From: Ginglymostoma cirratum
Lineage: Eukaryota
Length of the DNA: 64,000 nt
Direction of reading: 5' to 3'
NCBI GenBank assembly: GCA_024137785.1
Contig: JAHRHZ010000048.1
Coordinates: 12,690,256-12,754,255 of the forward strand
Shown: in pieces, positions 1-64,000 of the stretch
Position numbering within the stretch: the first letter of the stretch is position 1
Layout: every line of letters starts with the position of its first letter
Notes under the pieces: model-generated
The model's database searches: none
What the model saw: the letters and a program-made list of their open reading frames with translations, nothing else
What the model was told of the DNA's origin: nothing
Translations under genes and position numbers: made by a program

Positions 1-699
1 AAGCAACGTCCTCTTCAGGACAGTCCAATTATGTGAAGGACCTGTAGCAGAGGGGCCTGGGTCTGCTTTGTTTCCTGCCTTTATAAATAAAGGTGTAGCA
101 GAATTCCTGTACAGCATGAGCATGTGTCCCCTAACTACTATCTTGGTGCACATTCTGAACATGAGAAACAGATGCAGAACTAATTTTAACTTTTAAAAAA
201 TCTTCCCTGCAATATGGGCACCCCAAGTATACTCAAGCCGCCTTCTTAAAATGCACAGTCCATCTGGTACAGCTCGACTCTCAGTGCCCATTAGGAAGGG
301 CACTCCAGCCACAGGGAAGGAATAGCAATATACGTGAAGGATGATGCCTGGCTTGGACAGGAAATTGCAGGCTCATGGTGTTCCTTACATCTACTTCCCT
401 TGTCTGGTTGGTAAAGATGGCAGGATAAGCCATGGCAGGTTGCGACATTGCATCTTGTAGACAATACACAGGGCTGCCACTGTGCATTAATCATGGTTGG
501 AATGAAATGTTTAACGTGATGGGAGCTGACCAAACAGGTTATTGTGTCCTGATTGGTACAGTGTCTTGAGTGTTGTTGAAATTATACTCATTCAATATTC
601 CTATCATCCCTCCATCATATTCCCAAGTGGAGTTAGAACCATTTTGAGGATCCAAACTAGAGAACACGTCTGTAAATATAGTAATTCTCTAATTGAGAG

Positions 700-850
700 T
701 GGATCTTTCTCTGCACCTTCTCTATAGCTGTAACACTACAGTCTGCATTCTATTCTATTACCCTGATGTGAGGTATGATTTGTCTGGTTAGCATGTAAAA
801 CAATACTTTTCACTGTATCTCAGCATATGTGACAATAACAAATCAAATCA
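700..850 (+). mobile_element. Retroposon 3' tail (same tail type as 52930-52990)
   Basis: acttttcactgtatctcagcatatgtgacaataacaaatcaaatca. Confidence 0.55.
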
Positions 851-2424
851 GTGTGACACTGCAATTGCAGTTCAGGTCTCTGGGTGAACAAAAAGGGTTT
901 GATTTTAATTGTTTGCAGGTTAAAGTGAATTGAGTAAAACAGAGTGACTCCTTCCTAGAAAATCTGCAGTCTAAAACAGCAGGGGGTCAGGTTCCTGGCA
1001 TGTTTGGATAAAATAGGAAAATCATTTCCTGGAGAGAGAACCAGACTAAATGTAATATCAGTCATAGTAGAAAGACACTTCGCGGAGGGTCACTCACTGA
1101 AATGCTGGCAGACAAAATTAAAGAAAATATCTAAGGCAGGCTGGATCTGACATGGGCTTCAGGCAAACATACGAATGTTGGGATTAAAAGGCAAAAGGGA
1201 AAGAGGAGGTAGAGGTCCAACACTCAGAAGTAAAGAAAATGTGAGGTCAGCTAGTGAAAATTTAAAGTCCCCTTCATTACCAGCACATTGACTATAGTCA
1301 ATGGGCCATCTACAAGATACACGACAGCAAGGCTCAGTTAACAGCATCTTCCAAACCCGTGAGATCAATGTATTAGAACAATGACAGTAAGCACAAACAA
1401 CAATTTCCATCTCCAAGTCATGCACCATCCTGTTGCTGAAATATTAAATTGCTGGGTCAAAACCTGAAACTTCCTGTCTAACAGCTCTGTGGGTGTGCTC
1501 TACCACCTGTCTGCAGCAGTTTAGAAAGGTAACTCAGCATGGACAACAGTGAAAAGGAAAGCAATGGCCACATCCCATAACTGAGTAGCAGAAAAAAATA
1601 GCAGTCACCAAATGCTGACATTCTAGATTTTGTTAACTGCCAAAAAGCTATGGAATAAGATTAACAGTTAATATTTACTACCAGGTTGACAGAATCTCTG
1701 GTCCTGATCCCAAGGGCACAATTTACATAAACCCTGAAGCAGATGGCATGCTACAGGAGTCCATTATTTGTACCCAGCCAGATCCATCAAGTTAGCCTCC
1801 ACTGTGAGACTGAGTTCCCAAGTAGGAGGTTACAGCTAGGGATGCCTGGAAGTGGTGGAAGGAAGCTGTGATGGGACGTCCATGACTTCCTGATGAAACC
1901 TGGGAGGTGCACATGCCTCTATCCCCTCCACCCCAGCCACTGCTCTACCACTCAGCCCTCAAATATTGAGCTCAGGGGAAATCAGCAGTGTATCTGAACT
2001 TCGAACAACTGGTTCTGGTTGGCTTGCTTGCTCAAAAACAAGAGCTCACCATTGAAATAACATAAATCAGAAGGGGGTTATAGTTACTTTCCTTATTTTA
2101 ACAGTAACACCAACACTACTGCCCCACCCTCAACCCAGTATCCATCAGGTAGGAAGATCTGAAATTACAGCACATTTCTACATGGGTAATTCCCCACTCA
2201 GAGTGCCACTGAACAGCAAGCTGTAACAAATCCTTGGTTATAGGGGCAGCTGCTCCTCTATAGTCTAGTGAAAAGACACTGCTTTCGAAGATTACAGATG
2301 CAATGAGGTGCCTTCACTTATGGTACTATAGCAATTCCAGGAGCTACAGAATAATTCAGGTTGCGACCTTCACCCTTGTTAACCTGCCCTCACTCACTCT
2401 AGCACAACAACAGCATGTTTGTTG

Positions 2425-2430
2425 TTTATT
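2425..2430 (-). terminator. Candidate distal polyadenylation signal
   Basis: Minus-strand AATAAA followed by GT-rich sequence (tgctgttgttgtgctagagtgagtg) at the edge of the repeat-poor tract. Confidence 0.4.
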
Positions 2431-3003
2431 AACCAGCATAAAGGTGTTCTGACAAATTTCTTTCTTACTAACTTCTGTTCATTCTTGTCTTTTTTTTATT
2501 TGTATGTAAACCACTCTCCTCACAGCAAAGAATTAGAACAATGACTTTACCTCTAATGTTGCTTGGTGGTTCATTACAGGTTTTTAAAAGTATGTTCTGT
2601 ATTTAACATCAGTGGAAACACACACCCTGCTCTTTGACTAACAAGTCCCTGAAGCAGTGTCCATATTAAACTTAATTGGATAAGTTTAGATATAAAGTGG
2701 GGCTACTGCAGAAATAAGAAATTCTAACTTCTCTCCTTACTTTTAAAATTTGATCATTCATTATATATGTTTCTTTGAGTCAATTCACAAAATGACACTA
2801 TTATGCTCTTTAGCGGAGACAATCAGAGCAATCAAAAGACATACTATTGTGACGTGTGTTGTAAAAATAATCCATGTGGCCAGCCAAGGTTATATATAAT
2901 TGAGGATGACCACAACTGAAATGTTTATCCCATGATGTATCCTAAATAATTCTAATCTTTAATCCTTACATAAACAAATTAAAAGCAGAAAACACATGTA
3001 AAA

Positions 3004-3084
3004 TAGGCCCGAAACGTCAAGTTTTCCTGCTCCTATGATGCTGCTTGACCTGCTGTGTTCATCCAGCCCCATGCTTGTTATCTC
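3004..3084 (+). mobile_element. Single-arm family A fragment in the putative distal 3'UTR
   Basis: taggcccgaaacgtcaagttttcctgctcctatgatgctgcttgacctgctgtgttcatccagc...ttatctc. Confidence 0.75.
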
Positions 3085-6000
3085 TGTAAATTTATCATTC
3101 CTACTGATTACAACTTTACACTGAATAACTGACATGGACTCGCAATACACAGTAAAAGCCAATATCTTTACTTAAGTGAGTGCAGGGTACAAATTTTTAC
3201 AACAATCTCTAGCATAATTGTTATCATCCGATAAAAAGTTCACTTATTTTTGTATAATGAAGAAAAAAACAACACATTCAGGGAAATTGCAGGTTAACTT
3301 AAAGTCTCATCAATATTTGTTTCAATGATGGCAACAAAGTCCAGCTTGTGCTGCCAACAGGCTTAAAGTTTAAACCGTGAACAGCTCCGGTGATTTCTAC
3401 AAGTAACAAACAATTACCAAATACAGGTACATCAGTTTTTATAAAAGCCATTTTAAATATTTTGCAAAGCAGTGTCTTGCACAGCAGAGGGTAGAAAGTC
3501 TGTGCAAAAGAAAATGTGTCTCTTCCCTTTCTCTTCGCATACTTTGTTTAGTTTTCCATAAACAGTGTCCAGAGACAGGAAGTTTGAGTTCTAGTCTACT
3601 GTCTCTTGTGTGCAAATAAACATCGCCTTCATATATTCCTGGATTCCATAGATAAGCACTGCATATAGGAATTGCTCTGGGCTGCATTAACCCAAATTAT
3701 GCCATTTACACTTTTTTAGTTTTGTGAAATATTTGAAGTGTAATAGGCCCAGTACATCAGTAACTGTAACTCTACAGTAATGGTGTTTGTTTTTTTTAAT
3801 TTACTCCTTCATATTAGGTGCCTAACATTAGTACATGCTATTTAAATTTCCATTAACCCCAAGGGATTATGACACCATTGAAGCTGATGGTAAATAAATG
3901 TTATTTAAAATTTACCCTGAGAGTGATTAGTACTTTCTTACTGCCCACAGTATTGATATTTTACACAATTGAATAAAAAATGTGACGAGCCTAAATTAAA
4001 ATGTAATGGCTGGCAGTAACACATTGTTATTGAAATCCCAGGTTATACCAGGAACTGTGTGTTCAATTTGTAGACTCAAATTCAAAGTGTTCTCTCAATG
4101 AGCTGAAAAGCCATCTTAGGGTACTTCTGCATGCTGCATGCACTTCAGTGCTACTGGATCTTTCTATTTCTAAAACAACTGCTGTAACTCATATCACAGG
4201 TAAAAACCTCTACAGTATTCAGCGGTAGACCTGTTGTTGTTTAGAATACATTAACAAATTGTCACATGCATCTAGAGAAGTTAATTACACAATGCTTTCA
4301 TCTCCTACTGTCTTCTTGCAAAATCCATCTCAAAAGGTCAGCTAATGGTACAAAGTTTTACTTTCCTCAGGAAATCCATCATGTGAGACTTTTTTAAAAA
4401 CCAATAAACAGCGAACTTCAAAAGTTCAAAGACTTGCAAACAGTGCAAAATGTGTGCTATAATTTCAGAACCTAACATGGGTGTTTCCAAATAATAGTTC
4501 TAATAGATAAATATCTATTAAATAAAAAAAAACCTCGAAACCTAGAGGATCAAGAACGCGCAGAAAATTTGGCTTTGAATTTGCTGCAGAACCTATTTTC
4601 TGAGATTGAAGGATTTCCTCTCCTCACAACAATTAGATGGCAAGTTACGCTAAAACACGTTTGGATCTAGCTGCAAGTTATTTGCTATATCTTCCAGTAG
4701 CTGTGGTTTGCTACTATCTTAGCTCAGAATCCTTAAAAGGTGTTATGTGGGAAAAGCCCAACTTTTACGTTTTGTGTTTTTTTTTGAAAAAGGGACAGTG
4801 GCCATCATCAACAGAACTGACACAGTCTTTCGATAGAGTATTTCCCTTCATTTAGGTGATCCCTTCCTCAAAGCTGCCCACATACCTGCACTGCACTGGC
4901 TTATAAAGGAGACCCCATTCCAACCTGGTCATATATCCAACTAAAGCTTTTTGAGTGTCTGTGACATGGGGAATTGTATTAAGTAGTGAAGGAAATGATA
5001 TATTTAAATAAGTTCTTTTTAAAAAGACTAATAATTAAACTAGTAAATATTTCTTAATGTAGACAAAGCTATCAACCAATAGCAATATAATTCTTATATT
5101 AAACCATGCATGCCACTGACACAATTATGCAACATTAATGCCCATTATGTCGGGCACTGGTTATCATTTGTGAACAAAAAGGTAAATGATGCCATCACGT
5201 AAGGCAAATTGCACACAAGGAGACACAGTAAATGTGAAGCAAACTTCCTACCAAACGTACAGAAAATTTCCTCTAACATGCATAATTCAATAAAGCCTAT
5301 TTCTTTTCATTCCTGCAGATTACACAACTCAGCTGCTTTCTGCAGCTTAAAAGAGGTCTGTTCAGCAGTGAGTGAGCAAATTAGAATTCCTACCATTGCC
5401 TCAGTAGCATTAGCCTTACTTCATTTATCTTTGAACACATTTTCAACCAATTAATGTGTGTAGGAACAAAAAGGGTGGGCAGAAACATGTTAAGATGAAA
5501 AATATCACACTATTTTGTGTGTGTAATTCTACTGGAGGTTCAAACAGAAAAAAATCAGCTTCAAACACACCTTAGCCAAAATATTTTAGGGAAACTTGAA
5601 AATTGTTATCTACAAAAATTATCTAAACTAAACATTAGATTTCCCTCTTAAAAAGAATCAAATAATGAATATTATGCCTATACTTATTGCTAAAAAGCAG
5701 TAATGGTCATATCATGAGTACATTTTGTCAGAACAAGTCACACAAAACAATTTTTCTAAATTCAGCTTCAGTAGAACTGATGAAAACAGCATGAACCTTG
5801 ATAGCCTGTCATGCTCACACACATTCTGCTTCACTCTTTTTTATAAAAAAGGAATGGTGTCTGTTATAAACCAAGCAACACGTCAATTCAGCTACAACAT
5901 TTTCACTACTATATGTTGGTAGATATTGACCGGTATGGATTCAGTGGGACAAATGACCTCGTGTGTAGCAATGACTCTATACAAAACTGCCAAAGCCAAG

Positions 6001-7884
6001 TTGCCATTTTACATTAATAATTGGCAATCTATTAGCAGAAGTTTATTAAGCACAATGTCATACCCTTGAAAGTTTTTCTCAAGTCTTTTGGAGATGGTTT
6101 TATAATGGAGGACAGCAGAATAAAGGGACCAGTCCTGACAGTGATGTCATTAGAACCTGTTTGCAAACTGCACGTCTCCATTTAATATATTTTTAAAGTA
6201 CATATTCACTAAACTATAAATGCCTGAATTAGCTGTAAAATGACAGATTTTGGTTCCCTTTGGTGCCATTAGCCTTGGCTCATTTGGGAGTCATCAAGTC
6301 AGTCCATTCAAGGGGTAAAAACCTTACTCTATTGCTCTATTTCTACAAGTGTGCACTCAGGCCTTCCCCTTTGATTGTCAAATCTATTGCACTCACCACT
6401 GAACAATCCTTTTTTTAAATATATAAAAGAAACCTTTTACATGTATTACTCTCAAAAGGTACTCACCTGCACTACTCCCCTGCAGGTTTTTATTAAGAAC
6501 CACAAGTGTCTACTGTCAGTGAATTATCACAAAAGGCAGCTTATATCAGAAAAGTGTAATTGAATAAAGCAGTGAAATTCCATCCACAACAGTCTACAAT
6601 ATAAGGAAATTGCTTTCAGGTTTGTGCATGACAAATATAACATCAGGATTTAGGATCTGCTTTTTATATGTATAGTAAAGCATTACCATACAGCACAGAA
6701 ATAACAATTATTGTACACATTCACTGCCATTGAGGAAAATAAAACTTTTACTACTTTTTGCAAATGCCATATATAATAATTAAAACCCAAGGAAGTACAG
6801 CATATTAAACAAAATAGTAATTACCAGTGGATACTCTACTCATAAGGATCTCGCCCTGTCAAGTTGGTGATAATCCACAAAAATATACTTTAATCTGTTG
6901 GACGTACAATACGTTGTACACTAACACCAAAGGTGATATAGTTAAGATGCTATATACACAAACATTTGGCTCAAATTCTCTTTACATATAGGTTAGCAAG
7001 TGTTCATGGCTTTTAAAGGTTTAGCCTGCATTTTAAAAAAGCAAAATCTAAGCCAAGGTAACAAGATAAAACCATATCTATAGAGAGCATCAACATGCAA
7101 CTTTGGCATACATAAATAATTTCATAGCTGAATGTGTTTAAAATTATACAGTTCTATATAGTCAATAATAAGTAGGGGTATTATGTTTTCTTTTAATAAA
7201 AATATATAAGTGATCTGAATCAAATTTGGATTTCAGACATCAACATAAAAGAGCTTTAACTAAATTCCAATTATAACTTAATATATTAAGTTTCTCTTAA
7301 TGCTATATTCACCAACAGGCTCCTCATTTCTCATGCAGGTACTTAACGCATGTTTTCAATGTACTTAATAAATTGTGTTGCCACTTTTACAACCTGTTTT
7401 TGCACATGCAAGAACTGCTCACCTCAGCTCCATACCGTGCAACTTATAACACTTCTTCAAGAGACGGAGACCCATGCCAGGTTCAATATCATAGATTTAT
7501 TTTATGTACAGTATTGCTCTCTTGTTTCTTTCTACAGCTTCAATGCTACAAAGCAGAAAGTTTAACTAGCCACACCATTTTTATACACGCACACAGGACA
7601 CTGTCTGAATTGACAACCAACTGTCTTGTTTTTGCAAGCACGGTAGGGTTGAATATAAATTTATTTTTTTTTGCAAACCAGTATAAGATAACAGCTAATA
7701 CAAATAAGTGCCAGACTGGGACAGTGACTAAAATTTAAATGTGGGACACCTGCAAATATACAATTAATTTGCACTGTAGAGTACCTGATTAACTTATACA
7801 TTTTCCATGTCCTTGTCTTAGATATGTAAGGACAATTCTCTTGTAACAAAAGAGATACTACAAAACGGCAGCAAAAAGGGGGCT

Positions 7885-8194
7885 TTATGTCACCCATGTG
7901 TCCATCCGCATACGTTTTACGGATGGGCTTTCTCGATCATCTGTGGATGGTCTTGCGAGTCCAATGGGTGAGTGAAAGTCACCCCGAGGGTCCTCGCGGT
8001 CACTTCCATCGTACGAGCTGCTGGAGCTGCTCAGGCTATCAACGGGTGAACGTCCCGTGTCATGTCGGGACTGCTGAGGGAAACCTGAAGGCGTCATCCG
8101 GTCTCGAGGGGGTGAGGTTGGTTCCGATTTGATGTTGACATTCTGGTTGGTGTTGGTTGAGAGGTTCGAACCCTGAAGTGATTGACTGTTAACT
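7885..8194 (-). CDS. MEF2A: MEF2A terminal coding exon (310 nt including TAA)
   Basis: ttttctgcag|A GTT AAC; [41 protein letters not shown]...[24 protein letters not shown]...[15 protein letters not shown]. Confidence 0.96.
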
Positions 8195-11100
8195 CTGCAG
8201 AAAATTAACAACAACAGGCGGGGTGAGCTTGATGACTCTTGCACATGAAAAGCAAATAATACATTTCGAAGCGTGATCTGGCTCAAACTGCTTTTTTTTT
8301 GACGAAACGCAAATCACACAATTTGCATTCTCAGATGTTTCTGCATGGATAGATAATAGTCTAAATGTATGTTGGTCTACAAATTCTTGTTCTCAGTCAT
8401 TCTGGTGTGAAGATTAGCCATGTGTCGTTCATGAACTTCCCCTCCGGAATAGTGAAGTCAAACGATAGACCTAACACCTCCAATTTTTTCAAATTTGTTC
8501 AATCTACTGTGTGAAAACTGAAATTACATTGCCTCCTAACAGGGGTCTTTTGCTATACTTGATGCAGACCAATTTTTAGAAAGTTGGCGGGGGGGAGCAC
8601 TCGGTCATTAAGCATCACACAGCTAGGCAAGTGATAGCGGGAGCCCAGAAGTATATCATAGAATCCCTACCACGTGAAAGCAGGCCAAGTCCATCGGGGG
8701 CACACTGACCTTCAGCATCCCACGCAGACCCACACCACACTCCACCCCACCCCACCCCACCCATGAAACCCTACATTTCCCATGGCTAACTCACTTAGCC
8801 TGCACATCCCTGGACACTATGGGAAATTTAGCATGGTCAATCCCCCCTAACCTGCATATCTTTGGATTGTGGGAGGAAACCCACACAGACACGGGGAAGA
8901 ATGTGCAAACTCCACACAGGCAGTCAGCTGAGGGTGGAATCGAACCAGGGTCCTCGATGCTATGAGGCAGTGGTGCTAACCACTGAGCCACAGTGCTGCT
9001 CAAAGTGGAGCAGCAAGGTCACTAAAGCCCACAAATGAAGGGGAGCTGAATCTTGAATGATCCCTTGCAGACTAGTTCTGAATACTGCTGTTATATTAAA
9101 CAGGGAAAAAGTAGCTGTCACTGTGATGCAGTGCAACGGCATGCTGCATCCAGAGTGGCCCTGTGCTGGGAGATTTCATAAGTCATGAATTTTCAAGCAG
9201 CACTGGCTAAAAGAACGCTGGGGAGTGAGAAAAATAGCATTGCCTATTAATGCCTGCTACAGGACTTTTCCAGAGTTGCATCAGTACAATCTAAGGACAC
9301 ATTAGTTATTGACTGTTTCTCCAAGCACAAAAAACTGGTCCAGGGGAAGAAGATGGGATTAATTACCACAGGTACAGCTTGCTCCTTTATACGTGCCAGC
9401 AGGAAATTCTTGTGTTCCACTTAGAGAAACTTCAGGAATATTGTTCCATCAAGCCTCTCTGCTAAGTCAGATGATCTTCCCTCAGTTTCTCTTTCTGAAG
9501 CAGATCATCAGTGCATCATTCTTTGGCAACCTCGAAATTGCTAAAGTCCATCAGTTTAATTCTGATGCAAGTAAGGTGCAATTATTAATAAAGAATTACA
9601 ATGTCATGAAACCAAGACTCGTGTTTCAGATAATACCCCACACCATAACAGCTTTGCTCTAAAAACATTTATAAGCTGGGTTAGAACTGGTCCATATCAT
9701 GAAATGGTGGGTGAGTAGTACAGCTTGTGTCCAAGCCCTCTATGCAGGCACTTCATCCCTGACAGGAAGGAAATGCATCAGTTGTAAATGTTTGCAAGAG
9801 CCTGTAAGGGTCAATACTGAAGTGTGCATTAAACACAACCCGATACGATGATCTCACAAGGACTAGGTGAGGGATACTCTCAGTAACAACGTCCACCATT
9901 CTAATGTAACGGGTACCTAGTTGCTATCATGCAATAAACTACATCTTGTTTAAAACAGGAACTTCTTATCATTAGGCGATCAGGCGGTTTTTCTCAAACA
10001 CACAAGACCAAGCTGGCCCTTCAGATTGCTATCAGGAAAAAGGATGATAGAAGAAAAACTCCTGGATGAATCTTCCACGATGATCAGCTGTAGTGAGAAA
10101 TCATCTTACAACATTAACCAACCTTTAGAAGTTGGCAGTTCAAGCCTTCTCAACACATTTTCACCCTGGGCTTAGTAGTTTGCAAGTTCAAAAACCTTGT
10201 TACGTATTATGACTATTCAGTAGAGGCAAGGATACTATAAGGTTTAACTGGATGAAAAGCTCTTTATAAAAAAATGATGCATGGTGTAACATGAAGTCTG
10301 TTGCTGCAGACTAATCAGGCACATTTCCTTTCCTTCATTCCTTTATGGGATGTGGGCATCTCTGGCATGACTGTATTTATTGCCCACTCCTAAGTGAATT
10401 GGTGGAGTATATAACTAGTCTATTTCAAAGGACAGTTGAGAGTCAGGTGTGGGTCTGAAGACGCTCGAGGCCAGACCAGTTAAAAGTAACAAATTTCCAT
10501 GAAGACCATTAATAAATGCCCTATGGTCACCATTACTGAGACTACTCTCAAATAGCCCTCTTTAATTGAATTTAAATTCCATCAGCTGACATGGTGGGAT
10601 TTGAACCCGTGTCCTCATGATATTAGCCTCGGCCTCTGGATCACTAGTCCAGTAATATTACCATTCTGCCATCATCTCCTCCTTACTCAAGGTGGTAGGA
10701 TTATTTTGGTCAAGCAGTAATGCTATAAATGTAGCCTTTTGTGGGCAGGTTTGAGACCTTTTCATTCCGCCCACAAATAACAAAAAACAGAAAGCACCGT
10801 CTACAATCTAAAGCTAGAAAGTACCTGTACCGTGTTTCCTTCAAGAGTTCCTCAAGAATATGTAACATAATCATATCAACTGCCATTTTTTCCAACATGA
10901 ATATGTTGTAACAAACCAAAAGATATTGTAATATCACAAGACTCTATTTTGTCCGAGCTCATACTCAAGTAGAATTCATTATAATCTTCTCACAGTTTCT
11001 TCATAATCCATGTGAATGTAACACGGCTATTGTTGGCTATCTTCACAGCTTGGGAGAAGGTTTCAGATTAAAACTACGCTAAAATGCAGCTTTAGGTCTT

Positions 11101-14100
11101 GGAGACTAGTTCTGATGTCAAGCCTACAGGGAGATTTGCGACACTCACATACAGCCCACCAGCCAAATTCTGGCTACCAAAATGAAACATTTAACTGTTC
11201 AGTGTCTTAACCACATTTACTATAGATGTTGCATTTTTTGTTTGCATGAACATGATCTCCAGTGTTCCGTCATCCTCACTGAAAACGTTGATGAGTTTTT
11301 CAGCCTTCACACAGCCTGATGGTAAGATCAGAAACGTAACCAGAGAGTAGCAGAAATGATTCCAAATAGTGTGATGTCCCATTAGCAGATCCAATGTTTC
11401 CAGTCACAAAAGGGCTGAGGCAACTGGCAATGCAAATCTCTGGATTTAAGCAAACTTCATGTAATTGGTAATTGCGCAAATTGCTCATGTCTGCTACCCA
11501 GCTAGACCCCAACGAACAAATAAGGCAGAAAGCCAAAGACATTAAACTCTAGTTGAGGCCACGTATTGGCTACAAGCTTATTTTGACTGCCTTGGTTGAG
11601 TTTTGGTTGCACTAACTATTGTTGTCCAATTGCTTTGTTGATGCTTTCATTGTTTTAATCTGTCGTTGGACAGAAGATCAATCAGCCTATTCTAAAGCTC
11701 TGAATGGAATTCTGAAATGCTTAGCCCTTAAACATCATATACACAAGCTTGTATGACTGAATCTTATATGCAATTTACTTCCATATTTTATTTATAGCGC
11801 ATTTAACTAAATTAGCTCACAGCACTTTATATAACCAATTTCCTTTCAATGACTATCATCACTTTATCAAACATGGCAGGCACTCAAAGTCACACAAACA
11901 TATGGTGAAAGCTGATCAGTTTACCAGGTGGGTATTTATTTGGAAGGATTATTGATGAGGACAAGGGAAAATTCCCTGCTCTAAGAATATTTCGATGAAA
12001 TCTCTCTGCTCATCGGAGGGGGCAGACAGTTGGGTTACTGGCTTCAAATCTAATTTGACGCAAAGTACTTTCAAAAATGCAATGTGCTTTCGTGTATAGC
12101 AATGACCTGTTTGTCTAGATTCTGCACTCAAGGCCTGAGATAGATTTAAGTCACAACTATCTGATCTAGAAGAAAGAATGGCTTTAGAGCGCACAATCTT
12201 AACCTGGCGAGTACCTAGATCGTAAAATATCTTTGATCAAGTGTTATTCAATTAAAAGCACTTTTTAGGAGACACTAGGGCTTTCCACTCCATTTCTATT
12301 TGTTTTGATCTTGGAATGCACAGGCAAAGAGGACATTAAGACCTGAAGAAAGGTATTATATGTCAGGATTGCACAAAACATTAGTTGAAGTGGATACTCC
12401 CTTGTGGTTCTTCCTTCTAACGATTGAATCTGGAGTAACATGAAGGCAGTGAATATCCGGAGAACAGTCATACCCATCAGTCAAAGATTATTTACACCCG
12501 CATGTGGGTCCGCAGTGAGTTGAGTATCGATATAGGATTGCAATACTTTTATTAAACAAAAGAAATGCACACCAACTTTGTTCTACATCCAGAGATCCTG
12601 GAGGACGCCAAGGGTCTCTCATCTTTCATCAGGTACAGTGGATGTCAGCACATTGTGTGGTGTTGAGATCTCATTCATAATGAAAGCACTCGTCAACAAA
12701 GTTAATCATCATTTGAGACAGCCTTATAGATTAAAAACGGGGCATTTGGCCATTTTCTTTTCTGAATTAGTTCCATGACAGATGCCAGAGAGCCAAAGGT
12801 GCCCTTAAATAAGATCCCTTACTGGAGTGCCAGGCTTTTGGCTTTAAGATCACTTTCTTCAAGGAAAGAATTTTGGTTTCAGATTTTATGTAAGAATACC
12901 CCAAAAGAACTCAATGATGTTGCACCTCTAATCTCTGGAATCAAATTAACAAAGTAATCCGGAGACATAGTGGCAGGCAAGCTTCGAGTGAGCAACAGTG
13001 ATATACAGCCTGTGCCCCATATGGTGAAACTAAGAGTACAGGTGGGGAGCTTTGTTGCTAATGAGCAATCTGGAAGAAAATCCATCATTTGTAAGGTCAC
13101 CATTGATAAGAATGGAAAAGGACAAATGGAGGCATTTTATTATGAACGCAGCACTTTACAAGACAATGATGTTTTAAAATTGATGCACTGACTAAAACTG
13201 GAGCAGAATGTTCTGAAACAGGGGCTGGGGAGCTCATACTAAACATCTGCCATGACAGATGCCTATGGACCTGGTTGTTATATGAAAAGAAACTTAAATT
13301 AAAGCCTGTTGAAATCAACTGCATTGTCTGTTTGTTTCTCCTTTTAGTCTAGTCAACTGTATTTGCTGTTCACAAGACCGTCTCCATTACATTGGCAAGA
13401 CCAACCACAGACCAGGTCATCACTTTGCAAAACTCCACTATCTGTAGTGATGACCCCGACCCACTGCTCAACATTTCAACAAGCCATCTTGCTTCTACAT
13501 GAACATTTCCAGTAAACCTCAATGCAAGCCTGAGAAGTAGCACCTCCTTATCCACGTATGTACTTTAGATCTTTCAGGACTCTACATTGAGTTCAACAGC
13601 AGGGTTTGATTTCTGTCCTACATTTTAATTACCCATCCCCTACCCCATGTTTCATGTGCCTTTTTGGCTTTGCTCTCTGCAAAGCGGACCCATTTTCTTC
13701 TTTTCACACCTCTCCTTCTCCTTCACCATCATTTGTATGCCCTTTGTGCTGAGGTTGGAAAGTGTAAAGAGAATTTCAGTAATTTTGCTTACTATTAGGA
13801 AAGAATTTCTAAGAAGGTTGAAGATTTTCTTGAAAACTAGATTTAAAGTAATTCCTATTTTGGAAAACATGGGTTAATGAAGACTCACCAAATACAGAAA
13901 TTAAAAACAGTGATTTTTTTTACGCATAGACTCAGTGTCTGTAGTCTTTAGGACTCTTGCAGCATCAAAGCTGAGCTCAATCATGTCCTCATCCTTTATC
14001 CTACTTGGTATTCAAGCCAAGAGTTACTGGCTGAGATCCAGCAACAAGAACCCTGGCTGTTTCTCCACATCTGTAGGCCAGGTACAAAGGCTGCTTGGGA

Positions 14101-17100
14101 AGCTGCCAGTCCTTCTTAGTTAAGATCAGCTAACTCATCATGGACTAGGAATCAAAACCTGGGACCATCTGGATCTGCATAGCTTAATATTACATAGCAC
14201 TTAGCCAAAGATCACAGACATACCAATAACAATAGTTTAAAGATTTTTTTTGATTTACAAAGTTATCTGCAATATGAACAGGGAATCCATCAAGCTGTAT
14301 TAGCAAGGCCTGACTTACATTAGTGAGCTAAGGGTAGCTGGTCCAAGGTGATGTTGCTGCCAAGCAGACACTGGCCCTAATGACAATGTCCCTGGCGAGC
14401 TGAATCCTGATAGTGTAGACAAGTCAGCGCTGGTTAGTGAATAATCTGCAAATGAAAGGGAGGGGAGAAAATCATTTTGTTACTTTTGGCTTTACATGAA
14501 TATGTATCTTTTAGTAGCAACAACTCCAGTGAGTACTGAAGGGCAGAAGCTTAATTTCATTTCTTGTTCCTTATGAAGAATTATCCTGCAATATGACTGT
14601 GCATTAAATAATTTCATCAATTGTTAATTAACATAAGTGATTTGAAAAGGCCAGTTCTGCTGCTTGGGAGATGTAAAAACTAGAAACAATCCAGTCAAAT
14701 TTCCAAGAGTCCAGTCTTGTGTTTATATACACAATGAACAATTTGATTCATTCATAACTTTATTTCACTATATTTGGGCCAAAATTGAATCTAACTTTTG
14801 TTGCTACACATCACGTAACTGAGAAGAATTGAGCTTTGTGAAATAAAATGAAAGAAAAGTAACAACCAAATTTTATGAATACTGATTTTAGGAAAACATG
14901 CTTGCTTTGAATGCTTTAGATGCAATAAGGTTTCCACACTAATAGCTCCATACATGCCTCCACAATGTTATTATCATAAACACACTCACAATGCTCTTCC
15001 CTAAACAAGCAGGAACTCAGTCACCTAAACTGAACCCCTAAAAGTTGGGTCTTGAACAGAAAGGGTCAGTTTAGCCAGCACTCAGTGCAAGGTGCAATCT
15101 TTGTATAGCAGCAGAAGCTGGTGTTGGAAATGGTCAGTCAATCACTTAAAAAAAAAAATCAACCTACACTTAAATTGCCTGCTAATTTTCATTAAACAAA
15201 CAGCTGAGTGTTTAGGCCCAGGTGATTAATCAAAGATGATGGAAGGTGAGAGGGGATTGTGTAGCATGGTTGGGAAGTAGTGAGTTGGGAAATGGTGAGT
15301 TGGCAGTGGGAGTCCCGTTTCGTAGTCAACCCTTTCCCAACTCCAGGTTACTTTATAAGAACGCAAAGATTATAGCGCAGTCTTTTGACAGCACAGACAA
15401 ACCAGGTAGCTTTTATTAATTTCCTGAAGTCCCAGTAAGTTGTGGTGGGCTCAGGATAAGGGGTGTGAACCGAGTTATTACTGAGCCTAACTGGAACAAT
15501 GCCAGCAGTAGCCAGGAATCCCAACTCCGTCCTTCTCACATTGCCTCTCCTGTGATTAAGTGGGCCCAGTCACTATATTTCTAGCCACAACGGACTTCAT
15601 TAAATCCAGCCCGATGTCTAATCAGCAGTAGAATGCTAAACCCACAGGTATCCTCATTTAATCATCAGGCTGGTTTACATTGTGGTAATTAACAATGAAC
15701 ACTAAAATATTACACCAAAACAAGACCTTAAACAGGTATGTCTAATGTCTGATTGTTCAACCACATAGAAGTGCAGTTCTACTGTTGTTTGCTAATAAGA
15801 TGGATCTTCATAATTAGTGCAAATGTTCCAGCCTATTTTCACACTTTTTAGTTTTACAGCACTTGTGTCTTGCGTCTTTTAATTTGTTTTGACAATATGT
15901 CAACATCATGGCCTTAGAAAATTCTTCCTGAAGCTCCACAGTCTGTAACACGCCAATTAAAGGTTAATAGAGAGATTTTTTTTCGAAAACAACTTATACC
16001 TCATTAAAAAAGAATTTTAAAGAGTATTTAAAGAAAATTAGAGGACAGAATTGGAAATTGGCCATCCTTTTCCAGAAATTACAGTACATTAATTAAGCAA
16101 CTTAGCAAAAGAGAAAATTAATGTTGGACTCTTTCTGACCTAGAAGCAGAAATTTTCAAGCAGTTAGAACTAATTTTTATTCAGCTGGTGCAATTTATAT
16201 GTAGTACTGAGTATCTGGATTCATCCATTCATTCAGACCATCAGTCCACAAGAGATACATCAATAACAATAACATTTCAATGATATTTGAACTTAATCTG
16301 AAAAATTATAATTTGAACATCTACATCATATCACTTGAAGATTATAAGAAAGATTGCCTACAATTATTTCACTAGAAACAGCAGATCCCAAATCAAAACA
16401 TTGACATGTTCTCCGGTTGATTCTATCAGAACCTGTAATGCTCAGACCGTACAGCCATATCACCAAAACCTTCCATTCCTATATCTAGGCTGAATACAAA
16501 ATTCAAGCAATGTCACTTATGTTAATATTTATATTTGAAAAAGGAAGAAACTAATTTCTTTTTAATTGTACTTCAGTGCAGACAATAATGAATAAGAATG
16601 AATTTTGTTTGATTACCAGTGTTGTAAGTCGAGTACAACAGACCATGTGGTGGTAGACTTGGAGTAGTAACAGACACTACTGGAGTTGCAAGAGCCTGTG
16701 TTGACTGTGAACTGCTTATCCTCTGTACATTCTATAAATAAAAAAAAAAGTTATTTAACACAAGCATATGCCACTGAAGCATTTTCACATAAGATAGACT
16801 TTTCCATGTGCAAAGCTGCGCAAGAATTATTGGAAATGCAAATGTATTTTTGTTTCCTTCATTAAAAAAGCTGTTTTTGATCTACATTTCATTAGCCCAC
16901 ATTAAGTCACAGGATGAAGTGGCTCATCACAAAAGCAAGAAACCAGATTTGCATATTGAAGTTGCTTTCATGACTGAACGCCTCTGAGGATTAATAATCA
17001 ATGGAAATGCTGGGTTGGGGATTGTTCATAGCACAAATCTCGTAACATTACATCTTATTTTGGGCAATCAAGTTAAAAATCACATGTAAGAGGGACCTAA

Positions 17101-20100
17101 ATGTTTTAATGCTTTCTCTGCATCTCATTTATTTGACTATAGAAGAATTAAAAGACATGCTCCAATTCTTATCAGGAACCAAAATAGGCTGGGTATTTAA
17201 TTTCAGAACAGAAAGCTGCTAGAATTGGAGCCCACCATTCAAGCTCAACTTGCCACTGTCAGTGGTTTTGCCAATTCTCCACCAGGTGGACTGGTACGCA
17301 GAGCAAAGTTCAAGGGAGAGGAAATCTTTCCTCATGAGGATTATAGTCAATTGCTGAGCATCTTTGAAAGCATTCCATTACCAGGCTTCTGTCAAATTGA
17401 CAGTGCTACTATGGCAATGCTTCTAATGGATGTCATTTGAAGCAGGGGGAAAAGTCCACAAGTCTACAAGGAGAGCCAGAGCTTAGTTTTTGATCTGTGC
17501 AGGTTCTTTGCAGGACTGATACAGTCAAATGGGTGGGTTCCTTGTTTCTTATAATCTTCAATATTGGGTCTACTTTAATTTTTCATTAACATTTCACAAA
17601 CAGGTTCGATGCGCATACTGGCATGGAATGCTGCAAAATATAACTGGGGTCATTTCCAGAGTCCTGGGAAAAACACAGAATTTCAATATTCCATTGGGAG
17701 TTGTAGCCATCATGAAGAAGCAGCACTACAATGCTAAATAACATGCAATCAGATGCTTTAGCTGCTTGGTAAGTTTAAGCAGCGAATACAAGATCCAAAA
17801 GCCAGCCTGTGCTGAGTTGACTGGACTCTGTCTGGACAGCAGTGGTATTATCATTAGCCTCAAATTTCTACTGGTTGCTGCCGAGTGACCCAAGTTATCA
17901 AGACACTTACACAGGAACAATGGTCTATGCAGGCAAAGTATCAAAATGGAGAGGAGGAAGTGGGGATAGATGGAAGATGGTCTAACCAGATTAAAAGGCA
18001 ACTTAAAACAATAATAAGGGGTCGAAATGCCATATTACAGTTAAACAAGAAAGACGTTATTCCTACAAATTATATTAAAAAATATAAATTCTGACACAAA
18101 AATCATAGTTATCATTAAACAAATTCTTCTGTTGTAGTTGTTAGCTCAGTAGATTGTTAAGTCATGTATTTATAGACTGAAAATCACAAACAGCCCAAAA
18201 GGATGAGGAAAAAAATTATGAAATATTTTACATGTTCAAAATACCAAATCCATTTAAACTCATAGGCTCATTGATAATCCCCCATGAAAAGGAAAGTAAA
18301 AGCTTCCAGAGACCTTAAAACTACTGATGATTTTAGAAACTAGTACTGACTAATATGTACAACTGTACTTAACAGATATACAGAGTTATTAAATGGTGAT
18401 AATACTCGATCATATTGAGGAACAAATCCAGTACTTTTAATGAATCCAAAGGAATTTAATTTTCCAAATAAAATACATTAATGGGACTTGAGCAATACAG
18501 CCTAGCAACTCAATACTGGACATATATGAATGAGGTAGAAGGGTCTCAATAACTCAAAACAAAGCAAAATGCACTATCAAACGTGGACAAGAGGAAAATC
18601 ATCCTGTATACTTACATTCTGACAGGTTAATGAAAGCTACTTATACACTGGGAAATGAGTAGAATAGGTGTTTTTTGCTGTTAATGAAGATGCTCTTACA
18701 TGCTTTGAGTTCTGTTAACACCCAAGAGCTAAAGAGTAATCAGAGGTATAGTTTCAAAAATGTGAGGTTTAAAATTAGCAGCTACTTCAAAAATAGGGAT
18801 TCAAATATTTTCTTTGTGTGAGGGAATAACGCACTGACTTTCCACACAATAAGCACTGAAATAAAAAGGACTTTTCACTTCAAACACAAAGCCATGCAAT
18901 GCTATTGATAACACTATATCTTACAAAAATGAGTATTAATTCAAACCTATTTCAAGACCTAGTATAATCACACACATTTCTCCAAGGTGCAATCAGACTT
19001 ACCATATCCAATTCATCCTCCTCTGACTGCAGAAAGCAGATATAAAAACAAGCATACTGTGTTATTGGGAATGATAACCCTGACACTAGTCACATAAAAC
19101 AAAGAACTGTGGATGCTGGGAATCTGAAAAAAATCTGAAATTGGTGACACTGGACTTGAAATGTTAACTCTGCTTTTCTCCGCAGATGCTGCCAGACCTG
19201 CTGAGTTTCTCCAGCAGTTTCTGTCTCTGTTATTTGATTTGATTTCTTTGTTAAATGGATCAATGGAACTGCAGCATTGATGTTTGGTGAATATTTTATA
19301 TTTTCCTGGAACCCAGACACTCACTTCTTGTATTCCTTTACAGATTTCCTAATGTAGTGAGTTAATTTTCTCCATGAGATTCTCCTCCTTTAAATTATAA
19401 TACCTGGGGTGTTCCATCCACAGTTCCCTCCTATTCAAACTTTACAGGCTGTCCCTCAAACATTTTCAAACAATAATGTCAGCATCAACAAGCACATCAA
19501 ATGGCACCAACTCTGGCTTTCTGTTTCACCCTAAATTTGATGATGGTCATAATATAGTCTGGTCAATGTCAAGTCCTACACATTGCAATAATTCAACTTT
19601 TGGGAAGTGTGTAGAGTAAAATGTTAATTGAACATGTACATGAGGACCTATGTCATGATAATATCAGATCAAGACAGAGCCAGGACCCGAGTATGGAGTA
19701 TCTCAGACAGGGTCTCTTCCGTCGATAGTTACGTTCAATAAAACATCTTCACATTCACTCACCCGAGTGCAGACCTGCTCTCACTACAAAGCATATGCTG
19801 TTGCTCACTTTCTGCTATTTCCCCCAGACTGTAATTCTGTGTCCCAATAAGGCATTTGTTTTCAATGAATCTGCATGTGTGCTTTTGTGCTCCGTTCAAC
19901 CCACACATTGAGAATGTTGCCAAGATTACTTACTTCCAGCTCCTGAGCCTTGTCCTGATCATGCCCCGCTGTACCACTGTAACTGACTGCTGTTCCAAGT
20001 TCCATCTCAGACTAATGCCAACCTCAAGACAAGATCAACTCATTCAGATCTTGCATAACCAGCTCTCAAGGACTTCTTCCTCTAATCTACTCATGAAATC

Positions 20101-23100
20101 TCTTTCACACGCATCCAGCATCCAATGTCGGTTCATTGGTCTGCTTTTACCCAGCTTACCATCCTGTCCCTTCAACCCTGGCCTCTACTCAATTCTTCAT
20201 AAACCTGTGTCTTTGGGCATTATTTTGACCACCTGTCCTAGGTAAAGCACAGCCGAGCTCCCAAAGAATTGCCTCAGGGCGTTTTGTTTCGTGGAAGACA
20301 CAATGGAGATGTAAGCTGATGTGCTAATAATAAGGGTGATCACAATGTTTTGCTGCATAACATCTTGTATATTCTATGGCATGACTTCTGAATAATTCTC
20401 ACAAACCTTGTACCCAGAGAACTGTGTTCTCTGAGGCATTCTGCTTATAATTTCCAAAGTAGCAGAATAAAATGGAGTCACACAATTACGGATGATTACA
20501 TTGATACAATTTGCATTGTGTTGTTCTCTAATGGACTCACCAGAGGTGGCATCATGCCCTTGCTTGTTGGCGGAATGACCACGCGTAGGTCTGGCTTGCG
20601 ATTATTCATTGCAACATTTCCACCAGGAGGGGGCGGTGACTTTGTGGGCATCACTTTTCCCAATCCATTCCCACCTGTGGAGCACAGCAGGCCAGGCGAA
20701 GCACGAGGGTTAACAAAACCATTTCCTGAAATGAATTTTGATAAAAAAAAGTACATTATTTCATTAATTTTTATTGCATTTGGGACTTCTTATTTCTTAA
20801 ATGTAATTATTTGTGGTCAAGAATCACCAGGCACGTGGTATATGCTCGTTATGTTAGATCAGACTGACTGGGGCTCAAATATTGAATGCATCAATGAGTG
20901 GATTTAGTGTTGCCATTATTCCCAGCCAAGAAGGACGTGATTGCACAATTCCCCTGTGAATCACATTTGGCATCTGCATTGCTGCAAATGATTATTAACT
21001 TTGTGCATATTGTGCGTCCATAATTATCCTCTGCTCCTGCATTTTGCTGGAGAATTCACACTACTTTTAACAGGAGACATTGCTGCACTCTCTTCCTAAA
21101 CAGATTGCAGTAAATACACACTGCTTTTTAAATAGACCAAAAATAGATTTTCCTGGCTGAAAAATCCATGGTTTGCAGCAAATCTTGCCAAAACTCCTGT
21201 TCTGCCTCCTGCCTGTTAACCGAGAAACAGCATCACACTCAGCCAAAATGTAATATTTTGACAAGAATTAAAAATCTAATCCAGCACGGAACAAGGGGCA
21301 TTTCCAATAGAAGTGACAGGGATTTTTTCTTCCACTCACTAGCCAGAGAGCAAACTTGCTTTTTTAGGGAAAGTGTGCTACTTTTTGGCACTTAACTGGA
21401 CAATGAGGGTCTTCATGGGTGTGGGGAAGAGACAGAGATTGAGGGGAACAGCACACCTCAATCCCTCGTCAATCCCTGGATCAGGCACTGTGCTTTTGAA
21501 TGACGAACCACCCCAAAAGAGCTTGCAATTAACATCTGCAAGCACATACCCATCATACTTCACTCATGATGAAAACCCCCAACCATTGCTGGATTAATAC
21601 CAGTCTTAAGTGGGTGTTAATTGCCCACTTTAAAAGGTCTCAATTTGTGGCAGGTAGGAGGACTGTCCATTGGACATCTAGCCATGGCTGGAGGAGAGAT
21701 GGTATCAGGGTCCCACATGCTTGATTAAAACGTACACCCCTACAGACGACATTAAATGCTACCCAAGGTTTTTGACTGCGATTTTACATCGGAAACCTCT
21801 TACAACGTTTTCAGCATTTGATGGCTTCAAATAAATTGGGCCATTCCTTTGAAGCTCAACTAATGAATTCAATAAATCAAAAACGGATCTTTTCTGATTA
21901 CATCTGGATGCCAACCGTCTCTCAGAAAATACCTGTCCTCCCTAAAAACTCTGTCCGAGGATCAATGAGAGGCTAGACAGTGAGTTTTAAAGCAAGCATC
22001 ATCCCTGAAGTTAATTAGGGGGTGCATTCTCTAGCAGGCAAGCTTTCTCTTTTAAAATTAGCAATAATTCATTTTCTTTTTTTAAGATGAAAAAGCAGTG
22101 TGGAAAATTTTAGTTTGCTCCTTAAAAATAGATATCTATTTCTGGATGTAATTTTATATCTCAGCTCTTCAGGGATGAAAAAGGTACAAATTAAAAGTTA
22201 AATGTTATTTCCACCTATACCATTTTCAATAGGACAACAGTTGGGTTAGAAATCCACCTCACAACATTCACTTCAGACAGACGACTGTACTAAATGCCAT
22301 CTTTTTTTTTTATCATTTATCTACAGCAGACGATCAGCCACTAAACAATACAGTGCCAGGTCAGGAATTCCAAAAACAAGATAATTGCTTAATAACCCCT
22401 TGGCAAATTACTACAATTAGGAGAATGCTGTGCTCCCCTGGTGTGAGTATAAGTGAAGAAGCCCTTCTTTATATAATTGACAGTTCTTTATAAGTAGAGA
22501 TGCATTAAGATTGCAATAAAATCCTTTGGTAATCCAAATATCCTTTGTTTATAGAAATCATTTCAGTACCGAGGAGTGTCTTACTGTTTCTAATTTACAT
22601 TTAAAATACAATGGTTTACATTCAGCAACTAAATACAAAAAGGTTACATTTGCAAAACGTGGTAAATGAGGAGGGACACTGAAATTAAAAGAGGCAGCCT
22701 AAAACTTGCCAAATGGGCCTGAAACCAGTGGTTTGAAATATTAATGCAGAAAAATACAACTTACTTCACCCAGAAAGGGAAAAATGGGCAACAAATGTGT
22801 GTTGTGAATTACACTGAAGAAACAAAGAATGTAAAGTTTTGGTTGATGTGATGCACAACTTAAAACAGAAAGAGCAGGAAAAACTCAGCAGGTCTGGCAG
22901 CAGTTGTGGAGAGAGACAGTGAGTTAACTTTTTGAACCAAATGCGACTCATAACCTTAATTCTCGTTCTCTCCTCTCCGAAGCTGCCAGATCTGAACTTT
23001 TCCAGCACTTTCTGTTTTTATTTCAGATTCCGGGCATTCACAGTACTTTCTTTGACTACATTGATATTCAACAAATGCTGAAGAACAAAGACCAACAGAA

Positions 23101-26100
23101 TGTCGAAGCATATAACCAAAATAGTAAAATACAAGCCCAAGAAAGTCAAGGCTACTTCAAGAACAGAGCGCTAGTCAGACCACACCTTCAGCACTATGGC
23201 CAGTCCTGGTTTCCAAGAAACATGGGAAACATGGGAGACAATGTAAAAACAGCCGCAAAGTAAATCCTTGGTATTAAAGAGTTAAGTTATTAGGAATGTC
23301 TGGAGAGAATTAAACTTTTCAATCTGGATAAGGTGGTGCCCAAGGTATGATCTTACCATGGCACATAAGAAAACAAATGGATAATTTGAACAAGGTTAAT
23401 TAGCAACATTAACTTAAAACCAAGAGTGCAACTAGGATAAGGGGTACATACTTGAACTACTAAAAGATAATTTGCTATCAGTACGTTCTTCATTATCTAC
23501 CAAAAAAGTATTTACAGCACAATGACTACACATTTGGCTCCAGTGACCCACGGAACAGCAGTGCTCCAAAACTCCTAGAACCTTCTTGATCAAACCCCAT
23601 CAACATATCCAATTTCTTTCTTCCTCTAGTCCTTTGCTAGCTTTCAACGGGTATTCATTTCAACAGCTCCCTGGAGTAGAGAGTTCCACGCTCTAATCAT
23701 GCATTGGTTGAAAACATTTCTCTTGAACTCCATTTTGGATTTATTAATTATCTTTTATTTATGGCCAATTTTTGCTCTTGGCCACAAGTGGAAACACTTT
23801 CTCTGCATCTACACTATCAAACCCCATCATAACTGGCCTCCATCAAGTCATTCCTCAGTCTTCACTCTTTTGGAGAAAACAGCCCCAGCCTAATAAATAT
23901 TACTGTGCAGTTCAGGTGATCTAGCCTTAGTACAGACATATAGATGCACTGGTGCAGGCAAAAATCCCAGAACTAAGAGGGACTGAATGTGGTTAGGAAC
24001 TGGGATTGCCTTGTGGTTTTGAATTCTCTCTCTGTTCTCCTAATAAAGATTTAACTATGATTATACAACAGCGCTTTAAGAGTGAGTATGAGCTTCCTTA
24101 AAAAGATTCAATTTATCCATGAACAAAGAACAGTCAACTGTCAAGGTAATTAGACATTTGTTTGGAAGAAATGGACTGCTGAATAAATGCAGTTTTGGTC
24201 AATTAGAAATTGCCTTCTTTCCCTGCTAGAATATAACAGTATGTAGATATTTCATTATTCATTTGGAGATTCTAAATAAAACATAACGCAACATTCTTTT
24301 CAAAAGACACTTAAAAAAAATCACATGGCTTAAAGCTAATTGCTTGGACTGAAAGTGTGTAGAGAGATATAGATAGGTTAAGTGAACAGGCAAGGGCCTG
24401 GCAGATGGAGTACAATGTTGGTAAATGTGGGGTCATCCATTTTGGTAGGAATAATAGCAAAATGTACTATTATTTAAATGGGGAAAAATTGCAGCATGTT
24501 GCTGTGCAGAGGGATCTAGGTGTCCTTGTACATGAATCAGAGAGTTGGTTTGCAGGTGCAGCTGGTAATTAAGAAGGCAAATGGCATATTGTACTTCATT
24601 ACTAGATGGATGGAGTTTAAAAATAGGGAGGTTATGCTGCAGCTGTATACGGTGCTGGTGAGGCCACACTTGGAGTATTGTGTACAGTTTTGGTCTCTTG
24701 AGAAAGGGCATACTGTCACTGGAAGGTGTGTAGAGGGGGTTCATTAGATTGATTCTGGAGTGGAGAGGGTTGGCTTATGAGGAGAGATTGAATGGACTGG
24801 GACTGTACCTATTGGAATTTAGAAGAATGGCAGAGATCTTATAGAAATGTATAAAATTATGAAGAGAACAGATAAGATAGAAGCTGGGAGGTTGTTTCCA
24901 CTGCCTGGTGAAACGAGAACTAGGTAACACAGCCTCAAAATAAGGGGAAGCAGATTTAGGACTGAATCGAGGAGGAACTTCTTCACCCAAAGGATTGTGA
25001 ATCTGTGGAATTCCTGCCCAATGAAGCATTTGAGGCTACCTCACGGAATGTTTTTAAGGAAAAGATAGATGTTTGAACAGTAAAGGAATTAAGAGTTATG
25101 GTTAGCGTGCAGTTAAGTGGAGCGGAGTCCATGAAACGAGTCCATGATTTTAATGAATTGCAGAGCAGGCTCAATAGGCCAGATGGCCTGCTCTTGCTTC
25201 GGCACAGTGGCTCCGTGGTTAGCACTGCTGCCTCACAGCACCAGGGACCCGAGTTCAATTCCACCCTCAGGCAACTGTCTGTGTGGAGTTTGCACATTCT
25301 CCCCACGTCTGTGTGGGTTTCCTCCTACAGTCCAAAGATGGGCAGAGTAGGTGGATTGGCCATGCTAAATTGCCCGTAGTGTTCAGGAATGTGTAGATTA
25401 GGTAGGTTATAGAGGGATGGGTTTGGGTGGGTGCACTGAGGGTCAGTGTGGACTTGCTGGGCCGCAGGGCCTGTTTCCACACTGTAGGGATTCTATGATT
25501 CTATTTCTTATTCTCTTGTATACTGGAAACCAGTAGAGTTTAGTAGAGACAGTCAGTGGACTCCCCCAGTCTCAAGTGTAACAACAGGGCAGTGATTATG
25601 TCTATCACATTACTATCATATCATATCATATCATAGTGGAAATGGTGATTCTGATGGGACCTTCGCACCAAATTTGTGTTGCAATAAACTAACACGGAAT
25701 GGTAAGAAGCAGCTTAGTCTTAACATCTTAAGATGACCAAAACTCATCCATATTATTCACTACTGAGATTCAAGTGAGTGGGAACTTCGGCAGTAAAAGG
25801 TCTATTATTTTGATGCTTCAGAGATAGTAAGAACTGCAGATGCTGGAGAATCTGAGATAACAAGGTGTAGAGCACTTTTCTGAAGAAGGGTCTGGGCCTG
25901 AAACATCAGCCCTCCTGCTCGGCCTGCTGTGTTCATCCAGCTCTACACCCTGTTATCTCTTATTTTGATGCTTGCTGCTTTTGTGCATTCTACTGGACCC
26001 ATTTAGGACCATAATAATATAAAAACATTGATATAATACAGACCCTGTTTGATAATAAACCTGATTTGCATCATCTAGCATGAAAACATGAAGCATGAAG

Positions 26101-29100
26101 CATGAAAACAGAAACCTTCAATCACACACTGATCATTTTGTTCTACAAAACTATGCAGTAAAAATCAGAAAGCACATCATTCTGTATTGGTTAATTAAAA
26201 GATCTTTATACCAGGAGAAGCTAACCAATACAAAGAACACAACAATGAGTTTCTAAATAGTGATATTTGTTTGTATGCATTAGCCCTTCACAGACCTCAA
26301 GCTATCAGTATCTGGAAGGCAAAAGATTAATGATTTTAATTACTGACCCATAAAGCAGGTAACATTATGTCCACAATGGAGTGCACGGCACAAAATCTTA
26401 TCAATTCCATTTTTTTTAAAAAAGACCAAAATAGCAAAATATTTTCATTTTAAATGCAACATTTAAGTTAGTTTATAGCTTTTTTAACTCAAACAACTCA
26501 GTCTTCTAATTTAACAGTTTTAAAACCAAGCACACCCTCATGCACAGAGATAGTAAGAACTGCAGATGTTGGAATCAGAGACAGTACAGTGCAGTGTTCA
26601 GAGAACACAGCAGGCTCCTCTGATGCTGCCTGGCCTGCCGTGTTCCTCCAGCTCCACACTGTGTGGTCTTACACCCTCTCATGCATAGTTGGGTTTCATC
26701 AATCTACAGAGAGAGTAATTGCAAATCAATGTTGTGCATTTTACTGCCATCTAGCGTTCATGAAAGTGATCAGATCAAATTTCAAGAAAGTCACTAAAAC
26801 TTAAATAAACTGAACAGTTTTCTCATCTTCCCTTGTGATTTGATTTTTTTGGTGGGTATTAATTATAATGTGAAGGCCTTTCTGACATTGTTTATATATT
26901 TTTAAAAAGAATGCTTTACATAGTGGAGGTTTGAGTATTGAGTAAAAATCTTGAGTATTGCTGAAATTAAAGACATTTTGTTAAAGCTATTCATCTGGCA
27001 CTCATCACAATTTGTGAGGCATACCGATGTAAAAGGGGAAAACAACATTTATAATGTATCAGGGGAGAGTGTTGATTGGTTGTCAAGTAGACTCTTTGGT
27101 AGAGATGTTGCTCTCGAAATGCACCAGTCATGCATCAAATTTACGTAATCCTTTCTGCTTGGCAAACATTATCCAACTGTGAGATATTGTTAGTAATGTT
27201 TTCAAAGGGTATTTTTTGCCTATTCTGTCAGTGGAAGTATAAATTGCTTTTTTGGACTGTCCTGACCTCTCATTTGCCTTTCCCAGAAGAGACAGGACTA
27301 GCTGAAAGATAGAAAGTGACATTTTATCCTGCTGGTTGGGAGGGAAAACTTCTAAATGAGTCTATGACCAGCCTTAAAGTGAGTGCCCAAGGAATAAACA
27401 GCTACATTAAATTCAATATTTATTTTCAATAACACCAATAATAAATGGAAAAGTTCAGGGTCCTCCCAAAATAATTTCTCCCAAGTCTTTGTTTTTGAGC
27501 AGAACAGTAATATGAATTTTTCATAAGAAACAACTGGTGCCTGGAAGAGATTTGTTGATTTGTTGAGATTTGTTGAGATCTGTTGATTTGTTCAGGTCTT
27601 TCAAGAAAACAATGATTTCCAACATGAGAGATGTTTTTCAATTGTTTCTTCATCTCCTGGTGGAGTTGTTATTCTATTTGAGATCAGGGCCAACTTCTAA
27701 CTTGTGATCTAACACAATCTAGGTTACAAAGATGTATACATACACCATCCCTCCAATAGCATAACTGTATTTCACGGTAACTCCTTATAACCTTACAAAC
27801 TCCGCCTTCCATTTACTCTGGCCCACCACTATTGCCAAACCTTCAATTACCTACATCCTATATGATGGATTTTGCTATGATACTTTTTCATAATATGTGC
27901 ATTGTTGTTGTTGCAACTTTAACCAATTATTGTATAGCCACCAAACAGGATGACATTAAAAATCAGGAGATGTCATCTTTCCTTTCAGGCAACTGTTAAG
28001 GACATTTTTATACCTTTAAGCCAAATCATAATGAATTAATTAGCTACCAATTTTCAGGATTAACTTCTCACTAGTGCGAAACAGAGTAACAACTCATCGA
28101 ACAGTGGCACAGATTACACAAACAGTCTTAAGTAATCTTTTTTCAATCTACACACTACCAAACAAATAAACTGTACCTTCTATCCCCTCCAAACCGTTTA
28201 ACCATGCTATAGATAGCCAAACTTTTATAGCATGCCACCCAGTTTAAATGCTTGGACACTGTTCTAAAAATATAATTCAAATAGATCTAGTGTTATTCTA
28301 GAATTAACAAAAGATGAACTATAATGTTCCTTCAACTGGTGATCATTTGTTTTTATTTGACTAATTTCTTTTAAGATTTACTGTATTCTTACCTATTCAC
28401 TTAGATATCAACTGTGAGCACATTGGTTGATTTTGAAGAAGTCCGTTTCACAAATCAGATATTTACTAGAGAACAAAACCATGGGGGTAGTGCCCCTACA
28501 TTCTGGCCAGGAAGACTGGGCTTGAGCCCCACTAGTCCTGGCTGTGTATCATATATCTTGTCTAAACAAGTTGATTAAAATAACGACAGTGACCTTCCTT
28601 GGGCTCTTGCGACACAGTGGTAGAGTCCCTGCCTCTGGGCCAGTGGTCTGAGTTCAAGTCCCATCTATGCAGGAAATACCTACATGTCCAAGCAGGTCGA
28701 TTAAAATAGCTACAGGAACTTATGACCAAGCAAGGCTCAGTGGGCAAAAGGTGGGATTAAAGATCGTAAAATTCTAACTGAAAGTGAACTGCAGTTGCTC
28801 GGCCAATTACATTCTGGGAATTATTCAATAAACAAGGTCAAAACGTAAAGATGACTTGTACAAATAACTGAAATGAATAATTTCAAAAAAAAATGTAAAT
28901 TTACAGTATCTTACATATTCAGAGCTCAGGCCTGAGCTGGTGGGCTATCGAAATCTTGCATAGGGTTTACTCAGGTTTATTTTTAGACTGGTTTAATTTT
29001 ATGGCCTGGAAGGAAGACAGGGCAAACTGAACTGAAAAGAGTCCAAGATCAGCAGACAGTGGAGGGTGGGATGGAGACAAAGTGGTACACACCGAGTGAG

Positions 29101-32100
29101 GGCTAGAGGTGCAGATGTGTATTGAGGCCATGTCCTGAACGTTGGCAAAGCTAAAGGTCAGGAAGTAGGCCAAGGATACATGTCAAGAGGCAGTGCAAGG
29201 AAAGAAGCTAAGAAATAGGCCAGGTCTTTGCCAAGAGATGGCCACTATTCAAAAAGCTTGTGTTAAGATGGCAGGGGCAAAATATCAGGAATTCTCAGGA
29301 GCAGTGGAGAGGCAATTCACATGTGAATCCTGGCAAACGAGAGAAGCCTAATGTGGGTGAATGCATTGGCTGATGACATTTTGCAAGCAAATGGTTTCCA
29401 GTCAGATACAACAGATCTTATTGAAAGATACAAGACCCTGAGGGGGGGGTATTGCTAGAGTAACTGAGAAGATGTTTCCCCTTCTCAGAGAATCTAGCTC
29501 CAGGAGCAAAGTTTAAAAGTAAGCGGTTTCCCATTCAAGACCAAGATGTGGAGGAGTTTCATCTCTTTAAAGGATTAGTCTGCGAGATTCTCTTCTACAG
29601 AGAGCAGGGGAGTCTGGGTCATTGAACATATTCATGCCGAGTTAGACTATGCTTTGTTTGACAAGCGAGTCAAAGATTTTGGGGACAGGCCTTTATTTGT
29701 TTGTGCATTCATTCATTAGTACACCCAAGAAAGAGTTAATTAGTAGGCACAAATGTAGAATTTGAAGCTCTAACCTTCTCTGCACACATACAAGCAAATC
29801 ACCTATGCTTGAAGGTGCATGACTTCAGGATAAGGCTGAAATGAGAGCTTAAGCTTTCAAATGTAAACATCTCATAGAAATTCGACATTTGTAGAATTTA
29901 GTTGGTCTTCCTTTGGAAGCCTTTTGCTGCACATACAATTCCAAACAGGACAACAATCTACACTGCAAAGATTGCCATCAAAGTTACTGCACAACGGCTG
30001 GCAGAGAGGAAGACATCAGCAGGGAGATCTAATAAAAATAACGGTAGCTCTAAAGCTCATTTTGTTTATTATCTTTGCTTGGTGACAATATAAACTCTAA
30101 AGCTGACTTCACCTTCAGCCTTTTCATACTGACCCACTCCCTCTCTAACCACTCTGTGGAAGCACCTTCACCACATGGGACTGTAGCAGTTCAAGAAGGC
30201 ACCGTCCCAAAGGCAACTATGGATACGCAATAAATGTTGGCCTTACCAATGATACCCACATCCTATGAAAGAATAAATAAAATGCCCCTACCATACAAGA
30301 AATCCTTTCACAGCTATCAACCAATGTTACAAATATAAAATAGCTTGCAATAAACCATTTCACAAAAAAGTATTGATGTGCAGATAATCTGCTGATCCAT
30401 GTTTTTTTTCAATGCTCAATTATGGCTCAAATGAGTTAGACAAGTTTTGATTGCAATTCCTTTCATAATGAACTCTCTTTCCGGGCACTGAATGAACCTG
30501 AAATAGTTCTCTACAGGATCTCATCGGGGTCATTATTGTGGAACCTGGGAAGGTAAATACAATGTTAGCATTCATTTCGAGAGGGCTAGAATACAAGAAT
30601 ACAGATGTACTGCTGCGGCTGTACAATGCCTAGTATAAGGTCCAGACTGCGTTTGGAATATTGTGAGCAGTTTTGGGCCCTATATCTAAGGAAGGCTGCA
30701 CTGACATTGGAGGAAGTCCAGAGGAGGATTACAAGAATGATCCTGGGGATGAAGGGCTCGTCATATAAGGTGCAATTGAGGACTTTGGGTCTGTACTCAA
30801 TGGAGATTAGAAGGATGAGGCGGGCTCTCATTGAAACTTACAGAATACTGAGAAGCCTGGATAAGGTGGATGTGGAGAAGACATTCCTAATAGTGAGGAA
30901 GACTAGGATTCAGGATAATAGCCTCAGATTGAAGAGATGACCATTTAGAACGGAGAAGAGGAGGATTTTTTTTCAGCCAGTGCGTGGAGAATCTGTGGAA
31001 CTCCTTACCACAGAAAACTGTAGAGGTCAATTCATGGAGTGTATTTAAGATAGAAATAGATATGCTCTTGATTAGTACGGGGATCAAAGGTTACAAGGGC
31101 AAAGCAGGGGAATGGGGTTGAGAAACATATTAACCATGATCGAATGGCAGAGCAGGCTTGATGGACCAAGAGGCTTAATGCTGCTCCTATATCTTACAGT
31201 CTCAAAGTGAGACCAGCAAGGAACTTATCCAGCTTCCTAGTCAAGAAGAAACAAATACACTCTTCTATAGAGAACTGAATGCTTGCTCGGCCCAAATCAG
31301 GACAGAATGCAAAGTTAACGGCACAGTGGCAATGTTACTAGATTATTTATTCTAGAAGTCTGGAATAATGTTCTAGAGACAGCTGTTCAAAACCCACACT
31401 GCCAGCTGGGAGAATTTAGACTCAATTAAAGAACAAATCTGGAATATAATGCCACAGAAAAGCAGCTAATATCAAAGACCCCTCCCACCCAGTTATAACG
31501 TCTTTCCACCTCTCCCCATCAGGCAGAAGATACAAAAGCTTAAACACTCGTATCAACAGTTTCAAGAACAGCTTCTTCCCTGCTGTTATTACACTAGTGA
31601 GTACATCCCAAATCTAAGTTGCTCTAAATTGGACTTCAAACCTCATCAGTATCCTGCAGATAAGTTGAGGATGTCAATATACCATCCAAAACCAGTTCTG
31701 AAGTTTCACAGAGACAAAGCTAGTCCTGGTATTGGGGAACAAGGTTTGGTCTCCGACTGGAAGCAAAGCCACCATTTCAATGGCAGCCTTCACAAGCAAA
31801 CCGTACTTCTCAAGCTGCACAGGGGCCTGGTTAACCTAAATGCAGCAAGTTTGAAGGTCATGTTCAGTGAAGGTCATGTTCAAAGAAGTCCTATTTTGAC
31901 AAGATGGCCTCAACAAAAAGTGTTAGACCCCTTAATTTTATAGGGAAGAGGCTTACAGTTATCCATAAAGCACAAACACCACACTTTCGGATATACATAT
32001 ATATATATTCATATAATCCACCCTATTGGATGTGTTTTAAGCCTGTAAAATACAAATTTCAAGGTTTGTATGTTTCTGATCTATAGAAAGTGACCTTTCA

Positions 32101-35100
32101 ACCCATTCTGTACTTTTGCAGGAGATTTTACAATGCTAAAATTATAAATGCCCTTATTGAATCAGGAAGTCAAAACATTACTCAACTTGCTTCTCTCTTT
32201 AATCATGAGATTGATTTCTAGAGAATGAGAGCTGGGGTCTGTTTCTCAACAGCTCTGGCAACAAACAAAGAACATGCCAAGAATGTGAAACTGACATCCG
32301 TGCTGACATACTGAGCTCTTTTCAAAAGCTGCCTCTCTGCTCACTCAGAAGGTAAAAACAACAGCTGATGATCCATCAAGGTCTCACTGGGGTCTCAGTT
32401 CCAGGATTCGTCCTTAATCTGCACCTGCTGTTCCACTTCGCATAGCATATAACGGGCACAGTTAGCTGGCAGGTTATTGTGTACTAGGAACGTAATCACA
32501 TGACGTCATCCAAATGCTTGCTGGATGTTCAGAAGATCTGCTCAGCTTACATGCTACTGGCTTTGCAATCAATAAAAGGCTTGGTATTATCGAACACAAA
32601 CCTGAAACTGTCATTTGAGTAAAGCAAATTCTGTTGAGTGTTTTAGAAAATACCCTGTATATTAATTATATTGGTATGTTTATGTGTAACAACATTACCT
32701 TCTACTGGTAGGTCAACGTGAACAATTAACTATACAATGACAAACCTAAAGAATTACTTAATCCTCTTTACGCTGTAATTTTAATTAAAGTATTAACAGA
32801 GCATAAAAATTAACAGTTGAGTTGCAAGGCTCAACCTTCAGGGTAAAAGTAAATGGAAGACTGGGGTGATATTGAAATGAACTTTGAGTTTAGTCACTTC
32901 CTTTTTACTATGGTGAAGTTCCTTCTAATCTTACACGGCAGCTGAGATGAATTCTGAATCAGTGCTTCCCAATTTGTTTTCTGCTGTGACTCCAGTTTAA
33001 TAATGCATGTTTGGTGCAACCCCAGAAAGAAAATTGGAATGGGAGTAAAGACTCATTGTGCTGGTGAGAGATTGAACAGCAGAGATGCAGGCACATACTG
33101 CCATTCAGTGTCGGTGGGGTAAAATCCTGAACTTCCTAACTGTATTGTGGGCATACCTACAGCAAATGGACTGCAGCGGTTCAAGGAGGCAGCTCCCACT
33201 ATTTTTTCAATGGGTAACTAAGGGTGGGCAATAAATGATCACCCAGGCAGCGACATCCATGTCCTGAGAGTCAATGAAATAAAAACAAAAAACGAGAAAC
33301 AGAAGACACCTCCCATTTTCTGGATCTGTTGCTGTCAATGAGCTCACTGGATGAAGCCACAGACAAGCAAATAAAAAAAAACACACACATTTAAAGTGAC
33401 CTTGTAGCCAATCCTTGGACTGTCAAATATTGGTATCTGCTCCACAGCCACTGAGCGATGATCACTCTTGTCACACTTTGGGAACCTCTCTTCTATAAAG
33501 TGTGCTGCTTCACTGTATGCTACATACCTTTGACTAGTTTACTAGAATTTTAGTGTTGTACTGGACGTTAGATACAGCATAAACAGGGATCTCTGTTTCA
33601 CTTTGCTTCAGTACATTCTGATCTTATTCCTATTACTTGCCAGACTGACAAATCACATGCTGCAAGTTCAGAACAAACTTGTTTTAAAATCAAGCTTGTT
33701 ACAGGCTTGAGACACAAGACTAAACTTATTTTAAATTCAGATTTGCAACACCTAAAGATTTTCACCTCATGTTTGCAGAGTTTTCACCAAGGTTAACACT
33801 ACAGAATCGAGCACAAATAACTCAGATTTTACTGAATAATCGCATTAAGAAATCAAAATAGATGCATGTTAAATTCAAAATGCCAGTCTCAAAACTTTGT
33901 TGATCTGTTAAATGTCACTTTGCAAATATTCCAATTATAGAATTTGCACCATCTGCCATATACCCATAAAAGTGCCAACCTATAACGATTACCTCCTTTC
34001 AAAGAAGGTTCGTTTTTAAAATGATCATATATTACCAAATGGAGGACATCAAATTCCCTTCCAAAGACAGAAAGACAACATCCTTGGGTAACTTCCCATG
34101 AACAACAACTAGTTATTAGGCCATAGATGTTAAATAATTAGATGACTACCGGAGGTTAGGCCTCTGACACGATCTGAAGGCTGTGAACCCAGCTGAAGTT
34201 ATGTTTGTTCATGGACATTAAACTTCTTCTGGCCCAGGATCCTGACCCTGATGCACTGAGTGGCCAACGTACAAGCCTTGGGACTGATATCAGAGACTGC
34301 CCTTAACTTACTAAACCAGGATCCCTTGACTGAGGCGGTTTCCCTTGATTTAACCGATGACAGCTGACAACCATGACAAGTTTCCTGGCTTTGTGGCTAA
34401 TCTGCAAGGCAAGACATAAGTGATGGGAGCTTGGTATTGTAGGGTGCCAAAGCACAACAATGGATGCTAAGGCAGGGATGTTGTGAGCATCCAGGCAGGC
34501 ACAAAGTGACTGAGTGTTAAGGGAGGAACAGAGCAGTTCTGGGACGCAGCCTGGTCCAGTCTGTGAGCTGTGCGCAAAACGTCCCTGCGGCAGCATTTCA
34601 ATGCAAGTTGTCAGTGCACCCCAAAGTGCCACTTTAAAGTGCGGAAGCAGCATGCAAGTGGACTGTATCAGAGATAAAAGGTACTGCAGATGCTGGAGAA
34701 TCCGAGATAACAAGTATGGGGCTGGATGAACACAGCAGGTCAAGCAGCATCATACGAGCAGGAAAACTTGACGTTTCGGGCCTAAACCTTTCATCCATGA
34801 GGATCCTGACAGGCTGACAAGTGTCCATCACCAGCATCTTTGGACAGTGGAGAGGTGAAGAGCCAGGGTTAAGTGTGGCAAGTTGCCCTAGACTATGCCC
34901 TGAGACGTTGTTGCCTAGGCTTTCCAGGCTGCCATCTTGGAGACAAGTGAACAACTGAAGTTGCCAGGTACCTACTCTGTCTGGGTGGTGTTGACACCTA
35001 ATTTTCTCATGGCAGGTCACAGAGTCGGAAGCTGTCCAGTAATGAGCAAATACATCAACAAGAAATATTCCCTGTTGAGTAGAATCTTGCCACTCATTAG

Positions 35101-38100
35101 ACAGGATCTCATCTCAACATCCAGAACTCTGTCTGAAAATGCTATGAGTCGCTCTCAACGTCAAAAAAAGCCTTGACCGATTCCTCACACGAATGCAAGA
35201 AATTTCGGCAAATCAAGCTCTTTTCAGATTTCACCCAAAGACTCTTTGCCTAAGCAGACTGTGCTTCTCCAACAATTTCTAGACTTGCAGGTTTCTTCCA
35301 ATGCCATTATTGGAATCTATTTATTAATGTTTTCATAATAATGGTTCATTACTTGGCAGATGAAATGGGACTGAAGATGCAAATTTAAAAATACTTCTCT
35401 GCATACTATTTTATGAAAAGCCAAAGTTAAATGTGTGGCTTCATGCTTTATTTTGCCTAAACGGCAATGGAAAAATAAAGATTGGAAGCAGTGAGATAGA
35501 GACAGTGAGTAAATTAAAATACCTTGTATCACTGATAAACAGGTTGCAGCCAAGAGTGAAATCTATGTGACATGAGCTGGTACAAGAACAAAACCCGTGA
35601 CTTAAGTAGCACCTGGAAGTCTAAAGCATCAGCATAGGACTGAAAACCTGTCTAGTACAGATAGTGGTGTGCAGTATTGCACTTTGCTATTGCCACAATT
35701 AGACTTTGAAGAAAAAATGATGAGAGAAGAATCACAGAATCCCTAAAGTGTGGAAGCAGGCCATTCTGAAGAGTATCCCACCCAGACCCACTCCCCTACC
35801 CTAACCCTGCTATTCCCCTGGTTAACCCACAAACCTAACATACCACTGAACACTATGGGCAATTTAGCATGGCCAATGCACCTAACCTGCACATCTTTAG
35901 ACAGTGGGAGGAAACCAGAGCATCCAGAGGAAAACCATGCAGGCACGGGGAAAATGTGCAAACTCTACAAAGACAGTCGCCCAAGGCTGCAATCGAACTG
36001 GGGTCCCTGGCACTGTGAGGCAGCAGTGCTAACCACTGATGCACCATGCCACCCCAGATAACAGCTTTTGAAACATGGATTTGATGGAGGAAGATTAGTA
36101 TGCATTGGATAGACAGAAAGACAGGCTAATGGGTTGGATCAAGAATAGAAATGTAGGAATTGAAAAAAAAAAAAAGAGTATTGCAAAATCAGAAGGGGAG
36201 AAAGAAAGCTTGTGTGAGTAGATAACAATGATGTGTGGACTGGGGGAAACTTGAAGAAAACCAGCAAAGAAGCAAGGTAATGCCAATGGCCCCATTATGG
36301 CGAGTGATAACCAAAAGAAAAGTGAAATGAGGCGTAGAACAGTTTTGTTTCATTTGAAGCATATGATGGGAGACTGATGTGTCATTAACCAAAGTGAACT
36401 AAAAGAGCCAGGTTAGGCAGTGGAAAAAGGCAAAAATTACATTTTCAACAGATGGTTTGAGGTAGGGTAGGGGAGGACCACACAATGACAACTAAAATAG
36501 ATAGGCCTGTTGACAGCAGAAATATGCAATCAGCTTGGAAGGACATATCTTACCAAGTGTATCAGCAATTTCATTCATTCAGTCTTAGACAGCAGCTAGG
36601 GATGAAGAGGAATTAGATCTGCATACAAGAATTTCTGCTGAGTCACAAAGTGAGAAAGAAAGTTGAAATAATACCCAAAAAAATGCAACATAAATAGAAC
36701 TTGATATTTTTACAGGGAAGAAATGCCATTTTATGTAGATACTCTTACATAAAAGTTATGGAAATGTAAGCACAGATTTAGGCATTGACATTTCAAAAGG
36801 GAGCGGGTTGTGGGAAATTGAGTGTATAAATTTGGTATATTGAATACCTGGTACTGTAACATGCACATGATGGCGTTGTACGAGATTACATTGAATCCAG
36901 TTAAACGATCACTGTAAGTAGGCCAACTGTTAGTCATCGGTTTAGGAATGTTGATGACATGGGTTGCTCAAAAAGGTACAACTTCTGGATATAATTGGGC
37001 AAGATCCGAGTATAGGAACTGTTGATGAGTCACTGGGTTGACTTTAGTTATTTACAGTTCAACCCTTGGGAGGAGGTAGCATATAATCAGGAATCTTTGA
37101 CTCTTTCCGATTGTCAAGTAGAGAAGTTTGAGGATAGCTTTCTTGTTTATCTTCCCCCAATTAAAGCCCTTGAGTGTCCAAGCAATGCCTACTTAACAGC
37201 CTCATGCCACTGCTGCTGATATGCAAAATCTAGTGAACTTCTGCGAGGGTGAGGGATACCCTCCTGATCAGGCACTTTCTGCCCAAAGAAAGCACACCTC
37301 ACTGGTGATTGGGGCTGCCCATTGCTCAAAGGGTGCCCCCTGCAACCCAGCATTGCTCTGGTCTGCATCAACTCACCTACATCACAGGGTCTTTGTTGCA
37401 GTAACAGTAGAGGCTATCAATGTGACTGAAGAGTTGCTGGCTTTTGACTGGCAGTGACTCTTGGAGATGGCATGTTTAACAATATGGAGGCTTTGACAGC
37501 AGACAGCAATCTGCCCAAGTAATGCTCAACTTAATGGGGCAGCACGGTGGCTCAGTGGTTAGCGCTGCTGCCTCACAGCGCCAGGGACCGGGTTCAATTC
37601 CACCCGCGGGCGACTGTCTGTGTGGAGTTTGCACATTTTCCCCGTGTCTGCGTGGGATTCCTCTGACAGTCCAAAGATGCGCAGGTTAGGTGGATTGGTC
37701 ATGCTAAATTTCCCGTAGTGTTCAGGGATGTGTAGGTTAGGTGGGTTATAGATGGATGGGGATGGGTCTGGGTGGGATGCTCTGAGGGTCAGTGTGGACT
37801 TGTCGGGCCGAAGGGCCTGTTTCCACACTGTCGGGATTCTATGAAATTCTATTCTATGAAATTAACCCCATATGGAGTTCCAATAAATGGCCACAGGGGA
37901 CTGCCTCAGCTTTCCAACCTATGGCTGGACCACCACATGGTCGTTATGTTCAGTCCATTGACTGAGGAAACAATAAAAGACTCAAACCAACGCTGCAAAA
38001 TGCTAAGGTGAGAAATATGGGACCAATTCCAACTGGAGTAAGGGGTTTTTTGTGGGTGGAATGGTGTAGACTAAGCTAAGGGCAGCAGAGTTTGGATCCG

Positions 38101-41100
38101 CCAAAGCTTATAAATGATGGAGAATGTGCGGCTCTGCAGCCGGTTTGGAGGCGAAAAGAGCACAAGTGAGATTTTCAACAACCACACCATAATGACAAAA
38201 ATGGCCAAGCCAGTTTATGGTGGCTGGTAATTTGACATTTCAATTGTCATATATTTTCTTCATGAAAACGTGGTGCTGTGGTTTGTGTATATTCTAACTC
38301 TAGATTTCTTACATTGCCTGTGACATGCCAGCAGGGCGATATTCCAAACTAGACTTTGCACAATAAATTGGTGTGTGACTGTTACTGGCTATGAGCTGCT
38401 TTGTGTTATCCTAGGAATTTTAACTGCAAATCTCTTCTTTATAAAATTGGCTTATCATGTATCTGTGTGATACTCAAATGGAGCTTCCCTTCTTAGAAAC
38501 TAAAATTGTTAAGGTAATAGTAGAGCAAGTGAAGTTTCTGCAGATTTTCAGGTTATAAACCAGATGATGGTTGAAGATTTTGCAACAAAACCTTGCTAAG
38601 TACCATCTTGAAGATACTCCATAAACCTTTTGGAGTTTGGATGGAAGAAATTACTCTATGCATTCTCAAATGTGCATGTTTAAACACTAACAATGCTTTT
38701 AAAATAATTAAAGGCTAGTGAACAAAAGGCTTAAGTAGTAGAGAAATAGTAATTTCAATCATTTATACACTAAACTAAAGTAAATGCTGAATCATAACAA
38801 ACAGATTTATTCTGATAAGGATCAGCATTATGCCAGAGAGACGCAGAAAAAAGCACCTATTCTGAACAATTACGTGAGCAAAATGGCAGCACAACAGCAT
38901 AAATTTCTTAACCCAGAAGTTTCCAAATGCAAATTCCAGCGGGTTTGAGCTTGTAAGTTGGAATTGAAAGGATGAGGAAGATTTCATATCGACTTTGCAC
39001 GGCAGAGTAAAATGGATGATAGCAAGTCAGCCACTTATTTTATGCATCTTCCAGTCACGTCAAAAGAAATTAATGAAATTGCAAGAAATACAAAACAGGT
39101 TACTGACTCATTATTACTCATGTAATACTATCGCACAAAGTAGATACGTAACCCCGAGTGCAATAGCATTAATTCCCCTTTTCTACTGACAGTAGGTTAA
39201 ACTATTGAGCTCATGCCAGGATTTTTGCTTACCCACAGGGCTGGTGCCTGCACCATTCGGCATTGTAAGGTCACCCATCATTCCACCTAGAGCAAAACAG
39301 AAGACAGATCCAGCTATCAATCAAATGCATTAGAAACACATTCTCAATTTATTGGCAATAAAACTGGTCCTAAATTTACTTTATGAAGAGGGGTCGAAAT
39401 AAATCAAGTTTTGTATGATTAACTGAAAATACATTCCTCTTAGAACATCAAGTAAGGCTCTTTAAAGTTGCATATTAAACTGACAGCGTTTTAGCAGACT
39501 AGTACTCAATAGAACCTTCAAAAACAATAATGTATGTTGAATAATATGTATGAGTAAACTCAAAGACAGTATCTACTAACAGATTACAGCTATAGATCAA
39601 GGTGCATGTACTACAGAATGGCTGTAACGTGTCTAAGCTTTTGATTAAATCACTATAAATTAACAGTAGTTGGGAAACAAAATTAGTGCCACAAACTACT
39701 GTGAGGTTTATCTGTTTAATCGATATGTTAAAGTTACCATGTAATCTTTAACATTTCAAATGCTATTATGTAATCTATATCAAATTTCAGTAAGCAGCAA
39801 TTTATCTACATTTCATTCAATCTAGTCCACTGTATTCACTGTTCTTAATGTAGTCTCTTCTACACTGGGGAGATGAAATGCAGACTCAGTGGCTGTTTCG
39901 CAGAACACCTATGTCTGTAACAATGGCTTTTTGCTTCCAGCTGCTTGCCACTTCAACACACCATGTTCCCAGGCCAACATTTCTGTCTCAGGCCTGCTGC
40001 AGCGTTCCAGTGAGCCTCAGCACAAGCCTGAAGAGCAACATCTCATTTTCTACTTCAGGACCCTGCAACCTCTGGGACTCAACAACGAATTTGTTAACTT
40101 TAGAGCCTGATTCTGTCCTTCCATGCTTTTCTTACCCATCCCCACACTCTGGTCCCATCAAGACATGAGTTGCTGTCAGCACAACTTACCTATTCTCTTC
40201 TACCCTTAGCTCTCATTATGATTTATGTGACTTCTCTTCTGTCCTGGCCTTCTATCAATGATCTCCTTGTCTCCCTTTCACATCTCTCTCTTTTTTTTCT
40301 CTCTCCATGCTCCGTCTCCACCGATCCACTCACTTCTCGCTCCACACCCCTCCCAATCTCAGCCAGCACAAATACCATTTTTTCCTATCTGCTATCAATT
40401 CTGAAGAGGAGCCACTGGACTTGAAATGTTAACTCTTCTCTCTCCCCATAGATGCTGCCAGACCTGCTGAGTTTCTCCAGCAATTTCGGTCTGTGTTTCA
40501 GATCTCCAGCACCCGCAGATGTTTGTTTTATTGAACTTGAGTAGTTTGTCTAACTCAACAACTTTAAAACCTACTCTAAACCTATAAAACTCAAAAAAGA
40601 AATTTGCATTTCTTTAGAAACTCATTACATACACAATGTCTAATACTGCTTTTAATGTGCAGTCTTTTTTTTCTGGGTTGTGGGTGTCACTAGCAAGTAC
40701 AGCATTTGTTGCCTGTGTCTAATTGCCCTTGAACTGAGTGGCTTGAGGGGTCATTTCAGACAGCAGTTAAGAGCCAACCATATTGCTGTGGATTTGGAAT
40801 CCAATGTAGGTCAGACCAGGTAAGGAAAACAGAATTCCCTCCTTTAAGGACATCAATCAATCAATGTTTTGTAACAAATCATAGTTGATGATAGTTGTCA
40901 TGTTACTAACTCTAAATGTAAATTGGTGAAGTTTGTACTTGTCCCCAGAGCATTAACCTAGATATGTGATTTCCTAATACAGTGACATAACCGCTCCATG
41001 AACGGCTCCCCTGTCAGTGTCGTTAGCAGATATGGCGACGGAGTTTCTCACAAGGTCCAAACATCAAATGAATTATCAAATAATATTGCATGCCTTCCCT

Positions 41101-44100
41101 CACTGATACATTTTAATGTTGGTCATGCCCTGAGATATTGTGTCCGTTCTGCTAAACTGAGCTAAGCCCATGTAGCTGTGCTTGCAAATGGACTGGTTCC
41201 ATCCGGCAAGGAACCTTGGTTCCAAACCCACTGGTCAACTTAAAAGAAAAAGGCTGCAGCTTGGCAATTATACCCTACTGGTAGCCTGAAACAGCGCTTC
41301 CAGCACCCCCAGAGAGAGGGGATTGGATTTCATATGATTGCCTCGCATTTCTAGCAGTCCCAGCAACTCAAAGGTGGGTGTTGCTGGGATGTCAAAAAGT
41401 CCTTCAGGTGAAAAGGGCACAGCCACAGAGAGGCAGGCCTGGAGTTTTGAATGGGGATAGATCAGGAGCCTAGGAGGGTGAAGGCGAGGAGTGCGGTGTA
41501 GCATTGTCTGAAATAGTTTTCAATAGCTTGCGTTCTGGTTTCAAAATTCTGTTGGGTATATTCAGCTTGAAATATTACTTCAGTTCAAGATTTTAAACTG
41601 AACAAAGTCGAGTAGTTCTTTTTCCCCTAATTTCTGTTGATAATGGATTCTTGCTTTCCAAAGGTTTTGCCTGTTCTTTATTTTGTCAGAATTCATTGAT
41701 CCTTAGTTTATAACTCCAGAGATTAAACAACAAAAGACAGCCGATTAGAAGATTAATATCTTTACCCTTTTGACAAAACTTTCATTAAGGCAGTAGCGAT
41801 GATTATTGTTTATTTTGCTCTGTGACCCACTGAGGGCCTCTCCTTCGGTTTTCTAGGCCCAAAGTTCTGGAAATTCCTTCCATACACTTCTCCATCTTGC
41901 TTTCCTCCACCAAAATACTCTTCAAAACATACCTCTTTGGCAAAACGTTTTGTCATCTGACCTAAAATCACCTTGAATGGCTGTGTCTAATTTTGTATTT
42001 TACTGCTCTCCTGCAAAGTGCCTCGATACTTCCCATTATATTAAACGTGATACAATTCTTATAGCTAAACCTTAATGACAGTTTTCTAGTACACAGCCTT
42101 GCCTGCTGGGAAGACAAATGAGGATAAACTATCCACAATTTTCTCAACTGATGAATTTTCATGCATCATCTATGTGTGGCCCATGTACAATCTACCAACA
42201 TGCTCAACCCCCACCCCCAAAACATTGGGCAAGGTACCCAAGTTGTAAGTGTGAAACCAGAAACTTATCTCACGACTATTTGGGGGTGAGTTACGGCAAT
42301 CTAAAATATATTTTTCTAATTCATGCGCTCATAGGTTCCTAATCCAAAGGAAAAGCTCTCTCGCTGCGTGTCATCTTTCTCATCACGTTACATTGATGTG
42401 GTAATGTTCTATATCAATGCCGTGGCTGCAACAGTTAGATATCTAAGTATACCTGCACTACCAGCACTGGGTGGTCTCTGCGGAGCCCCTGGTGACACAA
42501 CGTTTCTGGGCAGTGTAGCTTGAGGAGGCGAAAGCATGCTGGTATCTGTTAGAGATGTGGTTACCAATGAATGAGTTACAAGAGAGCTGCTTGGGTGGCT
42601 GTAGGTTAGATTATTTGGGTTGCTCACTGGAACTGCAACTGGCATTGCAAAGTTTTGTGGCGGCAAACCAGGCTGCAAAGAAATCAAAAAAGACATGTTA
42701 CTTCAATGCTAATATACATTTCATTTCAATAAAAGAAACGGCAAAGATGTCTGTGATTAATTGAGTTTAGGATGTACTGAATGCTTTTAAATGTACAAAA
42801 GTATAGCATTTATGATGAATTTGCACAATATCCTAAAGTAGTATAATGAGCACAGATTTAAAGTCTGCCATACACAAGTGAACACAAAGGCAGGTACATA
42901 CAATTTTCATCTGCCCAATCTTTTAAGGGTCGTTACTCCTGGCTCCATTTGATACAACCAACATAGCAACAGTTATACTCTTCCCAAAATTCATGTTAAA
43001 TAGATCTTTCTGTTACTTCACAAGCACGGGCTACCTATGCACCCAGGGGCCAATTTTTTTTTTTTTAAATTTCCCACAATTCATGGGGTGACAACCAGCC
43101 TATGAGTTTGCAATATGCTGTGGAGGCAGATAAGGTGCCCCTTCACTGATGCGCACTCTGGAAACCAACTTTCTAATACTTGAACTGGAAATAGACACTC
43201 TAGAGACAATGATAACAAGGTGTGGGGCTGGATGAACACAGCAGGCCAAGCAGCATCATAGGAGCAGGAAAACTTGACGTTTCGGGCCTAGACCCTTCAT
43301 GCTTGCTTGGCCTGCTATGTTCATCCAGCTCCACACCTTGTTATCTCGGATTCTCCAGCCTCTGCAGTACCTATTAACTCTAGAGGCAATTTCTTCTTTT
43401 ACATTATGTTCCTCAATTTTATAGAATTGAAGTATAAAAGCTGAAACAAAAAAATGTCTAATTATTGAACCCAGAACAATAAATCATATGAGTTCCTAAG
43501 CCAAGCACTTTGATGCATCACTGGTAACCAACACCAAATAGTAAGAATAACCACACCAATTTAAACCCCGTAAATAGAAAAAAAATGCATTTTATTGCTA
43601 GTTATTTATCAGGAGTTATCAATAATTCATTAGCCAAAATTTTCCTAAAAATGCAATGCTTGCTAGATGTTACACAACAGTTTTCACATCAGTGTACATG
43701 TGGCTCAGAAGCCAGAAGCATTTTTCTAGTTGCATTATCTATTTCAAAATAAAGTCTTGACAAAGGACATTATGCAAACTATTCCATAAATAATGTTAAT
43801 ATTTAAAATAGAACCAAGTCTTCTAGTACAGTGGTAGTGCTCCCCCTTCCCCTACTAGACCAGAAGGTCCAGTTTCAATTCCCATCTGCCATGGAGGTTT
43901 GCCATAACATGTCCAAAAAGGCTGATTAAAAGAACATCAAATAGAATCACATGTCAAATAAAATTATGCAGAAATCAGCAAGAATGGACAGACTGAATAA
44001 AAACTCATATATGATATTAGTATATTACTGTAACTTCACAACACAGAAATGCATGTTTCTCAAAAGCAGCACAAAATTAAAAAACAAAATGTGACATAGC

Positions 44101-47072
44101 ACATGCCATTTGATAGACAGACTGAGATGTTAAAATTCTTGGCCAGGTCCTAAACAAGAAGTCTGCAATCATAAAAACAAATGAAATATTTCACGCAAAT
44201 TTAAAATGGAACTCTTCTCGCAAGCAAAATTTATAGGGCTTTATGAAAAAATGAAAACTTTGCAAATGATTATTTGCAATTAAAATAACAAACATTTCAA
44301 TACAGCTGAGGAAAAAGATAGAGATTCATTTGGGCTTTAATTGTATTTAGCCTGAAGGTAACTTTAAAATGGTATGAATTGTATACAGTAATTATCTAGA
44401 AATACTTTCAGATTTTGCAATAAAATTTGGAACAGTTGTTAAACTCCAATTTAAAAACAAGTCGGAGAAGCAATCCTAATTCTTCAAGATCTGGATTTAA
44501 TGTAGGCTATGAGGGTTTCATTTACTGGTTGGAGAATCAAAGTCATTTCCATGCACCCCCCATCCCCCAAATTGAGATGGTGCCTGAATCCTAGTACATT
44601 GAATTAACCCCATTCCTGGCCTACTGATCAAAGGCCCGGGGTGGGGAGGGTGGCTCTAGGCATTCTCCCCGTCTTTCCCAATGAAGGTTTCCTTGTTCAG
44701 GCACAGACAGCAAATGCAAACTCCCTCCACCCACACCAACAACCGTGACATCCTGTCACGAGCTGGTGAGGTTTTTCAGATCCGCCCCTCCCACTTCAGA
44801 CTTAAACGCAAGAGATTTGCCTGCTGATGGAGGACTGAAGTGCAGCAACTTCTGGGATCAAGTGGGCCATGAGAGACTGGATTAAACTCCACCCTATGTT
44901 TCTACTAACAAAATTCCTGGGCTGAACCCTGGATGTTAACAACATTTTCACACAAAATGATCCAGTGGATTACAAAAAAAGTGAAAGAAAGAGCTGAGCA
45001 GTTCAGCACGTTGCTATGAATTAAAATTTTTGCTAACTTTTCTTTGGCTTTTAGTCTTGCAGACATCAATTAAATAAACGGAAATATAAAACTGACATCA
45101 GAATATTGACAGATTTGCTTTGAAACTCCACATTCGAACTTTATGTAATTACAGCTTTAAACTTTATTACACCATGACATTTTTGATTACATTCTTTAAA
45201 GGATTGCTTCTAGATGAATCATTTTGAATGACATGAAATAAAAATTCACATTGGGTCTACTAGTCCGAAAACACCCACCCATCAGCAGCTGGCAATTTGA
45301 CAATTATAAATCAATATCCCCTTGTCTTTGATGTCACTCCCAACCCCTACGATATCATTTCCTCTTCTCCTGAGGAAGTGACTCATGCTGAAGCATAGCT
45401 TTCCAGACAACCACCTGGGCTCAAGTGTTTATTTCTCAAACATAAGGCAGGGCAGTGAGTGTTAACAGGTCCCACAGCAGATGCCAACCACATCCTCACT
45501 TCCTAGCCACACATATATAATCCCAACAATGGTTAGTAGATTTCAGAACCCTATCCAATATTTCCATGTAGCTTTAACACTCTTGCCTGGCCCAGCAGGA
45601 GAACAAATCCAGAAAATTTAAGTTCTTGCAAAATTGATGCATTTACCCACTGAGCCGGAAGATGTCATTTTGTGGTATCAAGTGCAATTTGGATTCAGGA
45701 GTTGATATATGTAAGGGTACTCTTTTAGGTCTTCACCCACTATTGTGTGAGCAGAATGACAATAATTGATAAACCCTAATTTTGTTGCAGAACAGCAATT
45801 AAGACTTGAATAGAAACAATTTTGTTAACAAGATACAAAATTGCACTAATTGTATAAAGAGTTGTTTTAACAAGGCCAATTATTTTATCATACAGTTTTC
45901 AAAATGCTGTCCCTAATCAGCTAACACCTTTGATTCACATACACCCAGACAAGCTTGGCTCAAAATAGTTTCTAAATATATTCTTCTACCACCACCACCA
46001 CTTGGTACTTAACCTTTCATGCAGCCAATTCCATGGAATGTTTCATTCTGTTTTATATCCAATAATGTAAGGGGCAGCAGCACAATTCAAGGATTCAGTA
46101 GTACTTACAATTAATTTTACTTTTGACTCTGCATTCTCTGTTGAGCAAATGGGATTTATTTATGTGAAGGAATTTGGTGGAACAAGTTGAACTTTTACCA
46201 TCAGATTTGTAAAATTTATCACTTACTGATTGTTAAATTAGGCCAGAAAGAACTTTTCAATTTCAACACTTTAAACTTCAAAGTCCAGGCTGGAGTTCCA
46301 TAAATTTTCAGATGGGATTGAGAAAAGACACATTCTCCCAAATGCAACACAACACCTTATGGAAACTCTGGATCAGCTTGGCACACACCATGTTCAAACT
46401 ATAAATGTTAGAGTGAATTTTTCTGTATATTAATTCATAGGAGTTATTATACTTCATGGTGATAATGAGTTGTGAGATGGAAAAATCACAATATTGCTGG
46501 AGGTGTGTAATAACTGAAATGACACAGTATGAAATGGGTGATTCATTCCAGCCACGGTAATTTGAATGAGTTAGTTCTGAATCAGCTCATGAAATTAGGT
46601 ACATGTTTTGTGAATTAGGTCTCATTCTGTGTTGCTTCACGCTCTGTTCAGTTGTCTTCATGCAGCCTTCTTCAGTCAAAGAGCAGGCAATTGGGTAGCA
46701 AGGAAATCAAAGTCTTCCCAAGCAAAAGGGCTGCATGCCAAAATCTACTTACTGCGAGTTTGTGATTCCTCATCATGTTATCAAACTCTTCATTTATTTT
46801 TTTATATTTTTCCTCTGTGTGGGGGGTGAGCACGTATGATGAGTCAGGCTCTGGACTGTCGCAGCCTCTGTGTTCTTTCTTGTTAAGTGCCTAGCAGATT
46901 TAAAGAATCAACACAAAGAATACCAGATGAAGGTACTTACACCATAGCGCTTGAACATTACATCATTATCTTCATTAAGCTTTCTGTATTTGTCCTCCAT
47001 GAGCGGACTGTGCTCAAAAGAATCATCTGGGTCTGGGCTATCACAGTCATTATGTCCTTTCTTTCTTAAGGT
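7885..47072 (-). CDS. MEF2A: Myocyte enhancer factor 2A, partial multi-exon CDS (5' MADS/MEF2-domain exons outside window)
   Basis: Exons 47072-46941 or 46890-46753, then 42672-42453, 39286-39233, 20725-20541, 19026-19003, 16731-16617, 14445-14319, 8194-7885. All have AG/GT boundaries; the post-alpha exons total 1035 nt (344 aa + stop) in one frame. Peptides match MEF2A ([48 protein letters not shown]). Confidence 0.96.
8655..9001 (-). mobile_element. HE1-like tRNA-derived V-SINE
   Basis: Reverse complement of gcagcactgtggctcagtggttagcac head, V-domain (gtgtggagtttgcacattct) and gtagggattctatgat tail. Confidence 0.85.
10330..10682 (-). mobile_element. tRNA-headed SINE of a second family (also about 40665-41010 and 49388-49840; tails at 1400-1590, 30150-30280, 33100-33285)
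   Basis: Shared gtgggcatctctggc...atttattgccc tail and gggatttgaacccgtgtcc...ctggatcactagtccagt head across copies. Confidence 0.65.
11790..12200 (-). mobile_element. Old Deu-domain-like SINE relic
   Basis: ggaaaattccctgctct...gagggggcagac...ctgcactcaag...gatttaagtcacaac resembles the reverse DeuSINE consensus as recalled. Confidence 0.5.
14319..14445 (-). CDS. MEF2A: MEF2A penultimate coding exon (127 nt)
   Basis: ttgcag|AT TAT TCA...CTA AT|gtaagt; [42 protein letters not shown]; phase 1-2. Confidence 0.94.
16617..16731 (-). CDS. MEF2A: MEF2A exon with tandem TP phosphorylation sites (115 nt)
   Basis: tttatag|AAT GTA CAG...AAC ACT G|gtaatc; [38 protein letters not shown]; phase 0-1. Confidence 0.94.
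19003..19026 (-). CDS. MEF2A: MEF2A beta microexon (24 nt, acidic SEEDELDM)
   Basis: ttctgcag|TCA GAG GAG GAT GAA TTG GAT ATG|gtaagt; expected position and size, resembles mammalian SEEEELEL. Confidence 0.92.
19093..19231. mobile_element. Family B Penelope-derived insert just upstream of the beta-exon acceptor
   Basis: aagaactgtggatgctgggaatctg end plus ggacttgaaatgttaactc...gctgccagacctgctgagtttctccagca arm. Confidence 0.75.
20541..20725 (-). CDS. MEF2A: MEF2A exon with MAPK docking motif (185 nt)
   Basis: ttcag|GA AAT GGT...CCT CTG|gtgagt; [13 protein letters not shown]...[39 protein letters not shown]; phase 1-0. Confidence 0.96.
22861..23052 (+). mobile_element. Fold-back family B insert (decayed)
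   Basis: aaactcagcaggtctggcagc inverted against gctgccagatctgaactttttccagca; ends cagattccgggcattcacagtacttt. Confidence 0.7.
23150..23900. mobile_element. Two old CR1 fragments in opposite orientations (about 23150-23460 plus, 23500-23900 minus)
   Basis: [17 protein letters not shown] peptide, then reverse-complement CR1 3' sequence. Confidence 0.6.
24350..25199 (+). mobile_element. CR1-clade LINE 3' fragment (decayed ORF2)
   Basis: [42 protein letters not shown] peptide; CR1-type 3'UTR. Confidence 0.9.
25200..25505 (+). mobile_element. HE1-like SINE inserted at the 3' end of a CR1 LINE
   Basis: ggcacagtggctccgtggttagcactgctgcctcacagc...ctgtagggattctatgattctat. Confidence 0.85.
25819..25959 (-). 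mobile_element. Fold-back family A insert with 14-bp TSD
   Basis: TTATTTTGATGCTT at 25805-25818 and 25960-25973; ctgaagaagggtctgggcctgaaacatc motif inside. Confidence 0.85.
26545..26670 (-). mobile_element. Internally deleted family A insert
   Basis: cagagatagtaagaactgcagatg end plus inverted arm; imperfect flanking duplication acaccct(ct)catgca. Confidence 0.7.
29400..29690 (+). mobile_element. CR1 LINE 3' fragment
   Basis: gatcttattgaaagatacaagaccctgagg...gagaagatgtttcccc, similar to 24830-25100 and 30830-31100. Confidence 0.7.
30553..31202 (+). mobile_element. CR1-clade LINE 3' fragment
   Basis: [17 protein letters not shown]...[33 protein letters not shown] peptide. Confidence 0.9.
31450..31605 (+). 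mobile_element. Rex1/Babar-like LINE C-terminal fragment
   Basis: Translates to IKDPSHP...[29 protein letters not shown]-type motif. Confidence 0.7.
34669..34796 (-). mobile_element. Single-arm family A insert
   Basis: cagagataaaaggtactgcagatgctggagaatccgagataacaag...gacgtttcgggcctaaacctttcatc. Confidence 0.75.
35729..36055 (-). mobile_element. HE1-like SINE
   Basis: Reverse complement of the same head, V-domain and tail. Confidence 0.85.
37536..37859 (+). mobile_element. HE1-like SINE, young copy (CpGs retained)
   Basis: ggggcagcacggtggctcagtggttagcgc (A box), gggttcaattcc (B box), ttctat tail repeats. Confidence 0.9.
39233..39286 (-). CDS. MEF2A: MEF2A small constitutive exon (54 nt), not in the ORF track
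   Basis: ctctag|GT GGA ATG ATG...CCT GTG G|gtaagc; (G)[17 protein letters not shown](G); phase 1-1. Confidence 0.93.
39792..40530 (+). mobile_element. Penelope-like retroelement 3' remnant: decayed GIY-YIG endonuclease, 3' region and hammerhead motif
   Basis: Translates as [30 protein letters not shown], then (frameshift) LPAACHFN...[26 protein letters not shown], typical of a PLE GIY-YIG C-terminus; followed by CTGAAGA...GAAATGTTAACT at about 40396-40435. Confidence 0.85.
42453..42672 (-). CDS. MEF2A: MEF2A constitutive exon (220 nt)
   Basis: ttgcag|CCT GGT TTG...GCA G|gtatac; [27 protein letters not shown]...[14 protein letters not shown]; phase 0-1. Confidence 0.95.
43211..43376 (+). mobile_element. 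Fold-back family A insert with 14-bp TSD
   Basis: Same arms as the 56119 copy; actctagagacaat (43197-43210) and actctagaggcaat (43377-43390). Confidence 0.85.
46753..46890 (-). CDS. MEF2A: MEF2A alpha2 alternative exon (138 nt, 46 aa), not in the ORF track
   Basis: ctgctag|GCA...GCA|gtaagt; [46 protein letters not shown]; phase 0-0; near-identical to the mammalian exon as recalled. Confidence 0.95.
46941..47072 (-). CDS. MEF2A: MEF2A alpha1 alternative exon (132 nt, 44 aa)
   Basis: tttcag|ACC...GGT|gtaagt; [44 protein letters not shown]; phase 0-0. Confidence 0.95.
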
Positions 47073-47449
47073 CTGAAATACAATTGGAAAATTCACACAC
47101 AACTACAAACCTGCCATAACAATAACTGTTCAATAACTGAATCCCCCTAGTCACCACCGCAACGCACCCCCAAAATTTAACCATTCTTAATGGGCATCTT
47201 TATAAATCTGGAATTAAGTCTGAAAGCAGCAGCCTTTACACCGAAGAGAAGAAAATGATATAACTACATCAAAATTAATTGTAGGATTGCAGGTTTCAAC
47301 ACTGACATTCACTTATTGTTCCATTGTTTAAAAAGGGGAGAGAGGCTTTACCTTCTTGATCTCATTTTCATTTAGAAACTGCAGAATGAAATTCATTCCA
47401 TTCCCTTTCACTAAGATACATGAAGATTACAGCAGCTGTTTAACAGTAG

Positions 47450-47665
47450 TTGCCATAATCTCAAAGGACCATAGGGCTGCTGCCTCATTAGATAGAGACA
47501 ACAGGTGGTGCGTTTAGCCCGAAGGTCACCATGCCTCGGGTGAAGGGTGAGGTCGAGAAGGAGGGACCTTCACGGTGACCTCAGCCGACATGGGAATTTA
47601 ACCTGTGCTGTCTGCATTGCAGCATTGGAAACCTGCTGTCCAGTCAACCGAGCTAACTGACGACA
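47450..47665 (-). mobile_element. tRNA-derived SINE relic
   Basis: gggaatttaacctgtgctg...ccagtcaaccgagctaac reverse tRNA-like head. Confidence 0.5.
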
Positions 47666-49575
47666 GGGTTAAATCACAAACAAATTTACAAGTTCCCTTA
47701 ATTTGGTCACATTTCACATCACGTGAAATTACGTCATAGGATTGTTTACATGAATGGTTCAGAGTTGAAAGGAAATGTTATACACACACTATTTAAGGAA
47801 GGGACAAAAAATAAAGATAGTGAAGTGTGGTACCTTGCTTTCGATATGCAAACTTGCTTTACACATGGGTGAAATTCTTCATTATCATACATTTTTAATA
47901 CAATCTGACAGCATAAAAATAGGTCAGTGCAAAATGGTTGGAGCCAATTATTTGCATGATGGAGCATATTTGTAGCTGTCACAATGCACAAATACGAGTT
48001 AGTGTGTTAGGAACTTATAAACAAAAAAGAAAACAAAAGTTATACATTAATAACATTTATTCTGGAAGTTCTGGCAGTAGAGATTCAACTTGAATAGAAG
48101 AAATGGGTGACATCACATCAGGAGTCAATGATGTGTGTTGTACATTCAAGTCAATGGAACTGATACAAAGCACTAAGTGTTGCATATACCAGTCAGGTCA
48201 CATAATGCTACCCATTTTTGCTACTTTGAGACAAGTTTCTACTCCTTGATGTCTTAATGCATACCAGAACTCATTAGAAATTCAGATAGCCAAAAGACTT
48301 CCCTGCCAGTCACTATGAATAGATGGAAAATGTAGTCAATGCCCACTATATTTATTTCCTTGATCTTGCAGATCAGACATAATTTATAAGTAAGAAAGGA
48401 TTCTTTTTAAGAAAAAGACTGCATACAATTCTGACATTTAGAAAGATTCCAGAGTTGGCAGCAGGTTGTTCCAGTTCCTGAACCACAAGAGCTTGTATTT
48501 ATTTAGCATAATGAATGTAGTAACAGAACAAACTATTCCAAAAGAGTCTCGCAAGAGTGCTAGCAACCAAAATTTGGCATCAAAAGACATAAGGCGATTA
48601 GGACAGGTGACCGAAAGCTTGGTCAAAGGTTCAAGGAGCTTCTTAACTGACAAGAGAGGAGAGGCTTGGAGAGGCAAATGCAGAGATTGTCTATCAATAA
48701 CATAAAGATTAAAATAGGGGTAAGTAATATTTGAGAATGGAGGAGTGCAGGGATCTCGGACTTAACAGATTGGGTTTGGGGATGGTGGTGAGGTAGGGGC
48801 AAAGCCAACAAAAGCTTTGAAAATTAGGGCAACAATCTTAAATTTAAAGGCATAACCAAGCTATTGTAAATAAAACTTAGTTCAGCAGGTAATTCGATGG
48901 ATTTCAGAAAGCAGGTATAGCATTTGCACAGCAATTCTAATTATTTAAGGAAATAAATTATGAAGTTTCTGATGGTTTGCAATCGGATGGAGATTTTTTT
49001 GATAATGACAATCTCTTCTTCTTATGAGTTTACAACTATTTCTTAGATGTGCAGGATCAATAATCAATAAGTAGCCCGAGATCAAAGTAAAAATTAATCT
49101 ACTGGTGAAGGGTAATATTGTCTCAATTTCAGTTGAAATGGTTTTGTTGAGTGAGATTCATAGCCCTGAATCTTGCCTGGTTTGGAGCAAGCTCTCTTGC
49201 TCAACCTACCACTCTTTACCTCATTAATTAAGCAACTCAGCTCTTGGGCACTGTACTTGTGGAACTGTGCGAGCAGAGGAGTGGTCACTGCCCAAACACC
49301 TGTCATTCAGAACTTTGGTGCCATATTTGATGCCCAGGTGCACACCACTTCAGATGTGCAAGCTCAGAACTGACCATTACTGTTCCTTTTCATTCATTTG
49401 TGATGTGGGTGTCTCTGGCTAGACCAGCATTTATTACCCTTCCCTAACTGCCCAGAGGATAGTTAGGAGTCAACAACATTGTTTTGGGGCTGGGGTCACA
49501 TATAAGCCAGGTGAGGTAAAGATAGCAGTTTCCTACCCTAAAGGGCATTATTAAAACAGAAGGGTTTTTCTGACA

Positions 49576-49698
49576 CAAAAACAAAGTTGCTGGAAAAGCT
49601 CAGCAGGTCTGGCAGCATCTGTGGAGGAGAAAACAGAGTTAACGTTTCGGGCCCGGTGACCCTTCCTCAGAACTGATTTACAGCATCCGCAGTTCTTA
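49576..49698. mobile_element. Short Penelope-derived insert (family B) nested in an older SINE
   Basis: Similar to 40396-40530; flanked by gggtttttctgaca (49562-49575) and ggggttttctgaca (49699-49712). Confidence 0.8.
49637..49674 (-). ncRNA. Minimal (Penelope-type) hammerhead ribozyme motif, intact core
   Basis: Minus strand reads AGTT-CTGAGGA-A-GGGTC-ACCG-GGCCC-GAAA-CGTT-AACT: stem I AGTT/AACT, 5-bp stem II (one G-U), CUGANGA and GAAA boxes. Confidence 0.75.
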
Positions 49699-52600
49699 GG
49701 GGTTTTCTGACAATGGATTCATGATCATCATTAGATTCCAGATTTTTATTGATTTCAGCTGTCATAGTAGGATTTGAACCCAGGTCCCCAGAACATTCCT
49801 TGGATTAAGTCAACTAATAATAAGCACTAGGCCATCGTCTTGTGTTTTACTGACATCACGAGGAATTGGCCCAGAGGAAAGCCTGCTCTATGCTTTGCGG
49901 ACATGGAGCTGCAGTGTTGGTAGTCAGCAAGATGGAGAGGTGTACCTTTTCCCATGGACAACCACAAGAGGCTGCATCATCAGACTAAGCCAGACTGGAC
50001 CCAAACTGCAGCCCAGGTCTGTGCCCTGGGCGAAGCAGGACACCTAGCAGTTCAGAAAGAAATTCAAATATCTTCTGTGCTCCAGGGGCAAGTACCACCA
50101 TTTTCTCTCACACTCAAAAGACCACCAACCACTAACTGTCCTAATGCACACACCTCTCAATATGGGTCACAAAAGTACGACTTTTTGTATTGAATGCATC
50201 ATGCCTAAAATATGCCGTACTGCCTTCTGTGCTTTCTGCTCAGTCAATGGGGACACAACAGCACTTCTCCTGCACCTGCATCACCACCACCCATTATCTA
50301 TCCACTTCCAACAAATCTAATCTCACCTTTTGTGGAATTATTGGAAAAGTTGGTCACCTCTCTGAATTGATGTCTCCACAGGACCCCATCTGACCTACCT
50401 GGAATCCACGGACTAGATGTGCTTGACTTATAGGATTGGCTGTGGCCGAACTGCAAAGATGCGGATTCCTGGGCTTTGACAGGACCAAGTGCCTGAATGA
50501 CCATGGACACCCTCATGGACTGGAACAAGGTGAGCTCCCTGACTGATTGTGTGGTGTCTCCTGACTGGTCATAGTACTCTTTCACCACACTAAGGTCTGC
50601 TTCCCTTTGATTTTCACACATGGCCACTTGCTTGAAACACATGCAGTTTGTCTGCCATGTAAACTGCTGGTACGTGCTTCAGGTGTGAAGTTGCTGCTAC
50701 ATAGTACAGTCTAGTAGCATACCCACCAAATTGACTGTTCAGTGCTCCCCACCGCAACAGGTTGCCTACCCTCCCTTTGCACATAAAGGCAATACAAGAC
50801 ACAGAGGCTGGCAGCCTATGACTAAGCACAAAAAAACCCTGTGAGCTGACAAAGCAATGAGATGTAGACAGAAGCAGGCATCCTTCAAGGATGTACAAAA
50901 AGTGAGTGAGTGCTAGGAAAGCAAGCTAAGGGCCATTAGACACATCCTGCACAGTTGCACAAGATGCAAGAAAATCCCAAGAAAATCAACCCAGCGAAAG
51001 CATACAAATCACAGGTATCCCAAAATAAAGAGTTAAAGGGATGAAGTGGTGTGAGAGTTGGTCTGAGGGAGGGCACAATGATATTGTGAGGCTGGTAGTT
51101 CGCCAACACCGACTTCTATGGAAAAAGGGTCAAGATCGAGGAGGGTGGTGGCCTTGGAGCACACAGGGACATTGTGACAAAGCAGAAACCAGAATAAGCA
51201 AATCCGTGAGCTGCAGCCATCAGGTATCCATCCATCAGGAATTTGTGCCATCTCATTTCTTGAGGACAGGAGCACAGAGTGGTGCAGAAGTAAGATGAGC
51301 TGGGGCTTTAATGAGGTGCAAATGCATGAAAGTAAGGTAATTGCTGCTCAATGATGAGAGTCTAAAGTTTCCTTTTAAGGCTTGAGGGGAAAAAATTTGC
51401 AAATATTTTTCTCACAGCGAGTTTCTAATTTTTTCACGCTTTCAGAATCTTCCCACCTTTCTTGCCAATGCTCACGCCACACAAGTGAGGGGAAATATTT
51501 CACCTTACTATTTTATAAAAATGGGATACATTCTTCACTGGAGACAACATAAGAAATTGAAATGCAGGGCTTTTAAAAGAAAAATTGGAAGATGAGGTGA
51601 TCAATTATCAGAAGTTACAAACGAAACAACAGGTACAGAGTTAGGAAAAGGACAAAAAACCCTCTGCAAACTATAATCCAGGTTACCTACAAAACGCATA
51701 TTTCTGAGCTTTCTGCATCTCAACTAACAATAGCTCAATAACTAAGTCATTAGTATATTAGTAACAAATCAGAAACTTAAATGTTATTATTTTTGACCTA
51801 TACATGCATTAGTTTAGTATATGAAGTTCCCTCTTCAGAGTTCACCTTGTATACACGCAGTATAAGAAAATGGAATAAAGTTAACCAGATTGAACAACAC
51901 ACAAATTTAAGCGGAAAGAGCAAGCATTCCCCCATCTGCACAATAGCTAGCTTATTTAGTGATTTCTGTTCATAAAACATGAGCTCAAATTTCAGAAAAA
52001 AAATTAGATTAAATGATTTATACTTGCCCTTATTCTTCTTTCCAAGAAATTCTTTACATAATATGCGCAGAACACTGATTCTATCTGTAATTTATGCAAA
52101 TGAATGAACACAACTTGCCAAACTGCCTAGATTGCAAGAGAGAACTAACTTGTTGAGGGAGTCAACTGCAAATTACCATAAAAGAAAATCAGCTTGGGTT
52201 CCCTTTCTAAATGAATATTGTTTCTCCTTTGCACTGGGAACTTGACATGTTGGTTTCCATTTTAAAAATTACCAGAAAATCCAGCAGGAGATTGTCTCAG
52301 TTAAAACTTGCAAAACCTAAAGCCATAACTAGCCAAGTCCAAACAAGTTCTGGGACTAACCACATGGAGGTAGTAGAATAAAAGCATGAAACCAGTGCAG
52401 TCCAATGCACAGGTCTTCGCTCCACACCCGACAAACTTCATCTCCAATCTCTCCTTTTATCCCTCACCACAAAGCTCACAATGACCAATCTTTCATCCAG
52501 CTATTGGCCATGACCACTCGCTGCCCCCATTCCCTCTTGAATACTCGGAATCATCCTCAAGCATTCCAGCTCATGGCCTCCTGTTGGTAACTTAGCTCTG

Positions 52601-52704
52601 TGTCCTCAGACTTATCGGGTTCCAGTGCTGTTTTTAGTCTTGCCTGCACATTTCCAATAAATCCATAAATATGGAGAATTTGGTGTTCATTGACAGAAGC
52701 ATAC

Positions 52705-53240
52705 TGTAGAATCATACAGTACAGAACAGTTTCTTTGGTCCATTGAGTCTACACTGACAAAAACTACTAAGACGGTGATGTTTGTCTTTTTAATTTGTCT
52801 TGTTTTTCTGACCTATAGTTATTCCTAATATAGCTGCAATTAACTCTTTTTCTTCATTTCTCTACTCTGTAACTAAGGAGTGTACCTAGGTACCTTTGTA
52901 TCCAAGATGGTGCTGTAAGAAGTGACTTACAAAAACTTTTCACTGTACTCAAATATGTAAAATGTGACAATAAAGCTAATTCAATTCGACTCAATCTACA
53001 CTAGCCACAGCACTTGAAACACGCTCTTGCATGTTATGACATTTCAAGTGCTCATCCAAGTACTTTGTAAAGGTTGCGAGGTTTCCTGCCCCAAATACCC
53101 ACCCAAGCCAGTGCTTCCAGATTCCCACCAGCCACTGGGTGAAAACTAATATCTCCAAATCCCTTCTAAACCTCCTGCCTTTCGCCTTAAAGTTATGCTC
53201 CCTTGTTATTGACCTTCCACTCAAGGATCCAACAACTTTC
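52705..53240 (-). mobile_element. CR1 3' fragment interrupted by a second element (about 52770-52990)
   Basis: MSGRSITREHNFKAKGRRFRRDL...FTQWLVGIW peptide; the insert ends ttttcactgtactc...tgtgacaataaagctaattcaattc. Confidence 0.65.
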
Positions 53241-55719
53241 CCTGTTTCCTCTGAACAGAAGGGAAAATCTTTTTGATGCCTGATTGCTGTCTAAGCAACC
53301 CAGAGTATGACACAGACTTAACATACAGGAGTGGATTTCCCCCAGAGGTTGCATGGGTGTGGTAGAGGAGAGGAGGAGTAGGTGGCAGGAAATGGGACAT
53401 ATTTCACACACTCGACTAACGCATGTAGTTTTGCAGACCCTTTAAGATAAGTGCATAGTAGTCACAAATAAATAGCACAAAAAAAAACTTAACTAACATC
53501 GGAAATCAACCTCTGGCAATTCATAACTAACAGAAGACTCAGAGCGTCTTACTTGAATGGCATAAAAATTAATGCCAGTCCTGTTTTTACAATGCAGCAG
53601 GTAGCTCTTCTTTTCAAAAGAGCTATCTAAATTTTTGTTGTTAGATAACCATTAAAAATCGTTGTCCACTCCACAGTTTTGCCATGCGGAGGGTCCTACT
53701 GTGAAGGAGGTGGTCAACCTGTGGCCAACAGCAGAGGTTACACAGAAGAAATGAGGTGGTAGTTACTAAAGCAGCTTTGCTGTCAGGAGCAGCTAGATAG
53801 CAGGCTCTCTGAGGAGATTTCGTCTAGTTGGCTGGGTCACTCATTTCATTTATGGACTTGTCTATTATGCATTAACTCAAAATACAATTCCCAACATCAT
53901 CCTTTCCAGTGTTACATATACAGAAACTTTAATCCCAAGCAAACAAAAAATTGGTTCTCTGCACAAATTTGAATGAATTTATGTTCTTTTAAATGATCAT
54001 TGTTTGTGCGCTGAGCATTTCTTTAACTCAGGTTTTTTTTAAATATAAAAAGATGGACATTTTCCTCTGATTTTGGCTTGGAGACTGTCTGGTCCTTTAC
54101 TTGGTTTGTTTTGAATAAAGCTTTTCATTTGTGATCGATCCAACTTGTACCTCATATAATCTTACAGTACAGAAGGCTAACAAAAATGCAAATAAAGTAA
54201 ACACTATCATAAATACTGTTTGCAAAGTATTGAATTCATATTTAGTGCTGCAACTGCATTTTCAGGGGAAAAAACAGCCAAATTGAGTTACATAAATTTT
54301 CAGTTAACTGCTGCCCTGTGAGAATGGTACAAGACAGATAACCTTTGTTACTCTTGCAATTTAATCAGCTGCTGTAAGCCTTTAAATAGTTGCAGCAGTT
54401 CTGGGTATCCCACTGCATCAACATGTTCCCTATGACTGACCAACTTCCAGCAACAACTCACTATGGCAATTCAAGAAGCTGGAAATCGGAAGCTAGCTTG
54501 CTTGTTACTTGAGTGTCTGCAAAGACCCAAAGGCTACATCCTCTTTGATTGAACGATCCCAAACGAAAATCTATCCGATATGTGTCTTGATAAGTGCAAT
54601 ACTTCCATCATATCTTGCCTCAGTCTCATGATAGCTTCAGCATGTGCTTCTCAAGGACCGATTGCATTGAGAGAGCCTGATTTAAATATAACAATAACTT
54701 GTCCCACTATGTTTGTTTGCATGGCTCCCTATCTGCCAATGTCTCAGAGCATGCTGCCTGCAACTGGCTGTTGGAGGGGGTTAGGAGCTCGGAAGAAAGG
54801 TTAATACCAAGGTTCATTGCTTATAGTATGGTCAAAGCTCACTAGAAGTCTTGCGTTGGCTGGTAATTATGATGGCCAGGATAAGTTTACAACAAGCTGC
54901 TATTCATGACAGAAGAGTTAAAGGTCTCTTTAATGAGGTTCCAACCAGCTGCCTCATCACTCAATGCCTTGGCAACTCCTCAGTCAAAATCTTACTTTTC
55001 TTTGTGTCAGACTTGTGCTGGCATTGATGGGTCAGTACTGATGAACTGGCTGAGGCCCAGTGTCTAAGTTTACTTACATTAGCAAAGGCATTAATGACCA
55101 GGCAGCTGTCCCAATTCAAATCCAGGACTCTACCAGAAGGCGTAAAGCAATTAGTTGCTAGCACAATATTAACCAGTGCTTAGCTAGCCACAGTATTGAT
55201 CCCAAAAGAGGATCACTTAGAGGTTAGGCCCAAACATACTCTCTGTGACAGTACAAACTCTTTACACAGTGGCTCAGAGGAAGGTTGGTGGTCAGGACAA
55301 TGTCCCACTCGCAACTTTCAGAGCAACATTGGTGATATCCCGGGATTAAGAGATCTGCTTCCCGTTTACCGAAGCCAGAATCTGCTGACACCTGCTGTAT
55401 CTTGCAACTGTACATACACAGAAGGGCTAGGTCATCATGGAGAATTCCAATGATGTCATTCACAAAGGAACTGCATGTACCCATACTACTGAAATGAAGG
55501 AGTGAGGATCAGTGTGGGCGTTGGGGGAGGGTGTTGGAGGACAGCAAGGATCGAGGGGGCAGGGCAGAGGAACAGAGGGGGTGGGCAGGAGATAATGTGG
55601 ATGGGATATAGAATGAGGAAATGGGGGGGTAAATGGGAGTGACTAAAGGTGTGCAGTCCACATATGTGTGGTGTCAACAGTCAACACCCAACACTGGATA
55701 TTTTATTTTCCTCCCCAGA

Positions 55720-55897
55720 TCAAAGGACTGCGGATGCTGGAAATCAGGAATTGCTGGAAAAACTCAGTAGACCTGGCAGCATCTAGCAGTTTGAAATCAG
55801 AACTGATTTCAGTTCTGGAGAAGGATCACTGGACCTGACAGTTTAACAGTGCTTTCTCTCCACAGATGCTGAGTTTTTCCAGCAACTTCTGATTTTG
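55720..55897 (-). mobile_element. Fold-back family B insert (decayed hammerhead)
   Basis: ttgctggaaaaactcag inverted against ctgagtttttccagcaa; central cagttctggagaaggatcactggacctga. Confidence 0.7.
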
Positions 55898-56118
55898 AAT
55901 GATTCAGGGAACCAGTGTTAAGAAAATTTAATTCACTAACAGATTGTTATCTATACAAAATATTCAATAAAATACAACAAGATAGTTAGCAGTATTATTT
56001 TTAGATTCGTTGTTTTCAGACAACAGGGATGTAAGTCTCAAGCTTGAATGAACTGTTATCTATATTCGGCATTGCTTAACTTGGACACCCCCCTAAAACA
56101 CAGCAAATAATTTAAACT

Positions 56119-56332
56119 GAGATAACAAGGTGTAGAGCTGGATGAACACAGCAGGCCAAGCAGCACCAGAGGAGCAGGAAGGTTGACGTTTCGAGCCTGG
56201 ACTCTGAAGAAGGGTCTAGGCCCGAAACATCAGCTTTCCTGCTCCTTCGATGCTGCTTGGCCTGCTGTGTTCATCCAGCTCTACACCTTGTTATCTCAGA
56301 TTCTCCAGCATCTGCAGTTCCTACTATCTCTG
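56119..56332 (+). mobile_element. Fold-back Penelope-derived insert (family A) with hammerhead motif and 14-bp TSD
   Basis: About 80-bp inverted arms; CTGAAGA-A-GGGTCTAGGCCC-GAAA-CATC at 56204-56231; perfect TSD AAATAATTTAAACT (56105-56118, 56333-56346). Confidence 0.85.
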
Positions 56333-57854
56333 AAATAATTTAAACTATTTTTCTGTAAAAAGTCTCCCCCCTCACCCCACTTTAACAAAGTTACATTTGT
56401 CTCATGGAGATCTAAAATAATTTATATTTGACATCACAGAATTATCATGGACTCAGAAAAGATATTACAAGATTGATTTGTTTTATAGGCTCCTACCTAT
56501 TGCCTGAAATCCATTCAAAAGCTCAGCTGTTTCTAAGTAGTAAATAGGCCTCCCATTTTATAACCCTGGTGGTCAAATTTCAAAGGCTCACATTTGCAAC
56601 ATTTGGACAAAAATTTAAAAAATTCCAGTGTTCTAATTATGTGATGCTACTTGCACTTTTATCAGTTACTTACTTCTCAAGCCAATAACAATTCTTTTGC
56701 TCAGTCCTAAACACTCATAGCTCCAATCATTTCAATATCAATCTGTATTTAAAGAAAATAAACATGACAATTTAACTCACTATCGCAAAAAACAAACTCA
56801 AAACAGGAAAAAGCAATTCCATGCACATAATTAATCCACCCTTGGGAGGTGCATTCACAATCCACAGACTGCATTCGTGAAAAGTGCTTTGGTTTTGCAC
56901 CAACTGTGCAATTACAGTGTAAATGTTGCTTGGATGTTGCATGGGGAGCTGACCTGACACCAGAAGGAAGCTGAGTAATCTTGACTCCCTACAGGAGGTT
57001 GCTTTGCTGTTTCATTTGAGAGCCAGTTTGGACCTTGGCACCCAATTTACACTCCAAGATTAGCACTAGCGTGAAGCTCTGCACAGACAATGAATTTGTT
57101 GAGTGCGAAGGCACTGCGACTGAAAGCATAATTAACACCAACAGCAAGCACAGGCAATTCTTTGCAATTTGTTGACTCTTCTAAATTACCATTAAAGGAA
57201 TGCTGGGAAGTGTTGCCCCTTAAGAGACTGCAGTGCAGACAGCCTGCACACCATCCTATTCCTCAATGTTAAACTCAAATTGGAATATTGGTTCCTTCTT
57301 TTAAATACATATAAAATATATATTGTATACGTGATTCTTTGAAATTATATTCATAACATATTATTAATTTTACTGATTCATTTTGTTGTATCAAATGCTT
57401 TATATTTTGCTGTTACTAATACCTGCCTGTTGTGTGGTTTTATTTGTGGTTTTGAGCCTCCAAAGCCTCCTTTCTAGCTAATTTCCTGTTTACTGACTCT
57501 AAAGCTGCTTCAGTCTCTGATGATTACTTGTTTATCATGTACCCTCTGTTCATGCCTAACAAAATATAATGTAACATAACTGAAAATAATATATGACATT
57601 TCACTGTAATTATAATTCACTTCTTGGTCCTTTTAGGCATGCTGTTACACATTTACAAAACATTACACCTGGTGTAATTTCAATAATACATGGAATTAAA
57701 AAAAGTTACTAGCACTATCTTTTGAACTGTCACTAAGAAGGGGAGACACACATGGGACAATTTTAAACCTCCACGGTGGTAGGAGAGGGGCTTCGCAATT
57801 ACCAGGGACCACCCTCTGCCTCCTACCACAGGCTTTAACGTCCCCCGTCAAACT

Positions 57855-58213
57855 GGGGTGGCACTGGTTAGTGGTTAACACTGCTGCCTCATAGTGCCAG
57901 GGACCCAAGTTCTATTCCAGCCACAGGTGACAGTCTGTATGGAGTTTGTATGTTCTTCGTGTCCAGAAGGGTTTCCTGTGGGTGCTCCAGTTTCCTCCCA
58001 CAGTCCAAAGACTTGCAGGTCAGATGGACTGATCATGTTAAATTGCCCATAGAGTCCAGAGATGTGCAGGCTAGATGGATTAGGTATGGGAATGCAGGGT
58101 TACAGGGATAGGGTACGGGGTGAGTCTGAGTGGGATGCTCCTTGGAGGGTCAGTGTGGACTCGATGGGCTGAATGGCCCGTTTCCACACTGTAGGGATTC
58201 TACGATTCTATGA
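57855..58213 (+). mobile_element. HE1-like SINE
   Basis: Same head, V-domain and gggattctacgattctatga tail. Confidence 0.85.
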
Positions 58214-61200
58214 ATTACCTGGCAATCAGGCGGGAAACTCTGCAGAAAGTTTCAAATGAGATCCTGTGGTTAACTTCAACAGGGGCTCCACCTTAACAGG
58301 ATCTACAGATTTCCCCAGTTGCTGCTGGACACCCCTTGCACCCATCCCCACATGAAAATCGGGCTGCTGACTCCATTCCATATCTTTGGGGCTATGTTAA
58401 CAGTTACTTCTATAATTAAAGATTTTCTACCCATTACCGAAACAACAAAAGGCATATTCAAATCCACCAAATTCATTGGAAAATAACTTCAACTAATCTC
58501 TGTCAAATACACAATTAATGCAATAATCTGAAATGACTTGTCCACAGCTGATTCAGTGAAAAGTAAAAGCCCACCAAATAAAGGAAAATTAAGAAATTTT
58601 CAGAGATAGTGGCCTGGATTTTCTATTTCCTGTTGGAAGAAGGGCTTCTACTCACTGCATAAGACCTGCTACCAATCTGAACCTTTCCCCAAGGTGAGAG
58701 CCAGGTGCTTATGCAGGATAGATGTTGGCAGATTCCCTGCAAAAGGCAGTCTGCCCTTGAACTATGCAAAGTTTAGCAATGTTATTCCAGCCACTTTCTG
58801 TGGGTGCAGAAGAGAAGCATTTACAATAGTGTGAGTGGAAGTGAGAGCAATGGTTGTGCTTTGCAGAAAAGCTGCAAAGGCCTTTTTTCAATTTCCAATT
58901 TCAAAACAGGTTATCTAAAATTGTGGGATCTCACCACAGGTTAAGAAGCCTTGACAATAAGCAAGGAGTATGCCAGGGAGCCATCTACAGCATGTTAAAC
59001 CCAACTGATGTCTCATCCTGGCGACAGTGATATCGTGTTATTGACATGCAGTGGACAGTTAAGGGGCAGAGTGAGGAAGGAGAGGTCATGGTGGACATCC
59101 TGATGTTTCCATTGCTCTCACCATCATGTCTGATCTGCAGAGCAAGAGACCAACAACTTTAGAGGTCTGCCACAAAACTGAACCTAAACAAAACCACCCT
59201 GAATTTATGTGGTGCAGTTTTGATACTACGCCCTTTTCCACTAGCTTAATTGGATACCAATTCACTCAATTTTATATTTGCTTAAATTACAAAGATTCAA
59301 TTCCTTCACTCTTCCATTCCCATTTTGATAATTTCTCACTCTTGATCTTCTATTGAAGGTGATGCATAGTAAATGTGATTCCATAGCTCATCAAAGCAGC
59401 ATTTTTTTTTAAACAGCCTGTAGAGTAAGTATCAATTGCTTTTTGATCATAGGATCTTTTTATAATTTGATGTGCACAAATCCAAAGTGGTCCACATACA
59501 GCACTGGACAGTGAAAATCATGGCCAGAGTCTTTTCTAGGCTCAGGAACTTCCAGATCCTTTGTGCTCCAATTAGGACCAGCTAACTCAGCACTAGCCAA
59601 AGATTTATGATTCTGCAATACAAGGCCAGTGCCACACACCCGATTGTCCAAAAGGTAGGCATTTTACTCTTTGGGCATCACTCAGCATTTACAACTGTTT
59701 GTTGGTACATTGTCACATCAAATAACAGGAGTCTCAAGTACCAGCATTCTGCAGGGATCCTGGACTGCACTCCTCATAGTTCAACTCAGAAGATAGGATG
59801 GGCTTTTCAATTAAATTGAGAGACTTAAATCCAGACGCGTATTTTGGGTTTGCATGGTATGTCAATTTCTTTGTTGACAGGTAATGTCAAATCTGGGAAT
59901 ATCCAACAAGGTCTCAAACTGGACAGTGCTGGTTTTCAGACATCCAACTTGTAGCACGTAGTAAAATGCTAATGAATGTAAAACAATCTATAAAAGTGGG
60001 ATTTGAAGGAGATTACGGGGTCTTTGAACATTTTCTCAAAATACCAGTTCAGTATTATTTTGGTGTATAATTAAAATATGATACTATGGTGCACAGCACA
60101 TCATAGGAGCATTGTGGAGAATGGAAAGCATGGCCTGGTCATTCTCTGTCCAATGATTACAATGGATAGACAATTGTAGGGAATGCCCTTTTGAGAAACA
60201 TTCAGATCAAAAACGTTCACTTGTGATGTCAGCCCCACGTACAAAGCAGTTATACCAAACGCATGACAAGATTTTGATGCAAAACATTAAGACTGATCAC
60301 CATCTCAACGCGCAGTTGCTGCAATCCTCATAAAATGTTTCACCAGACACAATTACACGGTCAACCTCCAGTAAACAACCTGAAATCCTTTTAATCTGAA
60401 GCAGAAAGTCTGCAAAGAGATTTTCTGCAAATACTTGGCATATGTTTTGTCTTCTGTACGCCAACTCTGTCTAAACTTCCACTAATGTACAGGATCATTA
60501 AATCAGCACATGGTAAACAGGTGCTGTCATTTCTAACACCTGTCAGCCGTTCAAGGCCTTGATCCTCCATCTTAGCCAATCAGCTGGGTACTCTATACAC
60601 CATGGCCATACATGGCTCTGTTATTTGGTACCCTGAAGGTCATGAAGTGCGAGCCCAGCTAGCTCTTGCTGCCAGCTCAGACAGTTCCCAGCACTGATAT
60701 GAGTAAAGCAAATATTCACCCTCTACTGGGAAAAACGCTCAGCAGACAGGCTTCTGCTACCGTTTCTGGAAGTCTTTTCTCAGTGCAACTCTGGAGGGGC
60801 TGTTGTCACCATCAGGGAGCTTAAAACAACAGCATTCCATTAAAAGATAACACACCACAAAGCCTTTCTGATATCGAAGTCCTGTCACCTTATCACTTCA
60901 TTTGAGCTACAGCTTTCAGCCCCAAAGCCGCGAAGTAATTTTGTTTTTTTTTATCATTAGTCAGTAACACAATAGCTTCAGCCTTGTTCTACGCACGGGA
61001 GTACATCTGGAATGCTGTAATCTCTTAACAGAGCCCAGTGAGAGCTATGGGAAATAACGAAGCTTCCATGTTCTCAGAGCTGGCTGCATTTTCACTTTGA
61101 TAAGGGATAACACTGAGGGCTGGGAGGTGGCAGTGGTGACTGCATCTTATGGCATTTTCAGATCACTTAAAGAACTCCACAATTCTCTGTCAGTCAAATC

Positions 61201-61394
61201 CTTTGAAGTTTCATTTACGTAAGTGAAGATAAATCAGCTTCTATCAGTTATTAAAGGATATGGGGCTTGAATATTCATTCAGGGGTGAGGAATATCACAA
61301 CTTAAGGTTTGGGAGTTGGCTTGTCAGATAATCAGTGGATCCTGGTGTTGGAGGCCAGATGGGAAACTCTGCAGAACTCCCAAAATTGTTTTTC

Positions 61395-61520
61395 TGGAGG
61401 TGAGGGAGAGGGAGAGGGAGAGGCAGTGGAGGAGAGATGGTGGGGGCGGGGGGGGGGGTGGGGAGGGAGTGTGGGGAAGAGTGGGGAAAAGTTGGGTGGA
61501 GGGGAAAGAGAAAGAGAAGG
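61395..61520 (+). repeat. G-rich purine tract with G-quadruplex/triplex potential
   Basis: (GGGAGA)n followed by multiple G4-G11 runs. Confidence 0.8.
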
Positions 61521-61797
61521 CCAGTTATTACTGATATCAGGCACTTTTTTCCATGCATACTGTGCCTCTCCTCTCCACCCACACATTCCCACCCTGAGCC
61601 CACCCACTGGCCCAGATATGTTCCACGCCAACCTCAGCAGCCTGTACTGCTGACTGGAAATCCCAGTTGGTGCAGGTATGGCCTTTGATTAAAAGTAACT
61701 TGTAGAGGCTACCCACTGCTTTCATCTGATCTGGATCCTGACCTTGCTTAAAATTTTGACCTTGGTAATTGTGAAATCAAACGTTCTTTAATAGCTG

Positions 61798-62015
61798 ACA
61801 CAGCGTGGAGCTGGAGGAATGCAGCAAGCCAGGCAGCATCAGAGGAGCAGGAAAGCTGACATTTTGGGTCGGGATCCTTCTTCAGAAAATAGGTTTCTGA
61901 AGGGTCCTGACCCGAAACATCAGCTTTCCTGGTCCTGTGATGCTGCCTGGCCTGCTGTGTTCCTCCAGCTCCACACTGTGTTATCTCAAACTCCAACATT
62001 GGCAGTTTTTTCTGA
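61798..62015 (+). mobile_element. Fold-back family A insert with 15-bp TSD
   Basis: Inverted arms around ttcagaaaataggtttctgaa; TSD GTTCTTTAATAGCTG (61783-61797, 62016-62030). Confidence 0.85.
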
Positions 62016-62477
62016 GTTCTTTAATAGCTGCAGTGAATGGAATTAAATTTGCATGAATGGTAAAAGTCTACATCAACAGCTTGGGGAATATTCTGCACTT
62101 CATGATTAACTGGGAAAGGTTTGCAAGCCAGAAATAAAGTCGTCATGATCATTATATCCATTCATAAATTAAATGGTGTAAACACCATCAATAGCACATC
62201 AAGATTGCTCTGTTATTTCCTCTAAATATTCCATGTTGATACTTCGTCACTAATTTACTTCTCCATTTGCCTAAAGTAACCAAGTCATGTTGCACAATGG
62301 TGCCAACCACTCTCACTCATTTCAACCAAGTGGTCAGTCTTCATGTGCAGCAACAACTTTCATTCATATAGCACATTAATGCAGAAGTAGTCCCAAGTTG
62401 CCCAAAAGATCTTTTCATAGAAAAGTCAACAAATCAGATTAATGGTCTGTTTTCATCCATCCAACACACAATCTCTC

Positions 62478-62577
62478 NNNNNNNNNNNNNNNNNNNNNNN
62501 NNNNNNNNNNNNNNNNNNNNNNNNNNNNNNNNNNNNNNNNNNNNNNNNNNNNNNNNNNNNNNNNNNNNNNNNNNNNN
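62478..62577. other. Assembly gap (100 N)
   Basis: Run of n. Confidence 0.99.
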
Positions 62578-62595
62578 ACACACACACACACACAA

Positions 62596-62642
<47 letters not shown>
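62578..62642 (+). repeat. (CA)n microsatellite
   Basis: Direct reading; abuts the assembly gap. Confidence 0.95.
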
Positions 62643-62644
<2 letters not shown>

Positions 62645-63789
62645 TTATGAATACCAATTCAGGAATTGAAATACTGGCTGTTTTCCTGATAGTCTCTCTC
62701 ACGAAGACTAAGGCCAGCAGCTAAATGCTCCCAGGCTGAGATCAGAGAACCTATCACAGACCATGGATTGAACCTGAACCTTGCGTGTCTGTATGGTTCA
62801 TTTCCACAATGGGCTGTGCTCATCACCAATTGAGCCTTTGAAGGAACTCAAATTTCTCAATCATATACCAAATTTAATCATTTGAGGGCTGGCAAACCCA
62901 TCATTTCCAATGTACACGTGCTCCATGGATTTACAGGTTGTACCATGGTTGTCCAGCAGTCTCAGAATTGGGCTTTTGCTAGACCACAGGAGGTTGAGTA
63001 TATTCAATGTACAAAGACATTAAAGTAAAAAGTCCTCCCTTGATTTTAAGAATCGCCTCTCTAACGGTTAAATTATCTTCCAGTTGGACACCAAAAACAG
63101 GATCTTGGGTATCCAAACTAGAAAAAGTGTAATCAAAAGTAGTATTAATAAATAGTGATGCAGAGACACTGCAGGAAAAACTAGAAGTCCCGTGGGTGCC
63201 ACACCACAGAGGATGCCAAATCAGAGGGGAGTAGATTAGGAAGGTACAGCCTGTACTAAAAGTTTAGTCACCAGTATTTTTAAAGTTAGGTCAAAATGAA
63301 CTAAATAAGTATTTTACTCGATTTTAGTTTACATCAAGCAAACTGCAGTGGCCAAATGTGGTGATTTAATCATTACTTTTATTCCGCACTGGCTGCTTGA
63401 AGGCAATGTCTTAAATAACTGAACGATTATGAAATGCCAAGGTGGGAAATGCAAGAAACAATAAAGATCCAGACAATGTTTTCCAACAATCTGTTCTCTG
63501 TATCACGTTCAAAAAAATCACTCATGTAAATAACTAACTCGGTAAAACAAAACAAACGGGCCGAGATAGGTTTTCATGTCATAAAACGAACAAAATAATG
63601 AAAACTCATGGCCGACTACAGAGGTAAACATCACTACTGCAGGTAAACCTTGTATTACATTAAATGTACTTTAAATGACAAAGGTTGTGCCATGGATTGT
63701 GCCAAACAGCTATAAATCCATTCATCAATTATTCACCAAACTATAAAACCTAGCCACTAATGACAATGAAAATCAGCCGTGATGTAGTA

Positions 63790-64000
63790 TTATGTATTTT
63801 ATACTGTCTCAGCTCATCTGCTAATGAAACTCCCATTTGTGCCTCCAGACCCAACTATTCCAATTTACTACAAACTGGTCACCCATAGTCTACTGCTCTG
63901 TAAACTTGAAGTCGTTCAAGATTTTGCTGCCTTTTTCTTGACTTGCGTCAAATTGCTTTCCTCTACCAACTCCACGCTCATTGACCTACACTGGCTTCAT
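63790..64000 (+). mobile_element. L2 LINE relic (others at about 19850-20220, 41830-42050, 48560-48860)
   Basis: Decayed SSSANET...SRPNYSN...KLEVVQDFAA, resembling the L2 ORF2 motif ETLIHAFVTSRLDYSN...LQ.IQNSAA. Confidence 0.5.

Follow-up and report, generated by a model that had tools for sequence, protein, structure and literature searches.

Short inserts scattered through a 64-kb stretch of Ginglymostoma cirratum DNA (the window, that is, the whole stretch analysed) are very probably dead-on-arrival, extremely 5'-truncated insertions made by a Penelope-like protein that combines a reverse transcriptase (RT) with a GIY-YIG endonuclease. The best explanation as a whole, with a probability of about two in three in our estimate, joins truncated Penelope insertions, dual priming and run-off of the cDNA at a recurring 5' limit, called the 5' wall here. 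The architecture of the inserts has already been published, and they represent a known type of Penelope-like element (PLE), not a new class of ribozyme retroposons; the strict pairing of their ends together with a narrow length of the target site duplication (TSD), the 5' wall and a repeated end module are absent from those parts of the PLE papers that were compared. The transposition cycle of Penelope is still called undefined (PMC8557442), and the sole in vitro system stops short of complete insertions (PMC11167929). Since a span of 250 bp takes in the junction, the TSD and the two primed ends, a shark assembly should yield a very large and easily parsed set of such stubs, and counts over this set could test the two-primer model, the stagger and the role of the hammerhead. 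The regular, lopsided ends of the stubs are a usable record of Penelope insertion.

Inserts and their families

The preliminary description had reported about 11 inserts of 80-220 bp in two sequence families, and all 11 were recovered at the positions given there, with lengths of 81-218 bp. Together they comprise 1710 bp or 2.7% of the window, at a density of about one per 6 kb, and none of them contains an open reading frame (ORF). Profile searches built from the arms revealed no further copies within the 64-kb window at E<0.1 and gave cross-matches between families A and B down to E 8e-10; the families are homologous and thus two branches of one lineage. Nine inserts are fold-backs and two (3004 and 34669) are single arms. 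Positions within the element are numbered from the C of the CUGA box (+1), negative values lying upstream; the sample is this one window, and arm ends were read by hand from alignments. The features are listed below, the fold-backs without a strand.

3004..3084, plus strand: family A single tailless arm, spanning +14..+94; no TSD found
19093..19231: family B fold-back; inverted tailed arm 19093-19146, followed by the tailless arm ~19148-19231; no TSD found
22862..23053: family B fold-back (22861), old; tailless arm inverted 22862-~22950, tailed arm ~22955-23053; no TSD found
25805..25973: family A fold-back 25819-25959; TSD 25805-25818 / 25960-25973, 14 bp, exact; inverted tailed arm 25819-25873; tailless arm 25876-25959, which holds a full hammerhead and has an internal deletion of 14 nt
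26532..26685: family A fold-back 26545-26670, devoid of a hammerhead; inverted tailed arm, then the tailless arm, which starts at +38; probable TSD 26532-26544 / 26671-26685, 13 versus 15 bp, one dinucleotide apart
34669..34795, minus strand: family A single tailed arm, spanning +3..+129; no TSD found
39792..40110, plus strand: decayed 3' end of a Penelope-like ORF, GIY-YIG endonuclease; in-frame stop, frameshift near 39912, stop 40108-40110
40111..40400, plus strand: pyrimidine-rich 3' UTR; CCAAT word 40353, TATA-like word 40367-40374, initiator-like word 40395-40401
40401..40532, plus strand: family B pLTR in place; minimal hammerhead 40401-40434, body, tail end ~40532
43197..43390: family A fold-back 43211-43381; inverted tailless arm 43211-43300, then the tailed arm, which starts at ~+46; TSD 43197-43210 / 43377-43390, 14 bp, 1 mismatch
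49561..49712: family B fold-back 49576-49697; TSD 49561-49575 / 49698-49712, 15 bp, 1 mismatch; the tailless arm is inverted and has a full hammerhead (minus strand, from 49670 downward, helix I of 4 bp), and the other arm is tail only
55720..55898: family B fold-back; inverted tailed arm 55720-55785, then filler in which the 5' edge of the hammerhead forms a small hairpin, then the tailless arm ~55809-55898; no TSD found
56105..56346: family A fold-back 56119-56332; TSD 56105-56118 / 56333-56346, 14 bp, exact; inverted tailless arm 56119-56203; tailed arm 56204-56332, in which 56204-56231 is a full hammerhead and 56298-56332 the unpaired tail
61783..62030: family A fold-back 61798-62015; inverted tailless arm 61798-61889, followed by the tailed arm 61894-62015; TSD 61783-61797 / 62016-62030, 15 bp, exact

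Parent element and hammerhead motif

The family B inserts match positions 40396-40530, which had been described as the 3' end of a GIY-YIG element. This is correct: the hammerhead at 40401 lies 290 nt past the stop of the decayed frame (99 nt past the stop in a distant relative), and the suggested origin from a Penelope element with a minimal hammerhead in its pseudo-LTR (pLTR) is supported. The remnant itself (39792-40107), for which no inverted arm was found, matches GIY-YIG-bearing elasmobranch proteins with E values down to 3e-15. Its own peptides gave no GIY-YIG match against Pfam, and a word-based search with a 71-aa piece found nothing among longer proteins; an exhaustive search with the remnant returned 23 matches, nine of which were looked up and are all from elasmobranchs. 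The match P0021 is an unrelated bacterial repeat protein and was discarded. An RT with a C-terminal GIY-YIG domain in the parent element is indicated by the matched proteins P0030, with GIY-YIG above the Pfam cut-off and an RT match below it, and P0033, with both above; by its domain order, the RT may belong to the Penelope/Poseidon clade rather than to Neptune or Nematis. A partner of family A with both domains, which the preliminary description had left to be sought, was found in P0031 of Stegostoma tigrinum (zebra shark), which has RT motifs and GIY-YIG and whose C-terminal read-through peptide gives a short in-frame match to the hammerhead of family A (E 0.002, with 9 of 12 residues alike). 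Six predicted proteins hold a translated family A pLTR, one of them named from zebra shark and one traced to whale shark, and an exact 24-nt family A pattern had no matches in a collection of genome contigs without shark genomes.

The linkage to the GIY-YIG remnant refutes the view that the inserts are MITEs of a DNA transposon with true terminal inverted repeats, to which we give next to no credence. The resemblance is real, as had been pointed out earlier, because the inserts are short, palindromic and flanked by TSDs, and the family A ends have a common 6-nt word that mimics a terminal repeat; such stubs are liable to be mis-annotated as MITEs, miRNA-like hairpins or exons. However, 35 unpaired nucleotides always lie on one end, sizes vary, the nine fold-backs have nine different junctions, and the insert sequence is the 3' end of RT and GIY-YIG elements. 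We know of no common DDE superfamily that fits TSDs of 14-15 bp.

The minimal type I hammerheads of metazoan PLEs are composed of CUGANGA, one bulged base, a helix II closed by a G-C pair, GAAA, a palindromic CG replacing helix III, NUH and a short helix I (PMC4209133). Families A and B fit this consensus: a descriptor of the core boxes, bulged base, helix II, palindromic helix III and NUH has four matches in the window, three in short inserts and one at 40401, as against no match in 177 of 200 shuffles and one in the other 23. That most inserts carry the motif holds true if partial motifs are counted, the full descriptor being matched in 3 of 11 (25819, 49576 and 56119) and partially in seven, whereas 26545 has none. 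An Rfam scan of the window at E<=1 gave no hammerhead and three weak unrelated matches, and no shark entry is present in the supplement file of PMC4209133 that was searched. Helix I is 4 bp long in 49576, 2 bp in each of the three remaining intact copies and 3 bp in the distant relative; the window differs from the published motifs in that helix I of family A has 2-3 bp in the copies seen and in that most copies are truncated or decayed. In Schistosoma, pairs of motifs are located 100-700 bp apart on opposite strands (PMC4209133). Helix II is paired in 82% and 96% of the cells of two alignments. Covariation of stem II among the copies, an earlier expectation, is well above slid controls but not above shuffles, its score being reached by 279 of 500 shuffles for 13 window arms and by 46 of 500 for six family A arms plus six copies of the relative, in both cases with helix I columns that include junction and flank letters. 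Single-strand RNA folds of five arms had z values of -2.2 to +1.2, four being no more stable than shuffles. A helix of ~+47..53 with the tail, which recurs in both families in RNAalifold, was dropped for its positive covariation term. The sequences suggest that the hammerhead is a passenger in the insertion step and that the template is uncleaved; PLE hammerheads reportedly cleave as dimers.

Paired ends, target site duplications and a proposed dual priming

As read from the sequence, both outer ends are 3' ends of the element that abut the TSD. The five inserts previously credited with clear TSDs of 14-15 bp (25819, 43211, 49576, 56119 and 61798) indeed have them, and none of 600 random intervals reaches the lowest of their scores; a likely sixth at 26545 has a score of 8, which lies inside the null tail. 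Thus, TSDs as known from EN+ PLEs are present in five clear cases and one probable case out of 11. Their narrow length, 13-15 bp here, is in line with the fixed stagger proposed earlier, and two insertions of the distant relative, L002 and L006, have TSDs of 13 and 15-17 bp (matches of 13 and 17 nt including microhomology). The TSDs are only mildly AT-rich (68% versus 60%), a further point in which they differ from Poseidon of Anolis carolinensis, discussed below. No TSD was found in the window flanks of 3004, 19093, 22861, 34669, 55720 and the long remnant, and for this reason the outer ends of three fold-backs (19093, 22861 and 55720) are placed by alignment only.

Each of the nine fold-backs combines the inverted pLTR with one tailless end and one end that carries a 35-nt tail (P = 0.002 under a free 50:50 choice per end), the tailed end being located left in four and right in five. 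The same pairing is present in both TSD-bounded insertions of the distant relative (L002 and L006), whose tailless end lies at about +91 to +98. In family A, tailless ends fall at +88..+94 (6/6) and tailed ends at +124..+129 (6/6), and the 35 nt at 56298-56332 are unpaired in the DNA fold, as stated before. The layout described previously, an inverted arm plus a one-sided 35-nt tail, is retained with one correction, namely that the arm reaching the hammerhead is usually the tailless one and can be on either side. EN+ PLEs show a TSD around an inverted pLTR and a 5'-truncated copy with a one-sided tail of 30-40 bp (PMC3846280 for Pen2a_Av; PMC8557442). The inserts share with elements such as Pen2a_Av the inverted pLTR by a truncated copy, the one-sided tail, the TSD and TATA- and initiator-like words in the pLTR, but differ in TSD length (8-10 bp there versus 13-15 bp here) and in that the window insertions (81-218 bp) are nearly all pLTR sequence only.

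We consider it likely that this layout results from dual priming. A protein dimer would nick the two target strands 14-15 nt apart to leave 3' overhangs, and each 3' end would prime reverse transcription inside the element RNA, at a near site around +94 or a far site around +129; the 35 nt separating these start sites would be the known 'tail'. The two cDNAs would extend toward each other and stop; they would then anneal, either over 1-2 nt of microhomology or by way of a short filler, and be filled in. The product would be an insert in head-to-head arrangement that has the tail at one end only and is flanked by a TSD of 14-15 bp. The internal junctions, nine different ones among the nine fold-backs, span both families and several variants; read by eye, they have overlaps of 1-2 nt in 26545, 43211, 56119 and 49576 and fillers of 2-4 nt in 25819 and 61798. 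In twin priming of L1, the use of two primers at a single target inverts the 5' part, which is joined by microhomology within the TSD. Inversion, microhomology and TSD, together with the two primers proposed here, are common to both systems, but L1 arms do not overlap and the second start is variable, whereas here the arms overlap and both starts are fixed.

Single priming with snap-back of the cDNA, or later gene conversion or deletion between the inverted pLTRs of a longer insertion, is improbable. Although 56119 and 61798 form almost symmetric hairpins around the 5' edge of the hammerhead and inverted repeats are prone to deletion, seven of the nine fold-backs have sequence in the tailless arm that the tailed one does not contain, which excludes simple snap-back copying, and later deletion would not halt in the same 20-nt zone without residual UTR, that of family B recurring nowhere else in the window. 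Against the dual-priming scheme, the arms of one insert are 83-89% alike (68% in 26545), no closer than the arms of different inserts (up to 98%), so that they need not stem from one template molecule.

Dual priming has a partial precedent in Poseidon of Anolis carolinensis (PAc), whose protein, modelled as a dimer, cuts and extends both strands; two internal start sites bound the tail, and hammerhead cleavage is not needed (PMC11167929). Use of uncleaved RNA, priming of both strands and a hammerhead ~100 nt upstream of the start sites are common to PAc and the scheme proposed for the inserts. The part of the paper considered differs in reporting no site pairing per event, stagger length or 5' wall, and the start site is alike on both strands in bulk reads, which counts against fixed pairing (PMC11167929).

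The 5' limit of the arms

The 5' ends of tailless arms are located at -6..+14 in 9 of 10 cases (8 of 10 on a conservative reading of the decayed arm in 22861), a clustering with P of 1e-5 to 1e-3 under constant-hazard truncation. One of 21 arms, that of the long remnant, passes -6, versus 7.7 expected (P 8e-4), and 0 of 20 short arms pass a point about 6 nt before the CUGA box. Judged from the junctions, the arm of 49576 ends at -5, and those of 19093 at +78 (left) and +13 (right). Breakpoints are non-random relative to the CUGA box, as proposed earlier, but they do not follow the cleavage site: the limit that recurs lies at the motif's 5' edge, ~30 nt away from the cut. Of the 20 short arms, 13 have their start upstream of the cleavage site, in 12 cases well before it, and only one starts within 4 nt of it. 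The former notion of a ribozyme-delimited RNA template finds no support in these counts.

They also speak against a non-autonomous, retrozyme- or SINE-like class whose RNA is excised by the hammerhead and mobilised by the Penelope protein. This view, akin to the non-coding retroposon class of the preliminary description, is largely refuted and very improbable, even though the inserts are very short, dense (11 in 64 kb) and devoid of ORFs, with the hammerhead at their recurring limit, and resemble in these respects the short, hammerhead-bearing animal non-LTR retrozymes without ORF, which derive from pLTRs (PMC7229834; 10.64898/2026.07.22.740005). Retrozymes are head-to-tail tandem units processed cut-to-cut into circles (PMC7229834; 10.64898/2026.07.22.740005), whereas the window inserts are head-to-head, single and not cut-bounded, and neither tandem units with complete hammerheads nor other head-to-tail arrays occur among the profile matches or window repeats. 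Moreover, the copies are without upstream promoter words, helix I has only 2 bp in three of four intact motifs, and the nine different junctions fit separate truncation at each insertion rather than an amplified non-autonomous master.

Returning to dual priming, we regard run-off of the cDNA at the transcript start as an even bet for the cause of the 5' wall. The transcript would begin 4-6 nt before the CUGA box, and with priming on the pLTR copy at the transcript start the cDNA would run off the RNA 5' end after ~100-135 nt. In its full form, hard-wired asymmetric two-primer integration with run-off cDNA, the proposal is tentative and open to considerable doubt: each subunit of a dimer with a fixed 14-15 nt stagger would take one of two tandem RNA recognition modules, the tail being a diverged repeat of the preceding 30-35 nt. 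One module per subunit would give one tailed and one tailless end at every insertion, and internal priming would cause a pLTR at the transcript start to yield a run-off, 'strong-stop-like' cDNA. In sharks this cDNA may predominate among the products and may have left perhaps 10^5 stubs in the genome that form hairpins and carry the hammerhead. If true, one mechanism would account for inverted pLTRs, tail and TSD.

The words of the family B UTR may have a promoter role. In the remnant, which is devoid of a canonical TATA, the initiator-like word ends at the CUGA box and the TATA-like word lies 30 nt before its A; an initiator-like word precedes 78 of 682 CTGA sites (11%) in the window, and the upstream sequence of family A is visible over 4 nt only. 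The sense copies of the distant relative have TATATAAA at -39 (4/5) and CCAAT at -63 (5/5). The inverted arm of its copy L005 reaches -12 to -16, past the start predicted by TATA spacing (~-7), and in L002 and L006 the long arm is the tailless one; both observations count against the proposed wall.

Dual priming with a wall inside a longer RNA, caused by stalling or template switching of the RT past the unwound hammerhead or by a splice junction 5' of helix I, appears unlikely. The 5' ends scatter across 20 nt (-6..+14), with several inside stem II, a small 5'-edge hairpin at 55720 and a slippage repeat in L006 occur at the same place, a pyrimidine-rich stretch plus YAG abuts helix I in two of the three family B copies reaching it, and an intron of D. 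virilis ends at helix I (PMC4209133), all of which would suit such an obstacle. Nevertheless, no common exon-1-like filler is present between the arms, the pLTR folds are unremarkable compared with shuffles in four of five arms, and long arms do cross the hammerhead (the 40401 remnant and the sense copies of L001-L004 and L006).

Inserts, their setting and parent elements

The analysis draws on one window, on a distant relative represented by six loci (L001 to L006), on protein matches and on published papers. All 11 inserts named in the preliminary description are present as described, with lengths of 81-218 bp and a total of 1710 bp; designated by their start positions, they form family A (3004, 25819, 26545, 34669, 43211, 56119, 61798) and family B (19093, 22861, 49576, 55720), and the two families align with each other. 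Two profiles built from the arms retrieved no further copies in the window at E<0.1. Five inserts have the clear target-site duplications (TSDs) described before, which are 14-15 bp long and contain no more than one mismatch (such a score was reached by 0 of 600 random intervals); insert 26545 has a probable sixth, and for five of the 11 no TSD was found. The window is eukaryotic, AT-rich (60%) and most likely intronic DNA of a shark; all nine relatives of the Penelope peptide that were looked up are elasmobranch (whale shark, skates, a stingray).

Features of the window besides the short inserts
7885-8313, minus strand: MEF2-like last-exon frame of 142 codons
8742-8996, 25201-25498, 35778-36056, 37535-37844 and 57870-58205: another interspersed family, about 300 bp long and headed by a tRNA-like sequence
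10587-10678, minus strand: tRNA-Thr-like sequence (ARAGORN), probably a SINE head
13349-13720, plus strand: older second GIY-YIG remnant with the start of a UTR, 62% identical to the remnant at 39.8-40.2 kb; no clear terminal repeat (pLTR) downstream
24330-24660 and 30559-30940, plus strand: decayed LINE-type reverse transcriptase (RT) fragments
39792-40107: GIY-YIG remnant of the family B parent, followed by 290 nt of pyrimidine-rich UTR and by hammerhead, body and tail at 40401-40532
56207-56332, plus strand: family A pLTR and tail
62478-62577: gap in the assembly (100 N) adjoining an (AC)n microsatellite

The frame at 7885-8313, which resembles the last exon of a MEF2 gene, suggests a location of the inserts within or close to such a gene. 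The tRNA-headed family resembles the shark HE1/V-SINE group, and the RT fragments are probably CR1/L2.

The Penelope origin proposed earlier was confirmed for both families. The remnant at 39792-40107 matches elasmobranch proteins (tblastn, E to 3e-15) and runs on into the family B sequence, which is the continuation of a 5'-truncated Penelope-like element (PLE). For family A, whose coding partner had been sought, P0031 is a candidate: this predicted Stegostoma tigrinum protein of 522 aa, which contains RT motifs and GIY-YIG, reads through its UTR, and its terminal peptide matches the in-frame translated family A hammerhead at 9/12 residues (pairwise E 0.002) and copy 34669 at 8/9 (by eye), a match that is short yet located exactly at the expected pLTR position. 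The distant relative shows about 50% protein identity, and its hammerhead, 99 nt past the stop codon, is 80% identical to that of family A over 40 nt. Its six loci lie in eukaryotic-type DNA within one contig record; the record is labelled as a bacterial MAG, and the presence of at least six animal-type Penelope copies indicates eukaryotic DNA in that assembly. L001 contains an open frame of 775 codons.

The family A copy at 56207-56332 has 42 open codons counted from the AUG position inside CUGAUGA, and this frame is broken in 34669 and 40404. The stubs, i.e., the short inserts, may be ORF-start sequence, because pLTR and tail hold the first ORF codons in other PLEs (PMC3846280, PMC11167929). 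Translated family A sequence also occurs in six predicted proteins (P0001-P0006), including an annotated Stegostoma tigrinum (zebra shark) ZNHIT3 isoform and one protein traced to whale shark, which reflects either exonisation or a gene-prediction artefact.

Paired 3' ends

Nine inserts are fold-backs composed of two arms arranged head to head, so that both outer ends are 3' ends of the element and touch the TSD. With +1 assigned to the C of the CUGA box, the family A 3' ends fall at two places, +88..+94 (tailless, 6/6) and +124..+129 (tailed, 6/6), and those of family B at about +97 or at +123..+131. Every one of the nine fold-backs has a tailless end on one side and a tailed end on the other (P = 0.002 if end types were chosen freely). 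The same pairing was found in both loci of the relative with two visible ends, L002 and L006, which have a tailless end at about +91..+98 and TSD matches of 13 and 17 nt, microhomology included; L005 has a tailed inverted arm and has lost its other end, and one end is visible in L001, L003 and L004. The nine junctions between the arms all differ: four show an overlap of 1-2 nt, two contain a filler of 2-4 nt, one contains a longer filler that includes a small hairpin, and two are too decayed to be read. Arm identity within inserts was 83-89% in three inserts and 68% in 26545, which is not closer than between inserts. At 385-425 of L006, a short repeat of stem II sequence that resembles slippage closes the inverted arm at the 5' edge of the hammerhead, comparable to the small hairpin at window 55790-55815.

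A module seems to be repeated before the two 3' end positions. Each family A 3' end is preceded by an identical pair of 6-mers, at +76/+94 and +106/+127, and the first of them recurs in family B as an 8-nt word. In four of five arms, the tail gives a better alignment with the last 30 nt upstream of the near end than shuffled tails do (P 0.003-0.009; 22861, P 0.06), in a test that was suggested by the data and used arms that are not independent. The tail resembles a second copy of the preceding 30-35 nt, and the 3' end occupies an equivalent position in both copies (56274-56332, 40474-40532). By eye, no clear repeat of this kind was seen in the relative, whose tail measures about 55-60 nt.

Hammerhead motif and 5' wall

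A minimal-hammerhead descriptor matched the window four times, always within family A or B repeats (25880, 40401, 49670 on the minus strand, and 56204), with at most one match in each of 200 shuffles; seven more inserts carry a partial motif, 26545 has none, and Rfam detected no hammerhead in the window. Both families fit the metazoan minimal hammerhead consensus in the PMC4209133 supplement. For helix II, 82% of cells are paired across 13 window arms and 96% across six family A arms plus six relative copies, far above slid controls in both sets. The stem II covariation anticipated earlier did not exceed shuffles (score reached by 279 and 46 of 500). Of the four intact copies, 49576 has a helix I of 4 bp and the remaining three have one of 2 bp. 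A core variant, in which C replaces U4 of the CUGA box, is present in most copies of the relative (L003, 1991-1997). Minimal PLE hammerheads need a tandem dimer to cleave (PMC4209133); since head-to-head copies cannot form one, self-cleavage of the stubs is unlikely.

The 5' ends, read by hand, fall in -6..+14 in 9 of 10 tailless arms (8 of 10 if 22861 is read conservatively) and in 3 of 10 tailed arms. Truncation at constant hazard was rejected for the tailless arms (P 1e-5 to 1e-3, varying with the detection floor) and not for the tailed ones. Among 21 arms, only the long remnant extends past -6, where 7.7 were expected (P 8e-4). The breakpoints are therefore non-random relative to the hammerhead motif, as had been proposed, yet cleavage does not determine them. 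The site of the cut is +28 in family A and +30 in family B; among 20 short arms, 13 begin upstream of this site and a single one begins within 4 nt of it, so that the template was uncut. The reading as a class of ribozyme retroposons delimited by cleavage is wrong. An uncut template agrees with results for the Anolis carolinensis Poseidon element, for which insertion was unaltered by hammerhead mutants and no reads ended at the cut (PMC11167929).

We infer that the wall marks the start of the transcript, where the cDNA would run off. In the relative, TATATAAA is located at -39 in 4/5 sense copies and CCAAT at -63 in 5/5, and the usual promoter spacing from the -39 word would place transcription initiation close to -7. 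In the family B remnant, CUGA is immediately preceded by an initiator-like word, with a TATA-like word 30 nt upstream of the initiator's A and CCAAT at -48, and the two furthest-reaching family B arms stop at -5 and -6. Three points speak against this reading: 11% of all CTGA sites in the window follow an initiator-like word, the TATA of the shark remnant deviates from the canonical form, and L005 extends to -12 to -16. A stall of the RT or a splice junction at helix I is a serious rival as the cause of the wall. PLEs carry 5' introns. As a separate observation, family B contains two words composed of a pyrimidine tract and CAG that resemble 3' splice sites (about 40430-40452, and 40495-40502), one after the hammerhead, with ATG next in other copies, and the other at the tailless end.

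Integration and relation to known elements

The data show the PLE origin, the end pairing, the TSDs, the wall and the uncut template. In the mechanism that we propose, a dimer would make two nicks 14-15 nt apart, each nick would prime at one of two internal start sites, and the cDNAs would meet and join, the short ones running off where the transcript begins. Published work describes that both strands are cut and extended and that the tail is bounded by two start sites, and it models the protein as a dimer (PMC11167929). The stubs make the integration mechanism of Penelope countable.

An inverted pLTR, a one-sided tail of 30-40 bp and a TSD are standard PLE features (PMC3846280, PMC8557442, PMC8969392), and the inserts are truncated PLE insertions of that known kind. 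In membership tests they classified neither as retrozymes nor as MITEs. Full-text searches, in a collection that lacks most subscription papers, among them early Penelope work and Repbase reports, listed no article dedicated to short fold-back stubs of PLEs in sharks, and a fixed stagger of 14-15 bp or a 5' wall is not given in the texts read. A PLE expansion in whale-shark introns is reported (10.1101/443036), and opposite-strand hammerhead pairs 100-700 bp apart have already been noted in Schistosoma (PMC4209133).
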